Position numbers and translations under genes: made by a program | Notes under the pieces: generated by a model | Database searches by the model: none | What the model saw: the letters and a program-made list of their open reading frames with translations, nothing else | Told to the model about the DNA's origin: nothing | DNA from: a virus | IMG/VR virus record: IMGVR_UViG_3300045977_000235 | Coordinates: 1 to 64,000 of that record | Length of the DNA stretch: 64,000 bases | Direction: 5' to 3' (one strand) | Shown here: piece by piece, positions 1 to 64,000 of the stretch | Layout of the letters: every line of letters begins with the position of its first letter | Numbering within the stretch: position 1 is the first letter of the stretch

Positions 1-3000
1 CATTTGGGAACTACCAATACCAAAACCATATTTTGCTAGTATTGTATCATATAAATTAATTTTCTGTCCTGTCCACGTTCCAAACGATAACACACCAGTA
101 TCCAAAAGAGTCATGCGCCAAGTTGGAGCAGCAGCACCTATTGATGTTGTTGCAAAAGCTATGCGTGTTCCTAATGTTGTTGCGGTATGTGTTTCACTTG
201 CATATGCACGTATATAGGCTGTCATTACAGTGGGACTTAAATTCGTATCATTACTATGAAAATCAATACCATTTAGAAGGTTATCTGTTGCAATAGCAAC
301 ACGTTGGGATGTTAATATCAAACCAGCATCTGTTACATTATTGTTCCCTACGTGAAGAACTGTTGTTGGTACAGATACACCTATCCCAACAAAACCGTCT
401 TGTGTAATTCTCATTCTTTCAGTAAGAGAACCTGAAACTGGAGGGGAAGTATAAAAAATCAAAACTCCACCTGCTCTACCCTCAGCATCTACTGATTCAA
501 TTCGTGTATCAATACGAGACATATAGTTCCATTGATCAGCAGTATTTGCAGCATTCCGTACATATGCTTGTGAACCGTAATAAGAAACATAATCTAATTC
601 TGCAACTCGTAGAGGAACAGCACGTGTACCACGTGATTTTCGTGTTACATGAAAATAACCCGTTGCAACAGCATCATGGCGTTCAAAGTAGTTTGCAATA
701 CCAAGTACATTCAATGTTTCATAAGGATCAGCCATACCAAAACCTATATAATCACCTAATACATGAATCACCCCTGATTCTGTTCGCACATGTAAAGATG
801 CCGTTCCTGCTGTTGCATCACGATCTGCGGCCCAAAGCTGTACCATATCAACAGGAGAAGTCGTTGGAGCAGTCCCAATATTGATCCCAAACGTAAAACT
901 TGCTGAGGTTCCTGCATCATTTGCTGTCCCAAGTATAATATTTTTCGATAAGGCTTTAACACGTAACACTGGAGAAAACGTGACACCATCAGCACTACTC
1001 ATTCCGCCAATAGACACACCAGTTGTAGAGGCGGAATCAGATCCAAAAATTTGCAAGGTATTACCGCCGCCAAATACCATCCCATATTTACTATTACCGC
1101 TTTCATTGAGAGTAATCTTGTTCCCACTAACCATATTCAAAGAGCCATCAGATTTAAGTGTCATACGGAGAGTAGGAGTAGTTGCCCCTACTGCTGTTGT
1201 AGCAAAAGTCATTCTCGTCCCTAGTGTTGTAGCAGTATGTGTCTCATCAGCCAAAGCACGAACATATGCAGTCATTTGTCCTGGTGAGGTTAAATTCGTG
1301 TCGTTACTCCAAAAATCCGCCCCGCCTATAACATTATCAACAACAAGGGCAATACGTTGTGAACCAAGAATTAATTGTCCTGTTGTTAAATTTTCATTGG
1401 TCAGGTGTAAACGTGCTTTTGGATCAGTCATACCTATACCTAACCAACCTTCTTGGGTAAGGCGCATTTTTTCTGTAATTGTGCCTGAGACACCAGGATT
1501 CGTATAAAATACTAAACGTCCACCAATACGTCCTTGGGCATCAATGCTATCCACACTCATATCAATAAGACCAACACTAATATTCGCCATAGCAGTATCA
1601 GTACTGTTGCGTGCATATCCGTAGCTAATCCATCGGCCAATACCATCGTTATCAATCACTCCTTCAGGTGCAACAACAGTCCCACGTGCTTTAATCATCT
1701 GAAGATCAGTCGCAACAGTAGATGTATTGTACATTTCAGTCCGAAATCCAGATCTGGCAGAATTAGACCCAACAACATGCATAGCACGAAGCGGATCAAC
1801 AACGCCAATACCAACAGCAGTAGGTAAAATGGTCATAATAGGTGTAAATGTTACACCATCCGTAGTATCCATAGTACCTAGTTGAATATTTCCTGTTGTT
1901 GCTGAAAATACCTGAAGGACTCCAGAGGCAAGCCCCAAACCGTAGCGAGCAGCAACACCATCACCATAGAGGAGGATCTTCTGACCAAGTTCAGCACTAA
2001 ACACTAGACGAGCATTCGTTGAACTTGATTGTCCAAGCCCTATTCTATCAAATTGAACATTTAAAGCTTTTATTGCCCCTGCAACTTCAAAAGCTACAGT
2101 GGGTGCCGTTGTTCCAATACCAACTTTATCTCCAAATACGTGTGAGGTACCATCTTCTGTGCGTATATGTAATCCTGCTTTTCCTGCTACAGCATTAGTG
2201 TCAGCAGTCCACATTTGCACTGTATCAGCGGGTGACGTTGTAGGTGCTGTTCCTGCAAATAATGCAAAAACACGTGCTGCACTTGTCCCATAAGTTTTTG
2301 TTCCTAAACCAACATTCCCACTTGTACCATTAATAGACAGTCTGTTTGTAAATGTGGTTCCATCAGCAGTAGACATACTTCCAATATCTACTGTACCAGT
2401 TGATTGTGAGAACACTTGCATAACACCAGAAGCAACTCCTAAACCGTTACGTGTAGTTATTCCGTTACCATATAATAATAGTTTTTGTCCGACTTCGGCC
2501 AAAAATGTTAATCGTGCATCGGCTGTAGCGGGTGTTCCTAATCCAAGTCGATCAAGTTGTGAACTTGAAGCAGATCCTATACCCAAATTTGCTTGGGTTG
2601 TTGCAACATCACTTACCTTTAATGCGCCAATAACATCTAATGCTGCTGTAGGATTTGTTGTTCCTATTCCTACCATATCTCCAAATACATGCGAAGTTCC
2701 ATCTTCAGTCCGTAAATGTAGTGATCCTTTGCCTGCTGTCGCATTTCTATCTGCACTCCATAATTGAACTGTATCTGCTGGTGATGTTGTTGGAGCTACA
2801 CCATTAAATAATGCAAATGTCCGTGTTGCACCTGTACCAAATGTACCAGTACCAACACCTACATTACCGCTTGTTCCATACACACTTAATCGTGAAGTAA
2901 ATGTTATTCCATCTACTGTACTCATAGATCCTAATTCAACACTTGCAGCACCAGCACCAAAAACCTGTAATGCCGCAGCAGCCACAGCTAAACCATAACG

Positions 3001-5106
3001 TGAACCTACTGCATCACCAGATAATAAAATCTTTTGTGCGACCCCAGCAGCAAAAAGAAGTGGTGCAGATGCAGTTGGGGCAATGCCTAAACCTAATCGT
3101 GTAAACTGTACATCATTTGTTGTTCCTAAACCAATATTTGTTCGTGTTGTTGTTGGATCACTAACGTTTATTGCACCAACAACATCAAGAGCAAAACCAG
3201 GTGTGACTGTCCCAATACCTACTCTATCACCAAACACATGAGACGTACCATCTTCAGTACGTAAGTGTAATGATGCTTTTCCTGCTGTAGCTGCTCTATC
3301 AGCACTCCACATTTGAATAGCATCAGCAGGTGACGTAGTGGGAGCAGTACCAGAACCAATGACAACACCTTGTACTAAATTTGTGCCAACAGATGCAACA
3401 TTAATAATAAAATTTGCATCTTTGTCTATCGACACTGTTTTACCAAACACTCCTGCATTTGCTACAGAAAATGATAAAATACCTGAAGTGTCTGCTGAAC
3501 CTCTTGCACCTGATATTCTTGCTACTTCAAAACTTGTGCCCGTAAAATTTTCATTATTAAAAGATAATAGTGTACCAAAATTAGGACTTAATACATCTGT
3601 TGTTGCTTTTACACGTAAATTCAATACGTTCCACAAATTACTTGATGATGTAGCATTCTTTGTAATCCGTTGTGACCCTACAACATCTAATTCAGACAAT
3701 GGAGTTAAATTATTTAATCCGACATAATCACTGAACACATGCGTAGCACCACTTTCAGATCGTATAAAAAGCCCTGTTTTACCTCCTACTCCACCACGAT
3801 ATGCAGCCCATAATTGTACCATATTTAATGGTGACGTACTTGGAGCAACACCTAATCCAAGACCTAATACAGCTTGAGCACCAGTACCAAATGTTGTTGT
3901 TTTAAGTCCTAGATTATTTGATGTTGAATCATAATGTAATTGTGCATCTGCACTTAACGTATATTGATCTGACCAAATCGTAATTGAATTTGTACTTCCA
4001 GATCCATGAATACCTGCAAGATTAAATTGTACATAAATTTCAGCATTATTTGAAATATTTGCTGCACCTGTACTCACAAAAGTCACAGGAATTGTTCTAT
4101 ATGTTCCAACATCTGTAAGAGTTCCTGATACGGTATATCGAATAGATTTTGATGAATCAACTCTATCTTGTATATAAATCGTATCACCAACATCTAAATC
4201 ATCTAAAAGGATACTTGAATCTGTACCACCACTACTTACTTCTGTAATATACATTTCTGTTGCAGAACTATAATCTGTATTATTTACCGCTATACTTTGT
4301 GCGGCTGGAGGAGTTACAGTTGATGTAGACCATTTCCATATACCTGACGTTGTTCCACCTGCACTACCAGCAGTCATAGAAACCCATGCATCATTAATTC
4401 GGCCTTCAATATCTGCTCCTGTAAATCGTATCGTTCCATTAGCTAACAAAGCTGTTGTGCCAAGTTTAATTCCACCTACAACTTCTAATGCTTCAGCAGG
4501 AGCTACTGTCCCTATACCTACACGATCTCCTAGTACGTGCTGTGTACCATCTTCTGCTCTCACGTGTAATGATGTTTTTCCTGGTGTACCTGCTCTATCT
4601 GCTGCCCACATTTGTATAGCATTTACAGGATTCGTACTTGGACCAATACCTAATGCAATAACAATACCATGATTTAATAATGTTCCTGCTGCTGCACCAC
4701 CAACAAGAAGATTTCGTGCAATAGTTAAATCAACAATACCGTCAACATTATTCGTGTCTGTAATAATGATCCCACTATCTTGTAATGATGTTCCTGTTGA
4801 ACCATTCCATCTCACAATAGCATTGTCTGTAGACGCACCAGGAAAACCACCACCAGCACCACCTATGGTATCAAAACGTTCTGCGACTGTACTATAAACA
4901 CCTGAAGGTGATGTACCTAATTCAGTTTGTATAGCAATAATCGCATCTATCACATCATTCATAAATTCTGCATCTACTCTTGACTGACTATCGGCAATGG
5001 GATTAGGACCATTCGTATAATCACTTTTACCCCCGCCACTGACATACAACAATGTGTCTAGGGTAACTGGATAAGAGGTAGATGTGCCACTACCAAGAGC
5101 ACCCAT
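1..5106 (-). CDS. Long tail fibre / receptor-binding protein, >1700 aa, 3' end beyond the window (absent from the ORF track)
   Basis: ATG at 5106 with AAGGAG RBS at 5113-5118. It reads MGALGSGTSTSYPVTLDT..., and the same frame reads ...GQKINLYDTILAKYGFGIGSSQM at position 1. It carries VGIGTxxP and EDGTxHVFGD fibre-type repeats and lies downstream of the J-like gene. Continuity was spot-checked, not fully translated. Confidence 0.85.
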   Translation of the reverse strand, partial: MGALGSGTSTSYPVTLDTLLYVSGGGKSDYTNGPNPIADSQSRVDAEFMNDVIDAIIAIQTELGTSPSGVYSTVAERFDTIGGAGGGFPGASTDNAIVRWNGSTGTSLQDSGIIITDTNNVDGIVDLTIARNLLVGGAAAGTLLNHGIVIALGIGPSTNPVNAIQMWAADRAGTPGKTSLHVRAEDGTQHVLGDRVGIGTVAPAEALEVVGGIKLGTTALLANGTIRFTGADIEGRINDAWVSMTAGSAGGTTSGIWKWSTSTVTPPAAQSIAVNNTDYSSATEMYITEVSSGGTDSSILLDDLDVGDTIYIQDRVDSSKSIRYTVSGTLTDVGTYRTIPVTFVSTGAANISNNAEIYVQFNLAGIHGSGSTNSITIWSDQYTLSADAQLHYDSTSNNLGLKTTTFGTGAQAVLGLGLGVAPSTSPLNMVQLWAAYRGGVGGKTGLFIRSESGATHVFSDYVGLNNLTPLSELDVVGSQRITKNATSSSNLWNVLNLRVKATTDVLSPNFGTLLSFNNENFTGTSFEVARISGARGSADTSGILSFSVANAGVFGKTVSIDKDANFIINVASVGTNLVQGVVIGSGTAPTTSPADAIQMWSADRAATAGKASLHLRTEDGTSHVFGDRVGIGTVTPGFALDVVGAINVSDPTTTRTNIGLGTTNDVQFTRLGLGIAPTASAPLLFAAGVAQKILLSGDAVGSRYGLAVAAAALQVFGAGAASVELGSMSTVDGITFTSRLSVYGTSGNVGVGTGTFGTGATRTFALFNGVAPTTSPADTVQLWSADRNATAGKGSLHLRTEDGTSHVFGDMVGIGTTNPTAALDVIGALKVSDVATTQANLGIGSASSSQLDRLGLGTPATADARLTFLAEVGQKLLLYGNGITTRNGLGVASGVMQVFSQSTGTVDIGSMSTADGTTFTNRLSINGTSGNVGLGTKTYGTSAARVFALFAGTAPTTSPADTVQMWTADTNAVAGKAGLHIRTEDGTSHVFGDKVGIGTTAPTVAFEVAGAIKALNVQFDRIGLGQSSSTNARLVFSAELGQKILLYGDGVAARYGLGLASGVLQVFSATTGNIQLGTMDTTDGVTFTPIMTILPTAVGIGVVDPLRAMHVVGSNSARSGFRTEMYNTSTVATDLQMIKARGTVVAPEGVIDNDGIGRWISYGYARNSTDTAMANISVGLIDMSVDSIDAQGRIGGRLVFYTNPGVSGTITEKMRLTQEGWLGIGMTDPKARLHLTNENLTTGQLILGSQRIALVVDNVIGGADFWSNDTNLTSPGQMTAYVRALADETHTATTLGTRMTFATTAVGATTPTLRMTLKSDGSLNMVSGNKITLNESGNSKYGMVFGGGNTLQIFGSDSASTTGVSIGGMSSADGVTFSPVLRVKALSKNIILGTANDAGTSASFTFGINIGTAPTTSPVDMVQLWAADRDATAGTASLHVRTESGVIHVLGDYIGFGMADPYETLNVLGIANYFERHDAVATGYFHVTRKSRGTRAVPLRVAELDYVSYYGSQAYVRNAANTADQWNYMSRIDTRIESVDAEGRAGGVLIFYTSPPVSGSLTERMRITQDGFVGIGVSVPTTVLHVGNNNVTDAGLILTSQRVAIATDNLLNGIDFHSNDTNLSPTVMTAYIRAYASETHTATTLGTRIAFATTSIGAAAPTWRMTLLDTGVLSFGTWTGQKINLYDTILAKYGFGIGSSQM

Positions 5107-5197
5107 GTAATTCTCCTTTACAAAAAATCATACATATTAAATTATTTAATATGTAACAAACCATTCAAACATTATATTCCAATTAAATTATTTAATC

Positions 5198-8100
5198 TTA
5201 TGTTGCTGCTGCAAATCCATAAATCATCACCCGTACCCATGTTACACTTGATGTATTACTATCTTCTATATTATAAAGTTTAATAGGGATAGTTGTACCT
5301 GCTGATATTGCTCCCATCATTCGCGTGCGTGTATTATAAACAACTGCATTATTACCACTTGCACCATAACGTGATCCTTCAGCATCCGGTTCATCAAGTA
5401 AATAAATCCAATGTTCTTGCCCATCATAAAAATACGTTACTGCTAATTCATTTGGTTCATTTGCTACAGCAAATTCTGCTGTAATCGTAGCTATTGCCAT
5501 AGCATCTGCAATAAAAATTTCTCCTACATGTACACCTGATGCAGAATAAGGAACATTATTCGCATATAAAAAGTTCCCACTTAACCGTAAGTTATCCCCA
5601 AAACCATCTAATGTTGTAGCTGATACTCCTGCTGTTGGGCTTTCAGGGTGAAACGTACTTACATTCCCTGCATAATCAAATGACCGTATCCAATAATACC
5701 ATGTTTCTAAATTGCCTAAACCTGTATGTGAATAAGTAACTGCACCATTAAATACAGAACTAATTTTTGTTGCTGCTGCCCGATTATTTGTACGTGATGC
5801 CCAAATTTCTACACCATCAAAATCTAAAACAGTAGGATTCGACCATAATAATTCAATCGCTCGTATACCACCTTCGGCTGTTAAACCTACTGAAGCAGCA
5901 GGTGGAGTTACATCAATATTTGTAACTGTGATGGTCACTTGTAATAAACCATCATAATTAGGTGTCCCACGAACAGAAATAGGTACGACTCTATATTGAA
6001 TAATCGTTCCTACAGGTGGAGCAAGTTCTTTATATTGAAAAGCATACTGTCCTGTTATAGATCCTACTAAGTTAAAACCAGAAAGATTATCAAAATTTTC
6101 AGATCCTGATTCAGCAGCAAGAAATTCTCCTACATTTAATGATCCTGCTACAGCACTTCCTTCAACATATCGTCTATAAATCAAACCACCACCATATACA
6201 CCATATTTTACACCTGGATTTATTCTCCGTGCATCTTCCACTTGCATGACATCCCATTCAAGAACAATAAAATTATTTAAGTTTCCTGTAGCATCGCGGA
6301 AAATTTCTTCAAATCCCATTAATTGTATTAAAGGTGGAGGTGGACCATCAGGTTTAATTAAATGTGATGGACTCGGTAATAACGTTGCAGTAAATGGATC
6401 AAACACACTTGCATTATGTTCAACACCAGTAACTGTAATAATAAAATCACTAGCACGTTCAACCTTTGTTATACGGAATAATTTAAAAGCTGTATTAAAT
6501 GGTTCTGCTCTCCCAAATGCCCATTGAGTATAACCTTCAGATGGAGTAAATGTTAAATCAGGTTCTGATGCTTCTAATTCAAGTACACGTGTATTAACTG
6601 TTCCTGTTGAAGCTGGATTATGGAGCAATCGAACATTTTGTACATCATCCTTGTTTTGTAAAAACACATGATAAATACCACCAGGAGCAAAAGGAACTTC
6701 AGAATCAAGGACAATAGTACGTCTATTTGTTACTATATCATCTCCATAATCTTCTACCACTCTACCAGACCATCCGTATCCAGGTAATGGGTGTGAAAAT
6801 TGTATCACATCCATAATTTCAAAAATCATCCCTGCAATATTCATTGTAAATTCTACTACTTGTTTTTGATAGCGCCGAGAAACTAAATTAAATGCCGTTT
6901 CTCTTTCTACTTCACTAGGACGTGCAATAGAACGAAATTCTAATGAACTTTTATTCACTAAATAAGGCCAATCTTCTACTTTAGGATATACTAAAACATC
7001 TTGTTCATAGTCATCCTCAGCATTTGCATATCGACATTCTAGGACGTTCACATCATCAGCATCTCGTACATATGCTAAATTTACAGAGTCTCTAATTGTT
7101 GATGCCCATGTAATTAATTGAACAGGAGCACTATCTTGTGCAGTTTTTACTTTCCATAATCCGCCAGTTTTTACTAAAACTGACCGTGATGGCATTAATA
7201 TCTCATCAACAACTTGTGGTGCATCTGTATCAGAATCAATAACAAAACTTATAATTGATCGTCTTTCTTGAAAATCAACTTCACCATCATCGTCACTATC
7301 AACATCAACTAATTCATTACAATAACTTGCATAGGCAATAAATGATGCAAGGTCTATTTCTTCATCTGCTATACCTAGTCCGTATCGTGTATTCGTCAAA
7401 AAATCCATTAAACACCACGATGGATTATCAGAATATATAGGAGTATTCAAAAAAGATCCTACTCGAACTTTTTTTCCTTTAACAATAACTGTAGCATTGG
7501 GCAAAGAACCTTGTAAATTTTCTGTTGCAACAATACGTAAACCGTATATAGCTGTATTAGGAAATGTTTCTGTTGTATCAACTATTTCAGATATTTTTGA
7601 TAAATATGGTTTAAATTCAGATTGATCATCATCATATTTTGCACTTACAAATTGTATAGTAATATCATAAACATCAAGAGGAAGATTTTCTACCTTAATA
7701 GGACGATGAACAATTTTCTTTTGATCTGTATCTGTTGATACTTGTATAGGACCAACCCATCCACCAGGACTACTTTGACCTTTATAACTATATGACCATG
7801 TAGATACATTATTTGCACGTGCGCCAGTTTTTGTATCTATATGATACAATCCAGCAGCAAAATCTACATGAATAATAAAACCATTGACTTCTGTTAATGT
7901 TGTATAGTTTACAGGTTCTTCTGAAAATTCGATATTCCCTTGATCAAACGTATTTTTTGATTGTGTGAAAAAAGGTATTTTTGTTTGTGTTGGTGTACCT
8001 AAACGTGAATCTAAAGCAATTTGTTGATAGTTGCTAATAGGTTGATCGTTAATCTCTATTGTATCTAATTCAAATTCTTCTATCTCACCTTCACCTACAG

Positions 8101-8605
8101 CAATAAGCATATGGAGAGTAGGATCTTGTATAGTAAACTCATTATTGTTTGTGCGTTCTTCTACAAATGCTGTTAATAATTGTCCACCTACTCTATGTCG
8201 TCCATAGATAATAGGGACTACGTTTCCTGGTCCCTGTGTTGTTTTAATACCTGCCCAACTAAAACTTGATCCTTCTTTATCTGGCGGCTCAAATTTAGGC
8301 GGCTTTACAGGGAACAATAAATTCATTACAACACTTAATACAACTGAAATGATAATAGAAATAGCAATCATAATAAGAAAAGGAATACCTATTTTACCTG
8401 ATACAACTATTTCACAATCTTTAGGAGGTAAATAAAGATCTTTTTCTTCTATATACGTTCCATTAATAGCTATATTAAGTTTTTCTAAATCATAATCATT
8501 AAAAATCTCATGAAGATATAGATCTTCTTCTACAACATATTCTCTTGTATGATACTCTCCTGTCATTGATTTGAAAGGACTCATTATAAGTTTTATTTTA
8601 TTCAT
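5198..8605 (-). CDS. Central tail tip / host-specificity protein (lambda J-like) with an I-like N-terminus and a C-terminal FN3-like domain
   Basis: 1135 aa. Motifs VPIIYGRHRVGG, VGEGEI, VKGKKV..YSDNPSWCLMDFLTNTRYGLG. Position after tape measure and L/K-like genes. Confidence 0.88.
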   Translation of the reverse strand: MNKIKLIMSPFKSMTGEYHTREYVVEEDLYLHEIFNDYDLEKLNIAINGTYIEEKDLYLPPKDCEIVVSGKIGIPFLIMIAISIIISVVLSVVMNLLFPVKPPKFEPPDKEGSSFSWAGIKTTQGPGNVVPIIYGRHRVGGQLLTAFVEERTNNNEFTIQDPTLHMLIAVGEGEIEEFELDTIEINDQPISNYQQIALDSRLGTPTQTKIPFFTQSKNTFDQGNIEFSEEPVNYTTLTEVNGFIIHVDFAAGLYHIDTKTGARANNVSTWSYSYKGQSSPGGWVGPIQVSTDTDQKKIVHRPIKVENLPLDVYDITIQFVSAKYDDDQSEFKPYLSKISEIVDTTETFPNTAIYGLRIVATENLQGSLPNATVIVKGKKVRVGSFLNTPIYSDNPSWCLMDFLTNTRYGLGIADEEIDLASFIAYASYCNELVDVDSDDDGEVDFQERRSIISFVIDSDTDAPQVVDEILMPSRSVLVKTGGLWKVKTAQDSAPVQLITWASTIRDSVNLAYVRDADDVNVLECRYANAEDDYEQDVLVYPKVEDWPYLVNKSSLEFRSIARPSEVERETAFNLVSRRYQKQVVEFTMNIAGMIFEIMDVIQFSHPLPGYGWSGRVVEDYGDDIVTNRRTIVLDSEVPFAPGGIYHVFLQNKDDVQNVRLLHNPASTGTVNTRVLELEASEPDLTFTPSEGYTQWAFGRAEPFNTAFKLFRITKVERASDFIITVTGVEHNASVFDPFTATLLPSPSHLIKPDGPPPPLIQLMGFEEIFRDATGNLNNFIVLEWDVMQVEDARRINPGVKYGVYGGGLIYRRYVEGSAVAGSLNVGEFLAAESGSENFDNLSGFNLVGSITGQYAFQYKELAPPVGTIIQYRVVPISVRGTPNYDGLLQVTITVTNIDVTPPAASVGLTAEGGIRAIELLWSNPTVLDFDGVEIWASRTNNRAAATKISSVFNGAVTYSHTGLGNLETWYYWIRSFDYAGNVSTFHPESPTAGVSATTLDGFGDNLRLSGNFLYANNVPYSASGVHVGEIFIADAMAIATITAEFAVANEPNELAVTYFYDGQEHWIYLLDEPDAEGSRYGASGNNAVVYNTRTRMMGAISAGTTIPIKLYNIEDSNTSSVTWVRVMIYGFAAAT

Positions 8606-9122
8606 TTAATGAATCCTCATATATTGTTCTGTATCGCCAAAAATTTTCTTTTTCTATTGTTGCTTTACGTAACATTATTGAACGTGCGTTTTCTATAAGT
8701 TCACGTGCTTGATCATCATATTCTTCTCCGAATATTCTTGGCCGAACAATTTGATAAATATGTCGTTTATATTGTTGTATTTTCCCTATACATACTCCAG
8801 TAGGTTGAATACAATGCACAAATTCTGTTGTGTTGAGTACAATACCACAATGATCAACTGGATACAATACCGTATGAAGAAGTAACATATCCCATTGTTG
8901 TAATTTTTCCCAAGGAAATTCCCAACCGTACTCTTTACAATAATATTCAAAGAATTTTTGTGTATTATCAGGAGCATAATTTGACATATCTAAATCTAAA
9001 CCTTCATTATATAAAGCCCGTGTTATTTCATAACAATCCATACCTATATCACTACCACGTTCTTTATATGGTGTACCTATATATTTTGTGATTAAATTAT
9101 TTAAGTCTGGTACTGTTTTCAT
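8598..9122 (-). CDS. NlpC/P60 tail tip assembly protein (lambda K-like)
   Basis: YIGTPY..G...GMDCY catalytic Cys and HCGIVL..EFVH; directly upstream of the J-like gene. Confidence 0.85.
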   Translation of the reverse strand: MKTVPDLNNLITKYIGTPYKERGSDIGMDCYEITRALYNEGLDLDMSNYAPDNTQKFFEYYCKEYGWEFPWEKLQQWDMLLLHTVLYPVDHCGIVLNTTEFVHCIQPTGVCIGKIQQYKRHIYQIVRPRIFGEEYDDQARELIENARSIMLRKATIEKENFWRYRTIYEDSLNE

Positions 9123-9133
9123 ATTGTTCTCTC

Positions 9134-9832
9134 TTATAGTCTTTTATAGGATGAATATATTGATTCAGATACTATTTCAGGTGAAGTAAAAATTGTATGC
9201 CATAATTGACACGTTTGACTTCGACAAATATCACTATCAGTAAATGTTACAATTGGTACAGGTAACTGTAATTGTCCTATCTTTCGTATCACAAAAGATA
9301 AACCATTTTCTACAAAAATATCGCTTTGTGAGAGATCACCTGTAATAACAACTTTACTTCCTTCACCTATGCGGGTAAGGATTAAATGAAGTTCTTCTTT
9401 TGTAAGATTTTGTGAATCATCTATAATAATAAATGAGTTCCGTAAAGTAGAACCACGTAAATACATTACAGGATACGTATATATAGTCCCGTTGTTTCTT
9501 CCATCATAATATTTTGCGCCTAATTTTTCTTCTAAGACTTCTAATATTGGTGTTGCCCAAGGCTCCATTTTTTCTTGAGCATCACCAGGAAGAAATCCTA
9601 TCGGCCTACTAGCAGGTACAGTAGGACGTATGATTGTTATGCGTTCTACTTCACCTTTGTAATAATATTCACATGCTAAAGATGATGGTATATATGTTTT
9701 CCCTGTACCTGGACTACCTATTGCTAATGTAACAACTGAAGAATGTATGGCTTTGATATATTCCTTTTGAGTTTGATTTAAAGCCCGAACAGATTCAAAT
9801 TTCGTATATCCACTACCATTGTTTTTCCCCAT
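9134..9832 (-). CDS. phoH: PhoH-family ATPase
   Basis: GSPGTGKTY Walker A, RP..IGFLPGD..EKMEPW, YLRGSTL, IIIDDSQN, LTRIGEGSKVVITGD..QSD. Start moved to ATG 9832 (AGGAAG RBS). Confidence 0.93.
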   Translation of the reverse strand: MGKNNGSGYTKFESVRALNQTQKEYIKAIHSSVVTLAIGSPGTGKTYIPSSLACEYYYKGEVERITIIRPTVPASRPIGFLPGDAQEKMEPWATPILEVLEEKLGAKYYDGRNNGTIYTYPVMYLRGSTLRNSFIIIDDSQNLTKEELHLILTRIGEGSKVVITGDLSQSDIFVENGLSFVIRKIGQLQLPVPIVTFTDSDICRSQTCQLWHTIFTSPEIVSESIYSSYKRL

Positions 9833-9857
9833 AGACTTCCTTATAAAACAAATTGCC

Positions 9858-10577
9858 TTACACAAATATTCCTTGTAATGATTCTTCTATATGATTAGAA
9901 GGATTACAATTTACACAAATAAACTTATCATCATTAAATAATTTAATCATTTCCTTTTCTGCAAATTCATTATTACATAATGAACATGTATATAATATTT
10001 TTTCTTTCTTATATTCAATACCAATACTTCCCCGATATTTTTTTAAATATATTGCCCAACATTCTTTACAAATATAATAATGATAATAATATCCTTTTCT
10101 ATTATCTTTCTGTCTGTAAAAATCATCTATATCTTTTATTTCAAAACACATATTACATTTTTTTTCACCAGTTTCAAATACAAACTTTTTTCTATATATT
10201 CGTGTCCTATAATGATAATCCATCATTATTTTTGTACGGCATATTTTACATTGACTTTCTTTTTTAAATGGTTCTATACGAGACGTAAAAAATTCATCTA
10301 TATATTTTTCTGTATTACATATTGTACATATTTTCATACCACTATTAATAGCTTTTCTTCGTTCTTGTATACCGTGTTTTCTTCGCCATTGTAAAAAATA
10401 ATCTGGATTATCTTTATTAAATTTTTTATAATATTTTAATAATCTTCCATCATCCTTTCGTCGATATTCATACATACATTGTTTACAATAATCATATATA
10501 CCTAAAGGACGTGATTTAGCTTTTGTATATTCTGTAAAAAATTTATATCGTAAACACATACCACAACGTTTTTTCAT
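9858..10577 (-). CDS. Multi-CxxC zinc-ribbon repeat protein (HNH-associated type, no clear nuclease motif)
   Basis: Four K-x-C-x2-C...F...C-x2-C units; very Lys/Tyr-rich. Confidence 0.6.
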   Translation of the reverse strand: MKKRCGMCLRYKFFTEYTKAKSRPLGIYDYCKQCMYEYRRKDDGRLLKYYKKFNKDNPDYFLQWRRKHGIQERRKAINSGMKICTICNTEKYIDEFFTSRIEPFKKESQCKICRTKIMMDYHYRTRIYRKKFVFETGEKKCNMCFEIKDIDDFYRQKDNRKGYYYHYYICKECWAIYLKKYRGSIGIEYKKEKILYTCSLCNNEFAEKEMIKLFNDDKFICVNCNPSNHIEESLQGIFV

Positions 10578-10589
10578 GACTTTTATTCT

Positions 10590-11249
10590 TTATTGTAAAC
10601 TATATAATGATGTTTGATCAAATTGTATATATGGAATACCACCAGTAAAAGAACTCATCTGAACACCTAATCCTTCTGCAATACCAGCAGTATGAGCTAA
10701 TCCAGTAGGATCTATATGTGTCAATCGAACAGCTAAATCAGAAAAATCTGTTGCTGCTCCTGAAGAAATAGCAAAATATACTCCACCTAAATTTGCTATA
10801 TCAACAATCCATTCAGCCATAAAAGCAAAAGTCGTTCCTAAAGTTACCCATGATGATGCTTCAAGAGTTGCAATTGATAAACCAGATCCTAAAGTTTGTC
10901 CTGTTAATCGCCATATTGTAAAATCACTTAGAATATACTGGTATCCTAAAAAATAACCATTCGGACTTCCTATACTCATATCATTAGCACTTTGCAAACA
11001 CACTATACCATACCTATTTGCATTAGCACCACCAGTAGCACTTGTATTAGTTCGTATAAGTGTACGCATTCTCCCTTGTTCAATACCTTTTGTCCGTCCA
11101 CTTGCAACAGTAACTACACCATTACCAGGATCTCCAGCAGAATTATTAAGTAATGCTTTTAATGAACTTGTTCCTATAATTGGATTAACAAGATCTAATG
11201 AAAAATTTATGCGAGCATTCGCAGTAAAAAATTGCCAATCTGAAAACAC
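10590..11249 (-). CDS. Tail-associated beta-rich protein, paralogue family (copy 6)
   Basis: MFSDW..PIIGTSSL..TKGIEQGRMRTL..EWIVDIANLGG..ATDFSDL..FDQTSLY. GTG start with GGAGGT RBS. Confidence 0.75.
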   Translation of the reverse strand: MFSDWQFFTANARINFSLDLVNPIIGTSSLKALLNNSAGDPGNGVVTVASGRTKGIEQGRMRTLIRTNTSATGGANANRYGIVCLQSANDMSIGSPNGYFLGYQYILSDFTIWRLTGQTLGSGLSIATLEASSWVTLGTTFAFMAEWIVDIANLGGVYFAISSGAATDFSDLAVRLTHIDPTGLAHTAGIAEGLGVQMSSFTGGIPYIQFDQTSLYSLQ

Positions 11250-11265
11250 ATTATACCTCCATTTT

Positions 11266-11790
11266 CTATCTTACACGCCTTGGTATATTTGCAAAACCAC
11301 CAGATCTAACATAACGTCTACTAGGAACAATCTTTTTTAAACTTAATCCTTCCCATTGACATTCAAAACTGACATTAAATAAATCAGTACGTGCATTGAG
11401 TATCACAAATTTATCATTACTATTTATTGGTGTTAATGCCGGATTTACTGTATTGACTACCCATATTGTCACTATCCATAATGGATCTAATACAGAAGTC
11501 CAAAATTCTTCTAATAATGCAATAACTGCTCTATCAATATTTGCTGTACTTAGTGTTAATCTTTTTAATTCTGAAGCACTATTATGTTCAACACTTCCTA
11601 ACTTAAATGGATATGGAGTAAATTCAATGCTATTAAATATTATCGGTTCATTATGATCTGTTACAGATCGTGATCCAAATATATCAGGATTTGTTGCAGT
11701 TCTAAATTGTAATAATAAACAATGAACCCAAGGTGTTGTTACGTGTAATTCATTTTTAAGTCTAATCAACTCCAAAGGCCATGTAATCAA
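11266..11790 (-). CDS. Minor tail / hub protein (lambda L N-terminal-like)
   Basis: DHNEPIIFNSIEFTPYPF, LTLSTANIDR, KIVPSRRY. Synteny between the Dit-like and K-like genes. Confidence 0.7.
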   Translation of the reverse strand: MITWPLELIRLKNELHVTTPWVHCLLLQFRTATNPDIFGSRSVTDHNEPIIFNSIEFTPYPFKLGSVEHNSASELKRLTLSTANIDRAVIALLEEFWTSVLDPLWIVTIWVVNTVNPALTPINSNDKFVILNARTDLFNVSFECQWEGLSLKKIVPSRRYVRSGGFANIPRRVR

Positions 11791-11817
11791 TTCTCTACCT
11801 CCTACCGATTAAATTAT

Positions 11818-12402
11818 TTAATAATATCGTTCAACTATTCTACATTTTAAATTATAATATCCTAAATTATCTATATCACGCCCGACAAGTTTTTCAGATC
11901 CTTCATATCCAACTTCATCTATAATGAGTCCCATATACGGAAAAAATATTCGTACTCCACCACCACTTATGTATTCTCCATTTCCTAACACACCAAGGAG
12001 TTCAAATGTTGTTCCATTGATATATTTTGCTCTATGTGTCCCATTTGCAGCAGTATTTCCTAACACACCAGTAATTGTAACTTTATCTAAATCTAATATA
12101 TTATGGTGAAATTCTGTTTCAACGGTTACTGGTTCTGTATTTGATACCATAACTATGTTCTGTGCAAATGGATACGTCCATTGAAATGATAAAACTGGAC
12201 CTCTTTGTGAACGTATAAAACGTTCTATAACATTCTTTTTATCGGCTGATAATCCCTTCCATTCTAATTCATATGCCCGTTTCGGTCGAATATGCCGTGG
12301 TCGAGTTTGATATAAATGTTTCTGATGGGTAGATTCTAACCACGGATCATGTATAGAAATAGGACTTACTTCTGATAATGGTATATTAGGAAATACAGGC
12401 AT
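11818..12402 (-). CDS. Distal tail protein (Dit / lambda M-like) with an inserted beta domain, copy 2
   Basis: R.YELEWKGLS..K..IERFI....G....FQWTYP; insertion ITGVLGNTAANGT. Paralogue of 15067-15669. Confidence 0.7.
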   Translation of the reverse strand: MPVFPNIPLSEVSPISIHDPWLESTHQKHLYQTRPRHIRPKRAYELEWKGLSADKKNVIERFIRSQRGPVLSFQWTYPFAQNIVMVSNTEPVTVETEFHHNILDLDKVTITGVLGNTAANGTHRAKYINGTTFELLGVLGNGEYISGGGVRIFFPYMGLIIDEVGYEGSEKLVGRDIDNLGYYNLKCRIVERYY

Positions 12403-12418
12403 AGCAATATATAACTCC

Positions 12419-13060
12419 TTATCCTAAATTATATAATTGAGTTTGATCAAATGAAACTATTGCATTAGTAGCTGTTAGATACCCACGTAAATAAACACCT
12501 TCATTATTACTTGATACTAATTTACCTTCAGATCCATCTGTTAATTGTGTTAATAATGCTAAATCAGAAAAATTAATCGCAGTTCCTTTTTTCAATGCAA
12601 AATAGATACCACCTATATTTGTAAGATCAACAATCCATTCAATTTGCATTCCGTAAACGGTATTTTGAGTAAGAGTTGTTGAAGCAGTAATTAAAGGAGT
12701 AGCACTAACATTACTTAATGTACTAAAATCTCCTCTTGTTAAACTATAAGAACCTGACATAAGAAATTCAAAACGATAAAATTGTCCATTGATTGTTCCT
12801 ATGTTATCTGCACTTCCCATACACACCAAACCAAATCCGTATCCATTTCCAGAAGAACTTTTTGGTTGTACAAGTGTACGTAGTCGTCCTTGTTCTAATC
12901 CTTTTGCTAATCCGCTCACATCTGTAGGAGTTAAATATCCTATTTGTGTTGAAGCTGTTGATGTTAAAGTTAATGAAGCAGCACCAACAATAGGAGAACT
13001 ACTGTCTATTGCAGCAGTCATAGTAGCTGATAAATTCTTATTCCATTGCGCGAAAGACAA
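12419..13060 (-). CDS. Tail-associated beta-rich protein, paralogue family (copy 5)
   Basis: MSFAQWNK..SPIVGAASL..GLAKGLEQGRLRTL..EWIVD..GG..KKGTAINFSDL..EGVYLRGY. TTG start. Confidence 0.78.
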   Translation of the reverse strand: MSFAQWNKNLSATMTAAIDSSSPIVGAASLTLTSTASTQIGYLTPTDVSGLAKGLEQGRLRTLVQPKSSSGNGYGFGLVCMGSADNIGTINGQFYRFEFLMSGSYSLTRGDFSTLSNVSATPLITASTTLTQNTVYGMQIEWIVDLTNIGGIYFALKKGTAINFSDLALLTQLTDGSEGKLVSSNNEGVYLRGYLTATNAIVSFDQTQLYNLG

Positions 13061-13071
13061 TGTATTTCTCC

Positions 13072-13719
13072 TTAAATCATTTCATATAATTGAGTGCTAT
13101 TAAAAAGCGTTCTTACTCCTGGTGACGCAGATCCATATGCCCGTAGATACAAACCTTCTGAACTACTCGTTGTTAAAATTCCAGCACCAGTATTTATCAT
13201 TTGTGTTACAACGGTCATATCAGAAAAATCAGTAGCTGTTCCTTTTCTCGTTACTAAATAAACTCCCCCTAAATTTGTAATATCTGCAATCCATTCCATT
13301 TCCATACTTCCAGCTACATTTAATGTAACAGTTTGCGTAGAAGAAGCTAAAGTAGTCCCTGGAATATCTGCACTTAAAGAACTTGTAGTTGCACGTGACA
13401 ATGTATATGCTGAATTAGAACGTAATTCATATCTATAAAAAGCACCACTATTATTTACTAAATCATCCAAACTTCCCATACACACTATACCAAATCCACA
13501 TGTATTACTTCCTCCTAATGTTAATTTAAATAACGTCCGTAATTTTCCTCTCTCTAAACCCTGTGCTAAACCACTTGCATCTAAAGGTGTTGTATACGTA
13601 GCTTGACCTATCCCATGTGCTTCTAAGCATAAAGAAGATGATGCTAAAATAGGAGAAAGATATTGTATGTATATTCCGCTATTTACCTGTAGATATTTAC
13701 CCCATTGAGAAAACGACAA
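13072..13719 (-). CDS. Tail-associated beta-rich protein, paralogue family (copy 4)
   Basis: MSFSQW..SPILASSSL..GLERGKLRTL..EWIADITNLGG..RKGTATDFSDM. TTG start. Confidence 0.78.
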   Translation of the reverse strand: MSFSQWGKYLQVNSGIYIQYLSPILASSSLCLEAHGIGQATYTTPLDASGLAQGLERGKLRTLFKLTLGGSNTCGFGIVCMGSLDDLVNNSGAFYRYELRSNSAYTLSRATTSSLSADIPGTTLASSTQTVTLNVAGSMEMEWIADITNLGGVYLVTRKGTATDFSDMTVVTQMINTGAGILTTSSSEGLYLRAYGSASPGVRTLFNSTQLYEMI

Positions 13720-13729
13720 TTGTATCTCC

Positions 13730-14377
13730 TTATGCTAATAAGAAAAGTTGTGTATTATCAAATGAAACTTTTGCTTCTGAAACTGAAGTATATCCGCGTA
13801 AATATATACCTTCACCAGCACTTGTTATGAGTTGTTGATAATTTGAATCTGTTAATTGACTTAATAATGCTAAGTCAGAAAAATTCGTAGCAGTTCCTTT
13901 TTTAAGAGATATATACACCCCACCTAAATTTACTTGATCAGCAACCCATTCCATTTCCATACTGTATATTGTATTTACAGTTAAAGTCGTTGCTGTACTA
14001 CTTATTAATACTGTACCAGGAGTACCAGTAGCTAATGTATTACCGTTTGCTCTGACAAGGCCATAAGATCCTGTACTAAAAAATTCAAAACGGTAAAAAT
14101 CACCATTTGATGTCCCTATGTTATCGGCGCTTCCCATACACACTAACCCAAATCCATACCCATTTGTCATTGTACTTCGTGGTCTTGTTAATGTTCGTAA
14201 TCGTCCTTGTTCAATACCTTTTGTTAAACCACTAACATTTGTAGGAGTTAAATATGCAACATCAGATCCACCAGTTGATGTTAAAGTTAATGAATATGCT
14301 CCAACAATAGGAGAAGTATTATCTATAAGAGCAGTCATTGTACCTGACAAATGTTTATTCCATTGAGAAAAAGACAA
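13730..14377 (-). CDS. Tail-associated beta-rich protein, paralogue family (copy 3)
   Basis: MSFSQWNK..SPIVGAYSL..TKGIEQGRLRTL..EWVADQVNLGG..KKGTATNFSDL. TTG start. Confidence 0.78.
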   Translation of the reverse strand: MSFSQWNKHLSGTMTALIDNTSPIVGAYSLTLTSTGGSDVAYLTPTNVSGLTKGIEQGRLRTLTRPRSTMTNGYGFGLVCMGSADNIGTSNGDFYRFEFFSTGSYGLVRANGNTLATGTPGTVLISSTATTLTVNTIYSMEMEWVADQVNLGGVYISLKKGTATNFSDLALLSQLTDSNYQQLITSAGEGIYLRGYTSVSEAKVSFDNTQLFLLA

Positions 14378-14388
14378 TGTATCTCTCC

Positions 14389-15039
14389 TTATACAAACTC
14401 ATATAATTGGGTAGTATCAAATAACACTCTTACAGCCCCTCCAGAGGTATATCCCCTCAAATAAATACCTTCAGAATTACTTGTTCCTAAAACTTGTGCT
14501 CCCATATCCAATACTTGTCCTAAAACAACCATATTAGAAAAATCTATAGCAGTTCCTTTTCGTATTACTAAAGATACTCCACCTAAATTTACTGGATCAG
14601 CTACCCATTCAATTTCTATACCATATGTTACATTTTGAGCAATACCTGTTGAACCAGAATTTAATGTTACATTAGGACTTCCTACATTTAATATATTAGT
14701 ATTTGATCGTGCTAAAGCATAGGTTCCATTTGAAAATAATTCATACCTATAAAAAGGACCAGCAGTCGTAACAATAGTCTCTGAAACTACCATAATAACA
14801 AGACCGAATCCACAACCATTACTTGTACTTGATTTTAAATTTACCAAAGTCCGTAATTTTCCTTTTTCTATTCCTTTTGTAAAGCCACTTGTATTAGAAG
14901 GTGTTAAATATAAAGCTGCACTAGCCGTGACAGAATTTAAAGCTACTGACGCTAGTCCACCAATAGGTGTAGCTAAATCTAAAGCTACGGAAGTATATAT
15001 ACTGTCTGATACATTTTTATTCCATTGAGCGAACGACAA
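14389..15039 (-). CDS. Tail-associated beta-rich protein, paralogue family (copy 2)
   Basis: MSFAQWNK..TPIGGLASV..TKGIEKGKLRTL..EWVADPVNLGG..RKGTAIDFSNM. TTG start with GGAGGT RBS. Confidence 0.78.
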   Translation of the reverse strand: MSFAQWNKNVSDSIYTSVALDLATPIGGLASVALNSVTASAALYLTPSNTSGFTKGIEKGKLRTLVNLKSSTSNGCGFGLVIMVVSETIVTTAGPFYRYELFSNGTYALARSNTNILNVGSPNVTLNSGSTGIAQNVTYGIEIEWVADPVNLGGVSLVIRKGTAIDFSNMVVLGQVLDMGAQVLGTSNSEGIYLRGYTSGGAVRVLFDTTQLYEFV

Positions 15040-15066
15040 AATATCACCTCCATTAAATTATTTAAT

Positions 15067-15669
15067 CTATAGCAAATCATTTACCTTGAATATTTCTTGA
15101 AGTGTTACTGCTAAAGTATACACTCCTCTATCATCTATATCAGGGCCAAGTGTTTTACCAAAACCAGCAAAAAAATCTTCATCAGATGTTACACGGATAT
15201 TCGGAAGATACAATTTTGCTGTTCCTCCACCTGCATATGTTCCTGTACCACTTGATCCTACTAATTGAAATGAAGTAGCTGTGACATTTTGTATTGTAAA
15301 CGTTCCATTTGCTCCTGTGTTACCTGTTACACCTGCTACAATAACTGTATCACCTGTATACAAGTTATGTGTATATGCTGTTGTTATCGTAATAGGTGTT
15401 GTTTCTGGTGCATTGACTATTGTAAATCCATAAGGATACGTCCATTGTATAATAGATCCAGCCAAGTGTACATCTACAAGAAATTTAATAAATCTATTCT
15501 TTTGTGCGGCAGTTAAATACACATATTCAAGATCCCATTTTCTTAATCCTCTTGAATATTGTGATTCAGTATAGGTGTAACCACTATCGTATAATATTTC
15601 CTTAAAAACCTCTATCAGTTTAACAGGATTAATACGAGAAGGTAAAGGACTTCCAGGCCATGCAACCAT
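15067..15669 (-). CDS. Distal tail protein (Dit / lambda M-like) with an inserted beta domain, copy 1
   Basis: First gene after the tape measure. RKWDLEYVYLT..QK..FIKF....G..IQWTYP; insertion VAGVTGNTGANGTF. Confidence 0.72.
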   Translation of the reverse strand: MVAWPGSPLPSRINPVKLIEVFKEILYDSGYTYTESQYSRGLRKWDLEYVYLTAAQKNRFIKFLVDVHLAGSIIQWTYPYGFTIVNAPETTPITITTAYTHNLYTGDTVIVAGVTGNTGANGTFTIQNVTATSFQLVGSSGTGTYAGGGTAKLYLPNIRVTSDEDFFAGFGKTLGPDIDDRGVYTLAVTLQEIFKVNDLL

Positions 15670-15681
15670 TTTTATCTCTCC

Positions 15682-18600
15682 TTATCGTGCCTTTGCAACA
15701 CCTTTAACAGATCTATACACTGAACCCCTACTTTCTAAATCTTCATTGATTGTGTTAATGATAGCCTTCTTGTCTCTCGCCATTGATTCTGCTTTACCTT
15801 TTTCTACAACGTTAATAATAGTTACTTCAAATGGATGATCAGATGGACCTCCCATATCCATACCTGTATTCATTCCACCATATATTGAAACAGGTACAGT
15901 ACCATTTTGGAGAGGTATTACTGCTTCTGGACCTCTTTCTGCTAATCGTGATACTGTAGGTCTAGTAAGCACTCCACCTTGGGCTTTTGCTGGCATTGAT
16001 GTTACAAAGTTTCCAGTTAAACCTGTACTAAATGATTGTCCTAATCTCTGTCCAATAGTCCCACCTGCACCACCTGCACCACCAACAATACTCAAAATAA
16101 TGAACTGTGCTACAGCTTGAATAACAAATTTAATGATGATTTTTAGTAGTTCCTTCAATGTTTGTTTATATTCTTCTTTTGTTGTTTTAACACCTATAAC
16201 CATATTTCCTAGTGCTTCACCAATTTGATCTGAAACACCCATAATAGTATCAGCAAGTTTTTTCCATACTTTTTCTTCTTCTTTTGCGTTTTTATCTGCT
16301 ACTTTCATTGCGGCATCTAATTTTGTTTTACCTGTCGTCCAAATATCCATAGCATTTGCTGCACTAATTAAATCATCTCTTGCTTGCTGTACTTGTGGTG
16401 AACCTTCTCCAAATATTTTATACATACCTAATAATGAAAATGTTGCAATATCTACTTGTGATTTAAGATACGCCTGAGTATCACCTAAAGCACCAAATTC
16501 TTCTTCTGCTTCTACGGTTTTTAATTTTATTTTATCCATTAAATCCGCATATTTTTCTTCTCCTTTTGCTTGAGCTAATGCTTCTTCTTCAGCAGTTATT
16601 CTATCTGCCAAACTTTTAACTGCTGGTGAAGTTTCACCTAATAATTTAATTAAAGCCCTATGTGCAGTATTTAATGCTGTTATACGTTGTTGTATAGCAT
16701 TCACTTTGTCTGCATATGTTCCACCATGAATAGCAGCATTATCAAATGATGCATTCAATGTTTCCATTATTTTCTTTTGTGCATCGGCAGCTTTTGAATC
16801 TGCTAATGCTGTTTGTAATTCTTTTATTTTTGCTGTTAAACTCGCTACTTCGGTTTTATTATCACCACCAGCTTTTAAAACTTCTCGTAATCGAGACTCA
16901 TATGCATTTAATTCAGTTTGTATTGATTCTGTTGTAACACCTAATAATTGTTGTTCTCTTGTTAATGCAGCAGTAGTCGCTTTAAAATCATTACTATCTT
17001 TTATAGCTTTTTTTGTTACATTTGTATATTTATCTAATGCTGCTTCGTTTTCTTTATATTGCTGTCCAACTTTTGTGAGAATATTTTTTGCTGTATCATC
17101 ATTTACTGCTGCAATATCATCTAATGCCTTTTTTAAATGCTTACTTTTTTCTCGTAACCTATCTTCTTCATCACCTGTTGCTTTAAATTTTTTCTCAACA
17201 ATTTCTAATGATTTTGCAAGTTCATTATATAATTTTTGTGATTCTGTCGGGGGCATACCAGCTACTGCTGTAGGTGCAGCTTTTCCTTTAGGAGCAGGAG
17301 CAGGTGTAGGTGCTGCTGCTGCTTGCTCTCTTGGATCAGTCTCTTGTACAGTAAGTGGTTTTGGTGGATTTGCAACCATAGTATCATATTTTTTACGTAC
17401 TACAATAAGATCTTCGTTTTTCTTTATTTCCTTATCAATATTTGCAAGTGTATTACCCCATTCAAAATGAATAACAGATTTCTTTCTTGATTCTATAATT
17501 TCTTCTTTTTTCTTTTTCAATCCATCAAGTGTTTCAGTATATTTTTCAACAGTATCTAAACCTTTTATCTCAATTTGAAGCGCGGGCATATTTTGATATT
17601 TGGTTTCAATCTCTTTAAGTTGTTTTTTAATTTCTTCGCCTTGTGCCCATTGACTACCAGGATCTCCACCTTGTTCTTTTGCAAGTTTAGCTTGCCCTTC
17701 TTTTAATTTCCTTACTTGTTCAATCAACGATTTTTCATCTGCCCCTGCTGCTTCTGCTTGCCGTAATGCTGTTTGCGCTTTACGCGCTTCATTTGCCTCT
17801 GCTCGCATCAATCCCATTGCTTTTGCAGTTTTATGTGCCCATGATTCCGTATCTTGTAAATGATCACGAAGGGTTATAAGACCAGCAATGCCTGCTGCTG
17901 CCCATCCAGCAGGTGTCATACTAAGAAAAGCAAGTCGTACTAAACCTGCTACTTTTATGACCGTATACATTGTTCCAATTATAGCTAAAAATTCAGCACC
18001 CATACTCACAAGACTTTTTACTGCATCTACTGTTGCTGGATCAAGAGTCAATATAGCAGCAACTAAATCTCGTATTTGTGTTATTGTTTTTGTAATAGCT
18101 CCACCAACATCAGATAATAATACGTTTGAAACCGTTTTCAACGTATTCATCAAAATCTTCCATTGATCTGACATACCTTGTGTTGCTACTTGCATTTGTT
18201 TTGCAAGTGTATCTGTTTTTATTCCTGCGGCAGCAATAGCCTGTCCATAAACATCTACTGCTCCACCTGTTTGCTGTAACACACGACTAATACGTTGTGA
18301 ATCAAGTCCTAATACATCTAATTTTTCATGTAAAGTTGTTAAACCACCTGGATCATTCGCTAATTTACTTGTAGCCATGAAAAACTTTTGTAAAAGTTGA
18401 CTTGGATCAGTTTTTTGTAATTCTACAAATGCTTCACGTGTTAATCCTGTCATTTCAGCAAGAGTTTGCAATTCTTTTCCGCCATTTGTTACTGCTGCGG
18501 CTATAACTTCTGCTAATTCAGACATAGCAGTACCACCAGCTTCAGCATTGATATTAGCGGCTCTCATTGCACCAGACCATGCAATAATTTGTTCTTTATT

Positions 18601-19515
18601 TAATCCAATAGCTTTACCTGATTGTGCCCATCGTGAAGCTAATTGCATGATTTCTGTTTGATTTGTTGTCAATGCATCTGAAACATTTGTAGCTATATTT
18701 GCTGTTTCACGTAATTTATCGTGTCCTTCTCCTAATACAGAATTAAATCGTGCAATCTTTATTAATGTTTCTGTCGCTGAAGTACCCATAGCAAGCTGTA
18801 AATCAGATGCAGTTTTTAATGCCTGACTAAATTCATTTGCAGGTACACCCATACGAACAAGTTCTTGTGCCAAACTTGATAATTCACTTGTTGCTAAAGG
18901 AACTGTTGTACTTATCTGTCGAAAAGCCTCAGTTACTTTACCAAATTCTTCTGGTTTAACAAGTTTCAAAACTTGATTTAATTGATGCTCAAAATCAGCA
19001 AAACTTGATATAATTGTTTTTGCAGCAAACCCTGCTGATATACTCCCTAAAGCAGTCCGTAAACTCATTGAACCAGTTTCAACTGATTTCATCTTACTTT
19101 GTGTTTGGCCTAAAGCATTATTGACATTATTTAAAGCAGTAGGTGCTGTTTGTCCTACATGTGTAGCGGCTTGAGCAACTTTATTTAATGCTCCTGCTAC
19201 ACCATTCAAAGAATTTAATGATGCACCACCTATTTTTGTTAATATAGCATCTAATTTTGTAAAAGAATTTGCAACAGTACCTAAAATAGCTGATTGATTT
19301 TTTAATACTGTTGCTGTTTGTGCGCTAATTTGACTAAATGAAGTAAGGTGGGGAGAAATAGCTGTAAGTGCTTTTCCAAATATTTTTCCAGCAGCTTCAG
19401 AATCATATAAAGCCTTATTGAGTCCTGCAAGTGCAGCTATAGCTTGACGAACAGAATCAACAAATCCTGTTGAATTTCCAGTAAATTTAACTGCAACATG
19501 TCCTACTATAGCCAT
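15682..19515 (-). CDS. Tail tape measure protein (TP901-type core)
   Basis: 1277 aa, Ala/Lys-rich and helical. FADFEHQLNQV, AEAGGTAMS, C-terminal AQGGVLTRPT..LAERGPEAVIPL. Follows the tail chaperones. Confidence 0.95.
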   Translation of the reverse strand: MAIVGHVAVKFTGNSTGFVDSVRQAIAALAGLNKALYDSEAAGKIFGKALTAISPHLTSFSQISAQTATVLKNQSAILGTVANSFTKLDAILTKIGGASLNSLNGVAGALNKVAQAATHVGQTAPTALNNVNNALGQTQSKMKSVETGSMSLRTALGSISAGFAAKTIISSFADFEHQLNQVLKLVKPEEFGKVTEAFRQISTTVPLATSELSSLAQELVRMGVPANEFSQALKTASDLQLAMGTSATETLIKIARFNSVLGEGHDKLRETANIATNVSDALTTNQTEIMQLASRWAQSGKAIGLNKEQIIAWSGAMRAANINAEAGGTAMSELAEVIAAAVTNGGKELQTLAEMTGLTREAFVELQKTDPSQLLQKFFMATSKLANDPGGLTTLHEKLDVLGLDSQRISRVLQQTGGAVDVYGQAIAAAGIKTDTLAKQMQVATQGMSDQWKILMNTLKTVSNVLLSDVGGAITKTITQIRDLVAAILTLDPATVDAVKSLVSMGAEFLAIIGTMYTVIKVAGLVRLAFLSMTPAGWAAAGIAGLITLRDHLQDTESWAHKTAKAMGLMRAEANEARKAQTALRQAEAAGADEKSLIEQVRKLKEGQAKLAKEQGGDPGSQWAQGEEIKKQLKEIETKYQNMPALQIEIKGLDTVEKYTETLDGLKKKKEEIIESRKKSVIHFEWGNTLANIDKEIKKNEDLIVVRKKYDTMVANPPKPLTVQETDPREQAAAAPTPAPAPKGKAAPTAVAGMPPTESQKLYNELAKSLEIVEKKFKATGDEEDRLREKSKHLKKALDDIAAVNDDTAKNILTKVGQQYKENEAALDKYTNVTKKAIKDSNDFKATTAALTREQQLLGVTTESIQTELNAYESRLREVLKAGGDNKTEVASLTAKIKELQTALADSKAADAQKKIMETLNASFDNAAIHGGTYADKVNAIQQRITALNTAHRALIKLLGETSPAVKSLADRITAEEEALAQAKGEEKYADLMDKIKLKTVEAEEEFGALGDTQAYLKSQVDIATFSLLGMYKIFGEGSPQVQQARDDLISAANAMDIWTTGKTKLDAAMKVADKNAKEEEKVWKKLADTIMGVSDQIGEALGNMVIGVKTTKEEYKQTLKELLKIIIKFVIQAVAQFIILSIVGGAGGAGGTIGQRLGQSFSTGLTGNFVTSMPAKAQGGVLTRPTVSRLAERGPEAVIPLQNGTVPVSIYGGMNTGMDMGGPSDHPFEVTIINVVEKGKAESMARDKKAIINTINEDLESRGSVYRSVKGVAKAR

Positions 19516-19538
19516 AGAACTACCTCATTCCGATTAAA

Positions 19539-19886
19539 TTATTTAACCTTTCCTACTTGTTCTCGTAAAACTTGCAATGACTGTTTCCAATCAGCCTTTG
19601 TCTCTTTTTTACCACGATAATCATGGAGCATAAAATCATCAAATTTTGGTTTAGCTCCTTTTCCTGTACTCCAACTTGTTACCATAACATATGCTCCTAA
19701 AGCATATCTTCTATCTGTACGTTCTTCGGCATTTAAATATCGTTTCATAATCGAATCAAATTCTACCGGAGTAATAGACCAGAAAAATTCATCAGTTAAA
19801 CCTAAATCAAAAATAGCCATAGACCATATGTTTAACCAAAAGTGTCTAGGATCTTTGTCTAATTCTCCGTCAGATTCTCTAAAGGG
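19539..19886 (-). CDS. Tail assembly chaperone, T portion (expressed as a G-T fusion through a -1 frameshift)
   Basis: The -1 frame is open from the slippery site (PFRESDGELDKDPRHFWLNIWS) into LGLTDEFFWSITPVEF. Confidence 0.85.
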   Translation of the reverse strand, partial: PFRESDGELDKDPRHFWLNIWSMAIFDLGLTDEFFWSITPVEFDSIMKRYLNAEERTDRRYALGAYVMVTSWSTGKGAKPKFDDFMLHDYRGKKETKADWKQSLQVLREQVGKVK

Positions 19887-20245
19887 ACAGTTTCTACCTC
19901 ATCATCCTTTGGAATAGATGCAGCAATAGCTTCACTTACAGCCATAATGACTCTTGAAAGATCTGCAAAAAGCAAATTATCTCCAACTCTATCTAAAGTA
20001 AGTTTTGGATCTTCATGAAGTAACCCTGACCATACTAAAATAAGAAGATCTGTAAGAGAAATTTGTGTAAAATCTACAGTCTCTTTATCAACAAACATAG
20101 CCATGTTTTTAAAGACTTCTAATGCTGTGGTGGGTGTTCCTTTTAGTTTGGTAAGTTCTAATTCTGCTTTCATGAACGCATTCCAATTATAAAGCAAATG
20201 ACGTTCTTTTTCTAACATAAATGGTACGGTTTGTATTACTGGCAT
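19859..20245 (-). CDS. Tail assembly chaperone G
   Basis: ATG 20245 with GGAGGT RBS; LVWSGLLHEDPKLTLDRVG. Lies between tail tube and tape measure. Confidence 0.85.
   Translation of the reverse strand: MPVIQTVPFMLEKERHLLYNWNAFMKAELELTKLKGTPTTALEVFKNMAMFVDKETVDFTQISLTDLLILVWSGLLHEDPKLTLDRVGDNLLFADLSRVIMAVSEAIAASIPKDDEVETVPLENLTEN
19880..19886 (-). other. -1 programmed ribosomal frameshift slippery heptamer C CCT TTA
   Basis: X XXY YYZ pattern in the G frame, a few codons before its TAG stop. A -1 shift joins the downstream ORF in frame, the canonical G/GT position. Confidence 0.85.
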
Positions 20246-20374
20246 TTTATACCTCCATAAAATAAATCTCAATGTAATTAAATAATTTAATCGAAAACAG
20301 AATCCTTTATATTTTATATATAATCTCTTTATAAAACATAAAGGATTCATTATTTATTCCATCTGTTATATTAA

Positions 20375-20818
20375 TTATACTCCAGTAAATGTAGGTTCTC
20401 CAGTTACACGTAACCTAGATGTGAATGCAAGCTTATCTTCAACATCAGCAGTATGTGTTACTTCAACTGTTATTGCCTTAAATTCAAACTGTGTATTATC
20501 AGGATCAGGAAAAACTAACTGATAATTTCGTTGTGTGCCTTCATCAAATAACCATAACATACCTGTGTTTATCGTCATATCATGTGTTGCTGATGCAGGA
20601 ATGTAGTTTCCTTCAAGCGTAATTTCCATACTCTTTAAACCACGTACAAATTCTCGCCATGCATCAAGAGAATCGTGACTCGTTACATCTAATTCATCTG
20701 CTGTTAATGACGATGTAATAGAACTAATTTCAGCAACCGCTGTAAATGTTTCTGTCCCTGTTTGTCCATTACCAACTTTTAAAATTGTACCCCATGCGTG
20801 TAAACCTAAACTTGCCAT
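20375..20818 (-). CDS. Major tail tube protein
   Basis: GTILKVGNG..FTAVAEISSI..DELDVTSHDS..WREFVRGLK..ITLEGNY..F...LRVTGEPT. Confidence 0.9.
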   Translation of the reverse strand: MASLGLHAWGTILKVGNGQTGTETFTAVAEISSITSSLTADELDVTSHDSLDAWREFVRGLKSMEITLEGNYIPASATHDMTINTGMLWLFDEGTQRNYQLVFPDPDNTQFEFKAITVEVTHTADVEDKLAFTSRLRVTGEPTFTGV

Positions 20819-20864
20819 AAATCATACCCTTTCACTTAAATAATTTAATAACCATAAAGAAGAA

Positions 20865-21017
20865 TTATTCTTCTTCTACCGAATCCTTTTCAATATCTTC
20901 TGAGTTGATACACAATTGCCGTATTTCTTCATAGACTTCATCACTAATAGCTTTTTCATTATGTAAACTTGTTGCTGTTTCATAAATCGCTTGAACTAAT
21001 TCACTTTTAGAACTCAT
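20865..21017 (-). CDS. 50-aa acidic protein resembling the N-terminal segment of HigA/XRE-type antitoxins
   Basis: MSSKSELVQAIYETATSLHNEKAISDEVYEEIRQLC; starts one base after the upstream stop. The resemblance is from memory only. Confidence 0.45.
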   Translation of the reverse strand: MSSKSELVQAIYETATSLHNEKAISDEVYEEIRQLCINSEDIEKDSVEEE

Positions 21018-21018
21018 T

Positions 21019-21414
21019 TCATTCAACATCTTTACACACTTCCATATAAAAAATAATGAATACGTTTCTTTGTGGATCAATCTCATTAAAATATGGTGGA
21101 TGTTCAGGTTTACATGCTAAGTAACGTACTCCATTTATTGTTTGATTATGTACTGCGCCGAACAATTTATAAACTCCTTGAGCAGTATTTCTTGCTACTT
21201 CATATCGTGGATTTTTTACCCAAACTATAAGCCGTGGTTCTTCATATCGCATTTGTGGTTCTTCAAGTGTATAAAATACGTCATAACCATATTCTTCTGT
21301 AATAGCAATATATGCAGCAGGTTCGCTCGGTAACACACCTAAAAAAATGGTAGATCCTAATTGACCAAACCCATTTTCCTGAAGATATAAAGCTAAATCA
21401 TCTAATACACTCAT
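21019..21414 (-). CDS. Tail terminator-like protein ('minor capsid' family)
   Basis: LALYLQENGFG.LGSTIFLG.LP, EEPRL.VWVK...YEVA; synteny. Confidence 0.78.
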   Translation of the reverse strand: MSVLDDLALYLQENGFGQLGSTIFLGVLPSEPAAYIAITEEYGYDVFYTLEEPQMRYEEPRLIVWVKNPRYEVARNTAQGVYKLFGAVHNQTINGVRYLACKPEHPPYFNEIDPQRNVFIIFYMEVCKDVE

Positions 21415-21423
21415 ATATTTCTT

Positions 21424-21858
21424 TCATTTTATTATAGATAACAAGTTCATCATAGCTGCATATAAATCACGTTGGACATTCTCTATTTCTGCATCAAAAG
21501 GATCTGATAAATAATGTGCTTGTGTTTGGCCTTTATGTCGAATGATTTTACCTGTTCGTCCATCAATAACTCTATCATGAACCACTAATGCATAAGGTAC
21601 AAACGGATTTTTCCCAAAACTTACTTCAACAACATGACTTGTTGATGAAGGACTTGTGTATATATCAAGTCTTGCACTACGTTTTAAATCTCCATAACGT
21701 ATTGGTACAAGAACCTTTGCATTACGTAACACTAATTTTGCTTTTTTTACTAAAACTTCATGTACAGTTTCTGGCCCTTTTTTCTGTATTGTACTTAAAC
21801 GATTTTTTAAAGGAAGTAATCCTTCAATTTTCGTTGTAACACTAGCTGCACGTGGCAT
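21424..21858 (-). CDS. HK97 gp10-like tail completion protein
   Basis: AKVLVPIRYGDLKRS, YALVVH, QAHYLSDP. Confidence 0.82.
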   Translation of the reverse strand: MPRAASVTTKIEGLLPLKNRLSTIQKKGPETVHEVLVKKAKLVLRNAKVLVPIRYGDLKRSARLDIYTSPSSTSHVVEVSFGKNPFVPYALVVHDRVIDGRTGKIIRHKGQTQAHYLSDPFDAEIENVQRDLYAAMMNLLSIIK

Positions 21859-22191
21859 TTATTCACCTGCTCGTCTACCAACAATACAACTAATATATTC
21901 TACACTACTACCTGGACCTCTTTGTTTAAATAATTGAAGTATTGGAAATTGAGGACCATCAAGAAGTGTTATTCTATCATTCAATTTTACTGGTGGATTA
22001 CCATAAAAATACACAGTAGCTCGTTGTAATAATGTGCTTCTATCATCTTCTGCTGATTCTTCATTACGTTCTTCTTGTCGGCCTTTATAAACTACTGGTG
22101 GACCAAACGTATCATTACCATATTCATCTGTACCACTATATGGTTCAACAGTAATATCATGTGTAAATAATGTACTTAATACCCAACTCAT
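21859..22191 (-). CDS. Head closure / stopper protein
   Basis: GTDEYGN..FG, DRITLLDG; synteny after the adaptor. Confidence 0.72.
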   Translation of the reverse strand: MSWVLSTLFTHDITVEPYSGTDEYGNDTFGPPVVYKGRQEERNEESAEDDRSTLLQRATVYFYGNPPVKLNDRITLLDGPQFPILQLFKQRGPGSSVEYISCIVGRRAGE

Positions 22192-22219
22192 ATTACATCC
22201 TTATTAAATAATTTAATCA

Positions 22220-22855
22220 CTACACAAATTTACCATAAGACGTAATAATATATGAAATACTAATAGGCCAGCTTCCACCACCTACACTACTCCCACTTCC
22301 TGTCAAATCAAAATATGAAATTGAATAGTTCCCTAATGATTCACGTCTTACACCAGGATTTGAACGAGTTACACCTTCTCCTGGTACTCCCATTATTGCA
22401 ATCATATCTAAACATGCTTGCTCAAGATCTAATAATTCTGCATCATGAACACCTTCAAGGTATCCTCCAGTATACGTAACTGCAATGTTTCGTATCCCAC
22501 GTGAAAATACAGATTGTGGTAAATAGAGAAAACCAGGATCTAAAATCTTTAATTGACTTAAATCTGTAACAATAATGGTTTCTATTAACGTGTTTACATC
22601 ATCATAAATAAGAAGTTCATCAACATCTGTAACAGGATAATTACGTAAAGTTAAAAATTCAGGTTGTAATTCTACTCCATCATATTTTTCATTTGTATAA
22701 AGTCGGCTTTTAAGTTTTCTAGCTGTTAATGCTTCTAAACGTGCTGATGCAGCATTAATAGCCGCTTCTATTTGAGGCACTAATGTTCCTGGTGTTAAAT
22801 TAAATGCTTCTTCTACAGCAGCTACAGTTGTTAATGCCCAAGGTTGTAATGCCAT
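22220..22855 (-). CDS. Head-tail adaptor (gp6/gp15-like)
   Basis: LTTVAAV..INAAS..LE..T.R, LTLRNYPV, VTYTGGY, DLEQACL, RESLGNYSISY. Confidence 0.82.
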   Translation of the reverse strand: MALQPWALTTVAAVEEAFNLTPGTLVPQIEAAINAASARLEALTARKLKSRLYTNEKYDGVELQPEFLTLRNYPVTDVDELLIYDDVNTLIETIIVTDLSQLKILDPGFLYLPQSVFSRGIRNIAVTYTGGYLEGVHDAELLDLEQACLDMIAIMGVPGEGVTRSNPGVRRESLGNYSISYFDLTGSGSSVGGGSWPISISYIITSYGKFV

Positions 22856-22872
22856 ATACTTTCCTATAATAG

Positions 22873-23529
22873 CTAAAGTGATAACGATACTTCTAAATTA
22901 TCAAAAAGAACGGTTGCAGAAGTTACACCAATTTCACTACGAACAAAAAACATTTCATTTGTTGTTACAATATGCCCACTTGTATCAACAACAGATATAA
23001 TTGGCTCCAAATCTGTAAAATCTAATTCAAAACCCCTTTTAATCTTAATTTCTACACCAGATCCATTTACAGCCCATAATACTTCCATTGCATATGGTTT
23101 ATTAAAACCTGTTTCTCCTGCTACTACTGGACCACCTACTAATGTTCCTGTACTATATAATGTTTCGCCAGTTACTTTTCGTAAATAAATAAAATGACTT
23201 CCACCAGTATCAGGATTTAATCGTACACCAGTATAATAAAAATTATTTAATCCAGTAAGCATATTTTGAGCAGAACACATAAAGCATAAACCAGCACGTA
23301 AATATGTTGCAGAACCTGTACCAGTACCTGCTTTTATATTAACTAAAAATCTATATCGTGCAGACGTTAATCCGTGTGGTAAAGGAGTTGTGGGTATTGC
23401 AGTATGAACTTTATTTTCTGCAAATGTTTGAATTAAACAAGAACCTGTTCCAGCAATAACATCATCATATATGCCTGTTCTACATAATCCATCGCCAATA
23501 TTTGTAATCCATTGTTCTGTAAAAGTCAT
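22873..23529 (-). CDS. Divergent member of the tail beta-rich paralogue family (copy 1)
   Basis: MTFTEQW..VIAGTGSCL..HGLTSARYRFL..GLCFMCS..YAMEVLW..KRGFELDFTDL..VLFDN. Its ATG directly follows the upstream TAA in the same frame. Confidence 0.7.
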   Translation of the reverse strand: MTFTEQWITNIGDGLCRTGIYDDVIAGTGSCLIQTFAENKVHTAIPTTPLPHGLTSARYRFLVNIKAGTGTGSATYLRAGLCFMCSAQNMLTGLNNFYYTGVRLNPDTGGSHFIYLRKVTGETLYSTGTLVGGPVVAGETGFNKPYAMEVLWAVNGSGVEIKIKRGFELDFTDLEPIISVVDTSGHIVTTNEMFFVRSEIGVTSATVLFDNLEVSLSL

Positions 23530-24321
23530 TTAACTCTCCCATGTTTCTATATATTGGCTTGTTCCACTTGGGATAGTCATAGTATTGTTCCACGATTCAA
23601 TGTATGCAGAACTCCAACTTCCTTCATATTCCCATGTTTCTAAATATTGACTTGTACTTGTATATGTGGGAGGTTCCCATGTTTCAATATATCGACTTGT
23701 TTCAGTTGTTGTACCATAATCCCAACTATCAAAATATTCTAATGTCCATGTTTTATCTTGACCATAATCCCAATCATCAAAATATGCTAATATCCACGTT
23801 TTTCCTTGATCATAATCCCATGTATCAGTATATTGAAGAACAAATTCACCGAAATCAAAAGGTGCATAATTAAAATCTTCTGACCATAAAAGAACAAACA
23901 ATTCAGCTTCTGTTACAATACCTGAAACACGAAATCTTCCTGAAAAACGTATTGCATCTTCGACATCATTTACCCACGTATATTCAGGTAATAATGCAGT
24001 AAACGTTAAAGGATCTCCTTCACGAAATCGTATACGTAATATTGCAAAAGTTTTTGCATCAAATAAAAAACCTAATCCATAGGTTTCATCAAATCCATGT
24101 GAAGCATTATCTATAATTAAATTACCTTCTAATAGAACTTCGGCACTTTTTAAACCCCTTGCATATTCACGCCATGCGTCTAATGATTCATGATGGGTTA
24201 AATCTAATTCATCGGCAGAAAAATTCATTCCTATAACAGACAATTCAATTATAGGAATAAATTGTGTTCCATCATAAATTTCAAGAGTAGAACCATGTGC
24301 ATGAAACGCTTCACTTGGCAT
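23530..24321 (-). CDS. Tail-tube-protein paralogue with C-terminal Y-x-[DE]-x-W repeats
   Basis: The N-terminal ~140 aa align with 20375-20818 (ADELDLTHHESLDAWREYARGLKS vs ADELDVTSHDSLDAWREFVRGLKS). Tail repeats: YTDTWD, YFDDWD, YFDSWD, YIETWE, YLETWE, YIESWN, YIETWE. Confidence 0.82.
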   Translation of the reverse strand: MPSEAFHAHGSTLEIYDGTQFIPIIELSVIGMNFSADELDLTHHESLDAWREYARGLKSAEVLLEGNLIIDNASHGFDETYGLGFLFDAKTFAILRIRFREGDPLTFTALLPEYTWVNDVEDAIRFSGRFRVSGIVTEAELFVLLWSEDFNYAPFDFGEFVLQYTDTWDYDQGKTWILAYFDDWDYGQDKTWTLEYFDSWDYGTTTETSRYIETWEPPTYTSTSQYLETWEYEGSWSSAYIESWNNTMTIPSGTSQYIETWES

Positions 24322-24324
24322 AAA

Positions 24325-24576
24325 TTATAGTTTCCTCACTTTAGGTACTTTTTTCACAACAACTTCTTCAGATTCCTCTACAATAGGTTCTTCAACTACA
24401 ACTTCTTCTACTGGCGTTTCTTCTGCTTTTTCTGGCTCTTTATCACCATCCACTTTTTCAAACCATGATGGAAAAAGTTCTAACCATTCTTGTGCTTGTG
24501 GATCATCAATAATATCATCTTTATAATACACTTTGTCTGGCGTACTAAATGATTTATACACTAACTTTATCTTCAT
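24325..24576 (-). CDS. Small protein with an acidic tail (possible head accessory)
   Basis: ATG 24576 with GAGGT RBS; lies between capsid and neck genes. Confidence 0.55.
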   Translation of the reverse strand: MKIKLVYKSFSTPDKVYYKDDIIDDPQAQEWLELFPSWFEKVDGDKEPEKAEETPVEEVVVEEPIVEESEEVVVKKVPKVRKL

Positions 24577-24862
24577 CGTGTACCTCACATTCACATGTTT
24601 TGTTTTTCATTTCTTGCACAAAAAGATCCATAATATTTTTAGGAGCACTATTCATAATATAATATGTTACTTTTCCATAATCTTTTTTCAAAACAAGTTC
24701 ATTTGATTCTGTTAAAAGCAACCGATTATTTTTATCCATACAAAAATACTCAACCCATCCACAAATATTACATGCTGCAATACAATTATCAACAAGAAAT
24801 CCATCTTTATATACTTGAACGTAACCAGCATATAATGGAGTTTTTGTGACAGAAATAAACAT
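24554..24862 (-). CDS. Hypothetical protein
   Basis: ORF with upstream AAGGAG, co-oriented with the operon. Confidence 0.5.
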   Translation of the reverse strand: MFISVTKTPLYAGYVQVYKDGFLVDNCIAACNICGWVEYFCMDKNNRLLLTESNELVLKKDYGKVTYYIMNSAPKNIMDLFVQEMKNKTCECEVHDEDKVSV

Positions 24863-25043
24863 ATAATAAATCTCCTTTTATAAACTATTTATTTCTTACC
24901 ATATTTATCAACTGTTACAGGAAAACAATCATTACATAAAACTGCACCTTCACTCCATAATGTTCCAGCAGTTAATAGTACGTATTGATCAGCAACAGAT
25001 TTTATTTTACGACACCATATACACCATAGTCGCATAATATCAC

Positions 25044-25532
25044 CTAAGAGTTTTCTAATAATTTATGTTTTATGACAATCTTTTTACACAATTCAAAAAA
25101 TTCTTCTTGGGTAAGAACACTTTTTGCTCTATTACACGTCCAGCAACACGGTATAACATTTTCTTTAATGTATCCTTTATCTGGATCTACTCTATCAAGT
25201 CCTACTCTATCTGTTGGTCCCGTACCTGGAGAATCCCCACAATAAAAACATGGTAAAAAGATTAAATTATTTAATTCGTCTTGTGTGAGACTAAATTCTA
25301 ATTCACGTTTTTTAGCAGAGTTTACATATTCTGCATATGTAAATTGTAGAAAGTTTTCTTCTTTATACTTCTGGCGTTTTTCTCTATCGACAATCAATCG
25401 TGCTTCTCTACATGAAACACATTCAGGATGGAAAAGACTGATACGTTTAATATACGTATCAAAATATTCTTCTGAAAGAGGATAGTCATTCATACAAGTT
25501 TTACATTGTTGAACTTCTAAAGCATCTATCAT
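25044..25532 (-). CDS. HNH-type (His-Me finger) endonuclease
   Basis: CFYCG..GLDRVDPDKGYIKENVIPCCWTCNRAK plus an N-terminal CxxC..CxxC; GAGGT RBS. Confidence 0.82.
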   Translation of the reverse strand: MIDALEVQQCKTCMNDYPLSEEYFDTYIKRISLFHPECVSCREARLIVDREKRQKYKEENFLQFTYAEYVNSAKKRELEFSLTQDELNNLIFLPCFYCGDSPGTGPTDRVGLDRVDPDKGYIKENVIPCCWTCNRAKSVLTQEEFFELCKKIVIKHKLLENS

Positions 25533-25686
25533 AGCATATTATACCTCTCTTTCCTCTCCGAGTTTTATAAAAGGGCAGAACATAAGAAAAGGAGAGGAAC
25601 TTTCCTTATTTCTCTTGGCCTAGAGTCTGCCCTATATACAACAATTATTTAACTATGTCTATTCCAACATGATTAAATAATTTAAT

Positions 25687-27132
25687 TTATGGAACTACTG
25701 CAATTCCCATAGCAGCAACTGGTTGAGTTGTCATATCATGTAAACTATTAAAGTCCAAACGTGATTTTGCAATCAATGCTACTTGATCAGTAAGAGGAAG
25801 TGGCATTTCAATCACTTGAACAGTTCGTACAGTACCATAAACCATAGCAGTATGATTTACAATATTTACAGTGCTCGTAGTATTTGGACCTGCTACAGTA
25901 TTAAATCCAGTAGCAGCTACATCATTACGTACAAACTCAGAAACAATTACAGGAATACCATCAAACATTCCAAGTTGTCCGGTTTTTACAACAGCATCAT
26001 TACCGAAGCGATCTACGGTAGTAACATCTGCTAATTGCAAAAAAGACTTTAAGTACACAGCAGGGCTACAAATCATAGCTAATTGATCTGGATTCACGCC
26101 ATATTTACCCATTTTAGCGCGTAAATTACGTAAACCTGCTTGATCAAAAGTTGCTAAAGAAATAGTCGTATCTACGGCTGGTTTAATAGCCATAACACGA
26201 TAGCCGTCCCATGCAGTACGTGGATCTGTTGCAGGAGTACCTGTAGCAACATCGTTGTCCTCATGAGTAGCGGTTGTACTACCGTTAATAGTAGCAGTTT
26301 CGATAGCATTAGCTAAAGACATAACAAGTTCATCACGGGCAAAAGGAAGAATAGCCACAATAGAATCTTCTTCTTCCTCAGTAGAGAAAATGGTAAGAGC
26401 ACCAATACCTACTGCCACAAATTGCACATTACGGGTTCCTGGTGTCATTGCAGGAATCATATTTGCCTGAGTCATAACGTTATCTGTATTACGTTCTGCA
26501 ACCTTAAAACCCATTGGTAATGCAGCAACACGAACAGGTAAAGTATATGGGCTACGTGGCATAGTGATGTTACGATGCAATGCAGCAACACGCAAAGCAA
26601 GAGCAATACGATCTTGCAATTCTGCACTAAATTCAGATGGAATAAATTCCAAACCAGTACCAGCACCAGTTGTACTTAATGCACGTTGCAAAATTTGAGT
26701 TTCACGTTGAAATTGTTCAAAATACTTCAAGCTACGTGCTACTTGATCAAAAGTAACATTCGCCATAAGTTGACGATTTTGAACCATTGTTTTATACTTA
26801 TAGTATGTCAACATATATAGATAATCTGAACGTTCTTGAAGTCCACGTAAACAATAATCATCTTTATGTGGGCGAGTTTTATGAATTAAATCATTAAAAT
26901 CCACACGACCATAATTTCTGATTAAATGAGATACTTCAGGAGTATCAGCATCAATATTTGTTTCACCTTTGCGAGACATAGCTGCTTGAACATCAGTCAA
27001 TTTGGTTGTTAAATCGTGTACAGCACGTTCTACAACTTCTTGACGTTCAGACAAAGAAGTGGTAGATGTTTCTAAAGCTAATTTTGCATCAGCTACAGTC
27101 TTAGATAAAAGAGCAATCGCATTTTGATCCAT
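25687..27132 (-). CDS. Major capsid protein (HK97 fold with delta-domain-like N-terminus)
   Basis: RALSTTGAGTG.EFIPSEFS, LANAIETATING, GQLGMFDGIPVIVSEFV; coiled-coil N-terminus. Confidence 0.93.
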   Translation of the reverse strand: MDQNAIALLSKTVADAKLALETSTTSLSERQEVVERAVHDLTTKLTDVQAAMSRKGETNIDADTPEVSHLIRNYGRVDFNDLIHKTRPHKDDYCLRGLQERSDYLYMLTYYKYKTMVQNRQLMANVTFDQVARSLKYFEQFQRETQILQRALSTTGAGTGLEFIPSEFSAELQDRIALALRVAALHRNITMPRSPYTLPVRVAALPMGFKVAERNTDNVMTQANMIPAMTPGTRNVQFVAVGIGALTIFSTEEEEDSIVAILPFARDELVMSLANAIETATINGSTTATHEDNDVATGTPATDPRTAWDGYRVMAIKPAVDTTISLATFDQAGLRNLRAKMGKYGVNPDQLAMICSPAVYLKSFLQLADVTTVDRFGNDAVVKTGQLGMFDGIPVIVSEFVRNDVAATGFNTVAGPNTTSTVNIVNHTAMVYGTVRTVQVIEMPLPLTDQVALIAKSRLDFNSLHDMTTQPVAAMGIAVVP

Positions 27133-27154
27133 ATATTAGTCCTTTCTTAGTAAG

Positions 27155-28303
27155 TTACACTAAAGCCACAATTTGATTACAAGATTCCATAATATCTCGT
27201 AACATCTTATCATACTCATCGGAAGTCTTATCATCCTCATCAGTTTTAATTGGTGGATCTTGTTTTACAACAGATTTCACCATTTTTAACGATTCTTCAA
27301 GTGGTATACCACAATCATTTAATGTCAAAAGAATGTTATCCTCCGATACAAGATGTTTTCTTAGAAAAGAAATTACTTGGAGAGAAGTCCATTGTTTATG
27401 AGCAAAATCTGGTGGCAAAACCTGTCCATATTCATCATAATGCTTACTTAAATGATCATAAGCATGTTGAGCACCTTCAATATCTTTTGTTGCGCCGTTT
27501 ATACGGGCTAATCCCATACACACTGCTTCAAAAGATGTTACTATATTCCCGTTCTCTATCATATGATGTGGTGCATATTCACCATACGCATATGCATAGG
27601 TATTTGCTGTCTCTGTTGATAGAGCGATTAAAATATCCCAAGGTGTATTTGTAAATGCATAAGGTACATAAGGAACTATTTTTTCATCATCAGAAGTTTT
27701 TTCTATATACTGAAGTGAAGAAATTAAATTATTTAATTCGTTCACTTTTTGTAATATTTCTTCAACTGGCGTAATTTTTGTTTCAATAATTCCAATGAGT
27801 TTCAAAAATTGTTCATCAATACTTTTACGTACTGCACCAGCATTCATAGGTATTCCAACAAGAGAATATTCAACTAATTCGCTTTCTAAAATCCTTTGTG
27901 GAGGAAACATCTGTGCCCAAATATCGTCTTTGTCTTTTGATTCTATATCTTCAACCTTTAAAGGAATCAAACCAACCGAACACGCATTTAAAAAACCAGT
28001 ATTCCACAAATTCTTTATCCTATCTGCATGAACATCGCCCTCTGCAAAAACAAATTTGCTTTCTAATTTATGCATAAAGGTTTTCATAGACGTTGCTTTA
28101 GCAATAGGCGCACTACCAACAACAGGATCTCTACCATGCTGAAATAGAACTACAGGATTATTACTTAAATATTTATCATATTTAATTCCTGTACTTACAA
28201 TAACATCACCACTTCTATCTTCTTGATCAGTGCTTATAATCACTCCATATTCTTCTTCATTTCGTTGCTTTTCAACAACATACGAATATTCTTTATATTT
28301 CAT
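27155..28303 (-). CDS. HK97-type prohead protease with C-terminal extension
   Basis: ISTDQEDRSGDVI, NPVVLFQH, GFLNACSVG, ELVEYSLVGIPMN. Confidence 0.9.
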   Translation of the reverse strand: MKYKEYSYVVEKQRNEEEYGVIISTDQEDRSGDVIVSTGIKYDKYLSNNPVVLFQHGRDPVVGSAPIAKATSMKTFMHKLESKFVFAEGDVHADRIKNLWNTGFLNACSVGLIPLKVEDIESKDKDDIWAQMFPPQRILESELVEYSLVGIPMNAGAVRKSIDEQFLKLIGIIETKITPVEEILQKVNELNNLISSLQYIEKTSDDEKIVPYVPYAFTNTPWDILIALSTETANTYAYAYGEYAPHHMIENGNIVTSFEAVCMGLARINGATKDIEGAQHAYDHLSKHYDEYGQVLPPDFAHKQWTSLQVISFLRKHLVSEDNILLTLNDCGIPLEESLKMVKSVVKQDPPIKTDEDDKTSDEYDKMLRDIMESCNQIVALV

Positions 28304-28372
28304 AGAATTTCACCTTCCTTTACAAAATTAACAACAATGCATTTCCATTTTCTATAAAATTAAATAATTTAA

Positions 28373-29752
28373 TTATTGCCTTTCACTATCTGGTGCATCT
28401 TCGCCTTCATTTCCTACTGTTTGGCCCGCGTTATCATCATCTTCATCACTTGGTTCTGGCCTAGTGTTAGAATCTGGTCTTTGTTCAGCACCTCCAGGTC
28501 CAGTATTTTGTTCTGATAAATTTTTAGCTTCATCTATACGCATTAACGTACTTAGAATGAATCTTTCTTCACCTGCTTCTTTATCTTCCAAAGGAGCTAA
28601 TTTAAGTCCCATTCGTGCTTCATTTACACTCACTAGACCGTTTTGAAATCTTATACGCATTTGTGTTTCTTTTTCTAACTCATTTACGTATTCTGGTAAT
28701 TCTTCTATATCAAATGATGCTTCTAAATTCGGAGCTATGTATCTCAATAATAATGTATCTAAATCACTTGCTAATCCTCTCATCATGGGCAATACTCTTG
28801 TATATAAAAAAAGTTGTAACTGTTCTTTCAAATTTGAGTAATCCCCATCTTCTAAACCCATAATAGCAGGTCCACTACGTTGTCCAGAAATAATATCTTG
28901 TCTATTTACTTTACGAGCATCTGTTAATTCAAGATCTTTCAAATCAGACGATATAGGATTATACTTCAATCCACCATGAAGAATAATAGGACTAAATGCT
29001 CCCCTAAGTTTTTGTCTAAACTGTATGAACTTCTTTTCAAGTCGTTCTATCTGTGTATCAGATAAGAAAATATCTGTACTAAATACACCATCTGGTCTTG
29101 CATTGTTCTCATAAAATTTGATCTGGTACTGTAAAGCAAGTAAATCTGCTGCAATACTAAGTTGTGCAGGACTAATAGATGACATTCCATAAAAAGAATC
29201 TGTAGGATGGAATGCTTTAAAATGCACAATATTATCTACTCGAAATATTACAGGATCTCCTGTACCTCTCCCTTTTGGATAATACCGATATTCCTTGATT
29301 AAATTATTTTTATCTGGTACAATTTCCATGAGATCTGGCCGAATAACATAAATAAATTCTGGTTTACTTTTGCTAGGTGTTATTTCCCAATAACAATCAC
29401 CACACAAACGTAAAAAAGATACAGTAGCTTCCCATAATCTAAAACGTGACATCCAAGGATTAGGATGTCTTAATGGTTCCATAATTTTATCATAGGTTAA
29501 ATCTGTTATCTTTTTTGCTTGTTTCTTATATATTTTTAATGGTATTTGGGCTGAAACTTCTGCAATAACACTTACAGCATTATATACCCATATAGATTTT
29601 TCATATGTTTGCATAAGTGTAGAATCATCTTCACGTGGAAGTAAGCCTAATTTACGTGAACCTTGCTCACTAAAAGCAGCATCTACAGTTACTTCCGTAC
29701 CTAATGTTCTCTCTAAACGAGACACAAATTTATGTGAAGCTAAACCTAACAT
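28373..29752 (-). CDS. Portal protein (HK97 family)
   Basis: VYNAVSVIA, PNPWMS, IVHFK..P...YGMSSI, FYENNARPDG, NEARM..L.P. Confidence 0.95.
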   Translation of the reverse strand: MLGLASHKFVSRLERTLGTEVTVDAAFSEQGSRKLGLLPREDDSTLMQTYEKSIWVYNAVSVIAEVSAQIPLKIYKKQAKKITDLTYDKIMEPLRHPNPWMSRFRLWEATVSFLRLCGDCYWEITPSKSKPEFIYVIRPDLMEIVPDKNNLIKEYRYYPKGRGTGDPVIFRVDNIVHFKAFHPTDSFYGMSSISPAQLSIAADLLALQYQIKFYENNARPDGVFSTDIFLSDTQIERLEKKFIQFRQKLRGAFSPIILHGGLKYNPISSDLKDLELTDARKVNRQDIISGQRSGPAIMGLEDGDYSNLKEQLQLFLYTRVLPMMRGLASDLDTLLLRYIAPNLEASFDIEELPEYVNELEKETQMRIRFQNGLVSVNEARMGLKLAPLEDKEAGEERFILSTLMRIDEAKNLSEQNTGPGGAEQRPDSNTRPEPSDEDDDNAGQTVGNEGEDAPDSERQ

Positions 29753-29761
29753 AATATACCT

Positions 29762-29980
29762 TTAAATTAATCGGCCAAGTTTTAGAATTAACATTAATGA
29801 AAATGATGTTGTCCACAAAGCAACATTAAATAAACCTGTATAATATAAAAATCGTGTTATGAAAGGAGCATTATGTTCTAGCACTGACGTATAAACAATC
29901 CAAACAGAATATGCCGTAAATGCAAAATACAACAACAAACCAAATCCTAATAACAAATCAGGAATAACAGGAAGTATCAT
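29762..29980 (-). CDS. Small two-TM membrane protein
   Basis: ATG 29980 with AGGAG RBS; two hydrophobic stretches. Confidence 0.6.
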   Translation of the reverse strand: MILPVIPDLLLGFGLLLYFAFTAYSVWIVYTSVLEHNAPFITRFLYYTGLFNVALWTTSFSLMLILKLGRLI

Positions 29981-30052
29981 ATATAATCTCCTACGTTCAA
30001 TTAAATAATTTAATGTTGTATATAGGAACAATCCTATTAGTAGATTTATTCC

Positions 30053-31846
30053 CTATTCATAAAAGAAGTTCAACAGCATTTGTTGTTGACTCTTGAGTAG
30101 TATATCTACTATTTCCTCCGTAGATTTTGTCCGAAAATCTTCAGTACCCATATTACTAAAATGCACATCAACACCAGTTATAACATTTTGAGCAAGTTTA
30201 CAATAACTTTCTGCATGTAGCCAATGGTCAGCACCTTTATTTGTCCATATGAATCGTTCATCTTCTTGTATGCGCGTTGATGATGTTAAATGTTTAAAAT
30301 AATCTCCCTGATAGATTTCTTTACTGTTATATGGAAGTACAAATTTTTGTGTTAATACTTCTTCTAACAATGAATCTAAAGCAGGAGTTCTTTTTGCTCG
30401 CATAAACTGTCGATCTTTGTTCACGACAACATTTTGTGTATTAGAATCTTGAACATGATAATCACACAACCATACAATGTCACTATGATCTTGTTGAAAC
30501 TCTCTTGCTTTACGTTGTTCAGGTTCTGCATCAATACACATAACAGACACACTGTACCTGTTAATAATTTCAGTTAATGAAGAAAAATCTGCAAGAGCAC
30601 CAACAAACAATAATCGTCTTTCACCATTCTCTAATAACTCCCGTACAACAACATGAAGTGTACCACCGACATCAACTCCTGCTACAACTGTATTTGATCC
30701 AGCATAATCGAATTGAAAAGGATATTGTTGTTGACATAGCGACAACATACCTTCAGTTATCTTAAAACCAGATCTATTAAATGGTAAACCAAGTCTATTA
30801 TTATAAAACAATTGTAACTTCGATAAATTATCTTTTATTTCTAAATATTCAGTCCACATTTCTTCTAATGTCACTGTTGAGCTATAAATTTGAGAAAGTG
30901 TGTATCCAGATCGTTTACTAATTAAATTTTGTTTTGACCATTGTCCTCTACCGTATCTATCTATTTTAGTTCCACATTCTATACAAATCGGCCAAATAAT
31001 TTGACTTGTAGAACCTGTATATGTCGTATCACGTAATGTCACACCAAACTCAGTTTCATTGACAACATTCAAAAACCAATCAAGATTATAAAATCGTTTG
31101 CATTTCGTACACCATACTTCCCATACTTTTTGATCTGACTCTTTATATAATTTATCTATCCCAAAATCTTCTGTTGTTGGATTACCTATCCATCTTTGAT
31201 ATTTATGTTCTGATGCTTGCAATCTATCAGGAACAAGAGCAAGATTTTTTTGATCACATAAATCTACTTCATCAATAATCACAAAATCAGCAGGAAACGA
31301 TACAAAATCATCAGCAGCATTAGAACCTAAAAATCGTATCATGCCTTTTCCAAGTTCTTTGATACCCAAGTTATCTATAGAACCTACATGATCTTTATAA
31401 TACTTGACAGCATTAAGAACTTTATTCACTCTTTCAGCTACAAAACCATCACGTGTTTTTGTTTTTGTTAAGATATATGCTCCAGACCATCCTAATTCCA
31501 TCGTCATATAGAGAATATCTACAACAGCCCATTCGCTTATGCCTACTTGTACAGCTTTACGGATAACAATTTCTTTTGCTTCATCAGCATATAACTGTCT
31601 TAGATAATCCCTTCTGTACCATGAAAGAGGTTCTAACTTATGTGTTCTATGATAATTTTGTGTAAAACTCCATCTACTTAGTGCTTTCCCTTCACGTAAT
31701 TTTGCTTTTTGATCTAATAAAGCAAGTAATTTATCTCTTGCTTCTTGTGGCAGTTCTTTTAAAAACTGTTGTGGTGTTTTCTTTATACCACTTTGCAATA
31801 AATATGCTTGCAAAACACTAAATTGATTATGTTCTGATTCAGACAT
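30053..31846 (-). CDS. terL: Terminase large subunit (GpA-like)
   Basis: IVIRKAVQVGISE Walker A variant, VIIDEVD Walker B, GNPT, CxxC..CxxC, nuclease GVDVG and DHWLHA. Confidence 0.93.
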   Translation of the reverse strand: MSESEHNQFSVLQAYLLQSGIKKTPQQFLKELPQEARDKLLALLDQKAKLREGKALSRWSFTQNYHRTHKLEPLSWYRRDYLRQLYADEAKEIVIRKAVQVGISEWAVVDILYMTMELGWSGAYILTKTKTRDGFVAERVNKVLNAVKYYKDHVGSIDNLGIKELGKGMIRFLGSNAADDFVSFPADFVIIDEVDLCDQKNLALVPDRLQASEHKYQRWIGNPTTEDFGIDKLYKESDQKVWEVWCTKCKRFYNLDWFLNVVNETEFGVTLRDTTYTGSTSQIIWPICIECGTKIDRYGRGQWSKQNLISKRSGYTLSQIYSSTVTLEEMWTEYLEIKDNLSKLQLFYNNRLGLPFNRSGFKITEGMLSLCQQQYPFQFDYAGSNTVVAGVDVGGTLHVVVRELLENGERRLLFVGALADFSSLTEIINRYSVSVMCIDAEPEQRKAREFQQDHSDIVWLCDYHVQDSNTQNVVVNKDRQFMRAKRTPALDSLLEEVLTQKFVLPYNSKEIYQGDYFKHLTSSTRIQEDERFIWTNKGADHWLHAESYCKLAQNVITGVDVHFSNMGTEDFRTKSTEEIVDILLKSQQQMLLNFFYE

Positions 31847-31853
31847 AACTCTC

Positions 31854-32432
31854 CTAATTCAAATAGTCTTGTACGTTTTTATCACTTTCTTGTATTTCTT
31901 TTGCTTGCTCGTTTAATAGATGGAAAATATTTGCATCCACAGCTTCTTCTTCAGTTTCCTTAGAAGGTTCATAGAATTTTCTGCCCCAATCTTCAGTATT
32001 CCGTCTTTCTAAGTACCATGCACCAGCTTGCCATGATGGAGCACTATATTTTCTTTCTATGACAGCACCATCTTTTCCTTTTAATTCTCGTTCAGATAAA
32101 ACAATTCCACCTTCAGCGGCTTTTTTCATCATACGAATTAAATCTATCTGTGCTAATGCTTCTGATTGTTCTATTTTTTGAGCAAGTAATTTACATAAAG
32201 TCATATCAACATCTTTAGCTACTTCTTTTCCTGTTCCTATACGCATCCATCGTGTTAAAGTAGCATAAGAAACTCCTACTGCTTTTGCTACTGTTTTTTT
32301 AGGAACACCATCACGCACATATGTACAAATTTCTGTAATTAATGCTTCTGTTAAAACAGATTCACTTAAAGCAGCTTCTATATAACTAATTTTTTCAAGA
32401 AGTTGTACATTTGTTTTCTTAATGACTGGCAT
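31854..32432 (-). CDS. terS: Terminase small subunit
   Basis: HTH VAKAVGVSYATLTRW, WQAGAWYLERR..WG; directly upstream of terL. Confidence 0.8.
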   Translation of the reverse strand: MPVIKKTNVQLLEKISYIEAALSESVLTEALITEICTYVRDGVPKKTVAKAVGVSYATLTRWMRIGTGKEVAKDVDMTLCKLLAQKIEQSEALAQIDLIRMMKKAAEGGIVLSERELKGKDGAVIERKYSAPSWQAGAWYLERRNTEDWGRKFYEPSKETEEEAVDANIFHLLNEQAKEIQESDKNVQDYLN

Positions 32433-32551
32433 ATTTTTCTTTCATAAATAGTTCTGCTTACGCAACTTATACTTCTTACAATTCATATACATAAGATACA
32501 CCTTATGTTTTATAATTAACAGGGGGGTTAAACATCTTTTTATTTTGCCTC

Positions 32552-32580
32552 TTGACAAAACTCTTAATAGGGTGTATAAT
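32552..32580 (+). promoter_or_regulatory. Consensus sigma70 promoter
   Basis: TTGACA (32552-57), 17 bp spacer, TATAAT (32575-80). A copy of the palindrome at 32584-98 covers the expected +1. Confidence 0.9.
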
Positions 32581-32651
32581 TATATTAAATAATTTAATAG
32601 GTAAAATTTTGCAAAGGATATTAACATGTAAAATTCAATAAAGGATACAAT

Positions 32652-33081
32652 ATGCTAGAGGATATTTTTAATGCACTTAAATTATTTAAGAAGATAGATC
32701 CTGTTTGTCCGATTTTTTTAAAGTTTGAAAAAAATTATGGGTATTTTTGTATTGAGTTTAAGCATATGCTTTTAGCCGAAGGATTTTATAGTGAAAGTTT
32801 TTATAAAGATGTTATTGTTCCATTACAAGAATATGGATGGATTGAACTTGAAGAAGGTGTATTGGCATATGCATTATTAGTAGAAGGAGAATAATGTGCA
32901 AACAGAAAGTAGACGAATATTTTTAGTATGTCCTAAATGTGGCATTCCTACACCTTATGTTTATACATTCACAAAAGCAAAACAACGTATTTTAGAAAAA
33001 AGAGCAATTAAGTGTGAAAAATGTAAAGATGATTTACAAGTACAACTCGATCTTCAATCAGGATACGTTAAAGTTGTTTAG
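32652..33081 (+). other. Two small hypothetical CDS (32652-32894; 32896-33081, zinc-ribbon-like)
   Basis: RBS-preceded ORFs directly after the promoter; CPKC..CEKC in the second. Confidence 0.55.
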
Positions 33082-33089
33082 GAGGATTT

Positions 33090-33467
33090 TTGAATCATAG
33101 AAACGTTTGTGAACTTTTACCTATTTTAGCAGAAGATCATCCACAAACAGCAGGACAAAAAATAGTAGCGTGGTTAGGTTTTGATAAGAAATATGTTTTT
33201 GGATACAATAGATTCAAAACACATCCATTACAAAAACAATTTTCTCATAATAAAAATAGAATCTATCTTCATGCAGAAGTAGACGCTATAACAAAATTTA
33301 TCTCTCAATATGTTGAAATCTGGAAAGCTACTATGGTTGTCTGTAGAGTATCATTAGGAGATTTAGCTGCATGTAAACCTTGTGAATCATGTATAAGGGC
33401 TATTGTGGCATTTAACATTAAACGAGTATATTATTCAACAAATGAAGGAGATTTTATTAGATTATGA
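33090..33467 (+). CDS. Zinc-dependent cytidine/dCMP deaminase-fold protein
   Basis: HAE and PCxxC motifs (YLHAEVDAI..CKPCESC). Confidence 0.85.
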   Translation: MNHRNVCELLPILAEDHPQTAGQKIVAWLGFDKKYVFGYNRFKTHPLQKQFSHNKNRIYLHAEVDAITKFISQYVEIWKATMVVCRVSLGDLAACKPCESCIRAIVAFNIKRVYYSTNEGDFIRL

Positions 33468-34278
33468 GAAAAGGATCTGGTTACGATTTTGATAAAGAAG
33501 AAAACATCATCACTGGTTTGTGTGCTAATAAACAGTGTCAGAAACGCTATTACGTTCCTTCTGTACGTACACCTGTCATAGAAGCAACGGATTATGAAGT
33601 ACATGTTGAAGGAAGTTTTATGGCGCATAGTCAACAATTTTGCTCATATGAGTGTAGGCATATATGGATGAAAGGAAACCCTTAAAACAAGTATCTTTTT
33701 TAGATTTATCTTCTTTTCTTCAAACAAAAAAAGTAACAATGAAAGAATATGCATTATGTGATAGTATTCAACATCATTATTATATGGCCGATAAACTCAT
33801 TGCATTACTTATATATACAAATGAAACACGACAATTTACTGCATACATTACAGAGGATACATTATGATAGATTATTTTGGACGAACATATAAACCTGGAG
33901 ATACCGTCTATTATGTAGCATGTACATGGAACAAACATCTTGAAGCAAATCATGGTAAAGTAGTAAAAGTCCATAAAACAACACTTACGTTACAAACAAA
34001 ATCTGGTAATGTTGTTCTACGTGCTCCACAACGACATGTTATTTTACAGGAGTCTTATGTTTCCCATTGAATGGAAAGAAATACAAAAAGGTAATATGTA
34101 CAGAAAAATAACATTATGTGGAAACGATTATAGTATTTCTACATATTCAACGTCTTTTACAGGAGATGGACCTGATTACTACATCAATCAACATTTACTT
34201 AACACAATGGAATATCATGTACCTTATATGCGTTATGAATTATATAATCATTACTTACGCATACTTTCTGAGGATTAA
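33464..34278 (+). other. Four small hypothetical CDS
   Basis: Tightly coupled ORFs 33464-33685, 33664-33867, 33864-34070 and ~34057-34278. Confidence 0.5.
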
Positions 34279-34304
34279 ATTATTTAATCTATAAGGATAG
34301 ACAT

Positions 34305-34886
34305 ATGGCTAAAATAGGAATAGATCTTGATGGAGTTCTTTTTGATTTTGTTTCGGCTTTTACACAAGCAACCATGACAATCCTTGGTGTAAAACTTCCT
34401 ATGTACGATAGAGAATATTTTCCTTCACGATGGGATTGGTCAGCACAATATCTTAATGAAGATCAAAACACAATCATATGGTCCCACGTTACCAGTAGTA
34501 GTACATTTTGGACGAATGTTTCAACATATGAATGGACACGAACAGCATTAAATGCTTTACTCAACAACAATCAACATGAGGTATATTTTATTACATGCCG
34601 AATGACTACAAATAAAGATGTTTCAGTTAAAACACAAACTGAAAAAGCATTACGAAAATTAAATGTTGTCAATCCAACTGTACTTATTGTGAAAGAATAC
34701 ACAGAAAAATGTCCACTTGTGAACGCACTTCATTTAGATGTTTTTATTGATGATAGAACAGAAACACTTAATCTTCTTCAAGAAGAATGTCCCGATACAC
34801 GAATTGTCTGTTTAATGCAACCTTGGAATACAGAATTTACTGGAGAGAAAATTACCCATCTTCCCTTATTTATTTCATCGTTATAA
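34305..34886 (+). CDS. HAD-superfamily 5'(3')-deoxyribonucleotidase-like protein
   Basis: IGIDLDGVL, YFITCR, K..., FIDD, QPWN. Confidence 0.85.
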   Translation: MAKIGIDLDGVLFDFVSAFTQATMTILGVKLPMYDREYFPSRWDWSAQYLNEDQNTIIWSHVTSSSTFWTNVSTYEWTRTALNALLNNNQHEVYFITCRMTTNKDVSVKTQTEKALRKLNVVNPTVLIVKEYTEKCPLVNALHLDVFIDDRTETLNLLQEECPDTRIVCLMQPWNTEFTGEKITHLPLFISSL

Positions 34887-34895
34887 GGAAACATT

Positions 34896-35048
34896 ATGCC
34901 TTTACCAGCACCTAAACCTAATGAAAAGAAAGATGACTTTCTAAAAAGATGTATGGGAAACCCTACAATGAATCAAGATTTTCCTGATAATAAACAACGA
35001 TATGCAGTTTGTAATAATCTTTGGGCAAAGAAAAAACCTAAAAAATAA
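34896..35048 (+). CDS. 50-aa phage hypothetical protein (not in ORF track)
   Basis: AAGGA RBS; MPLPAPKPNEKKDDFLKRCM...QRYAVCNNLW. Confidence 0.65.
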   Translation: MPLPAPKPNEKKDDFLKRCMGNPTMNQDFPDNKQRYAVCNNLWAKKKPKK

Positions 35049-35059
35049 AGGAAACATAT

Positions 35060-35470
35060 ATGGCTTTAGTTACAATAACTGGTAGTCAAGTTCTTTCTGG
35101 ATCTGGTGCGACATTTATTGATGCATTATCCGCAACAACTTTAACTGCTGGAGATATAGTTTATATCAATACGGCTGGAAAATTTGCATTAGCACGTAAT
35201 GATCTTACTTCTGTCGAAGCAAGAGCTACAGGTATAGCCTTACATGCAGCATCTGCAAATCAACCTATGAGAGTACAAACAAGTGGTACTATAACGCTTG
35301 GTGCAGGAGCAGCACCTGCTTCTGGTGCAATATTCGCACTTGCGAATACTCCAGGTGGAATTTGGCTTGTTAGTGATATAGTAGCAGGACAACAGGTAAC
35401 ACTTGTAGGTATAGGAATAGGAACAAATCAAATAATTCTAAACGTATTCCCAAGTGGAGTAGTAAAATAA
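35060..35470 (+). CDS. Capsid decoration / cement-like protein
   Basis: LTAGDIVYI..GKFALA..ATGIALHAASANQP..VQTSG; Gly/Ala/Thr-rich beta pattern. Confidence 0.55.
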   Translation: MALVTITGSQVLSGSGATFIDALSATTLTAGDIVYINTAGKFALARNDLTSVEARATGIALHAASANQPMRVQTSGTITLGAGAAPASGAIFALANTPGGIWLVSDIVAGQQVTLVGIGIGTNQIILNVFPSGVVK

Positions 35471-35473
35471 ACT

Positions 35474-35686
35474 ATGACACTACCAGAATTTTTCAGGGAA
35501 TTAAATAATTTAATCGCAGAGATAGGAGATGAACGAGTCAACAGTCATTATTCTCTTATTCCTTCATTACATATTGTTGATGAAGAAAATAATAATTATG
35601 AAATAGATTCTCTTGAACCACAATTACTTTTTGGTTGTAATTGTTGGGCTGGAGTTACCATTTTTCTAAAGAAAAAGGAGATGTAA
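35474..35686 (+). CDS. Hypothetical protein
   Basis: ORF track; contains a palindrome copy encoding LNNLI. Confidence 0.5.
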   Translation: MTLPEFFRELNNLIAEIGDERVNSHYSLIPSLHIVDEENNNYEIDSLEPQLLFGCNCWAGVTIFLKKKEM

Positions 35687-35690
35687 TTAT

Positions 35691-35762
35691 TGCGCTATAA
35701 TACAATTGGTAGTATGCGTGACTGTTAATCACGTTATGTAGGTTCGAGTCCTACTGGCGCAG
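35691..35762 (+). tRNA. tRNA-Asn(GTT), CCA not encoded
   Basis: Acceptor TGCGCTA/TGGCGCA, D arm ATAC/GTAT, anticodon arm CGTGA-CTGTTAA-TCACG, T arm GTAGG-TTCGAGT-CCTAC, discriminator G. Confidence 0.93.
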
Positions 35763-35783
35763 TAGACATTAAAGGATAGAATT

Positions 35784-36392
35784 ATGAACGAGTTATATAT
35801 TACTTCAGATACCCATTATGGTCACGTAAATATGGTAAAAGGAACATCAACATGGGACGACAAGAGTAAATGTCGTCTATTTGATACGATGGAAGAACAT
35901 AATGAAACGCTTATTCAAAACATCAATGCCATAGTCAAAGACAATGATATACTATATCATGTTGGTGATTTTGCTATGGGCAAAAAAGAGAATGTACAAT
36001 TATTTAGAGAAAGATTAAATGTTAAAACAATCTTTCTTGTTCGTGGCAATCATGATTATGCTTGGGCAAAAGGTACAAAATTTCCTGAGTTATATAGGTT
36101 GTTTACAGAAATTCGTGATATAAAAAATGTGAAAGTAGGAAAAGATTTAATTATTTTATGTCACTTCCTTTTTGCAACATGGGAGAATATGTCAAGAGGT
36201 TCTATGATGTTACATGGGCATTTACATTCAACACCACAAACAAAATGGAGGAAAGGGAGAGCATTAGATATTGGTATTGATGGTTCTGAAGAATTTCGAC
36301 CATATCATCTTGTAGATGAAATTATTCCTTTTCTTAAAGAAAAACCCATTGAAGGGTTTATTGTTAATGACTATCATGTAAAAAATTCATAA
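35784..36392 (+). CDS. Calcineurin-like metallophosphoesterase
   Basis: SDTHYGH, VGDF, RGNHD, HGHLH, DIGID. Confidence 0.9.
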   Translation: MNELYITSDTHYGHVNMVKGTSTWDDKSKCRLFDTMEEHNETLIQNINAIVKDNDILYHVGDFAMGKKENVQLFRERLNVKTIFLVRGNHDYAWAKGTKFPELYRLFTEIRDIKNVKVGKDLIILCHFLFATWENMSRGSMMLHGHLHSTPQTKWRKGRALDIGIDGSEEFRPYHLVDEIIPFLKEKPIEGFIVNDYHVKNS

Positions 36393-36401
36393 GGAGAATT
36401 T

Positions 36402-36698
36402 ATGGATACGATGACTTATCATGTTTTAGATTATGATGAACTTGAAGATCTTATTAAAGAACATTATCCTTTTATTGAAGATTATAATTTTATTGCCTGT
36501 GAAGAATCATCTAATGATACTTCACATACTTATGATAATATTTCGGCGGAAAGTTGGGATCAATATGATGATGAACAATGGGAGATTGATATTGTGAAAG
36601 ATAAGCAATATGATTTTGCTGTAGAAGTTTTCCTAAGAAAACTCTGTAAAGATGGACATATTGAACCAGGAAACTATTTGATTCATGTTTGTTGGTAA
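36402..36698 (+). CDS. Acidic hypothetical protein
   Basis: AAGGAG RBS; C-terminal LCKDGHIEPGNYLIHVCW. Confidence 0.65.
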   Translation: MDTMTYHVLDYDELEDLIKEHYPFIEDYNFIACEESSNDTSHTYDNISAESWDQYDDEQWEIDIVKDKQYDFAVEVFLRKLCKDGHIEPGNYLIHVCW

Positions 36699-36703
36699 AA
36701 AAC

Positions 36704-36732
36704 TTGCATTAATTCATTCGATATGGTACAAT
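36704..36732 (+). promoter_or_regulatory. Sigma70-like promoter with extended -10
   Basis: TTGCAT, 17 bp spacer, TGnTACAAT; intergenic, followed by a GGAGGT RBS. Confidence 0.7.
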
Positions 36733-36750
36733 TAATAGAGGGAGGTACAT

Positions 36751-38142
36751 ATGCTACATTTAAAAAAGACAGGGTTACTATACAATACAAAATGGATCTA
36801 TGATAAAGAAAAAGAAGAAGGAGAATATAAAGAATACGATGTGACAATGACTCCACAGCTTTATTTATTTAATGAATGTGAAATTGATGAAGGAGTAACA
36901 TTACGAGATTTGTTTCTTTTTATGAAACGTCATATAGAATTTTTTGATTTAATCATAACAAATTGGTGTAAAGAAATAGTGGAGGAAGGATTATCTTCTG
37001 TAAGCACACCAGAAGATGAAAAAGACATAGAATACCTTGAGGTATACAAATTATTGACTGTAGAAGAAAATCAAACTGATGGAATGACACGGGCAAATTT
37101 TCATGGTATAGGTTTTCCTGATGCAAACAATGAACGTATTCATTGGGGTGTATCACTTTCTTCTTCAAGTACCCTTATTGATTTACCATTACAACTTAAT
37201 ACAACGTGTGATGTGTATAAAGACTATGAAATGACACCTTATCTTACTTTACCTAACATTTCATACACACTTATAGAAGTTATTTATGGAATTATTTGGG
37301 AACTCTCTTTCTTTGGAGGTCCACAAGAACGACAAGAGAAAAAAGAAGAATTAGATTCTATGGTAGATGATCTTGAACTAGAAGAACCACAAGGAGAGGA
37401 AGCAGCATAATGCAGTTTTATCATGTTACGGCTGCAATTTCATGTTACTGTGATAAATGTAAAAAGATAGTACGAGTCATTGTTGAAGCAAAAATGTATG
37501 GTGGGTATCATATGGTTCTATATTGTCCAGAAGATTATTGTGCTAATGGTGTAAACTCTCTCTATTTTTATAATGATCAAACAGTACGACTTTGTAAAAT
37601 ACAACCACGTAATAAAGATAGGATTATTAGTTTACAAATCGTACCACTTGAAGGAGAAAAATATGCAACAAAAGGAGAAGAAGAAGGTTATATACGCTGT
37701 GAAATTATAGGAGATGTTGAATATATCGTTTCCTCATGGGAAACAGGACAATTTGATGATGATTGGAATGCATTACGACAACGAGCATTAAAAGGTTTTA
37801 ATGAAAATTATGGTATCACAAACTATTAAACTCGATGATTACTTAAATTATTTAATCAATTTACCTCTATCAACTGTTCATACTAAACTTACAGAACTCT
37901 TGGCCGATTGTTTACATGAAAAGAAAAATATTGAATTATGTTCATGGATGAACTGTATTCATTTTTTCTTAAATTATGATGTAACTGATAAAGACGTTCA
38001 TATATCGCTTACTCGTAACAATACTATCATGATCAAAATATCTCTTAATGAAGGAGTAGTATCTATTGAATGTTTAGATGATGTGTTTTATATTCAACTT
38101 AATGAAGATAGATGGTTTCTTCCAGTAGAGGGCAACAAATGA
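36751..38142 (+). other. Three hypothetical CDS (36751-37410, 37410-37829, ~37810-38142)
   Basis: Coupled ORFs with RBS; no family recognised. Confidence 0.6.
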
Positions 38143-38543
38143 CGTTATTTAAAAAGGAAGTATTCATTTCACATGCAGGATTAAAGCTTCCTTGGAAAGT
38201 TGAATGTGATGCACTAGGGGAACATGATTGGATATGTTTAGCATCCATTGCCTATGAACTTCTCCCTAAAGATCCGTATATAATCGACTATATACCTACT
38301 GGCGGTAAACGATTTGCTGAAGCATTTCGTTTACAATATCAACCTTATGAAGCACATACTTGTAAATGCGTGCTTATTTTTGATGATGTGTATACAACAG
38401 GACAAAGTATGGAAGAAAGGAAAGAACTTTGGTTAAAACTTGGTAGAGATTATGTTATCCGTGGTTGTGTTGCTTTTGCTCGTACTGCTCCTCCTGCATG
38501 GATTAAACCTATCTGGCTTTATGGAGTTCATTTAAATGACTGA
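38139..38543 (+). CDS. Type I phosphoribosyltransferase-like protein (orotate PRTase-like)
   Basis: FISHAGLKLPWKVECDAL, IPTGG, PRPP loop LIFDDVYTTGQSM. Confidence 0.8.
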   Translation: MTLFKKEVFISHAGLKLPWKVECDALGEHDWICLASIAYELLPKDPYIIDYIPTGGKRFAEAFRLQYQPYEAHTCKCVLIFDDVYTTGQSMEERKELWLKLGRDYVIRGCVAFARTAPPAWIKPIWLYGVHLND

Positions 38544-39039
38544 ACAGACTATTACAAATACAATTTCTATTCATACACAAAAACCTTATTGTGTCTATAC
38601 GCATACGTATAACAATACAATTTTTTATGTGGGCAAAGGACGATCTGATAGACCTTTTAAAATGTCTCAAAGAAATGTTGTATGGAAAAATTACGTATCA
38701 ACTATACCATCTTATGATATTCAAATTGTCTATTGGGCAAATAATAATACAGAAGCATTAAAAGAAGAAAAAAGACTCATTCATAAATATCATCCATTGT
38801 GTAACAAGTTGCTCAATGGACACACACAACGTACATGGCAGAAGCAAGTACGTACAATGGAGAAACATGCAGTACGTGTACATACTGCACGTCAACCAAT
38901 GGCACAACCAAAAACCCCTAGCTTCTTTTCAAAGATGATAGGATGTTTTTCACAATTATTTAAAACACAAAGCAGTAATTTTACTGCAACAGCTTCACCA
39001 GTTGTTACTGATATGTTAAAAAGTACATTCTTAAAATAA
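38536..39039 (+). CDS. GIY-YIG nuclease-domain protein
   Basis: YCVYTH....IFYVGKG...R, EALKEE..LI...PLCN. Confidence 0.75.
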   Translation: MTEQTITNTISIHTQKPYCVYTHTYNNTIFYVGKGRSDRPFKMSQRNVVWKNYVSTIPSYDIQIVYWANNNTEALKEEKRLIHKYHPLCNKLLNGHTQRTWQKQVRTMEKHAVRVHTARQPMAQPKTPSFFSKMIGCFSQLFKTQSSNFTATASPVVTDMLKSTFLK

Positions 39040-39467
39040 TTTAGAAAGGATTTTAGAATGAAATGCGCTACTGAAAAGAAATGGACTGACAAAAATCTGG
39101 CGTGCAAACTAGGACTACATGCCTACAAAGTTATAGATGGTTCAATGACATTAATACCTGTGACTCCAGCATCACTCATATGTCATAATATCACAATACA
39201 TCGGTATATTTATAATGAAAAATGCAAGAAGTGTTGTAAAAAACGTGTAAGTTCTTATTAAATAATTTAATCAGAAAGAGTGTCAACATGTATGATCTAT
39301 CCACTTACCTACGAAGAATATTGTGTTGGCAATCGTATACGCATCAAAGTAATAACACCTGACAAGAGTATTACAACAGAGTACCCCAAAGGCTATAGTC
39401 TCACGTATAAAAAATGGACAGTTGATGAAATATTTGATAAAATTTACCAGGAGGAGCAAGAGAACAC

Positions 39468-40190
39468 ATGACTGAACAAGAACTACTACCATTCTTATTG
39501 TTTAAGTGTCAAGTAGGATCTTACTTGTATGGTTGTAGTATTGATACAAGTGATACTGATTATATGGGAGTGTTTGTACCACCACTTGATTATACTTTCG
39601 GCTTTCAACATATTGAACATGTTGAATGTCGAACGAATCCATCATCTTCTGGCCGAAAAAATATTCAAGAAGATAAAGATTGCATATATTTTACACTTCC
39701 TAAATTTATATTTCTTTGTATGAATGCAAGTCCTACATTATTAGAATTATTTTTTGTAAAAGAATTTGAATATTGTAATGAATATGGGCGATTGTTGTTA
39801 CAAAATAGATCGTTATTCCTCAGTAAAAAGATCAAACAAACATTTCTTGGATACGTTAAATCACAGCAAGAACAGCTATTCAAGGGTGATGCAATGTTGA
39901 ATTATTACTACAATCCAAAAGTAGCGTACCATATAGTACGATTACTTGAAGAATGCTATCAACTCTTGCATTATCAGTATATAAACTTTCCTCTTAAAAA
40001 TGCTGCTGAACTACGAAAAATACGGTTAGGGATGCTTTCATTAAATAATTTAACCGATATAATAGATAATTATATGACTACAATCAATACAGTAGAAACA
40101 TATCTTCCTGATGAACCAGATAAGAAAAATTTACAAGACCTTCAGAAGCGTATTATGTGGGACTATGCAGTAAAAGAGATGGATATATGA
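39468..40190 (+). CDS. Pol-beta-superfamily nucleotidyltransferase (YcgL/RlaP-like)
   Basis: VGSYLYG....SDTDYMGVF, KF...MNASP..LELF, KVAYHIVRL. Confidence 0.85.
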   Translation: MTEQELLPFLLFKCQVGSYLYGCSIDTSDTDYMGVFVPPLDYTFGFQHIEHVECRTNPSSSGRKNIQEDKDCIYFTLPKFIFLCMNASPTLLELFFVKEFEYCNEYGRLLLQNRSLFLSKKIKQTFLGYVKSQQEQLFKGDAMLNYYYNPKVAYHIVRLLEECYQLLHYQYINFPLKNAAELRKIRLGMLSLNNLTDIIDNYMTTINTVETYLPDEPDKKNLQDLQKRIMWDYAVKEMDI

Positions 40191-40573
40191 ACAAATATTA
40201 TCATGCACTCTCCTCTGTAAAAAAGTGGGGAGGTCACATAGACGACTATATGAAGTATCATGCATTCTTTGATCAAACTAAAAATCATATTGCAGATCAA
40301 CGACACAGATTGATATTACATAACTCATTCGGTATTGATTTGTTAGAACAGACTTATGGTGTGTACTTTATTAATAGTGCTGGTAAAGAAGTACCAGTAC
40401 GTAAAATAGGAGAGCAACATGTACTAGAAGATTTAGGACAAATACCCTCACTCTATGAGTGTTTGTTACACACTCCAGATCAATCATGGTTAGGTGGAAT
40501 TATACGACATAGACAGTTAGTAATTGTATCAGATGACATATTTACACATGCATATGAAAAGGAGAATCTATGA
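40187..40573 (+). CDS. Conserved phage protein (DUF6915-like)
   Basis: HALSSVKKWGG..DY..H.FFD.TK..RHR..LH..FGI..VPVR.IGEQHVLEDLG.IP. Confidence 0.65.
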   Translation: MNKYYHALSSVKKWGGHIDDYMKYHAFFDQTKNHIADQRHRLILHNSFGIDLLEQTYGVYFINSAGKEVPVRKIGEQHVLEDLGQIPSLYECLLHTPDQSWLGGIIRHRQLVIVSDDIFTHAYEKENL

Positions 40574-41454
40574 CTACTATATATATCGTTTCAGAAAAAT
40601 TGTCAGAATATAATGATGAAGTCTATGTGTTTCATGAAGGTAATCAAGGGAAACCTATCAAAGCCTATACAAATAGAGAACCAGCAGAAGAATTGTGTTT
40701 CACACTAAACTGGCAATGGCTACTTGATAATGCAGATCCAGAGAAAAATGAATATTGCCAGTATGAATATCGTTTTGAAGATATGTTTTTTGGAAAAGCA
40801 TGGGACTATCTACAAGACTATGAACTTACACATGAAAGTGATTTAATACGTTTTTCAGCAAAATGTACAGATTGTATTCCAATGGATGTTAAGAAGTACA
40901 TTGCAGAACATTCAATTGCACCGTATTTGGTGATGGAGTGTACACTATATGGGTAGTATGACAGAGTGGAGTGTGTGTTTGAAGGGTGAAATCTATCTGA
41001 CCATCCAAGCACGGAGCAAAGAAGAAGCAATCAATTGTGCTTTTAAATGTATCAAGGAAGTACCAGGATACTTCAAAGTGAGAGAAACATTATGTGAGTC
41101 ATTAGATTTCAAAGATGATGACGATGATGTATGATCCAATTAAATTATTTAATAAGGAGTCCACCTATGTTTTTAGGAATACCATTTTTAGAAATATTGT
41201 TGATGTTACAAATCAGTTGTATGCCCCCAAATATAGAGGGCAATATGCTGGTGTTCAAAGAGTGTAGGGCATTGCATCCTGCGGTTATATCGTGTATGAC
41301 TGTGGGCAACACAGAAGTCATATTTCGACACGATTTAATGATTATGGCCTATGATCCTGAACCTGGTAATCTCAAAGCTGGCTACTATGAACGTACTTCT
41401 CCGGCCACTTGTGAATGGAAATATACAAGCATGGAGAAGAAACAAGATACATAA
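40570..41454 (+). other. Hypothetical CDS 40570-40956, ~40949-41134 and 41167-41454 (the last with a hydrophobic N-terminus)
   Basis: Coupled ORFs; AAGGAG RBS at 41154. Confidence 0.55.
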
Positions 41455-41642
41455 TGAAAGGAAAGAACTATGGAACCAAAAGATGTTGTACCCTATCTTC
41501 AGAAGAAAATTGAAAAACTATTCAAAGAACCACCTGCTCTATTGAAGGAACCTTATTTATTCTATACGCTTGCTTCTATCCCATTGTGTATTGTAGGAGG
41601 AACACTACTCTATCGTTTACTCTGTAAGAAGAAAGATACCGT

Positions 41643-41969
41643 GTGAAATACACATACCAGTACGTGTACGTGCTATCATTATTACTCCTGAGTATATTCT
41701 TTTCTCCTGTATCTTCTGCTACACTAACATGGACGTATAATGATAATCTTCATGAAGGATTTATCATTTTTCGACGACAAGCAGGTACAGGATACATATG
41801 GCAAGAAATACAGAGAGTGGATAAAAACACGCTCAAATATGTGGATCAACATAATGATGTGTTGTATTGCTACTATGTCAAAGCCTATGCTGGTACACGT
41901 ATATCAGCACGGAGCAATATAGCATGTATGACGGTAATCAATCCTACAGATTTGGTGATACAAGAATAG
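41643..41969 (+). CDS. Exported fibronectin type III-like protein
   Basis: Signal peptide ending VSSA, then TLTW....EGFIIFRR..W..I...YVD....YCYYVKAY....SARSNIAC. Confidence 0.75.
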   Translation: MKYTYQYVYVLSLLLLSIFFSPVSSATLTWTYNDNLHEGFIIFRRQAGTGYIWQEIQRVDKNTLKYVDQHNDVLYCYYVKAYAGTRISARSNIACMTVINPTDLVIQE

Positions 41970-42036
41970 AGACAAGTTCCTTGTCTCTTAAAAAGAGATA
42001 AAATTTCGGGGAACATAATATATATAAAAATAATTA

Positions 42037-42067
42037 TGGAGAGATAAATATATCTCTCCATTTTTTT
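42037..42067 (+). terminator. Rho-independent terminator ending the (+) operon
   Basis: TGGAGAGATA-AATA-TATCTCTCCA followed by T7. Confidence 0.8.
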
Positions 42068-42109
42068 CTTTGAAAAATTCTAGTGAATAGTGGTATTAAA
42101 TTATTTAAT

Positions 42110-43600
42110 TTTTAAAATATTTTTACAAAAAATTTTAGAAAATTTTTAGAAAATTTTTAGACAAAAAACAAATATACACTCGCCCTGACCCCCTCTGTCA
42201 TTTATTTGACAGACCCCCTGAGCCATAGTCACATAGCTAAACGCCTATGCATCTATCATCTCTTTTTTATATTAGACCTTAGCTATACATCTATATGGTC
42301 CTTCGTTATACATCTAATAAGACCTTAGTTAAGTACCTATATGTTATATAGCTAAGGACCATATAAGTATATACACATATAGCTAAGGACCGATATGTAT
42401 ACTAAAAGTCTAAAATGAGAATGAGAATCACTATGAGTCCTTAGTTAAACACCTATATATTCTCTGTATCATAATGATACAGTATTACATATGTATTACA
42501 TTGTGTATAACATGTATTACATATGTAATATCATCTGATATTATCAGATATATATACTCTTTTATCTGATAATAGTACCATGTATTACACCATATAATAT
42601 ATGTAATATATAAATACACTCTACATATTTTACAAAGTAAAAGCTTACATATAGCGTGTTACGTATACGTAACATACTAAACGTTTACACAGTACATAAT
42701 ATGTAAACGTTATGATACGTTTACATAATAACGTAAACGTATTGATACATAGTGCATACGTATGCATACGTAGTAATATGTAAACGTTATAGTATCTTTA
42801 TGTTATAAACAACGTTGTTTACGTATACGAAACACCATACACGTATGCATATGGTGTCTTATGTAAACAACAAAGCACAATACAATACTAAGGTATACAT
42901 ATATGGTGTTATATATACATATGCTTTCATATGAAAGCACTATACTCTATATGTAAACATTATGTATCATTCGTTTACTTAGTAAACGTTTACACTCTAT
43001 ATGTATACATATATAGTAATACGTAAACGTTATAGGATATATGTCTCTTTTTATCTTCTCTTATTCTATTATTATCCTCTCTTTATATATTATATAGAGG
43101 ATAGTATCGTATGTTATGCTCTTATTAGTAGAGCATATATGCTCTCTTATAAAGAGCATAGTGTATCTGTAGTACTTATAGAGAAAGAGAGTATTACTAT
43201 AGAACATAGGCGATTAAATTATTTAATCTGTAGTCTTGTAGTGTGCTCTTATGGTGTAGTAAATACGTAGTCTACAATATGCCTCTATAATGCCGTTTTT
43301 TATGTATACGTATTGAAAATAAGACGTTTTTTTAATAGGTGAGTATGTTTGTATGTCTTTATTAAAAAACAAGCTATATGCTCGTATAAGAGCATTATTG
43401 ACATATACACGTTTTATACAAGATCTGTATAAACCTTATACAAGTCTTATATAAATCTTGTATAAGACCTATACATAATGACAAATCATTATCAATACAT
43501 AGCAAAATGAAAGAGCATAAAAACAAGGTGAGTTTACAAAGTAAACTCTACAAGTACATATAGACTCTATACAAGAGTCTTGTACTTGCTCTTATGCTCT
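42110..43600. repeat. Non-coding left flank of the island: phased A-tracts, TGTCA-N6-TGACA box, dense short palindromes
   Basis: AAAATTTT(T)AG x3 at 42129-42160; box at 42196-42211; repeated GACCTTAG/CTAAGGACC, AACGTT, TACGTA, GTAAAC. Confidence 0.75.
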
Positions 43601-43632
43601 TATAGCTTTACTTGCTTATTTCATAAGCAAGT

Positions 43633-46600
43633 TTATTGCTTATACAAGACACCATACACGAATCCTGTACTATCTTCTATGATACATATACTATGGTATG
43701 GTTCTAAACATGGGTATATTTCCATGTCATCTATATCTATCTCAATTTCTGTTACTGTACCGTTTTCTCCTAAAGCAATTATTTCCCCTATACCATCTAA
43801 AGACAATAGATGAAAATAAGCAACATATGCTTGCTCATTTTCATATTTACCTGGAGAAACAATCCTACCATCTACTATTCTATAGTCTTTTTCTATTTGC
43901 TCTTTTAATGTTTGCCCGAATTTTTCATTGTGTAGCATATGCTCTTTTTCCTCTCTTTTAATTGTTTCTTGTAGCTCTTGATAGAGTCTTATGTCGTTAC
44001 CATATGGATCATCATACTCTGCATTTTCATGGTAGAGCATACTGTTATCCTCTCTTGACAATGGCATAGTGTAGTAGTCAAAGTACTGCATTGCTCTGTA
44101 TCCTCTCTTGTATTAAGTACCGCAAATAATACAAGGATAATAGATGCAATGCTTGTTTGTTACGTTGTACTGTACTTTACAAGCAGTACAAAGCATACAA
44201 TCTGTACATTGATACTGTTTTGCTTTGCAGTCTTTTTCCTCTGGTACATCGCTTGCTTGCTCTTTTTGTTGAGCAAGCAATAAGTGTAGTTTATTGAGAC
44301 TTATTTGCATTGTCTTTTATCCTCTATAGGCGAATTTTTTATCTGTCGTATAGTAGACGTACTGCGCCAATCTTTCCTTGTAGTTTCGTAGTATGCCTCT
44401 GTTTATATTGTCTTGAGTCCATCTGCTTTGTTTGTCATATGATGGTATGCTTGTATGGCAGAGTTTTTTAAACATGCTATATGCTTTATTAGAAGCAATT
44501 TCCAGAGTATCACAAGACTCTATATCCTTGTATGTTATCAAGTCTTGTGTACTTGCTACACTGTACCCTAAAGCATAGTGTGTTTTCTGTGACATTGTAA
44601 AAGTATCCTCTATAAATTGTTGTTTTATATGTTGCTCTATACACTTGCTTATAAAACAACATATACACTTGCTACAGACTTGCTTGTAGTCTGTTTATTC
44701 TACTTGTGTAATTTGCCCGAATTCCTCTCACTATGCCACAAGAGTACACACTAAAGACGTTATACTGTCTTGTCTCTTGTAGTGTCTTGAGTACCTTATA
44801 CAATGCATCTGCCATTGTATCGAATTCAGTATAGCAGAGCTTATAGAATACCTCTCTTGCTTCTAAAGACGTTGTAATAGTACCGTAGTGTGACCATGTT
44901 ACAGTATAAGGTACTTGTTTCCCTTGTATGATTAAATCTTGCCAAGACGCAATTGCAAAGCCTTGACTATATCCTTGTCTGTAGATGTCTCTTTTTGTCA
45001 TGCGCTTTTTTCCTTGTCGTGTTATAAAGAGCATATGATAGACATATGCTCTTGCTCTTGTTTGCTTACTTACTCTTTAATGCTTTTATCCTCTCTTTAT
45101 AGTTTTTCTTAATACCTGCCGCTATACCATCATCAAAAACAAGCCAGACATCATAAGATTTGCTTTCTTGTGTCTCGTTTAATGCTTGTGCAGTAAACTC
45201 GAAAGGTGAGTATTCTCTATTCATTTCCTCTGCATCATAGCAGAGCAAGTAAAACAGATCTTCTCTGTCTGTATTGTCGTTTACAGTCTCAATACAAGCA
45301 TTGTAGATGTGTTTAGGTACTTTATCACCTATAGATGGTAAGTCTTGATAGGATGCTATCATGTAACCTCTACTGTACCCTATGCTGTAAATGTATCGCT
45401 TATTCATTATTTGCATACCTCTTGCTGTATTGTGTGCATTCTCTGTCGTAAAGAATCAAGTACCTTGCCAGTGTAACAATGAAACGATGGTATAGTGTCT
45501 GTAATGCTTGTTTGCTCTATATAGTACCTTTCCATTGCATATTGATAACACTCTACTCCTACCATGCAAAACAAGTCTGCAATGTATCCTCTATAAGTAC
45601 TTTTCTTGCTTTCATAGTGGTCAATTGCTTTGCGTGCTATTGTCTCGTTACTGCTCTGCATTGTTGAGTATCCTACGATAGATGATTCTGTAGTATGCTG
45701 TATACGGTGCATTTATACGGTAGTCTTTTAGATTGTCTCTTGCTTCTTTTCTGCTTTCACTACAGCAAAGATCTTCCCACCTATCATAAAAACCTTGGAC
45801 AACGTAGCAGTACAAGTACTTGTTTGCTCTTTTCATTGTGTGCTCTCTTTCCTTGTAGGATTAAATTATTTAATCTGTACTGTGCTCTGTACCGTACTTA
45901 CTTGTTACGGTACAGAGTATGCTTTTTTCGCTCTACAATGCCTCTATTTTACGTTGTAATGTTTGCCCTATACTTTCCTATGCTCTCATGAGAGCAATGC
46001 ACTATAGAGCATTCTAGGCTGTTTTTTCGGCCATTGTAGACGTATATGCTTGTGGCACAGTAAAGAGCTTGCTTGTATCTTTACGCCAGACATAAGCGCC
46101 AGAGTGCAAGCAATTATCGTATATATAGAAGTAATCAATTGCTTTGTACTCTGGCGTATCAATTGCAAGTCTCTTGCCGTTTACGACATAAGAAAACACA
46201 AGCTTATGCCATATGTCTTTAGCTTTACAGTCTTTATATCCTCTAATGTACTCTTTCATGTATAAAGGTAGTCTATTATAGTCATCTGTCATTAGTACAA
46301 TTTCCAGATACTTGTTAGTAATCTGCTTGCCAGAGTAACAGTAAAGCTCTGCATTGCAGTATATATCATCTATACGTGCTAGCATTCTGTCTTTTATGTT
46401 GAGCATTCTATCTTTACGCATTGCTTTTGTTTTCCTCTTGTAGAGCTTGTCTGCATTCTACGAATTTTACATTGTTAGTGTTTAGGTAGTGAGTAAGCAA
46501 GTATTCGATATAGTCTATAGTCTCAAGATTGCTATGCATATTGAGACTTTCTCTTGCCACAATAAGAGCTTTATCAATGGCTCTTACTAAAGCTCTATAG

Positions 46601-47632
46601 TCTGCATTATATCGTTTCATAATAAGACTCGTTACTACCTTTGTGCTCTTTAATAATATCGCCATTCTCTAATAAGTAAACGCTTTCATTGGCACATCTA
46701 CCATATGCAGACTTACTATGGTCAAGGTATATGTTAAACGTCAACAGAGCTTGTCTTTTATTGTTTGTCGTAAAGACGAATCCTACGTTACCAACTAGCA
46801 CACTATACCGATCCATTTTGCTTTCCCTTATATGATGCTATCATGGTACTTGCTTATGATTTGCTATACCATGATAGCGTTTTGCTTTAGTTCTCTACAC
46901 TGTAGAGCTTTCTTGCTTTATACTTCTTAACAAGGTTATTGTACTCTCTTGCTTGTAAATGCAATTGCTCTATAGGCAATATATCCTCTCTTATTAAGTC
47001 ATGTTCAAGATTACTCGTTTGGCTTGTATTTGTCTCGTAACAAGACTCTACTCTATAGCATTCCTCTTGCGTGTTATAGTGGTATACCATAACGAGTCTA
47101 TAAGGTTTACCATCTGTATCATTATTCCTACGTACTACTTGATAGAACCAGATATTACTTTGTGCCATTATGCTTTACCTTTCCCTTGCCATTGATAGGA
47201 TCTGCAAATAATCTACTTGCGATTCGATAGCATGAGATACTAGATCCATGATAAACCAAGCATTGTGTAACATATGGGTCTGCATTTTAGGAGGTATTGT
47301 CTTTTCTACTTCTTGCTCTATATAGTTTTTCAATGTCGATACTTTATCCTCTCTTGTACTTTTTGCTAGTTTTTCCAGATACGGTAAATGTACCTTGTCA
47401 TTATTTAACCATAGGCTAACAATGAAAGTCTCAAAATTTGTCATACTCTGGTATTCTGCCATTGTTTGCTTTTCCTCTATTTGTCGTTACCGTATACGCA
47501 AGTCTGCTCTTTTACTACTTCCATATGCAATGTATGCATTCTCGTTTCATAGTAAATATTCATATGCATAATAGCGGCATATGACAGTACTACAAAAAGA
47601 GCAAGTACACTTGTCTTGATAGCAAATAGCAT
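43633..47632 (-). other. Cluster of about 12 small hypothetical (putative early) genes, including a tandem paralogue triplet at 44317-45407
   Basis: Co-oriented ORFs with AGAGGA/AAGGAA RBS. The triplet shares Y..GYS....AS.QDL..F..LC..GI..NY..R. Confidence 0.65.
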
Positions 47633-47689
47633 TTTGTTTTCCTTGTGTAGTGAGAGCATAGCAAGCAAGTACTATGCTCTCAGATTAAA

Positions 47690-49711
47690 TTATTTAACCT
47701 CTTTATAGAGAATAGCATACATATGTACTGGGATTTGTTTATGATACTTGCGTAACATTTTCAATGCCGCAGTAATCTGTTTACTTGTTAGCTTGTCTCT
47801 TTCAGCAAGAGATCTGCCAAATTTGCCGTCTAATTTGTTGTATCCTATATCATTCTTCTCTGTAGCTTGATCCAGGTTTCGATTGTCCAGAAAACGACAA
47901 GCAGAAAGTACCGTATCATGGATCTGCTTTGTATACGTTACCTCTTGCACCGTAGTCTGTACCGTAGTTTTTCCTACTGTGCTCTGCAATACCGTGTTTT
48001 TGGTGTCTGGCGTAGTCTGTACTGCGTTTTGTTTCTCTACCTTGCCAGAGTATAGGGTACTTGATTTGCTATGCTCAGATTGGCTTGTAGAGCTTTTTTC
48101 TCGTATAGGTTTATCCTCTCGTATCGTGACCTTGTTATCAAGTACTGCGTTTATAACACGGTACTTGTTAATAAAAGCTCTGATAAAAAGATTGTCCAGA
48201 GTGTTAGGTATTACAAGGTACTGTGCTAGTACTGCGTTTTTCTGTCCTATACGTAACAGTCTATCCTCTGCTTGTATGTTCAATAATGGTGACCATTCTG
48301 CCTCTACAAAGATTGCAATAGATGATCTAGTAAGCGTAAAGCCTACGCCTATCGCTCCTATAGTGCCTACAAGTACTACTATTTGTCCATCTTGAAATTG
48401 TTCTATAGTCTCTTGTCGTTTCTTAGGTGACACACTACCATCTAAAAAGATAGTATTAAAGTACTCTGCAATTTTAGCACCAACCTCTTTATGGTGAGTA
48501 AAGATTACTAATGGTGTAGTACTGCTCTCTTGTACTACCTTTATATGTTCTATAGCAGGATTAACTTTTGCTTTGCCAAGTTTTGCTCTTTCCTCTGCTA
48601 TATCCTCAAAACTTATCTTGTACTTGCGTAATACTTCTTGAAAAGTATCTGGATCTAGATCTGTTAATTCCTCTATATTGAAAGGTAAGCTACTATCTTT
48701 ATATGTCGATTGTAGCTCTATTATTTGCCTTGTCTTTTCTGGCAAATCTTTTAGAACTTCGTCTTTAGTCCTACGAATCATAATTTTACTGCGTAGTAAG
48801 CTCTGCAATTCGGATTCGTTACTACTACCTTTATTATTCCAACCATACCGACCTTGACTAGCAGAGCAATACCTTTTTTCGTAGTATGATTTGCTATCGA
48901 ATAGCTTTGCATTATGAACAATCGGCCATAGTTCTATAGGACGATTCAAGACAGGAGATCCTGTCATATATAGTACTTGTGTACCATACTCAACAATGCC
49001 ATTGATAGCAGGTATTGTATTGTATGTTCTGGTAATCGGATCGAATTCCTTATGTTCTGGTTTTCCTATAATTGCTTTAGTACGTTGTATATCTGGATTC
49101 TTTAGTAAATGGGATTCGTCACAGATTACTAGATCCCAAGGATGACAGAGCTTGTCATATAAAGCTACAGCAAGATCGTAGCTTATGATAACAATACCGC
49201 TATCTGCTACTCTGTCAGTACTTCTTGTTACAAGACAATACTTGTGTGCATCTACAAGCCAAGAAAAAGACTCGTATAACCAGTTAAGCTTGAGACTACT
49301 AGGGCAAACAATCAAGATGTCTTGATAACCTTTATAGTTTATCAAGCCAAGAGCTTGAATAGTCTTACCAATTCCCATGTCGTCAGCAAGTAGACATACT
49401 GGCTTGTCAAGCAAGTATTCTATACCTGCTATCTGATACGAGTAGTATTGCTTGTCTGCATTGCATGGTACTTGTAGATTGCTTGTAGTAGCATAGGACG
49501 CTTTTAAGGTATTGATAAACGGTAGCAGATTGTCTCTTGTTTCCTTGTCTGCATATGCAATTAGATGCATAGCATTCGCGGCATTAGTGGTATACCATAC
49601 CTTTCTGGCATAGTCGAAACGCATATTTGCCTTGTGTGCTAGCATTCTCTCGTTATAGTCGCAAGTAAAGACATACTCCGAATCTTTCATTGTTAGTATA
49701 GGATCTGCCAT
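47690..49711 (-). CDS. SNF2-family (HARP/SMARCAL1-like) helicase/ATPase
   Basis: LADDMGIGKTIQ, IVCPSSLK.NW, ICDESH, MTGSPVLNRP, GVGFTLT, QAEDRLLRIGQ. Start moved to ATG 49711 (GAGGT RBS). Confidence 0.92.
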   Translation of the reverse strand: MADPILTMKDSEYVFTCDYNERMLAHKANMRFDYARKVWYTTNAANAMHLIAYADKETRDNLLPFINTLKASYATTSNLQVPCNADKQYYSYQIAGIEYLLDKPVCLLADDMGIGKTIQALGLINYKGYQDILIVCPSSLKLNWLYESFSWLVDAHKYCLVTRSTDRVADSGIVIISYDLAVALYDKLCHPWDLVICDESHLLKNPDIQRTKAIIGKPEHKEFDPITRTYNTIPAINGIVEYGTQVLYMTGSPVLNRPIELWPIVHNAKLFDSKSYYEKRYCSASQGRYGWNNKGSSNESELQSLLRSKIMIRRTKDEVLKDLPEKTRQIIELQSTYKDSSLPFNIEELTDLDPDTFQEVLRKYKISFEDIAEERAKLGKAKVNPAIEHIKVVQESSTTPLVIFTHHKEVGAKIAEYFNTIFLDGSVSPKKRQETIEQFQDGQIVVLVGTIGAIGVGFTLTRSSIAIFVEAEWSPLLNIQAEDRLLRIGQKNAVLAQYLVIPNTLDNLFIRAFINKYRVINAVLDNKVTIREDKPIREKSSTSQSEHSKSSTLYSGKVEKQNAVQTTPDTKNTVLQSTVGKTTVQTTVQEVTYTKQIHDTVLSACRFLDNRNLDQATEKNDIGYNKLDGKFGRSLAERDKLTSKQITAALKMLRKYHKQIPVHMYAILYKEVK

Positions 49712-49816
49712 TGTAAATATACCTCTTATTAAACGCAGTAAAGAGAGTAGCATAGTGTACCTTGTCATTATTAAGGTACAAGGTACAAGGTAAATGTACC
49801 TTGTACCATGCCATTG

Positions 49817-50188
49817 TTATCGTATCGTTATGTTGCCTGAAATGCTACCTTTCCTCTCTTTCTTAGGTAGACTTTCTCTTATGATTTGCTCTGTTACCTT
49901 TAGACTTGCACCGTACTTTTCTTGTGCTCTGTCTATATCCTCTTGTGACATACTACAGATCTGATTAAATAATTTAATCGCTCTATCTTGTGAGCAATTG
50001 AGAACGCCACATAAACGAGTAAGAGTATCAATGTTTACTGGCGTTTTTTGGTAGTACGTAGGCAGACCAACTATGATGTCACCTTGCAAGTGTAGCGTTT
50101 CATCTACTGTATATCTACCAGACTTTAGCTTGAGTGTATCTGGTATCTTGATTGCTTTAATTGCAGCATATAGTAAGTCTCTTGTCAT
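49817..50188 (-). CDS. Hypothetical protein
   Basis: GAGGT RBS; contains a palindrome copy encoding IKLFN. Confidence 0.6.
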   Translation of the reverse strand: MTRDLLYAAIKAIKIPDTLKLKSGRYTVDETLHLQGDIIVGLPTYYQKTPVNIDTLTRLCGVLNCSQDRAIKLFNQICSMSQEDIDRAQEKYGASLKVTEQIIRESLPKKERKGSISGNITIR

Positions 50189-50205
50189 TAGCTTATACCT
50201 CTATT

Positions 50206-50532
50206 CTAGTGCTGCTTTTTTAACTTGATAGACATGACATCTGCAAGTAAATCTATCATCTCTTGCTTTGGCATTGTCCAACTATCGCCTAAAATACTTT
50301 CATAATGTTTCTCTGTTATGCTGTGCAAGTATTGTATCTGGTTTAATACTTCCTCCCAAGTACTATCTTTATGTATCATATACATAACAGCAAGTTTTGT
50401 TTCTTGCGATGGTACTTTACTTGCTACAGATTGCTTGTGATTTGCTTGTGCTCTTTTTGGCTTTGCTATTACATCTTGAGTACACAAGACAAGAGACACT
50501 ACAAGCAACATAAACACGCAAAACTTTTTCAT
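50206..50532 (-). CDS. Exported protein with signal peptide
   Basis: MKKFCVFMLLVVSLVLCTQDVIA. Confidence 0.6.
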   Translation of the reverse strand: MKKFCVFMLLVVSLVLCTQDVIAKPKRAQANHKQSVASKVPSQETKLAVMYMIHKDSTWEEVLNQIQYLHSITEKHYESILGDSWTMPKQEMIDLLADVMSIKLKKQH

Positions 50533-50874
50533 TCTCTTTCCCCTATGAAACGAGAGCACACAAGCGTATTGTGTAGTGTGCTCTCAGAATACCGTTTTTT
50601 CGTCCTACAATACGCCAAATTTCGATTTGTTTTCCAAGGTAGTGTGTTTATACATCTTGAGAAAACAAATCGTTTTTAGGGCAAAACAGAGCATAAAGTA
50701 AAAAAGACTCGTTACACTCAAGACAGAGCAACAAATTTGCTGCATCTACTATTGTGCAAGTATCATCTGTTACTGCTTGCTTGCAATTATCACAAAAGCT
50801 TTTGATTGTCATATGATGCTACTCCTAAAAAATAAAGAGAGCACAGTATCATACTGTGCTCTCGTATTGTTTAC

Positions 50875-52233
50875 TTATTTGTTGAGCTTTGCAATTTTAT
50901 CATAACAGACTTTCAAGTCTGCTACATAGTCCAGAGTACCATCTTTGGACTTTTCAAAATTGATAAGCATAAGCAAAACATTTTGCAAGCCAACACTTGC
51001 TCTTGCTCTTACTACGTTTGTATTAGCAGACATAAGCAAAGCTTTTACTGCGGGATCTTTCTCTTTAGAGAAGTCTGTACCTAAAGATACTGGCGTATCA
51101 GACCTTGGCGTACTTGATACAGTACCTTTATTTGTTGGTGCATTGTTAGGAGTAGCAGGTACATTGCTTGTGCTAGCAGGTACATTGTTTGTACTTGCTG
51201 GCTTGCTAGTACTTGCTTGTGACTTGCTTGTGCCAGTGTTAGCAGTACTAGCAGATCCCTTCGGTCTGCCTCTTGTACTGCCTTGTGTGCCAGTACCTTG
51301 TTTTGGTGCTTTGTTGCCGTTTTTAATGATTTGCTGTGCTAGTGCATCATTCTGTACTTTAGTCTCTTGTGTAGTGCTATTGTTGCCGTACTTCTTACCT
51401 GTCGCAACAATACTCTGAGCAGTAGTAGCACTAATAAGACCTTTCTCTACTGCCTCTACTACCTCTGGTGTAGCTTGTAACAAGCTAAGCTTTTGTGTAA
51501 CCCAAGGTGCAGTTTTGCCCATTTTGCTAGCTATATCTGCTTGAGTCCATTTATGCTCTTTAATCAAGCAAGCAATACACTCTGCAATTTCCATTGCTTC
51601 TAATGATTTGCCTTGATTGCTTGTAAGATTTGCAAACAAGAGCTTGTCTCTTGCTGTATCCTTGTCTGCATACATAGCAGGTAAACCATTGATAGCAAAA
51701 CCATCTGCTATCAATTCTCTTGCTGCTTGTAAACGTCTGTGACCTTCGGTCAAGTACAGAGTAAATGCACCGTTTACTGTATCTGCATATACCTTGATAG
51801 GAGGAAGATTCGCAGTACCGTTTACCTTGATATAATCTTTCAAGTCTTGCAAATCAAGGTTTTTTCTAGGATTAATACCTGCAATTGTTTGTACTTTGTT
51901 AGGATCGACAAGGAAAGCGTCTAAAGATTGCAAGATACCATTAGACTCTGGCGTAGTGGTAACAGTAGACTTGCTTGCTTTTGGTGTCTTTACTTTAGGC
52001 ATTGTAGCAGTATCCTCTTGAGTAGTGGTAACAGTCTCTTGCACCGTAACAGTAGACTTGTTAGCTTTAGGCGTTTTTGGTGTCTTATTTGCTGGTATGG
52101 TAGCAGTATCCTCTTGTGCAATGATAGACTTTGTTTGACCGTTTACTGTAATCGTAGCAGACTTGAGAGCAGTATCCTCTTGTACGTTGTTAGTAACGAT
52201 AGACACACTAGCAGACTTTTTAACTTTAGGCAT
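50875..52233 (-). CDS. ParB/Spo0J-family protein with disordered Lys/Thr-rich arms and an AT-hook
   Basis: NPR..L..L..I...G...PI.V...L.EGHRRLQA (ParB N-domain, GxxR), NL..NQGKSL..ME.A, HTH WTQADIASKMGKTAPWVTQKLSLL, V..G.IS...A, TRGRPKGS. Confidence 0.88.
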   Translation of the reverse strand: MPKVKKSASVSIVTNNVQEDTALKSATITVNGQTKSIIAQEDTATIPANKTPKTPKANKSTVTVQETVTTTQEDTATMPKVKTPKASKSTVTTTPESNGILQSLDAFLVDPNKVQTIAGINPRKNLDLQDLKDYIKVNGTANLPPIKVYADTVNGAFTLYLTEGHRRLQAARELIADGFAINGLPAMYADKDTARDKLLFANLTSNQGKSLEAMEIAECIACLIKEHKWTQADIASKMGKTAPWVTQKLSLLQATPEVVEAVEKGLISATTAQSIVATGKKYGNNSTTQETKVQNDALAQQIIKNGNKAPKQGTGTQGSTRGRPKGSASTANTGTSKSQASTSKPASTNNVPASTSNVPATPNNAPTNKGTVSSTPRSDTPVSLGTDFSKEKDPAVKALLMSANTNVVRARASVGLQNVLLMLINFEKSKDGTLDYVADLKVCYDKIAKLNK

Positions 52234-52324
52234 TGCTTCTATATCCTTGTGAGTAGTGAGAGCATAACACTATGCTATGCTCTCTTGATTAAATTATTTA
52301 ATCCCTAGCAGATGGACAGTAGTT

Positions 52325-52636
52325 TTATAGGCTTTCTCTTTCTCTGATAAGTTTATCAATACGACAATCAAGATCCATCTTGTATTGCTCTTGCAATGCA
52401 TCCTTGGTAGTCTGCAAAGTCTCAAGCTCTTTTTGCAAGAGCTTTATTCTGTTTTCCCTACACTCAATTGACCTTGTTACCTCTCGCCATTGTTGACGTA
52501 CAGACTTTACAAGGTACTGCTTGCCAGATACATACTTGCTTGCTGGTATTGCTTTCTTGCCAGTATATGCTTTCGTACTAGCAAGCTTGCTGTACATTGT
52601 TGCTGGCATTGTCTCAACAATAGTCTGCTCTTTCAT
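52325..52636 (-). CDS. Coiled-coil hypothetical protein
   Basis: AAGGGA RBS; heptad-rich C-terminal half. Confidence 0.6.
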   Translation of the reverse strand: MKEQTIVETMPATMYSKLASTKAYTGKKAIPASKYVSGKQYLVKSVRQQWREVTRSIECRENRIKLLQKELETLQTTKDALQEQYKMDLDCRIDKLIRERESL

Positions 52637-52988
52637 CTGCTTTCCCTTATAGTGTAGTGAGCAATTGTTACAAGGTACAAGATACGATTTGCTTATAGTC
52701 TCTTTCCTCTCTTATAGTGTGCTTTTACTCTCGCCAGAATTTTGCATAATGTACAAGGCAATAATGGCAGAAAAGATACTCAAGACAAGCAAGCTTGTCT
52801 ATCATCCTAAAGATCCATACTGGCATAGTATAGTGTACTTCTTGCTTTTCCCATTTACAGCAAGTAATACCTTTAAACTCAATATGCCTCTTGTATCTGC
52901 CATTGATAGCGTTTTGTACAAGATACTTGATTCTGTTTTGCATTGTGCTTTCCTCTCGCTTGCACTCAAGACAGAGTGCTATGCAATA

Positions 52989-53018
52989 ATTGTACCATTC
53001 GGCCACTAATTAAAGCAA
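52989..53018 (-). promoter_or_regulatory. Putative promoter TTGCTT-18-TGnTACAAT
   Basis: Shares TTGCWTTAATT...TACAAT with the sites at 36704 and 55085. Confidence 0.55.
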
Positions 53019-53052
53019 GTAAAGTTTTGATGCTAGCAAATCACTAGCAAGT

Positions 53053-54114
53053 CTACAGAGAAAAGTACATATAATCGCTATATGTACTGTAATGTGTCTG
53101 CTTGTTAAACAGAAAAACAATTGTACCTTCGTGACCTTGTACTGTTACCTCTATATAATTGTTTGTCTCTTTTCTTACTCTGCCATACTGTAAGCTATTA
53201 TCTGCCATACTCTGGATCTTTACTTTTTCCCCTATCATATGTTTGTTAGTAGATACGGTATGCTCTACAGTAGGATGCACTCTTACAAGGTATGGATTAT
53301 TTGCTACTCGCTTGACCTCTATCTTGTCGTTTACCTTTAGACCATAATGCGATCCGTATAATTCCTCTGCTTTACTGTTACGTCTTACTCTCACTACTAC
53401 TCTGCCATTATTTACTGCGATTACTTTAGCTTGTGCCATTGTTCATACTCCTATGGTAAATGGAAAAAGCACAGTACAATACTGTGCTCTTGCTAGCTAG
53501 TCTCTTGTTTCCTCTTGCTCTCTTTCATCGTTACAAGTAGAGCACACTATAACGATGAAAGAGTAATCTGCATTGTGCTCTACAATATAGGCAGTATTGC
53601 CACAGTCTGGACAACAAAGATCTTCCATTATGCTTTCCCCTATATATGATTTGCGACAAGAAACAAAACAAGGATAAACAAAACGAGACTTGTACAGACA
53701 ATCCAGAAAGCAGACATTAGTTTATCCTCTTTACAGTGTAGTACTTGCTATCTTTCTGTACCCTATGTACTACACGCCTATAGTGAAAATGCATTAAAAC
53801 ACGGTAACAGTATCTTTCCTCTCTTATTACTCTACCATACTGTGTCTTACCATCTATAGAGCAAGTAATAGATACTTCGTATTCTGTAAACATACTTTCC
53901 TCTCTTACTCGTTAGGATACAGAAAAAGATAATCTTGGAAGGTACAACGTAACTGTGAGCTTTTATTAAACCTATACTGTACCTTTCTGTTACCGTAAGA
54001 GGTAAGAGCAATTGTGATATAGTCGCTTGTTTCTCTTACCACTACACCGTATTGCGTGTAACTATCCATTGTTCTAACAGTCTTGATTGTTTGCCCTAAC
54101 AATTGATACTGCAT
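53053..54114 (-). other. Three related small beta-barrel-like proteins (53053-53439, 53717-53893, 53905-54114)
   Basis: Shared QYG[RV]V.[RK]E motif; 53717-53893 (58 aa) translated by hand. Confidence 0.65.
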
Positions 54115-54149
54115 TATGCTCTTTCCTATCGGATTAAATTATTTAATCT

Positions 54150-55075
54150 GAGAGCATACCAGAGTATTGCCTTGTACTCTTTAAACAAGCTTTGTCTTTA
54201 CTCACAGTAAAGTCTGGCGATTCGTAGCACGTGCTACAGATTTGCTTGTAAAGTATGCTCTCTTTCCAGAGTACAGTAGAGTGCTACCACTACTCTTTAA
54301 CAAGCTTTGCGATACTCGCAAGTATCGCTTGGTGATCCATAGCATGTAACATGCTACAGTTTTGCTTGTACCTTGTACTCTGTAATGCTCTGCACTATAG
54401 ACTTGCAATCTATAATTGTTGCATTACAAGCAATACCTAAGTCTTATTGTGTGCTTAGTTAATACCTCTCTATACTAGCATGGTATATATTGCTTGTGCT
54501 CTGCAATGTACAGAGTCCAGATAGACAAGAGGTATAGTCTTACAAGGTAAGTTTTGTTTACAAGAGAGCATACCTTAGTATGCTGCATAACAAGTAAACA
54601 ATGTTTGCTCTGCTATTGTCTCTTATCATCTGCTTTTATTTTTTCATCTTGTCTCAAGTACACAATATATATACGCTCTTATCATGGCGTATGCTCTTAT
54701 CATTCGCAAGAGTGTACTTCTATAGTCTTACTTGTTACTCGTATCAATGCACCGTTTACTTTATCAATATGCTATGTTTGCTTATGCAATCTTATAGACT
54801 TACTTATTGATAGGCTTTCCATATGCGTATGCTTTTTAGCTAGCGTCTTATATGATACTTTGCAATGCTATAGGCTGTTATGGTTTGGCGTACCAGAGGA
54901 TAGTATTGCATTGTGTTTTACAATGTTATCTATCCTGCTAGGGTTATCTTAGGCTAACCCTTAGTTTTACCTGCTAGCATACCTCATGCTGTTACTGGCT
55001 CTACTGCTTGAGTACCCTACCAAGTCTCAAGTATGCCTCTACATCTACCGTATGCCTGCTATTTGGTTTTAAAAG
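54150..55075 (-). ncRNA. Candidate large structured RNA or long leader
   Basis: No credible RBS-led ORF, many hairpins, and directly downstream of the promoter at 55085-55114. Confidence 0.4.
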
Positions 55076-55084
55076 AGCAAAAAA

Positions 55085-55114
55085 ATTGTAACAAGTTTAT
55101 CGGAATTAAAGCAA
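55085..55114 (-). promoter_or_regulatory. Putative promoter TTGCTT-18-TACAAT heading the island transcription unit
   Basis: Same architecture as 52989-53018; palindrome copy 40 bp upstream at 55154. Confidence 0.55.
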
Positions 55115-55149
55115 GCAAACTTTAACTGTATTTTTTTTCAATATGTTAT

Positions 55150-56322
55150 GCGGATTAAATTATTTAATCCGCTATATTCTGGCGTGTTTTCTAGGCTTTC
55201 CTCCTATGTACCCAAAGGTACGCGCTTGCATATGTTGCAAAGTGTATGCCAAACTATGGCATTATTGATACTCGTTTCTCATTGTGTGCATTTTTTCTGT
55301 TTTGCCCTATATCGTAGTCTGGCATACTTTTTGCTTGTGCGTTTTGCCCTATCGAATGCCGTTTTTTGGTGTCTGTAAAGCTCTATACTGCGTTTTGATG
55401 GTAAGACGTGCTACCATACTGGCATATGCCGAAAAATTGAAAATAGAGAAAGCATACGCATCTTGACTAGCAAGTATGCCATATTGTAATTTTTTCCTCT
55501 CAAGTCTGCATAGTCTGGCATACTTTATGCTGCGTAAAAAAATTGCATTATTGATATTTTTTATCATTCCTCTGCTAACAATAGATCATAGTCACAGCCT
55601 ATTAAAAACAGACTTTTTCATAGAAAAAATTCATAAAAAAATTTTACGAATTTTACCTTGTACTGTCGTTTACATCCTATGCATAACGTTTACACCATAC
55701 GATAAATGTATGCTTTCATCTGTTTTTATCCTCTCTTATTCTACTGTTATCCTCTAATGTCTGCTTTTATCCTCTATCGTATGCTTTTATCGTATAACGT
55801 ATACGATAGTATGCAATCGTATACTTTTGACGGATTAAATAATTTAATCGTTTACATTTTGCGTGTTACGTATACGAAAAGATCCATCTGTAAACTTTAT
55901 TATCATAAAGTTTACAGTCTGGCAGAGTGCAGACTGTTAGCTAAGGTCTTAACAATCTTATAGCTAATCACCTATCGACTTCGGCCATGATTAAATAATT
56001 TAATCTTTCTCATTGTGAGATACTTTTCAAAAATGAAAATGAGAATCAAAAAGATTAAATAATTTAATCGCCTATTAAAGATCTTTAAGACCTCATAGTG
56101 AGTACATAAAAAATAATAAGACCGCAACAATAGACTTATAAAGACCGTAGAAATATTGGTATACGCCTATATGGTCCTTAGACGTATAGCTATATATACA
56201 TATTGCTGCGGTCTTTATTAAAGAATTTAATCGTGTCAAAATTTTGACACGTCAAAAATTTTACACCTGTTAGAATTTTGACAATAAAGACCTTGTTTTT
56301 ACGTCATTTTTTTGACATGGGG
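55150..56322. repeat. Non-coding right flank of the island with four TGTCA-N6-TGACA-like boxes and four palindrome copies
   Basis: Boxes at 56234, 56250, 56268 and 56302; palindromes at 55154, 55834, 55990 and 56054. Confidence 0.75.
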
Positions 56323-56484
56323 GTTGCGCGTGCGTGCGCGTGTGACGTGTGTGCGAGAGGGATATGTGAGAAAAGAGAAGGTCTTTGGTGGGAGTGTGTG
56401 TATTTTTGGTGAGTGTATAGGAAATTTTATAGAGATATATGTATATAGTATATACATATATACATATATCTGTGTGCGAAATAT

Positions 56485-56904
56485 TTATAAATTTAATTCT
56501 AATTTTAATTTATTATATAGCAAAATTTTTTCTTCTCGTTCACGCTCGGAATTTTTTTCACGGCGCAATAAACTTTTTTCTCTGCGAATTAACCGTGCAA
56601 TCGTTTCATTTTCTGTTTCCATTTGCTTCTGAAAAATCTCACATTCAATCCACATTTCTCCCCATTCTTCTGACATTTTTATTTTCAAAAACTTCCGAGA
56701 ATCACCACTGACTTTGTGAATTTGTGGATAATCTTTTTCCAGGTTGTACTGTAAATCCACAAAAAAATCACGGAAAGAATCATACGTTGCCGTAAAAGTG
56801 TAACGATTCATACAAAAAAGAATCATGTCAATTTGTTTTTCAATTTGTTTGCGTTCTGTTTCAACATTGTACTTTTCTCGGATGAAATTCTCTGTGATTT
56901 CCAT
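56485..56904 (-). CDS. Hypothetical protein with a coiled-coil C-terminus
   Basis: ATG 56904 with AGGAG RBS. Confidence 0.55.
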   Translation of the reverse strand: MEITENFIREKYNVETERKQIEKQIDMILFCMNRYTFTATYDSFRDFFVDLQYNLEKDYPQIHKVSGDSRKFLKIKMSEEWGEMWIECEIFQKQMETENETIARLIRREKSLLRREKNSEREREEKILLYNKLKLELNL

Positions 56905-56952
56905 GTGATTTTCTCCTGGTTTTCTTTTGAAATGTGTATGGATTTGTGTAGG

Positions 56953-57000
56953 ATTTTCTACAGAAATCAAAACGAAATTGAATTGATTTCTGTAGAAAAT
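56953..57000. repeat. Perfect 18-bp inverted repeat with a 12-bp spacer
   Basis: ATTTTCTACAGAAATCAA-N12-TTGATTTCTGTAGAAAAT. Confidence 0.85.
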
Positions 57001-57345
57001 TGAAATGAAAATGAAATGAAAAATGATCCTATTTCGCTATGCCCCCGCCCATTTTTAGGGTTAAAGTGACTCCCTCTATATATTTCTATTAACAAACAAA
57101 ATTAAATTATTTAATCCTCCCCTATCCGTACTATTAAAAAACATATAGTAAAGAACAATGTCCATAACAAACAGAATACTACGACTCCTAACTCTGGTAT
57201 ATACTTCCTCATATTTTCCCTATGAGAATAGGTTCGTGAACACTGTTAGTATATACAGTATAACATAGACTCCACATAATATCAATCCAAAGATAAAGAA
57301 TAATAAAACGTATATACCATTATTATCATCTTTCATTGTGCGCCT

Positions 57346-58258
57346 TTATACTTTCCATAGTGGTGTCATCAACATTTGGGTAGCAGTCATATCTCCTACT
57401 TCCTTTGTTCTATCTACAGGATCTAATATTAGGTTCAATGTATCAGGTCTAAGTCCATAAACAATGTATTGATGATCTGATTTATAATCCTGTGCATCAT
57501 GTACAGCAATCAATCCTACTACCATAAACAATTGTCTATTACCATCCTTCTCTGGTGCCTTACCCATGTGCCTCATTATTACCTGACCTGTAATCATATA
57601 TCTCCTTATTCAAATACTAATGTTAGGGTATATAATACACTGACAATAAATATCAACCAGCATACAATGAACAATGCCATGACAATAATGTGTATGTTAT
57701 CCCTCACGTTCAGCTACCGTTTCATGTATCGTATAATTAAATCTATCAAGTTCAATATAGAGTCTCTGATAATCTTGTATAGCTTTTCCTAAGTTATGAA
57801 TAGATTGTTTATGATAGGTTATTATATCATAGTCTTTTGCATGGTCGGCAACTATTTTTCCAAGGTCTTTTAACAAGGTATCTAAGTGTTGATACGCTAC
57901 ATTGTATGCATAGTCTAGTGCATCCTTTTCAGTATCAAAATCTTTGCCATAAATACAGTACACATCTTTTGTTCGTTTCTTAATCATAGTCGTATCTTCT
58001 TTAGTAGTAGTGTGAACTTTCATATTCTTCATCCTCTCCCATTTCATCTTCTTCATCATTCTTATCAAAAAGTATGCCCGATGTACCATAATAATACACG
58101 TTAGGTAATACAGTAAACATATAGTATTTATGAAAATCAGGGTGTTTTGTTTTTATAAGTCGTATTGCATCTCTCTTGTCATCGGCGGCAACAATATATA
58201 TGTCTGTATCATAGTAAGTAATCTGCCAAATAAGATACACAGTCTTACCCATACTCAT
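57346..58258 (-). other. Small hypothetical CDS cluster
   Basis: ORFs 57346-57597, 57697-~58023 and 58001-58258. Confidence 0.5.
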
Positions 58259-58261
58259 ATG

Positions 58262-58843
58262 TTATCCTTTTGTACCAAGAGATACCATCTCTCCATCCAT
58301 CTGTATCTCTTGTGTTTGTAATAGACGTTCTACTGTTAAATCAAAATGTAAATCAAAAATAAATTGCAATCGTTCTTTGATGTCGTAGATAGAGAGGCTT
58401 TTATTCTCTATACAAAATTTAATATGTTGTTTTAAAAATTCATGCATATATTATTCCTTAGTAACAAGGGATGCTACATCATTTGTTATTTGTATTTCTT
58501 CATTCCGTACAAGAAACTCCATTGTAATAGCAAAGTGTGATTCAAAGATATATAGTAACTGCATATGTAATTCTTGAACAGGAACAGATGGATTCTCTTT
58601 CAAAGTATCTAAGATATACCGTATCAACGTGTTATACATTTATACATCCTTTGCAACAAGGTAGACTGTATCATTGACTATAGATACATCTTGTGTCTCT
58701 ACAAGAGACTCCAGTGCTACATCAAAATGAAATTCAAAAGCATTCTGTAGTTCCTGATGGAGTTCAACAAAAGATAAAGAATAATCTTCTTTATCTTCAA
58801 GGGCAGATATGATATAGGCTTGGAGTAATTCATGTAACTTCAT
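58262..58843 (-). other. Three tandem paralogous ~62-67 aa winged-helix-like proteins (58262-58447, 58451-58639, 58640-58843)
   Basis: Shared L..[YH]I...[LI]..., [ED][LI]...L...F[DE].HF....E.L....[IV].....V.SL pattern. Confidence 0.65.
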
Positions 58844-59057
58844 TATACTTTACTTTCTAGTTTTATGATTCTCTTTTGTAGTTCCCCGTTTTCTATGGAG
58901 AGATCGTAGAGTTCTCTTTGTATTCTATGTTCAATCTTCTCTATACGATCTAATAGTTTCTCACAGAAACTTTGGAGTTGTCTTATAGATCTGTACTCCC
59001 ATGAATATTGATGCCCGTAATTCCCATCTAGTTTCATATGTTCTCCTATTAAATAAT

Positions 59058-59735
59058 TTAATATCGTACAAGGATATTAGGTTTACCTACCTTGTATAAC
59101 CATTCTTCTCCTTGTGCATTGTGTGCATCCCTATATTGTGGGAATACATATTTACCTACATTCTCTGAATAAGATTCAAGATTGAATCCTTCTGTGTTAC
59201 GAATTACATATCCTTCTAAAGAGTTCTCATGTGTTGAATATGCAGACTTCTTCATTTTCATATCTACCGCAGCTTGTATAGCCTTTACATCATACATGCC
59301 CGTGTAAATAACAGGTACGTGTATAAGATCTAGCTTCTTGATTATCTTCATTGTGTCATAATAAGATAAGCAATAATGCCCTATCCAAATTGAATGAACT
59401 AAAAAATAATCAGGTAACAAATCGTACTCTATAACATGTTGCATGTACATGTTCTCTCCTACGATTCGATACCTTGGATCTAGCTTGTAACAAAGAAGTG
59501 ATTGTAATTGTGCTATGTAATGTGTACTACTGTGCTTCATAGGAGTTAAGCTACGTGTGTGCCAATAATTTTGTGCCACAGTTACACATCCTCCGTCAAC
59601 CTTTTCTGTAACTACTACTTCCTTTTGATTAAATACACTATCGGACTTTAATTGTCTATCACCTTTTGATATGTTAGACCAAGGGAGATGATAGACTCTT
59701 GGATACTTTATTTTCTCTGTCGTTTCTTCTGTCAT
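59058..59735 (-). CDS. ATP-dependent RNA ligase-family protein
   Basis: KYPRVYHLPWS, motif I TEKVDG, GEN, EGYVIRN, KYV. Start at ATG 59735 overlaps the MTase stop. Confidence 0.82.
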   Translation of the reverse strand: MTEETTEKIKYPRVYHLPWSNISKGDRQLKSDSVFNQKEVVVTEKVDGGCVTVAQNYWHTRSLTPMKHSSTHYIAQLQSLLCYKLDPRYRIVGENMYMQHVIEYDLLPDYFLVHSIWIGHYCLSYYDTMKIIKKLDLIHVPVIYTGMYDVKAIQAAVDMKMKKSAYSTHENSLEGYVIRNTEGFNLESYSENVGKYVFPQYRDAHNAQGEEWLYKVGKPNILVRY

Positions 59736-60502
59736 GTGCGTTCCTTTATTAAATAATTTAATCTTTTTATACAAATATTATAATACTGTTTTTCTTTTTC
59801 TATTCCTATAAATTGCCGATTAAGATTTTGTGCAGCAACTAATGTTGAACCACTACCTGCACAGTTATCAAGAACAATGTCACCCTCATTTGTATAGGTC
59901 TTTATAAGATACTCACAGAGAGCTATAGGTTTTTGTGTAGGTACATAACCTCCTTCACTTTCAGCAGTCCTAAAATATTGTACACTTCTTGGGAAACGTA
60001 AACCTGATTCGTTTTTTAATTCTACTGGTTTACGTTCTCCAGCACCTTTTGATAAGGTTTCGTTGTTCTTACCATTATCTATCCCATAATTATATGGATT
60101 ACCTTTAGTCTTTTGTGGAAAATATCTCATCCATTGTTTTGTATTTTGGGCTGCTGGATATTTAGAGAACACACTGATTATCTCATGTGTTTTCAATGGT
60201 TGAAATCTTGCATGAACATAATTACTTCCTTTTGATTTTTCCCATATCCAATCATACTTAAACAAACGAAGATTAGAAAGTCGTAAATAACTACTAAAAG
60301 GTTCACTACCAAAAAGAAGAATAGCACAATCATCTTTAATGATCCTCTCGTAGTGTTCCCATAACTTATCAAATGGTATAAGAACATCCCATTTGCAAGC
60401 GGTTGTTCCATAAGGTAAATCACAGAGTATCATATCTATTGATTGATCTGGTATATCTCCCATTAATTCTAAACAATCACCTAACCATATTTCTTTCTTC
60501 AT
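59732..60502 (-). CDS. DNA amino-methyltransferase (N4-C/N6-A, beta class)
   Basis: GDCLELM, ILCDLPYG, PTQKP..L.EYLI, VLDNCAGSGSTL. Confidence 0.93.
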   Translation of the reverse strand: MKKEIWLGDCLELMGDIPDQSIDMILCDLPYGTTACKWDVLIPFDKLWEHYERIIKDDCAILLFGSEPFSSYLRLSNLRLFKYDWIWEKSKGSNYVHARFQPLKTHEIISVFSKYPAAQNTKQWMRYFPQKTKGNPYNYGIDNGKNNETLSKGAGERKPVELKNESGLRFPRSVQYFRTAESEGGYVPTQKPIALCEYLIKTYTNEGDIVLDNCAGSGSTLVAAQNLNRQFIGIEKEKQYYNICIKRLNYLIKERT

Positions 60503-60554
60503 ATTTTCCTTTTATTAAATTATTTAATGAGGGGTATTTCTACCCCTCTAGTGT

Positions 60555-60986
60555 TTATGCAGTAAACATTGTCCTTTCAATCTTCTTGAGTTTCCTTTGC
60601 ATCTCCTTGAGAAACTTTAGTACATCATTAAACCCATAGTCATCATTCAACATGATGTGATAGTATGCAACACCATCATTAAACAAGTATCCTGCATGTT
60701 GTTCTAGTTCATCATCTAACCATTCAGTTAGTTCATTATAGAATGGTACAAAAGGATACGTTGTTTCCTTTTCATGCTTGTAGATAGTTGATGCTGCAAG
60801 GTACAAAGCACCAGAGATACACCAGCTACATGCATCCTTGTCTAATGAAACAACAGGTTTTCCTTCTCTATTCCGTGCTTCTGTTTTTTGGCAGAAGGTA
60901 TTAGGGTTCTTATAAAGGTCTAATACAAAGGCAATAACTTTTTGATACGCTTGTGTCTGCTCAAGTGTAATGGTATTCCGAATCAT
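60555..60986 (-). CDS. Hypothetical phage protein
   Basis: ARNREG..V...A.SWC..GAL..ND. Confidence 0.6.
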   Translation of the reverse strand: MIRNTITLEQTQAYQKVIAFVLDLYKNPNTFCQKTEARNREGKPVVSLDKDACSWCISGALYLAASTIYKHEKETTYPFVPFYNELTEWLDDELEQHAGYLFNDGVAYYHIMLNDDYGFNDVLKFLKEMQRKLKKIERTMFTA

Positions 60987-60989
60987 TAT

Positions 60990-61463
60990 TTATTCTCCAG
61001 TAAGACAATTAATATTATTTATTTTATACCTAGAAACATTATAATGGAATGCTTTGTTCTTTTCTATTCCTCCTGTAGTGTGTACTAATAATCGACACCA
61101 TGATTCCTTCGTACTATGTACTATCAATGGGCTTTCTTCTTTATACACTGGCTCTGTGTCTGGACACATAAGCATTGCTGCTAATGTGTTATCTGGATCT
61201 AATATGTTCACACGTAAACATTGTCCTGCACCAACAAGTATCTTTGTTCCATAATAAAATGTATTTGTTTTCTGTGAATGTCTGATGTTTGCAAAAAAAT
61301 ATCTCTTTGCACAATCTGTTGTTCTACATGTTGCTACAGGTACTACATATGCGGATTCTCCATCAGAGGTAGGTATCTTTTCTACAAGGCATTCACCTTG
61401 TACTACACACGTCCATATAAGAGTCACAACAAAAACAGTCATCATCACCAGGAATTTTATCAT
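60990..61463 (-). CDS. Exported Cys-rich protein
   Basis: MIKFLVMMTVFVVTLIWTCVVQG signal-like start; AAGGT RBS. Confidence 0.6.
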   Translation of the reverse strand: MIKFLVMMTVFVVTLIWTCVVQGECLVEKIPTSDGESAYVVPVATCRTTDCAKRYFFANIRHSQKTNTFYYGTKILVGAGQCLRVNILDPDNTLAAMLMCPDTEPVYKEESPLIVHSTKESWCRLLVHTTGGIEKNKAFHYNVSRYKINNINCLTGE

Positions 61464-61509
61464 GTCACCTTTCTCCATTAAATTATTTAATTTTTTAAAA
61501 CACATACTA

Positions 61510-61999
61510 TCACTTTACCTTTTTCTTCCAACGAGCTAGTTTCTGTTTAGATCCTTCATGCCCTGCATCTTTATTTAACAGTCGTAACATCTTTAATTGT
61601 GCTTCTCGTAATGTAAAATACGTCCATTCTTTTTGTTCTTGTGCATTAATAATAATTACTACATATATTTGTGCGTTCTCTATCCAATCATGTTCCCTTT
61701 GACTATAGAGTGCTACATTCTTTTCTCTTTTTAATTGTTTAAATTCATAGCCTTCACTAGAAAGTTCAATGGGAAGGGTTTGCATTTTTACTCCATTAAA
61801 TTATTTAATCATTCGATTTGAGATGCACTAACTTATTATCTTTTATTCCTATGATTTCTTCCTTTGATAATGTATCAAATTCCTTTTTAATAATTTGGCC
61901 GACATATTCTAATATCAATGTATTGAATTTCTCTAAAGATATTCCCTTCTGTGCATATGACAACAAGATAGCACGCACATATTCTTTAAGCATACACAT
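61510..61999 (-). other. Two small hypothetical CDS (61805-61999 weakly resembles the winged-helix-like triplet)
   Basis: ORFs with RBS, separated by a palindrome copy at 61795. Confidence 0.5.
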
Positions 62000-62046
62000 C
62001 CCCTCTATTAATTATATCCCATTGTATCTATTGTTGCAACATTATT

Positions 62047-62499
62047 TTAAATATTCTCTATTTTCAATTCAAGGAAATCTTGAAAATATCTTGTATTCTT
62101 TTTTGTTTGTTGATTGTATATCATATTACGATCTCTAAATTGTACACCTGTAAGAACATTACCTTCCCAATTTAATAATTGAGACATCCATATATAAGCT
62201 ACTTTTTGTAAATCAAATACAAAAAAAGCCATAATATCAACAGTAGAAAATCGTAGTGTTTTATTATTCTTACGACCATTTACTAAACCAAAACTATATA
62301 CATCTTTCCTTGTTCCATATGTCACCATACGTAACGTACTTTTAACTTGAACTTTATAAATTTTAGATTGATGATCAATTAAAATATCATAAGGTAATCC
62401 TTGATCAGATAAAAATGCATTGTAACCTTTATAAATTAAATCATAACAAACAAAATGTTCTGCTGCTTTTCCTAATTGAAGTTCTGTAGAAAGTGCCAA
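62047..62499 (-). CDS. PD-(D/E)XK endonuclease
   Basis: GKAAE..V..DL...GY, YDILID, KVQVKS. TTG start with GGAGGT RBS. Confidence 0.78.
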   Translation of the reverse strand: MALSTELQLGKAAEHFVCYDLIYKGYNAFLSDQGLPYDILIDHQSKIYKVQVKSTLRMVTYGTRKDVYSFGLVNGRKNNKTLRFSTVDIMAFFVFDLQKVAYIWMSQLLNWEGNVLTGVQFRDRNMIYNQQTKKNTRYFQDFLELKIENI

Positions 62500-62508
62500 T
62501 AGACCTCC

Positions 62509-63222
62509 TTATATGTTTTCTATATGATAATATACTTCATGGCTTGGTTTATGAGTATGGTTAGAATAACTTTTGCTTATAGTAGTTAAATTATTAAACG
62601 GTAGCCATGTAGCACCAGACTTTTCACACACTATAATTTGTCCCTTTCTTCTACTAATCCATAATGCAAGGTGTTCATAATCTATTTTACTATATCTATA
62701 TTCTGTGCTTATGTTATGTTGATACGGTGGATCTATCATATATGTAGCATACTCTGATGGTATAGGCATACTTTCATATGACCAATTACTTATCTTCCAA
62801 TGGCGTATGTACTGTAACTGTGATGCTATTCTGTGTCGTGTTCGTTCATCCCAAAAGTAACCATTCATATGTTCTCTTGCCCATCGTGATAGTGTCTTGC
62901 GTGGTCTACCAGTACCTTTAGTGAGCCAGAATCGTATCAATAGTTGTGCTTCATGGGAGAGATAGGATACTTCATCTATATGTACCTTCACATCAGGTAG
63001 TGAAAGTATCTCTTGTTCTGATACATGGATCAAATAGTCCCATAGTGTAGCTACATTTTCATCTCTATCATTAAGGATTATTTGTTTGTGTGGATACCGT
63101 AAACTGTATCCTGCGCTGCCACTAAACGGCTCTACAATTATGTCATATTTGGGAGTCGGGTAGTACCTTGCTAATCTGTACTTACTGCCAAAAAAAGAGA
63201 AGAATGCTCGTAGTGTATGCAT
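62509..63222 (-). CDS. Dam-like (alpha class) DNA adenine methyltransferase
   Basis: FSFFGSK, VEPFSGSAGYS, ILND, IDPPY. Start coupled to the upstream stop (TAATG). Confidence 0.85.
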   Translation of the reverse strand: MHTLRAFFSFFGSKYRLARYYPTPKYDIIVEPFSGSAGYSLRYPHKQIILNDRDENVATLWDYLIHVSEQEILSLPDVKVHIDEVSYLSHEAQLLIRFWLTKGTGRPRKTLSRWAREHMNGYFWDERTRHRIASQLQYIRHWKISNWSYESMPIPSEYATYMIDPPYQHNISTEYRYSKIDYEHLALWISRRKGQIIVCEKSGATWLPFNNLTTISKSYSNHTHKPSHEVYYHIENI

Positions 63223-63677
63223 TAGTCTGTCCATTCTTGTATTTTTTGTTGTATTTCTTTGCGCCCGAAAGGTGATTGACAACGTTGTAAATATTCTTGA
63301 TACGTATTAAAACCTAATGCTTCTGCTAATTCTTGCATCACAACGTATGCTTCATTAACATCTCTTGGCATATAATAGAAGTTCTTTTCTATATCACCCT
63401 CATTTCTCAACCTGAGAATATGCATAGTAGGTCACAATACACCTTTTGTTGTTGCCCATATAGAAGGATCTAATGTATAGCGATGATGTTTAATATAATG
63501 TTTTTCTTCATAAGACAACATAACTAATCTCCTAGTGATTAAATTATTTAATCCAGCTTGTCTTTATGATTTTCTTTATACGATGCTGCAAAATTTGCCC
63601 CGACAAATAGCCCTATCAAAAACCCGACAAACAACACAGCAAAAAACATAAACCATACACCTACCATGCTATCCATA

Positions 63678-63995
63678 TTATTCCTTTCGTTGAAACAACC
63701 ATTGATATAAACCGAATATTCCTAAACCAGTACCTAGTAGCAGCATTGTTCCTGGTTCTGGTACTGGTGAGATAGGAGGAACATCATCTGGTTTTTCTTT
63801 CTTATCTTTTTTCTCTTTCTTATCATCACTGATATTGTCAAGTGGTTTAGCTATTGCATAGCTTGGTCCAAATTGTACTTTATTCAATCGTAACATACCA
63901 CCTATACCACCTGCTAATGGTTTTGCAGCAGCAGGTGATTCAGGAATATCACGTATAGATGTATTAGAAAACAGTAGAAAAAGTATTCCGGCCAT
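63678..63995 (-). CDS. PEP-CTERM sorting-signal protein (possibly 5'-truncated)
   Basis: C-terminal VPEPGTMLLLGTGLGIFGLYQWLFQRKE (PEP motif, TM segment, basic tail). Confidence 0.85.
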   Translation of the reverse strand: MAGILFLLFSNTSIRDIPESPAAAKPLAGGIGGMLRLNKVQFGPSYAIAKPLDNISDDKKEKKDKKEKPDDVPPISPVPEPGTMLLLGTGLGIFGLYQWLFQRKE

Positions 63996-64000
63996 AGTCA

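Follow-up and report, generated by a model that had tools for sequence, protein, structure and literature searches.

A 15-bp A/T-only palindrome repeated along a soil phage chromosome and its possible reading by a ParB-like protein

Introduction

Cluster O (Corndog-type) mycobacteriophages carry a 17-bp dyad repeat that is unexplained (PMC4351075). It is the closest published precedent for the palindrome lattice described here. KorB, Noc and the stoperators, to which an earlier reading of this DNA (the sequence-only reading) had likened the lattice, are fair working likenesses; the Cluster O repeat had been missed. Silencing by stoperators is orientation-dependent (PMC9283540, PMC4351075). The window analysed here is the first 64,000 nucleotides of a 103,465-bp contig from an uncultured soil phage, and CheckV estimates that 24% of the genome lies outside the contig.

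Results and discussion

The 13-bp core TTAAATWATTTAA has 42 exact matches in the window, the first at 3705-3717 and the last at 63539-63551. The same number had been counted in the sequence-only reading, whose outer bounds (3704 and 63552) correspond to 15-mer ends. The whole contig holds 64 copies, about one per 1.6 kb. This is far above chance, as had been claimed from an expectation of about 0.1: dinucleotide shuffles of the window gave an expectation of 0.02 (maximum 1), and Markov models (orders 0-6), for whose training the copies were masked, gave 0.023-0.106 for the whole contig, with 0.075 at order 6 against the 64 present. All-A/T 13-bp palindromes of the same form can be written in 64 ways; of these, TTAAATWATTTAA is found 64 times and the remaining 63 a total of 7 times. 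The real unit is longer than the core proposed earlier and comprises 15 bp, ATTAAATWATTTAAT, of A and T only; A is found at -1 of the core in 56/64 copies and T at +1 in 59/64, and 52 of the 64 are perfect 15-mers. One position further out there is a weak preference for G/C. Both arms are invariant across copies, and at the centre only A or T occurs, in a sense-strand ratio of 34:30 that shows no strand bias. Degenerate copies are nearly lacking, with five one-mismatch cores versus 64 perfect ones.

The palindrome prefers gene junctions, as the sequence-only reading had noticed. The centres of 41/64 copies fall in non-coding DNA, which makes up 11% of the contig; 21 centres are 17-27 nt upstream of a start codon, at least 14 copies supply the TAA stop of the upstream gene and at many junctions only 0-10 nt separate the palindrome from the SD. 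Upstream of starts in the window we find 5136-5150 (30 nt from ORF 1-5106(-); kept in the relative G002), 15052-15066 (13 nt from ORF 14389-15039(-)) and 22203-22217 (12 nt from ORF 21859-22191(-)), both kept in the relative, 30000-30014 (20 nt from ORF 29762-29980(-)) and 41139-41153 (14 nt from ORF 41167-41454(+)), both kept in L122, 61477-61491 (14 nt from ORF 60990-61463(-); kept in G002), 19533-19547 (18 nt from the tape-measure gene), 20277-20291 (32 nt from ORF 19859-20245(-)), 54133-54147 (19 nt from ORF 53905-54114(-)), 59048-59062 (11 nt from ORF 58843-59037(-)), 61795-61809 (10 nt from ORF 61510-61785(-)) and 63538-63552, which is followed by an SD and ATG. Two copies join neighbouring genes: 11808-11822 overlaps ORF 11818-12402 at its end, 18 nt upstream of the start of ORF 11266-11790 (kept in the relative), and 34274-34288 overlaps the stop of ORF 34057-34278, 17 nt upstream of ORF 34305-34886 (kept in L122, centre flipped). 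At gene ends, 5182-5196 follows closely on the stop of ORF 5198-8605(-) and is 46 bp away from the preceding copy (kept in G002, centre flipped), 25672-25686 immediately past the stop of the major head gene (kept in the relative), and 28359-28373 abuts the portal-gene stop. The stop of ORF 39058-39261 is overlapped by 39257-39271 (missing in L122 via a 34-nt indel) and that of the helicase gene by 47684-47698, which is followed by the GAGAGCATAG hairpin, an SD and a start. Terminator-like hairpins directly precede the copies at 20836, 60515 and 101186; the first (20835-20849) is 17 nt upstream of ORF 20375-20818(-) and kept in the relative, and the second (60514-60528), right past a G+C-rich hairpin, is 12 nt upstream of a methyltransferase start.

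Such sites might be a phage-specific promoter element, a minimal A/T-rich -10 box at which host RNA polymerase and a phage factor would restart transcription at many genes. The T4 late promoter, TATAAATA, is a box of this kind and the palindrome resembles it. Consistent with such a role are the 21 copies that shortly precede an SD and start codon, the copies right after terminator-like hairpins and a cassette, found in the relative alone, that brings its own copy (L122:4520); no second, competing genome-wide promoter word was found. Against it, the palindrome is a perfect dyad without orientation preference, 20-23 of the 64 copies are intragenic (the RecA and primase genes included) and many of these mid-gene, the short distance to the SD at many junctions would leave hardly any leader, and Pfam scans detected genes for neither a sigma factor nor an RNA polymerase. 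A strong sigma-A-type promoter adjoins just 2/64 copies, which begin 4-5 nt past the -10 of the best such promoters and thus lie downstream of them rather than replacing them. One is 32584-32598, in a divergent intergenic region, which begins 4 nt past the -10 of a predicted promoter (32552-32580(+), consensus TTGACA-N17-TATAAT) and covers its predicted +1; in the relative the promoter is kept without the palindrome, which is missing from L122 via a 30-nt indel. The reading as a phage promoter or other cis-signal is weakened, and we consider the promoter distinctly unlikely. Since so few copies adjoin such promoters, and others lie within genes, the palindrome is not confined to a handful of promoters, in agreement with the sequence-only reading.

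That the palindrome acts at the RNA level in intercistronic leaders, as a processing site for an endoribonuclease or a binding site for a translational regulator, is highly improbable. Many copies do have a stop codon on one side and the following SD on the other and, the site being palindromic, it reads alike on transcripts of either strand. However, the hairpin of the 17-mer RNA is marginal (-1.6 kcal/mol) and in context shuffles are equally good; no compensatory or G-U changes are seen among the copies; and A and U are equally common at the centre while G and C never occur there, as one would expect of a base pair in DNA. Gaps between junction copies are moreover filled by intragenic ones, and some copies sit in long non-coding stretches distant from any start. 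Non-coding stretches hold 42095-42109 and 43213-43227 (1.66 kb, 41970-43632), 45860-45874 (45662-46013), 57101-57115 (56905-57345) and, within the 1.5 kb of 54953-56484, 55154-55168 and a tight trio at 55835, 55991 and 56055 (55834-55848, 55990-56004 and 56054-56068).

Eleven copies in the window are intragenic and encode LNNL, LNYL or [IL]KLF, much as the sequence-only reading had it. LNNL is found in the fibre ORF 1-5106(-) (3704-3718, core exact with an outer pair G/T, perfect in G002), 18 nt into the long form of ORF 8598-9122(-) (9091-9105, a junction copy if a shorter gene is called; kept in G002), in ORF 25044-25532(-) (25261-25275, kept in the relative), in the protease/scaffold-like ORF 27155-28303(-) (27723-27737), in ORF 35474-35686(+) (35500-35514, kept in L122, where the flipped centre turns N to Y) and in the nucleotidyltransferase ORF 39468-40190(+) (40040-40054); L122 does not have this last gene and carries a one-mismatch copy at that junction. 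LNYL is encoded in ORF 37801-38142(+) (37842-37856, core kept in L122) and in the 3′-terminal part of the N6/N4 methyltransferase ORF 59732-60502(-) (59748-59762, right ahead of the next ORF's SD and ATG). IKLFN is encoded in ORF 9858-10577(-) (9933-9947, kept in G002) and ORF 49817-50188(-) (49964-49978), and LKLFK in ORF 32652-32894(+), 25 nt from its start (32676-32690, kept in L122). The copy in RecA gives LNNLM where homologues show IDNLL. In the close relative, 30/37 alignable copies are perfect while 29% of positions in the 19-nt flanks on either side are different; the centre is flipped in 4 of these 30. These observations point to strong purifying selection on the palindrome as double-stranded DNA, overriding protein coding. 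No such lattice is present in relatives at ≤47% TerL identity.

The copies also lie more evenly in this genome than chance would have them, with a CV of 0.63 versus 0.98 under random placement. Those inside genes fall where junction copies leave gaps (P<0.0002; P=0.003 for the maximum gap), and the set of junctions that carry a copy is itself more regular than a chance choice (P ~0.02-0.04). The largest gap in the window, put at about 4.5 kb by the sequence-only reading, measures 4481 bp (15053 to 19534) and spans the tape-measure gene. The close relative does not share this evenness (CV 0.88, P=0.32, one gap of 8.6 kb).

A candidate reader of the palindrome is encoded at 50875-52233(-), a ParB/Noc/KorB-type protein of 452 residues. 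It matches PF17762 (HTH_ParB, 7e-13), PF08535 (KorB, 22.7 bits versus a cutoff of 22.3) and phrog_1033, and HMMER returned 2996 matches to it. The alignment to the structures of Spo0J and Noc runs through Box II and the HTH. As Pfam ParB_N was not detected, Box II reads GHRRLQAA and the glutamate of ENLQRE is apparently lost, CTP-clamp behaviour is uncertain. Modelled as a homodimer, the C-terminal domain scored 0.74 (best control 0.00), a value reached by 20/30 solved homodimers and 1/23 single chains; runs share at least 92% of contacts with pLDDT of at least 82. The model supports dimerisation through this domain. No ParA gene is present in the contig, making the ParB-like protein an orphan. 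A palindrome copy (52288-52302, followed by a hairpin) lies 55 nt upstream of its start, which at such copy density is unremarkable; for the relative, the parB region falls outside its contigs.

We put at about one in two the probability that the 15-bp ATTAAATWATTTAAT is a cis-acting double-stranded DNA docking site for a putative dimeric phage protein. That this protein is the phage's own ParB-like protein is possible; it is the sole identifiable candidate and the link is circumstantial. A symmetric, dimeric, sequence-specific phage protein would read each copy and, by analogy with the ParB/Noc/KorB family, ParB-like dimers might load at copies and from there spread or slide onto the DNA next to them. 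With roughly 80 copies, one per ~1.6 kb, it would in that case be the entire chromosome that is marked or organised, rather than single promoters that are switched. Binding to the palindrome, the ParB identity of the binder, spreading and the purpose in the cell are what we infer. The dimeric binder proposed in the sequence-only reading fits the symmetric site and its strong purifying selection; it might serve to coat, organise, protect or silence the chromosome, as that reading proposed. The lack of even spacing in the close relative counts against the ParB-based explanation. So does the comparison with cultured phages: in none of five groups with a homologous ParB N-domain and HTH was there a genome-wide lattice; two groups had 4-7 palindromes clustered locally, in one a different palindrome occurs 6-8 times, and the other two had none. 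Another reader could also hide in the missing 24% of the genome or among the many ORFans.

The copies may instead be operators or roadblocks for such a different dimeric phage regulator, for example an unrecognised HTH or RHH protein from one of the ORFans or from the missing part, that would time or repress transcription genome-wide in a symmetric version of the stoperators. The double-stranded symmetry and conservation suit any dimeric binder, the two copies just past a sigma-A -10 occupy the classical operator position, and Pfam families are lacking for most proteins encoded at 42-60 kb. On the other hand, no further Pfam DNA-binding domain was identified among ~135 proteins scanned, neither an integrase nor an immunity repressor was found and the majority of copies are far from promoters. 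Stoperator-like silencing would also need the orientation dependence that a palindromic site cannot provide (PMC9283540, PMC4351075). We therefore regard this explanation as possible, though unlikely.

With two N6/N4 and one D12-class methyltransferase and several nucleotide-metabolism enzymes encoded, the palindrome could be where a phage DNA methyltransferase or other base-modifying enzyme acts, and serve as an epigenetic self-mark. Methyltransferase sites are usually 4-8 bp and the 15-bp unit is longer; a target role alone would leave the enrichment and spacing unexplained. A TET/JBP dioxygenase had no match in the phage and likewise none in any control genome. Some phage ParB-fold proteins do act together with DNA-modifying enzymes, but these have no DNA-binding domain, whereas the ParB-like protein here has one (PMC13229309). 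We give this idea very little credence.

A site of cutting or nicking by a site-specific nuclease, or a recombination hotspot, would be in keeping with the HNH, PD-(D/E)XK, RuvC and RecA proteins of the phage, and T5 DNA is known to carry fixed nicks. In X6, an independent soil DNA run, 5/6 listed loose ends are contigs that cross one copy into the flank of another. However, chimeras from library preparation are expected at self-complementary 15-17-bp repeats, each chimera is possibly from a single molecule and most X6 contigs span copies normally. Gene order is collinear between the phage and its relative, the indels between the two end near copies rather than precisely on them, and at the Cluster O repeats likewise no rearrangements were seen (PMC4351075). 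Cleavage or recombination at the palindrome is thus very unlikely. The X6 chimeras join copies 10-28 kb apart in both orientations, with breakpoints at 11808-11822, 15052-15066 (two contigs), 25261-25275 and 28359-28373 and partner copies at 42095-42109 and 43213-43227.

Occurrence and sequence of the palindrome

The 13-bp core TTAAATWATTTAA occurs 42 times in the window, where 0.02 copies are expected, bearing out the claim of the sequence-only reading that it recurs far above chance. It is found 64 times in the whole 103,465-bp IMG/VR viral contig, of which the window is the opening 64 kb. The enrichment stays against Markov backgrounds of order 6 and below, built from sequence in which the copies were masked; these predict at most 0.11 copies. 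There are 64 possible all-A/T palindromes of the same form; this one accounts for 64 copies and the remaining 63 for seven copies altogether. The conserved unit is 15 bp, ATTAAATWATTTAAT, with weak G/C one position beyond. Fifty-two 15-mers are perfect and 16 carry one mismatch, 11 at the outermost position and five within the 13-bp core, so that 64 perfect cores stand against five with one mismatch. The exact 15-mer was also met in IMG/VR, among the matches listed, as scattered single chance matches in A/T-rich contigs. The word is genuine, present across the genome and under strong selection.

Selection on double-stranded DNA

Five observations support the signal being read on double-stranded DNA. 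Both arms are invariant and the central position is always A or T, with 34 A and 30 T on the sense strand. An A/T centre on either strand is one base pair viewed from both sides, and the pattern is therefore a single constraint. Conservation in a relative, on which the sequence-only reading had been made to depend, is seen in a close uncultured phage recovered as two contigs from one sample (TerL 90%, RNR and PolA 88% identical to this phage). In this relative 30 of the 37 alignable copies are perfect, despite flanks (19 nt each side) that differ at 29% of positions. The centre is flipped at four of these 30 copies; one flip turns asparagine into tyrosine in a small ORF, the DNA word being retained. 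At the copy site in RecA the phage protein reads I-E-L-N-N-L-M and E. coli RecA V-D-I-D-N-L-L; judged by this alignment, the word has been fitted into a conserved segment via conservative substitutions. The 17-mer has a folding energy of only −1.6 kcal/mol as RNA and, in its surroundings, folds no better than shuffles. This tells against a signal at the RNA level, which shares with a DNA modification target the place of least favoured explanation and to which we give very little weight.

Placement in the genome

The centres of 41 of the 64 copies are non-coding, in a contig that is 11% non-coding. Twenty-one centres lie 17–27 nt upstream of a start codon, directly 5′ of the Shine-Dalgarno (SD) sequence, and at least 14 copies supply the TAA stop of the upstream gene. 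The usual order at a junction is a stop within the palindrome, then the SD, then the start, with hardly any spare bases; simple packing of a dense genome would equally give such tight junctions. Copies also occur in two long non-coding stretches, 41970–43632 and 54953–56484, the second including a trio within 232 bp. When a second genome-wide intergenic word was sought as a possible true promoter, only words restricted to these two stretches were obtained (ATATGTATA, AACGTTTACA and TACAAGGTA). A separate repeat family is present at window 43000–55000, consisting of hairpins with GAGAGCATAG/CTATGCTCTC arms (for example 47640–47683 and 52240–52287). They occupy the interval from a palindrome copy to the SD that follows it, within the ORFan gene block in which parB lies.

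Between 20 and 23 of the 64 copies are truly intragenic. Such copies are able to encode LN[NY]L or [IL]KLF only, and exactly those peptides are seen. The genes that hold them specify a fibre, an HNH protein, a protease/scaffold protein, a nucleotidyltransferase, a methyltransferase, ribonucleotide reductase, RecA and primase.

Strong sigma-A-type promoters adjoin only two of the 64 copies (32585 and 88547), each copy lying 4–5 nt after the −10 element in an operator-like position. Both promoters are near consensus, TTGACA-N17-TATAAT with its copy at window 32552–32598 and TTGACA-N17-TATACT with its copy at contig 88547–88600; the former is kept in the relative without the palindrome. That the palindrome is itself a minimal phage promoter (−10-type, T4-late-like) appears improbable for a word that is perfectly symmetric, has no orientation, is intragenic in 20–23 of 64 cases and leaves nearly no leader, in a phage in which no sigma or RNA polymerase gene was found. 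To its credit are the copies placed before many genes, those directly after terminator-like hairpins (60515, 101186 and 20836) and gene cassettes that bring their own copy.

Spacing of the copies

The gaps between copies have a coefficient of variation (CV) of 0.63, compared with 0.98 for random placement. Given the junction copies, the intragenic copies cut both the gap variance (P < 0.0002) and the largest gap (P = 0.003) relative to random intragenic placement, and the copy-bearing junctions are themselves chosen more evenly than random junctions (P about 0.02–0.04). Even spacing to which intragenic copies contribute by reducing gaps points to a function dependent on chromosome coverage. 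The 69-kb contig of the relative carries 33 copies, one per 2.1 kb, with a CV of 0.88 (P = 0.32) and one gap of 8.6 kb. The regularity put forward for checking in the sequence-only reading thus holds for this genome and fails in the relative; for the lineage as a whole it is not an established rule. Nearby replacement of lost copies was also looked for, and only three lost or unaligned copies have a copy private to the relative within about 1 kb.

Turnover and copy-to-copy junctions

Neither this palindrome nor another lattice was found at 79 IMG/VR loci whose TerL is 21–47% identical, and the feature is therefore lineage-restricted. Copies have been gained or lost between the two close relatives either in indels of some 30 nt or along with entire small genes. 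In the relative, seven of the 37 copies that can be aligned have degenerated, in two cases by one base. The ends of the indels between the relatives lie near copies, not exactly at them.

Six loose ends are listed for X6, an independent soil DNA run, and five are contigs crossing one copy into the flank of another. The copies joined are 11809/32585 (window break 11803), 15053/34275 (15052), 15053/43214 (15072), 25262/35501 (25260) and 28360/42096 (28373); the partners are 10–28 kb apart and in direct and inverted orientation. These junctions raise the possibility of a cleavage or recombination site. Library-preparation chimeras are however the simpler account, because any two copies are self-complementary over 15–17 bp, and gene order is collinear between the relatives. 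We therefore hold cleavage or recombination to be very improbable. A practical consequence is that self-complementary repeats like the palindrome are breakpoints of chimeric contigs in short-read metagenomes.

A candidate reader

The sequence-only reading had taken the copies to be sites of a dimeric DNA-binding protein that coats, organises, protects or silences the phage chromosome. A docking site for a dimeric phage protein, whichever protein this may be, is the explanation that we favour, with a probability of roughly 0.7. The candidate is a ParB-like protein of 452 aa encoded at 50875–52233 on the minus strand, which matches Pfam HTH_ParB (PF17762, 7e-13) and KorB (PF08535, 22.7 bits against a cutoff of 22.3). 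It aligns with the structures of Spo0J and Noc over a stretch that begins at Box II and takes in the helix-turn-helix (HTH). Box II reads GHRRLQAA in place of GERRYRAA, retaining the Arg pair; the recognition helix, TAPWVTQK, is different. In an exhaustive HMMER search 2996 matches were obtained, mostly of canonical ParB size, over residues ~100–290 at 30–38% identity. The N-terminal CTPase domain (ParB_N, PF02195) is below detection at E ≤ 0.01, although phmmer alignments nonetheless cover Box II, and the catalytic glutamate of Box III (ENLQRE) is apparently replaced in the alignment. With ParB_N undetected by Pfam and the glutamate apparently lost, clamp behaviour is uncertain.

The C-terminal 68 residues (385–452) were modelled as a symmetric homodimer with a score of 0.74, the best control scoring 0.00; among solved homodimers 20 of 30 attained this mark, and among single chains 1 of 23. 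Model runs agree in at least 92% of contacts, with pLDDT of at least 82. The modelling supports dimerisation of the ParB-like protein through its C-terminal domain. The AF2 monomer has a mean pLDDT of 48 and its N-domain is of low confidence. Residues 1–95 (window 51950–52233) form a disordered K/T-rich extension with QEDTAT and PKVK...KSTV repeats; canonical ParBs do not have this ~95-residue extension. A second disordered linker spans residues 307–386.

A Pfam scan of the ~135 further contig proteins gave no other sequence-specific DNA-binding domain. ParB, Noc and KorB all read 13–16-bp palindromes. It is by this elimination of other readers, together with the habit of the family, that the ParB-like protein is tied to the palindrome. 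What would be expected of a multi-site system of this family, a dyad of ~13–16 bp in many copies and a ParB-type HTH protein on the same replicon, is found here as a 15-bp perfect palindrome in 64 copies and as the PF17762 and PF08535 matches with the Spo0J/Noc HTH alignment. For the ParB-like protein specifically as the partner docking at the palindrome, we regard the odds as evenly balanced. Some other, unrecognised regulator reading the same sites would be compatible with all the DNA evidence, and we consider it unlikely. The contigs of the relative miss the parB region (the 42–61-kb block). A search with the ParB alignment found two short distant contigs only in JGI metagenomes, no relative in IMG/VR and none in cellular genomes.

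For a ParABS partition system the ParA-type ATPase partner is missing; no PF01656 match is present in the contig, though the family was matched in 14 of 14 control genomes. The genes neighbouring the parB-like gene match no Pfam family. ParBs that activate phage thymine dioxygenases without a DNA-binding domain constitute a different subclass (PMC13229309). No TET/JBP dioxygenase match was found in the phage, a weak result since the family matched none of the control genomes either; modification of the palindrome DNA is, as an explanation, as poorly placed as the RNA-level signal.

Comparison with known systems

The lattice has a published precedent in the Cluster O mycobacteriophages (Corndog and relatives), which carry a 17-bp dyad repeat 5′-TGTTCGGNNNCCGAACA (PMC4351075; PMC6439249). 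Corndog has 34 perfect copies and three near-copies with invariant arms; about a third of the Cluster O copies lie in genes, they show no orientation to transcription and are mostly away from promoters, and a dimeric DNA-binding protein was predicted by the authors (PMC4351075). We found no later paper that explains the function of the repeat. Cluster O and this phage are alike in being lytic-looking siphophages with more than 30 copies, invariant inverted arms and few near-copies (64 against five here). The distribution also agrees, with 20–23 of 64 copies in genes, a 34 A : 30 T centre and two of 64 copies at promoters in this phage. The mean spacing in Corndog is ~1.56 kb (half of the genome measured), but its copies crowd toward one genome end (CV 1.06), whereas those of this phage are even (CV 0.63). 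The Cluster O repeat is G+C-rich with a 7-3-7 layout and ours all-A/T with a 7-1-7 layout, and phage and host type are unrelated. Corndog gp90 is a ParB-domain protein (ParB_N) with no Pfam-detectable ParB HTH, which makes the ParB parallel a lead only; its match to our ParB-like protein is weak and confined to the N-domain (E 0.05). The differing sequence and architecture and this weak N-domain match speak against shared ancestry; the two systems are alike in kind but not by descent.

In mechanism, KorB/OB and Noc/NBS come closest. The OB site of plasmid RK2 is a 13-bp palindrome with 12 sites in 60 kb; at least 64 sites are present here in a lytic-type phage, with doubtful conservation of the CTP motifs. 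Noc/NBS in Bacillota comprises an orphan ParB paralogue without ParA and dozens of palindromic chromosomal sites from which the protein spreads; this cellular protein anchors DNA at the membrane via an N-terminal helix. Noc (structures 7NFU, 7NG0 and 7OL9) is among the best structural-sequence matches to the ParB-like protein, which differs in its ~95-residue disordered K/T-rich N-terminus and in a different helical C-terminal domain. KorB of the IncP plasmid RK2 is a ParB-family protein with a KorB-type HTH; as a sliding clamp dependent on CTP it exerts its effect from afar and not at promoters alone (PMC11790492, PMC13768133). The system resembles ours in joining such a protein, here as candidate reader, to an odd-length palindrome scattered on a mobile replicon. 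KorB has the partners KorA, TrbA and IncC, whereas this phage has no ParA and no known partner.

Three other classes of repeat were rejected. REP elements are imperfect palindromes of 20–40 nt with a cognate Y1 (RAYT) transposase; a perfect 15-mer and no transposase family among the ~135 scanned proteins rule them out. Cluster A stoperators are likewise tens of sites of 13–17 bp in short intergenic gaps genome-wide that are read by one phage protein, but they are asymmetric, oriented with transcription and bound by the monomeric immunity repressor of a temperate phage (PMC9283540, PMC6550527); the perfect palindrome and the absence of strand bias at its centre exclude this class, and the phage, of lytic type, shows no lysogeny genes. 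The start-associated sequences (SAS) of Cluster K are a 13-bp repeat tightly linked to many starts, just upstream of them (PMC4351075). They were discounted because only 21 of 64 centres lie 17–27 nt before a start, 20–23 copies being intragenic and others lying in the long non-coding stretches.

A published survey found ParB HTH fusions commoner in bacteria than in phages and does not mention a phage lattice (PMC12704722). A homologue of the ParB-like protein's N-domain and HTH was found in five groups of GenBank phages. The Agrobacterium phages Milano and 7-7-1 have seven and four copies, respectively, of TACAAATnATTTGTA, which has the 7-1-7 layout and the inner half-site of the palindrome described here. 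All copies lie in one 12-kb block of small genes (Milano 42,973–54,422; 7-7-1 32,661–39,121), ~30–35 nt before annotated ribosome-binding sites, and look like an unannotated operator or promoter set. Bacteroides phage Versailles has 6–8 copies of TTTTGCnnnnGCAAAA; no such palindrome set was found in Curvibacter phage PCA1 or Klebsiella phage Kpn BU9. With no genome-wide lattice in any of the five groups, an HTH-bearing ParB alone does not predict one.

Possible function and significance

Since 2015 the literature has contained, in Cluster O, an unexplained case of phage-wide lattices built on a single, strictly conserved palindrome. The present phage, low in G+C, from soil and unrelated to Cluster O, is a clean second example, and its flipped centres, overridden protein sequence and even placement show selection on the double-stranded word itself. 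More tentatively, and with doubt outweighing belief on our part, an orphan ParB-family protein of a lytic-type phage might load at ~80 evenly placed palindromes and tile the entire phage chromosome. The tiled chromosome could then act as a whole-genome ‘self’ mark that condenses, compartmentalises, protects or globally times phage DNA. If the ParB-like protein is the reader, CTP-clamp biology would reach beyond the maintenance of plasmids and chromosomes to the marking of whole genomes in lytic phages; chromosome tiling, if true, would be a use of ParB clamps not described in print for phage, and possibly also the function of the Cluster O repeats. Host and phage are uncultured. The case does however offer a candidate reader of ParB/KorB/Noc type and a 17-bp duplex, both of which can be synthesised, so that the question is testable in vitro and culture of the phage is not needed.

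The phage and its contig

The structural genes include a lambda-gpA-type large terminase, portal, major head protein, tape measure and J-like tail protein. Replication and nucleotide metabolism are represented by PolA, DnaB, a DnaG-type primase, RecA, ribonucleotide reductase, dCMP deaminase and DNA methyltransferases. Strong SD sequences occur throughout the contig. A megablast of 24 kb against GenBank phages gave no match, and TerL is at most 26% identical to that of any cultured phage; there is thus no close cultured phage. A TerL scan of genomes, run as a host search, returned only very distant Myxococcota matches. The sequence is present in 21 soil metagenome runs. In three metatranscriptome runs the phage is represented by read-sized contigs only, which carry no information on ends, strand or level.

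The 69-kb contig of the relative (G002) links contig position 1 directly to ~103,215, from which it follows that the IMG/VR assembly is a permuted, nearly whole genome; the record itself is labelled linear and 76% complete. Window 1–690 resembles contig ~102,520–103,215, the regions at issue being window 1–767 and contig 102,500–103,465.

Two N6/N4 DNA methyltransferases are encoded, at window 59771–60439(−) and contig 91279–91905(−), and the first gene has one palindrome copy at either end. One D12-class methyltransferase, a PD-(D/E)XK nuclease, RuvC and an HNH protein are encoded elsewhere in the contig. A single tRNA gene, tRNA-Asn(GTT), lies at window 35690–35763 in the plus-strand nucleotide-metabolism module. 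Beyond the window, a module adjoining polA (contig 75258–80246) encodes a protein of 603 aa with PPDK_N and PEP-utilizer mobile domains, two dual-specificity phosphatase-like proteins and a P-loop kinase; examination of this module gave no link to the palindrome. Window 10590–15039 holds an array of about six paralogous genes, each of ~215 aa. Within this array an X6 contig joins 10731 to 12558 and another joint lies at 12641, suggesting that the array varies in copy number across the population.

Follow-up and report, generated by a model that had tools for sequence, protein, structure and literature searches.

The P0001 and P0002 genes of this virus form, in our preferred reading, to which we give a probability of roughly 40%, a split, two-gene "decorated tail-tube" unit, i.e., a duplicated tail tube protein carrying a repeat-rich tail, encoded directly next to a separate lectin-like protein. 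Because P0001 ends in repeats and is always followed by a gene of sugar-binding type, the pair probably decorates the phage tail with an adhesin. The window, i.e., the whole stretch of 64,000 nucleotides that was analyzed, carries all of its genes on the minus strand. The feature described in the original prediction is real, but its interval, positions 22873–24321, spans two genes instead of one, P0001 (23530–24321, minus strand, 263 aa, with a TAA stop codon at 23530–23532) and P0002 (22873–23529, minus strand, 218 aa). The location of P0001 was judged correctly as out of place, since this gene sits between the major capsid gene (25687–27132, minus strand) and the gene for the head–tail adaptor (phrog_442; 22220–22855, minus strand).

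Origin and architecture of P0001

As had been proposed, P0001 arose by duplication of the phage's tail tube protein and has since diverged: over residues 1–134, it aligns at 41% identity (E 9e-31) with the ordinary, undecorated tail tube protein encoded 2.7 kb downstream (20375–20818, minus strand). This parent gene encodes 147 aa in a plain open reading frame, and its product was identified as a major tail protein (phrog_158) with matches to PF06199 (3.1e-10) and PF16461 (4.2e-9). For the tube-forming domain of P0001 (residues 1–138; 23908–24321, minus strand), AF2 predicted a beta-sandwich plus helix layout with a pLDDT of 55–76. When this model was aligned to known structures, the best matches were tail tubes and Hcp, including monocin MttP (Z 8.8, rmsd 4.0, 120 aligned) and the tubes of 80alpha, GTA, lambda gpV, YSD1, and SPP1 (Z 7–8.2), these Z values being moderate on account of the model's middling confidence. 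The neighbors of P0001 in a structural atlas were likewise tail tube proteins carrying PF06199 or PF16461, several of which bear C-terminal CBM_X2, BACON, or SbsC_C domains, and the P0001 homologue P0007 has a precomputed PF06199 match. P0001 itself had no Pfam match at E ≤ 0.1, tail-tube models included, which weighs against the two-gene unit to the extent that this reading assumes ring formation.

The P0001 family is small, with homologues in eight clusters of 201–263 aa. Searches of IMG/VR yielded three loci, one of them with a full tail module, while phage GenBank records provided one weak tail-tube match only, metagenome contigs two matches that were both to ordinary distant tail tube proteins, and GTDB genomes no relatives.

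Beyond the tube domain, residues 139–163 (23833–23907, minus strand) combine a hydrophobic stretch, E-L-F-V-L-L-W, modeled by AF2 as a helix (residues 139–147), with a degenerate first motif, W-S-E-D-F-N-Y, and this segment is kept in all homologues. Seven clear Y-x-[DE]-x-W repeats occupy the remainder (residues 164–263; 23533–23832, minus strand). The regular expression [YWF].[DE].[WF] matched P0001 eight times (residues 146, 164, 180, 196, 211, 226, 240, and 257; spacings of 18, 16, 16, 15, 15, 14, and 17 residues), confirming an earlier count of seven clear repeats plus a degenerate WSEDFN. Shuffling the C-terminal 124 aa with composition kept gave a mean of 0.83 matches (0 of 20,000 shuffles reached eight), and other reading frames of the window contained at most two matches each. 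By type, three repeats follow the pattern Y-[FT]-D-x-W-D-Y...K-T-W and four the pattern Y-[IL]-E-[ST]-W, with the protein ending in Y-I-E-T-W-E-S. The first type is underlain by a 48-bp DNA tandem repeat (23713–23834; 2.5 copies, 81% matching) detected by Tandem Repeats Finder.

Residues 140–263 have a net charge of −21 and are 25% aromatic. Neither AF2 (pLDDT about 30) nor ESMFold yielded a confident fold for the repeat tail, nothing meaningful was retrieved for it from Pfam or PDB sequences at E ≤ 10, and homologue searches placed the repeats in the small P0001 family only, with four to eight motifs per protein. Between relatives, the tail is 58% identical with the motif retained, compared to 77–79% for P0002 and 88–90% for the tail tube protein; a faster divergence of both the P0001 tail and P0002 would be expected if these are exposed parts.

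Two alternatives to the two-gene unit concern the tail alone. First, the tail may itself be the decoration, either as a self-folding, aromatic-faced beta-meander or as a multivalent sugar-binding array, with P0002 an independent virion lectin located elsewhere, e.g., at the neck or adaptor. Tryptophan and tyrosine together with aspartate and glutamate are typical of sugar-binding surfaces, and the D-W-D-Y type repeats can be read as 13-residue amphipathic strands (K-T-W-T-L-E-Y-F-D-S-W-D-Y) linked by short G-Q-D turns. The fast divergence and variable copy number of the tail are in line with such a role, and C-terminal adhesin domains are common on tail tube proteins, both in the literature (PMC6669499) and among the atlas neighbors. 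Yet no fold is confidently predicted, the repeats resemble none in Pfam or PDB, and the invariant C-terminal end, the adjacency of P0002, and the fusions of motif and lectin domain in P0047 and P0133 (see below) would all be left unexplained, so that we consider this reading possible but doubtful.

Second, the C-terminal arms may lie on the tube's outer surface, with successive motifs docked on successive ordinary rings, so that the first few rings beside a P0001 ring are stapled. Sheath and tube proteins are known to exchange arms by beta-strand addition, and we estimate that 14–18 residues in extended form would cover about the 40 Å rise of siphophage tube rings. However, the tape-measure length is the same in relatives (1277–1282 aa) with either six or eight motifs, the tail tube protein (net charge −12) and the repeat tail are both acidic, and P0002 and the fusions would again be unaccounted for. 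Such stapling of rings is, in our assessment, very improbable.

P0002 and its paralogues

P0002 is predicted to be a complete two-sheet lectin/CBM-type jelly-roll. Its AF2 model has 14 strands (pLDDT 92, pTM 0.89), Foldseek connected it to many ConA-like superfamily entries at a probability of 1.00, and CBM66 was its best structural match (Z 19.0, rmsd 2.3 Å, 161 residues aligned), with legume lectins and ERGIC-53 at Z 15–16. Whole lectins and CBM66 can be superposed on residues 1–218, so the model resembles CBM66 (from Bacillus subtilis SacC) and the legume-lectin/ERGIC-53 ConA-like domains over its full length, but there is no detectable sequence relationship to these (17% identity in structural alignment), and the P0002 family has an invariant N-terminus of its own, M-A-[FL]-[SA]-D-W. 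A concanavalin/LamG-type jelly-roll had been anticipated for P0002 and its paralogues, and these matches bear it out. The mechanism proposed along with it, in which each repeat of P0001 would donate the strand that completes one paralogue, is not supported, because P0002 models confidently as a complete jelly-roll without a partner. An acceptor in donor-strand complementation lacks a core strand and is unable to fold alone; as far as prediction goes, P0002 is not of this kind.

The window encodes six such paralogues, all on the minus strand: P0002, four in tandem in the tail-tip module (12419–15039, i.e., 14389–15039, 13730–14377, 13072–13719, and 12419–13060), and a sixth after the gpL-like gene (10590–11249). 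They were recognized by alignment and profile matches (1e-95 to 1e-101 for the tail-tip paralogues), are 22–30% identical to P0002, and received no family name from Pfam, PHROGs, or PDB profile searches. The pattern M-x-F-x(1-2)-[QD]-W, initially described as the start of all six, fits five, the exception being the 10590–11249 gene, which as called begins with M-F-S-D-W; TTG or GTG is the start codon in five of the six. A 9-residue PSSM built from 127 N-termini of the lectin family was applied to the candidate idea that the repeats mimic this N-terminal peptide, which was rejected, with no positive score in P0001 (best −0.2 bits). In GTDB genomes, a degenerate pattern for the N-terminus returned seven chance matches and no lectin-family member.

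Two aspects of this family count against a dedicated partnership with P0001. The five paralogues other than P0002 have their genes in the tail-tip module beside gpM-like and gpL-like genes, about 9–14 kb from P0001, which suggests attachment there instead of on P0001. In addition, the lectin family comprises 397 representative clusters, nearly all stand-alone, against eight clusters for the P0001 family, and a lectin domain of this type therefore needs no P0001-like partner in general.

Association between the repeats and the lectin domain

At the junction of the two genes (TGG GAG AGT TAA ATG), the ATG of P0002 abuts the TAA of P0001 in the same frame, exactly as noted in the original prediction. 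A Shine-Dalgarno sequence for P0002, GGGAG, lies inside the last codons of P0001 at the right distance before this ATG, and no terminator-like site was found between the genes. In each of the four loci with context (the window, L001, L002, and L003), P0001 and P0002 are direct neighbors, and so tight an adjacency throughout suggests that they are probably translationally coupled.

Read-through of the stop codon had been raised as a different explanation: a part of P0001 would be made with P0002 as one polypeptide (tube, repeats, lectin), akin to the decorated tail tube proteins that other phages make by frameshifting. The in-frame TAA-ATG recurs in L002 and L003, and architectures fusing motif and domain exist elsewhere. 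The arrangement is, however, not conserved: in L001, the upstream gene ends in TAG and is separated from its neighbor by an 11-nt spacer that brings a further GAGGA ribosome site, so that the reading frames do not match, which makes read-through unlikely. TAA is also the least leaky bacterial stop codon, and the GGGAG site is suitably placed for independent initiation of P0002. No fused long form of ≥432 aa was found, in itself weak evidence. We therefore give read-through very little credence, and the in-frame TAA-ATG is better read as the relic of a fused ancestor.

Returning to the two-gene unit, several observations tie the repeats to the lectin domain. All eight P0001 homologues, down to 48% identity, end in the C-terminal motif Y-x-E-x-W-E-[SG], and since the end codons differ between relatives (GAG AGT vs GAA TCA), this conservation is at the protein level and is no by-product of the ribosome site that overlaps them. 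Among 150 lectin-family representatives, only P0047 and P0133, both distant members, have N-terminal extensions of ≥40 residues, and both extensions carry the repeat motif in cis, directly N-terminal of the lectin domain (3 matches in 89 residues vs 0.019 expected, P about 1e-6). The motif Trp of P0133 precedes the domain Trp by nine residues, which is also the spacing across the P0001–stop–P0002 junction. Segment 139–163 of P0001 aligns to the P0047 extension, which a profile of the P0001 tail also ranked first of the 150, if only with a weak E (0.064). Neither P0133 nor P0047 retrieved anything when scanned against IMG/VR. A link between repeats and lectin domain is thus supported by adjacency (4/4), by the C-terminal motif (8/8), and by cis fusions in two proteins, these two being the entire fusion evidence. 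Predicting a complex of P0002 with P0001 residues 205–263 gave an ipSAE of 0.00 in both runs, each without controls, and is counted here on neither side of the question of binding.

Given this link, the unit can be pictured as follows. P0001 would still be able to assemble into hexameric tube rings, and would either build a specialized ring or be interspersed among the ordinary rings, with its repeat tail pointing outward as a stalk. P0002 would sit at the end of this stalk, held non-covalently by the conserved last motif in the position at which the motif is covalently joined to the domain in P0047 and P0133. The other repeats may act purely as spacer, take part in sugar binding, or carry additional paralogues. 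Such a unit may provide the tail with low-affinity, high-avidity glycan binding, a role that C-terminal Ig/CBM extensions play on the tail tube proteins of other siphophages.

The same link could be taken further, with every motif engaged. The tail might serve as a peptide-array scaffold on the tube ring, whose short W/acidic motifs, like those joined in cis to the domain in some lectin-family members, each capture a lectin module in trans; we regard this as unlikely. A stricter version, in which the Y-x-[DE]-x-W repeats would each hold a single one of the six paralogues by acting as an added or donated beta-strand, making a cellulosome-like string of interchangeable adhesins on the tail ring, strikes us as slightly less likely again. 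It does draw on the association of motif and domain in P0047 and P0133, and a repeat number ranging from four to eight among homologues is expected of a modular scaffold. Motifs and paralogues also differ by the same amount between the window (8 and 6) and G001 (6 and 4), the two extra motifs and two extra tandem paralogues of the window both being lineage-specific, but this comparison is limited to the only two genomes with full context (n = 2). Against it, no strand is missing from the predicted P0002 fold, the remaining paralogues are encoded far away behind the gpM-like and gpL-like genes, their N-terminus does not match the repeats by PSSM, and the lectin family is widespread without P0001-like proteins. 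By our geometric estimate, moreover, a period of 14–18 residues places sites at most about 55 Å apart for domains of about 40–45 Å. The general idea of one scaffold with several interchangeable binding modules is shared with cellulosome scaffoldins (cohesin–dockerin) and with the branched receptor-binding-protein assemblies of CBA120 and G7C. The putative sites here would be 7-residue peptides, however, and Pfam searches detected neither cohesin or dockerin domains in P0001, its tail, or the paralogues, nor a T4 gp10-like docking domain.

Known parallels and significance

By analogy, the closest known parallels of P0001/P0002 appear to be TpeX of the 936 phages and p140/p132 of T5. In the 936-group lactococcal phages, the tail tube protein binds host cells through its TpeX/CBM extension (PMC6669499), and in T5, the C-terminus of the tail-tube paralogue p140 holds the p132 collar (PMC10038345). 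With TpeX and SPP1 gp17.1*, the unit proposed here would share a sub-population of tail-tube subunits with an outward extension that ends in, or is associated with, a carbohydrate-binding module and adds avidity (PMC6669499). There, programmed frameshifting of a single tail-tube gene leaves the CBM covalently attached (PMC6669499), whereas here the tail-tube gene has no such extension and the decorated form comes from a separate paralogous gene between the capsid and adaptor genes. The linker is also a new W/acidic 16-residue repeat, and the lectin has an open reading frame to itself, divided from the tube domain by a stop codon in 4/4 loci instead of being joined to it.

T5 p140 with p132, as well as T4 gp54, provides the precedent of a tail-tube duplicate that forms a specialized ring and contacts fiber-anchoring accessory proteins through its C-terminus (PMC10038345). 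P0001 shares with p140 an origin by duplication of the tail-tube gene. It differs in that p140 lacks a decoration, has its gene in the baseplate module, and shares only 9% identity with its parent (PMC10038345), while P0001 is 41% identical to its parent, has a long repeat tail of 124 residues, and has its gene upstream of those for the connector.

Phage adsorption is known to be increased by decorated tail tubes and by accessory carbohydrate-binding modules, both of which are usually frameshift-made or take the form of covalent domains. In this virus, the decoration was apparently transferred to a tail-tube paralogue with its own gene and later divided between a ring protein with a stalk and an unattached lectin. 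No relative of the repeat is known. Should the repeats be no more than a stalk or an adhesin, the tail decoration would be an ordinary one, though unusual in appearance. If the peptide-array scaffold holds, the ring could be loaded with several interchangeable sugar-binding heads, i.e., P0002 and perhaps the tail-tip paralogues, and the number of heads could be changed by gain or loss of 48-bp repeats. If the last motif truly holds the lectin, it would represent a very small peptide tag for fixing lectin modules to a virion, and would account for a conserved feature of a large uncharacterized family of phage lectin-like proteins spanning 397 clusters.

Genomic setting of the tail-tube paralogue

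The region 22873-24321 of the parent virus record (103,465 bases) covers two genes, both read from the minus strand: P0001 (23530-24321), encoding a 263-aa tail-tube paralogue with a C-terminal repeat tail, and P0002 (22873-23529), encoding a 218-aa jelly-roll protein. The structural module starts with terminase genes and a portal gene, named from size and position only, followed by a protease (phrog_80) and the major capsid protein (25687-27132). Between the capsid gene and P0001 lie an endonuclease VII/HNH-like gene and two small genes without assignment, and P0002 is followed by a head-tail adaptor (phrog_442), three connector-type genes, the tail tube protein (20375-20818; PF06199 and PF16461), chaperone-like genes, a 1277-aa tape measure, and a lambda-like tip module of gpM-, gpL- and gpJ-like genes.

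Two endonuclease VII/HNH-like genes occur in this module (25044-25532 and 9858-10577, both minus strand; phrog_1035, 3e-24 and 1.1e-14), one after the capsid gene and the other among the tail-tip genes, and both are probably mobile insertions. The tail-tip genes also include a 243-aa ORF with a P-loop (G-S-P-G-T-G-K-T; 9134-9865, minus strand), an odd location for an ATPase, between the HNH-like gene and a 174-aa ORF preceding the gpJ-like gene. G001, a relative with a full tail module (IMG/VR record 3300045955_000166), has two ORFs absent from the window: one of 169 aa among the connector genes (4857-5366 of its locus L003) and one of 267 aa directly before the tape measure (7248-8051).

The tube paralogue and its jelly-roll neighbor

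The original prediction of a tail-tube duplicate with a repeat tail, lying beside a paralogue gene, was borne out. Residues 1-134 of P0001 share 41% identity (E 9e-31) with the 147-aa tail tube protein of the same phage; P0001 itself reached no Pfam model. Its AF2 model (nine input sequences; pLDDT 55-76) contains a tube-type beta-sandwich, and the closest solved structures are tail tubes and Hcp, i.e., monocin at Z 8.8 and the 80alpha, GTA, lambda gpV, YSD1, and SPP1 tubes at Z 7-8.2. The C-terminal 124 residues are highly acidic and aromatic (net charge -21, 25% aromatic, 11 Trp) and hold eight [YWF]-x-[DE]-x-[WF] motifs spaced 14-18 residues apart, against 0.83 expected by shuffling (0 of 20000 shuffles reached eight). 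Part of this array is underlain by a 48-bp DNA tandem repeat, which is recent. This tail was modelled at low confidence by both AF2 and ESMFold, had no catalogued relative among Pfam and PDB sequences, and, when searched alone, matched only the P0001 family. That family is small (eight clusters, 201-263 aa). Besides the tube domain, each member has a hydrophobic helix, a first motif in degenerate form, and another 3-7 motifs, and every one ends in Y-x-E-x-W-E-[SG].

P0002-type genes are present in six copies in the window and in none elsewhere in the record. The family profile matched 397 clusters in a search of 1.84 billion representatives, nearly all of them stand-alone proteins of 205-245 aa matching from residue 1, with a strongly conserved N-terminus (M-A-[FL]-[SA]-D-W-[DET]-[FVI]-[FY]); no match was found in Pfam, PHROG, or PDB sequence families. 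The AF2 model (122-sequence alignment; pLDDT 92, pTM 0.89) is a 14-strand jelly-roll. Over residues 1-218 it can be overlaid on CBM66 (Z 19.0, rmsd 2.3 Å, 161 aligned) and, at Z 15-16, on legume lectins, ERGIC-53, and VIP36; P0002 is thus predicted to be a lectin/CBM-type domain. As far as prediction can tell this domain is complete, which counts against the proposal that a P0001 repeat supplies a missing strand.

Near-invariant positions across the 122 sequences are W7, S30, G53, G57, R60, G80, Y98, W152, G158, G166, D182, E192-G193, D210, and T212 (P0002 numbering). Alginate lyases PL7, PL14, and PL36 are among the top Foldseek matches, and the family may have lyase activity instead of mere binding. 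Five of the six paralogues (10590-15039, minus strand) use TTG or GTG starts, confirmed by the family-wide conservation of the N-terminus; the ESM Atlas entry for 13730-14377 begins only at residue 14, a truncation that arises from automatic gene calling.

Identities computed between the window and two relatives were 88-90% for the tail tube protein, 79-85% for the P0001 tube domain, 77-79% for P0002, and 58% for the repeat tail. Given these lower identities, the repeat tail and P0002 both behave like exposed parts.

Association between the repeats and the lectin domain

A main rival explanation, a repeat tail acting as a self-contained adhesin, appears unlikely to us. Several independent observations agree on a real link between repeats and lectin domain, the part of the original interpretation that stands once strand donation into an incomplete fold is set aside. 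First, in 4/4 loci with context the next gene after the P0001 orthologue is that of P0002, and no terminator-like site was found between P0001 and P0002. Second, all P0001 homologues keep the last motif and the same C-terminal end. In the window, the last three codons (TGG GAG AGT, W-E-S; 23533-23541, minus strand) double as the GGGAG ribosome-binding site of P0002, but relatives use different codons for W-E-S or have an additional GAGGA site, so that this overlap does not explain the conserved end. Third, long N-terminal extensions occur in just two of 150 P0002-family representatives, P0047 and P0133, and the motif is present in each extension. There are 3 matches in 89 residues, where the remainder of the family would predict 0.019 (P about 1e-6). 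The P0133 motif Trp precedes the domain Trp by 9 residues, the same distance as across the P0001-stop-P0002 junction. The P0047 extension resembles the P0001 helix and first motif, and ranks top of the 150 against a P0001-tail profile, with an E-value of only 0.064.

The contig encoding P0047 (267 aa) is from JGI and 318 kb long, and that encoding P0133 (254 aa) measures 38 kb. The opening residues of P0133 (L-D-V-T-G-D-P) are reminiscent of the final strand of the tail tube protein (L-R-V-T-G-E-P). Each of the two proteins may be what is left of a tube-lectin fusion, or of a frameshifted one.

Conserved read-through of the P0001 stop is contradicted by locus L001, where the stop codon is TAG and the 11-nt spacer after it, which carries a separate ribosome site, puts the two orthologues out of frame.

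The simplest reading is that one or more motifs followed by a lectin domain form one unit, encodable fused or split. In the window's lineage, a fused unit would have been split precisely where the last motif ends and the domain begins, and three loci have an in-frame TAA-ATG that looks like a vestige of this history. Overall, a split decorated tail-tube unit is our best explanation for P0001/P0002, at a probability of roughly 40%.

Scaffold model and relation to known systems

In the full scaffold model, each P0001 repeat would hold one lectin paralogue. Motif and paralogue counts could be compared in only two genomes: eight and six in the window, and six and four in G001. Both motifs that the window has in excess belong to the Y-[IL]-E-[ST]-W type; its extra paralogues are one divergent copy and one duplicate in the tandem array, G001 being without two of the window's four tandem copies. 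While compatible with a scaffold (n = 2), this pattern would equally result from parallel selection for more avidity. Moreover, the genes of five paralogues lie in the tip module, four after one gpM-like gene (15067-15669) and one after a second (11818-12402) and a gpL-like gene, a gene order suggesting that these are mounted at the tip. The repeat period is also tight for 215-residue domains, and P0001-like proteins have a far narrower distribution than the lectin family. We regard the full scaffold as improbable.

The two gpM-like proteins (both minus strand; 200 and 194 aa, 32% mutual identity, E 9e-37) each carry an inserted E1_FCCH-like beta-barrel (PF16190; 3.4e-8 and 3.6e-4). Counting P0001/P0002, a ring protein followed by one or more lectin genes is seen three times in this phage.

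Functionally, the split decorated unit would most resemble decorated tail tube proteins, e.g., lambda gpV with its Ig domain, or SPP1 gp17.1* and 936-phage TpeX, which are made by programmed frameshift, TpeX bearing a CBM with specific binding to host cells (PMC6669499). A second parallel is provided by tail-tube paralogue rings anchoring accessory proteins: the C-terminus of T5 p140 contacts the p132 collar, which carries side fibres, and T4 gp54 is a further example of such a ring (PMC10038345). P0001/P0002 belongs to neither group, although it is related in kind to both: no frameshift is involved, the decorated form has its own gene at an unusual site, a new repeat serves as linker, and the lectin is made as a separate protein.

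Follow-up and report, generated by a model that had tools for sequence, protein, structure and literature searches.

An orphan ParB-like phage protein with an AT-hook as a candidate reader of an all-AT palindrome lattice

Orphan ParB-CTPase proteins are common on phages and other mobile elements, and almost none of them has an assigned DNA target or function (PMC12704722). The locus analyzed here raises the question of whether one such protein reads a palindrome that is repeated throughout the genome encoding it. The window (the whole stretch of DNA that was analyzed) comprises the first 64,000 nucleotides of a 103,465-bp viral record that is about 76% complete. A single ParB-family protein, a single massively repeated symmetric site and a conserved AT-hook make the phage an unusually clean case in which to address this question. 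A sequence-only reading of the window had proposed that the protein is an early-expressed clamp which loads at the palindromes and spreads. Orphan ParBs on mobile elements are already known; what is new in this locus is the fusion to an AT-hook and, possibly, a genome-wide lattice of sites.

The orphan parB gene and its family

The gene, referred to here as parB, is a minus-strand coding sequence of 452 aa identified from the open reading frame list and from family matches (50875..52233, stop codon included). Its ATG lies at 52231-52233 and is preceded by an AAGGA ribosome-binding site at 52244-52248; the end coordinate of 52302 given earlier takes in the upstream palindrome as well. Directly 3' of the stop codon is an intrinsic terminator on the same strand, with a 12-bp GC-rich stem followed by TTTATTTTTT (50827..50863), and parB forms a single unit with a terminator of its own. 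A second minus-strand hairpin (52258..52284; 12-bp stem GAGAGCATA...TATGCTCTC; -21.7 kcal/mol, z = -4.2 by RNA folding) is located between the palindrome and the ribosome-binding site and has no U-tract. No sigma70-like promoter was found upstream of parB on the parB strand, and a PADLOC search gave no meaningful match. The phage was found in many soil metagenome runs from 2023, possibly belonging to one campaign. Four 151-nt contigs from one metatranscriptome run fall at 50559-51315, which does not demonstrate transcription.

The earlier statement that no ParA lies in the window holds, and the search for a cognate parA elsewhere gave the same outcome across the 103-kb record, at its completeness of about 76%: no AAA_31 match exceeded the cut-off, and the sole AAA_31 signal (14 bits) falls within a UvsX/RecA-like gene. 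The ParA-activating motif [LFI]G[KR]G[LFI], as defined in PMC12704722, is absent from the whole protein by regular-expression search. These results bear on whether the product is a true partition ParB of a plasmid-like prophage, with its ParA and parS lying in the portion of the genome that the record lacks. P1 and N15-type phages do partition their plasmid prophages with a ParB, and the incompleteness of the record leaves room for such a pair. Against partition, in addition to the lack of ParA and of the ParA-binding motif in these 103 kb, no tyrosine integrase was found in the record, and the replication and nucleotide-metabolism genes present (PolA, DnaB, primase, RNR and recombinase) resemble those of a large lytic siphovirus. 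Moreover, ParA is absent from all five cultured phages carrying this ParB subfamily, and parB stands as a single-gene unit. We regard a partition role as very improbable.

The product is a divergent, ParA-less member of the ParB/Noc/KorB family. It matches PHROG 1033 (1e-33), and a profile search against the PDB recovers Spo0J (2e-38), Noc (2e-36) and KorB (6e-23). The core of the AF2 model has a pLDDT above 90, and Foldseek matches the model to ParB, Noc, KorB, PadC and sulfiredoxin at probability 1.0. The ParB identity of the N-domain is based on these PHROG, profile and structural matches and not on Pfam ParB_N (PF02195), which does not match the product; the wording of the sequence-only reading is corrected on this point. 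This ParB/Srx (CTPase-fold) domain spans aa about 100-205 (51619..51936, minus strand) according to AF2, Foldseek and column counts. A PDB search with the N-domain alone returned only HisF, a spurious match. The product also scores below the cut-off of TIGR00180 (43.6 vs 58.45 bits) and below that of the Noc equivalog TIGR04285, its best NCBIfam match (46.4 vs 315 bits), and thus is not a Noc equivalog.

The N-domain carries the motifs NPR (R123), G164-H165-R166-R167 (51733-51744) and N206, and the EGHRR recognized earlier is present at aa 163-167 (51733-47). Across 69 relatives, R123 and R167 of the nucleotide pocket are invariant, and G164, R166 and N206 are more than 90% conserved. The variable position of GxRR is H in the phage protein, with H and E equally common among the relatives. 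By motif position, R167 and N206 correspond to R117 and N146 of KorB, which is a CTPase even though its P-motif reads GARRYR (PMC11790492). The phage protein has the residues that contact the triphosphate in ParB and KorB (R123, G164, R166, R167 and N206), which makes nucleotide-dependent clamping and sliding plausible on sequence grounds. NTP specificity is reliably predicted neither by sequence analysis nor by AlphaFold3 (PMC12704722).

DNA-binding modules of the protein

The helix-turn-helix (HTH) seen in the sequence is confirmed as a ParB-type DNA-binding domain at aa 210-283 (51385..51606, minus strand), where Pfam HTH_ParB (PF17762) gives a score of 49 bits (cut-off 22.6; 7e-13). The same stretch matches the KorB domain (PF08535) at 22.7 bits vs a cut-off of 22.3, with HTH_ParB being the stronger match. 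In a six-frame search, parB provided the only HTH_ParB of the record. Both low-complexity arms, KTPKTPKA and PASTSNVPA, were likewise found. The N-terminal arm, aa 1-95 (51949..52233, minus strand; AF2 pLDDT <50), is disordered and rich in T, K, V and P, and contains three QEDTA(T)xP repeats common to homologue P0158. No helix is modeled there, in a low-confidence AF2 prediction that still allows a membrane-folding helix. The disordered linker, aa 310-392 (51058..51306, minus strand; AF2 pLDDT 39-50), is rich in S, T, P and N and differs in sequence and length between homologues. Beyond it lies a three-helix C-terminal domain in the AF2 model, aa 394-451 (50881..51054, minus strand), with helices at 394-413, 416-429 and 436-451 (pLDDT 75-90). 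It is conserved in the four closest homologues, has no Pfam match, and gave no hit reaching 0.9 in an ESM Atlas search. This domain presumably mediates dimerization.

Within the linker, the AT-hook TRGRPKGS is present as described, at aa 320-327 (51253..51276, minus strand), about 13 residues past the last helix of the DNA-binding domain and at pLDDT <50. Although the linker is otherwise variable, the pattern RGRP[KS]GSAST.NTG persists in homologues P0002/P0157 and P0158 at about 50% identity; P0007 and 65 more distant relatives lack the hook. We estimate that a protein of this length would contain RGRP by chance about 0.004 times. Sequence conservation supports a real, HMGA-type AT-hook under selection, which the linker has gained just behind the DNA-binding domain. 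The conserved hook also matches the composition of the palindrome site.

Having both an HTH and an AT-hook is relevant to a further explanation, in which the product is an accessory or activator that recruits a methyltransferase or another DNA-modifying enzyme. In its favor, three DNA methyltransferases are encoded in the record, at 59732-60502, at 62509-63234 and at record position 91231-91968. Fusions of ParB folds to methyltransferases are frequent among phage proteins (PMC12704722), and ParB-dependent 5mYOX enzymes (thymine dioxygenases) occur in phages (PMC13229309). The ParBs associated with 5mYOX, however, have no DNA-binding domain (PMC13229309), unlike the protein described here. In addition, no Tet_JBP dioxygenase was found in the record, and the methyltransferase genes are not adjacent to parB, the nearest being about 7.5 kb away. 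A role in DNA modification is improbable.

The palindrome lattice and its candidate reader

The repeated site has an all-AT 7-1-7 layout, ATTAAAT-W-ATTTAAT. No palindrome family in the genome other than TTAAATWATTTAA, which has 64 copies, is over-represented. Allowing one mismatch or fewer, the window holds 42 copies of the motif vs 0.28 expected, and the record as a whole has 52 exact 15-mers and 64 13-mer cores. The 64 copies are spaced with a CV of 0.63, a regularity that was not reached in any of 5000 random placements. Neither an orientation bias (35 copies have A and 29 have T as the central base) nor conserved -35 or -10 flanks around the copies were found, and this symmetric site is therefore unlike a standard promoter, a reading that we rejected. 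Many copies lie 10-20 nt upstream of start codons or provide the stop codon of the preceding gene; 28 are inside ORFs, and those within coding sequence read as IKLFN or LNYL. The loose ends observed at palindromes in run X19 correspond to flanks of other copies, and short cross-alignments, as opposed to recombination, are their simplest account.

The copy in front of parB is the 17-bp palindrome GATTAAATTATTTAATC, or GATTAAAT-T-ATTTAATC (52287..52303), located 55 nt upstream of the ATG. Its 15-mer form ATTAAATTATTTAAT, at 52288-52302 and 55 nt from the A of the ATG, agrees with the distance first reported. This copy is a candidate operator or loading site. The 17-mer form is concentrated around it: 9 of its 13 copies occur within a 14-kb block holding parB, where 17-mers account for 9 of 11 cores vs 4 of 53 elsewhere (p = 1.2e-6).

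The sole HTH protein found in about 60 ORFs and in six-frame family searches is the parB product. Scanned individually, these ORFs contained no other DNA-binding domain, the six-frame searches of the record returned no match to sigma70_r4, HTH_3, HU or FUR above the family cut-off, and no KorA-like HTH was detected in the ORFs or by HTH_3. The product is thus the best candidate found as reader of the lattice, an unproven one. Circumstantial support comes from its standing as the only HTH protein found beside the only over-represented palindrome family, from the clustering of 17-mers near parB, from the symmetric, promoter-less nature of the site, and from an analogous arrangement in Agrobacterium phage Milano (below). 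On this circumstantial evidence we propose the pairing tentatively, at slightly less than an even chance.

Several observations count against the pairing. About 24% of the genome is missing from the record, and the sites could be read by a small dimeric regulator or by a host factor; the Milano palindromes lie in promoter spacers and could be bound by another regulator. The product is below the TIGR00180 and Noc cut-offs and has no PF02195 match. To our knowledge, the sites of ParB, Noc and KorB have G/C-containing cores and are not all-AT. A repeated perfect palindrome is also absent in three of the five cultured phages carrying the ParB subfamily, so the subfamily as a whole is not characterized by such a lattice. 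Of the sequence-only reading, the identity of the protein as an orphan ParB with an AT-hook is supported, and the proposal that it reads the palindromes is backed circumstantially.

The same observations could also be read as two unrelated features, with the lattice recognized by a small phage regulator or a host factor, such as a Fur/PerR-type 7-1-7 binder or an RNAP accessory factor. The parB product would then act on a single phage site, on GAGAGCA hairpin repeats, or on host parS/NBS-like DNA, in the last case disturbing host chromosome handling. Most ORFs are without annotation and the missing quarter or so of the genome could encode such a regulator; copies upstream of start codons or supplying stop codons are placed as a gene-expression signal would be, and the three palindrome-free cultured phages fit as well. 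Furthermore, 7-1-7 is a classic Fur-family format (PMC3293774), and the orphan ParBs of mobile elements are functionally diverse (PMC12704722). Conversely, no Fur, sigma, HTH_3 or HU gene scored above the family cut-off in the record; the symmetry of the site, its lack of orientation bias and of promoter flanks, the 28 copies inside ORFs, and the clustering of the 17-mer form around parB all weigh against a separate reader, as does the lack of any prokaryote genome with clustered copies among the matches listed. We consider this account nearly as probable as the pairing.

No related loci were found in viral, metagenome or genome contigs when the protein, alignment A3 or P0158 served as the query, and alignment A7 yielded two distant loci, neither with repeated palindromes. 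The ParBs of relatives P0157, P0158 and P0007 are 47-55% identical. A 13.9-kb contig with a 90% identical terminase has 7-8 copies of the motif and is too short to include parB. Relatives at or below 47% terminase identity are too distant to test co-occurrence; they have no motif, and the five of these records that were searched (excluding the 47% one) have no ParB. Searches with the exact 15-mer in viral contigs and the 17-mer in genome contigs gave scattered single copies among the matches listed, with no second lattice-bearing genome, no host and no clustered copies in prokaryote genomes among them. A background control for repeated palindromes was discarded because its loci had been picked by the AT-rich 15-mer itself and were biased.

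If the parB product does read the lattice, a dimer would recognize the symmetric site with its two HTHs in the half-site major grooves and its AT-hooks in the narrow AAAT/ATTT minor groove. In this role it would bind the phage's own DNA at many sites, much as KorB binds OB and Noc binds NBS. Because the 17-bp sites cluster in the 14-kb parB block, with one of them in front of the gene, autoregulation of parB and first loading in that block would be expected. CTP-dependent loading and spreading, a 'phage chromatin' and early expression, as put forward in the sequence-only reading, are conjectural. Two effects can be envisaged: KorB-like silencing or timing of phage genes, suggested by the many sites adjoining ribosome-binding sites, or protection of the AT-rich phage DNA against host silencers in the manner of VirB. 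The complete scheme, in which an orphan AT-hook clamp loads at some 64 or more evenly spaced sites, coats the chromosome, and silences or times genes or evicts host silencers or nucleases, is unlikely to be correct. That the clamp might ratchet DNA entry from the early block is more speculative still. Should the pairing be true, the principle of loading, sliding and regulating at a distance known from KorB, Noc and VirB would extend to a virulent-type phage, and the ParB HTH plus AT-hook would constitute a new composite DNA-reading module. Should it be false, a reader of the lattice and a target of the ParB would both have yet to be found.

Comparison with known systems

Among the closest counterparts of the protein are the phage orphans of PHROG 1033, including Milano gp51 and the ParB-like protein of Bacteroides phage Versailles, which belong to the same subfamily at 30-34% identity. 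They share the NPR, G[HE]RR and SNxGKPL motifs, have no ParA, and are placed among replication or early genes. They differ in their length of about 250-325 aa and in being without the long arms, the AT-hook and the helical C-terminal domain. We know of none that has been studied functionally. Milano has ten 7-1-7 palindromes, TACAAAT-N-ATTTGTA (TACAAATNATTTGTA), with the same inner AAATNATTT, and its sites lie just downstream of the ParB gene gp51. In contrast to the lattice described here, the Milano palindromes occupy sigma70-type promoter spacers within about 13 kb and are not genome-wide.

The AT-hook itself resembles those of HMGA proteins, with the core R-G-R-P-K-G-S in a disordered, basic-flanked segment; these seven residues are identical to AT-hook 2 of HMGA1. 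AT-hooks also occur in bacterial CarD. The phage protein differs from HMGA in having a single hook that is fused to a ParB-type HTH, a combination for which no description was found in the literature.

Noc is a ParB paralogue that functions without ParA and has dozens of dispersed palindromic sites, some of them inside genes, and its structures rank high among both the structural and the profile matches of the phage protein. Noc, however, has a membrane-targeting amphipathic helix where the phage N-terminal arm is modeled, at low confidence, as disordered; its NBS has a GC core, and it is a host cell-division factor and not a phage gene.

KorB and the phage protein share a common architecture of an intrinsically disordered region, ParB N-domain, HTH, long flexible linker and C-terminal domain, and both have a non-canonical P-motif (GARRYR in KorB, GHRR in the phage). 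The KorB C-terminal domain is SH3-like, whereas that of the phage protein is modeled as helical, and OB spans 13 bp around a G/C core and occurs in 12 copies, compared with an all-AT phage site of 15-17 bp in 64 copies. KorB has no AT-hook, its profile match is weaker than that of Spo0J or Noc, and it works with IncC (a ParA) and with the clamp-lockers KorA and TrbA, none of which was found in the phage record. On RK2, odd-length palindromes for KorB occur in many copies throughout the replicon, both at promoters and far from them, and KorB is a global regulator through CTP-dependent sliding (PMC11790492).

VirB of Shigella, an orphan CTP switch of the ParB family, loads at virS and spreads over AT-rich DNA, countering a minor-groove-binding silencer (PMC10770331). 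The hook of the phage protein would compete for that same minor groove. VirB itself has few sites and no AT-hook.

Fold and AT-hook of the orphan ParB-like protein

The parB gene (50875-52233, minus strand) encodes a 452-aa protein whose assignment to the ParB family can be regarded as secure. The sequence-only reading had described a ParB N-domain, an EGHRR motif, an HTH and low-complexity arms; the motif (aa 163-167), the HTH (Pfam HTH_ParB, 7e-13, aa 210-283) and both arm sequences, KTPKTPKA and PASTSNVPA, are present. The N-domain is borne out by PHROG 1033 ("ParB-like partition protein", aa 77-285, 1e-33), by a profile of 69 relatives against the PDB (Spo0J, 2e-38; Noc, 2e-36; KorB, 6e-23) and by AF2 and Foldseek, but not by Pfam, in which ParB_N gave no match. 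The Pfam KorB domain barely exceeds its cut-off, and scores for TIGR00180 (43.6 bits) and the Noc model (46 bits) fall below the curated cut-offs of 58.45 and 315. Searching all 1.84 billion representatives with HMMER recovered 2,996 relatives, the 69 of the profile among them. The AF2 model places a disordered N-arm (aa 1-95) before the ParB/Srx domain, the HTH domain, a disordered linker (aa 315-382) and a three-helix C-terminal domain (aa 394-451), a layout agreeing with the architecture described for KorB (PMC11790492). Its core (aa 100-310) has pLDDT >90 and matches ParB, Noc and KorB structures at Foldseek probability 1.0, with target-normalised TM-scores of 0.65 for the KorB-KorA-DNA and Caulobacter ParB-parS complexes.

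No variation is seen across the subfamily at R123 and R167; G164, R166 and N206 are conserved at >90%, and the GxRR position holds His (28) or Glu (28). By motif position, R167 and N206 correspond to R117 and N146 of KorB. Since KorB, whose motif is GARRYR, is a CTPase stimulated by DNA (PMC11790492), GHRR is no argument against the putative nucleotide binding. The protein lacks the ParA-activating motif [LFI]G[KR]G[LFI]; as the earlier reading held for the window, no ParA was found, here across the 103,465-bp record (an estimated 76% complete), where the only AAA_31 signal (14 bits) lies in a UvsX/RecA-like recombinase. Orphan ParB-CTPase proteins are common on mobile elements and phages, and most are uncharacterised (PMC12704722).

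The AT-hook TRGRPKGS, which the sequence-only reading had also noted, is found at aa 320-327 (51253-51276), ~13 residues past the final helix of the DNA-binding domain, a distance at which it could touch DNA beside or inside the HTH site. Among the only four close homologues (P0002/P0157, P0158, P0007 and the near-identical P0155), the segment RGRP[KS]GSAST.NTG is kept in P0002 and P0158 at ~50% identity while the rest of the linker differs in length and sequence, and it is absent from P0007 and 65 more distant relatives, which argues that the hook is a recent acquisition under selection. We found no published description of a ParB with an AT-hook. The N-arm (51949-52233, minus strand) contains three QEDTA(T)xP-K-rich repeats, visible in the DNA as three plus-strand copies of GCAGTATCCTCTTG. 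The repeats are shared with P0158 (~50% identical) and may serve as short linear motifs for some partner.

Palindromic sites and the block containing parB

When all perfect palindromes with half-sites of 5-10 nt and gaps of 0-4 were enumerated, TTAAAT-W-ATTTAA proved the sole over-represented family in the record, with 64 copies of this 13-mer core and 52 exact 15-mers; allowing up to one mismatch, the window has 42 copies of the 15-mer, against 0.28 expected. The conserved unit is the 15-mer: of 128 half-sites, 115 have A at the outer position, and the next position outward shows a partial G. Spacing is more even than random (CV 0.63), none of 5000 random placements being equally regular. In this genome, with its coding share of 85%, intergenic or gene-end-overlapping copies make up 36 of the 64, the palindrome frequently lying 10-20 nt upstream of a start codon or providing the preceding gene's TAA stop; the remaining 28 are within ORFs and occupy the three stop-free frames. 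A directional promoter was considered and rejected: with each copy read in the direction of the local genes, its centre is A in 35 cases and T in 29, and no conserved -35 or -10 element flanks the palindromes. The palindrome thus resembles a symmetric site, and is a candidate self-contained protein-binding site.

The fully symmetric 17-mer GATTAAATWATTTAATC is enriched in the 14-kb block that holds parB (42000-56400), which consists of small minus-strand genes: nine of the 11 core copies there are full 17-mers, against four of 53 elsewhere (Fisher p = 1.2e-6). This concentration, new to the present analysis, suggests two classes of site. The palindrome previously placed 55 bp upstream of parB, ATTAAATTATTTAAT at 52288-52302, indeed lies 55 nt 5' of the ATG and is one of these 17-mers. 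Next in order come a hairpin with a 12-bp stem and no U-tract, an AAGGA ribosome-binding site 10 nt 5' of the ATG, the CDS and a strong intrinsic terminator, so arranged that parB looks like a separate unit. In the presumed early block, at 47685, 52289 and 54134, a hairpin of the GAGAGCA...TGCTCTC family stands a few nucleotides past the palindrome, ahead of a ribosome-binding site and ATG, in what looks like a recurring module. Directly past the parB terminator begins a 54-aa ORF with CxxC...CxxC (50648-50812, minus strand) and a weak double zinc-ribbon match, possibly a small nucleic-acid-binding partner. Four 151-nt contigs from one soil metatranscriptome run, 100% identical and spanning 50559-51315, lie over the 3' half of parB and its downstream region, too little for a claim of transcription.

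Four more palindromes, three full 17-mers and one one-mismatch 15-mer, cluster in 400 bp of non-coding DNA at 55833-56231. This region, taken with 56310-56360, also has GTAAAC, TATACG and AAGACC repeats and a G/C-rich GCGTG tract; comparable repeat-rich non-coding DNA occurs at 42100-43600. These stretches may mark block borders, an origin or genome ends.

Candidate readers encoded by the phage

Of the IMG/VR virus record, whose completeness is estimated at 76%, the window forms the first 64 kb; the phage turns up in many soil metagenome runs of 2023, and no close cultured relative was found. PHROG or Pfam scans of ~60 other ORFs recovered structural, replication and nucleotide-metabolism functions, including tape measure, central tail fibre, portal, PolA, DnaB, primase, RNR and recombinase. 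The large terminase (30053-31846, minus strand) belongs to the lambda GpA type (PF05876), a hint of cos-type genome ends. An RlaP-family nucleotidyltransferase (39468-40190), an RNA ligase (59058-59735) and three DNA methyltransferases (59732-60502, 62509-63234 and record 91231-91968), of which two are PHROG 67 paralogues, were also identified.

The scans of these ~60 ORFs showed no DNA-binding domain, and six-frame searches of the record gave no match above family cut-off for Sigma70_r4, HTH_3, HU or FUR and found neither a further HTH_ParB nor any Tet_JBP or integrase. Within the reach of these scans, which excludes ~118 small ORFs and the 24% of the genome absent from the record, the ParB-like protein is thus apparently the one site-specific DNA binder that can be recognised. 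A host factor may instead read the palindromes, given that 7-1-7 sites are used by Fur-family regulators (PMC3293774). Reading by the ParB-like protein is the most economical hypothesis; the evidence for it is circumstantial, and we put the hypothesis somewhat short of an even chance. The full model, in which the protein would load as a clamp, spread and act as phage "chromatin", we consider improbable.

Related phages and known ParB systems

The one near relative represented by DNA, a 13.9-kb contig whose terminase is 90% identical, also carries 7-8 motif copies. More distant terminase relatives lack the motif, and the five of their records that were searched also lack ParB, but these relatives are too remote for a meaningful test. 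Five cultured phages that encode a ParB of this subfamily all lack ParA, and in three of them no perfect palindrome is repeated. Bacteroides phage Versailles (L144), whose orphan ParB belongs to this subfamily, carries six copies of TTTTGC-N4-GCAAAA in ~400 bp (record 1572-1946), a cluster resembling an iteron or centromere array. Agrobacterium phage Milano (L147-L150) has TACAAAT-N-ATTTGTA ten times, seven times in perfect form (record 41743-54409). These sites lie immediately downstream of its orphan ParB/Noc-like gene, each upstream of small genes. They share with the palindromes of the present phage the 7-1-7 layout and an inner AAATNATTT; unlike these, they fill the spacer of TTGAC...TA(T/A)AGG promoters (-10-like TA(T/A)AGG), a position that points to operators. 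The Milano sites therefore look like an operator-in-promoter regulon, which a regulator other than the Milano ParB could bind, and they offer a suggestive parallel for the pairing of ParB and palindrome rather than proof of it. A DNA-binding domain, present in the protein described here, is missing from the thymine dioxygenase-activating ParBs of phages (PMC13229309). In VirB a CTP switch counteracts silencing of AT-rich DNA (PMC10770331), and KorB silences distant promoters by loading at OB sites and then sliding (PMC11790492).
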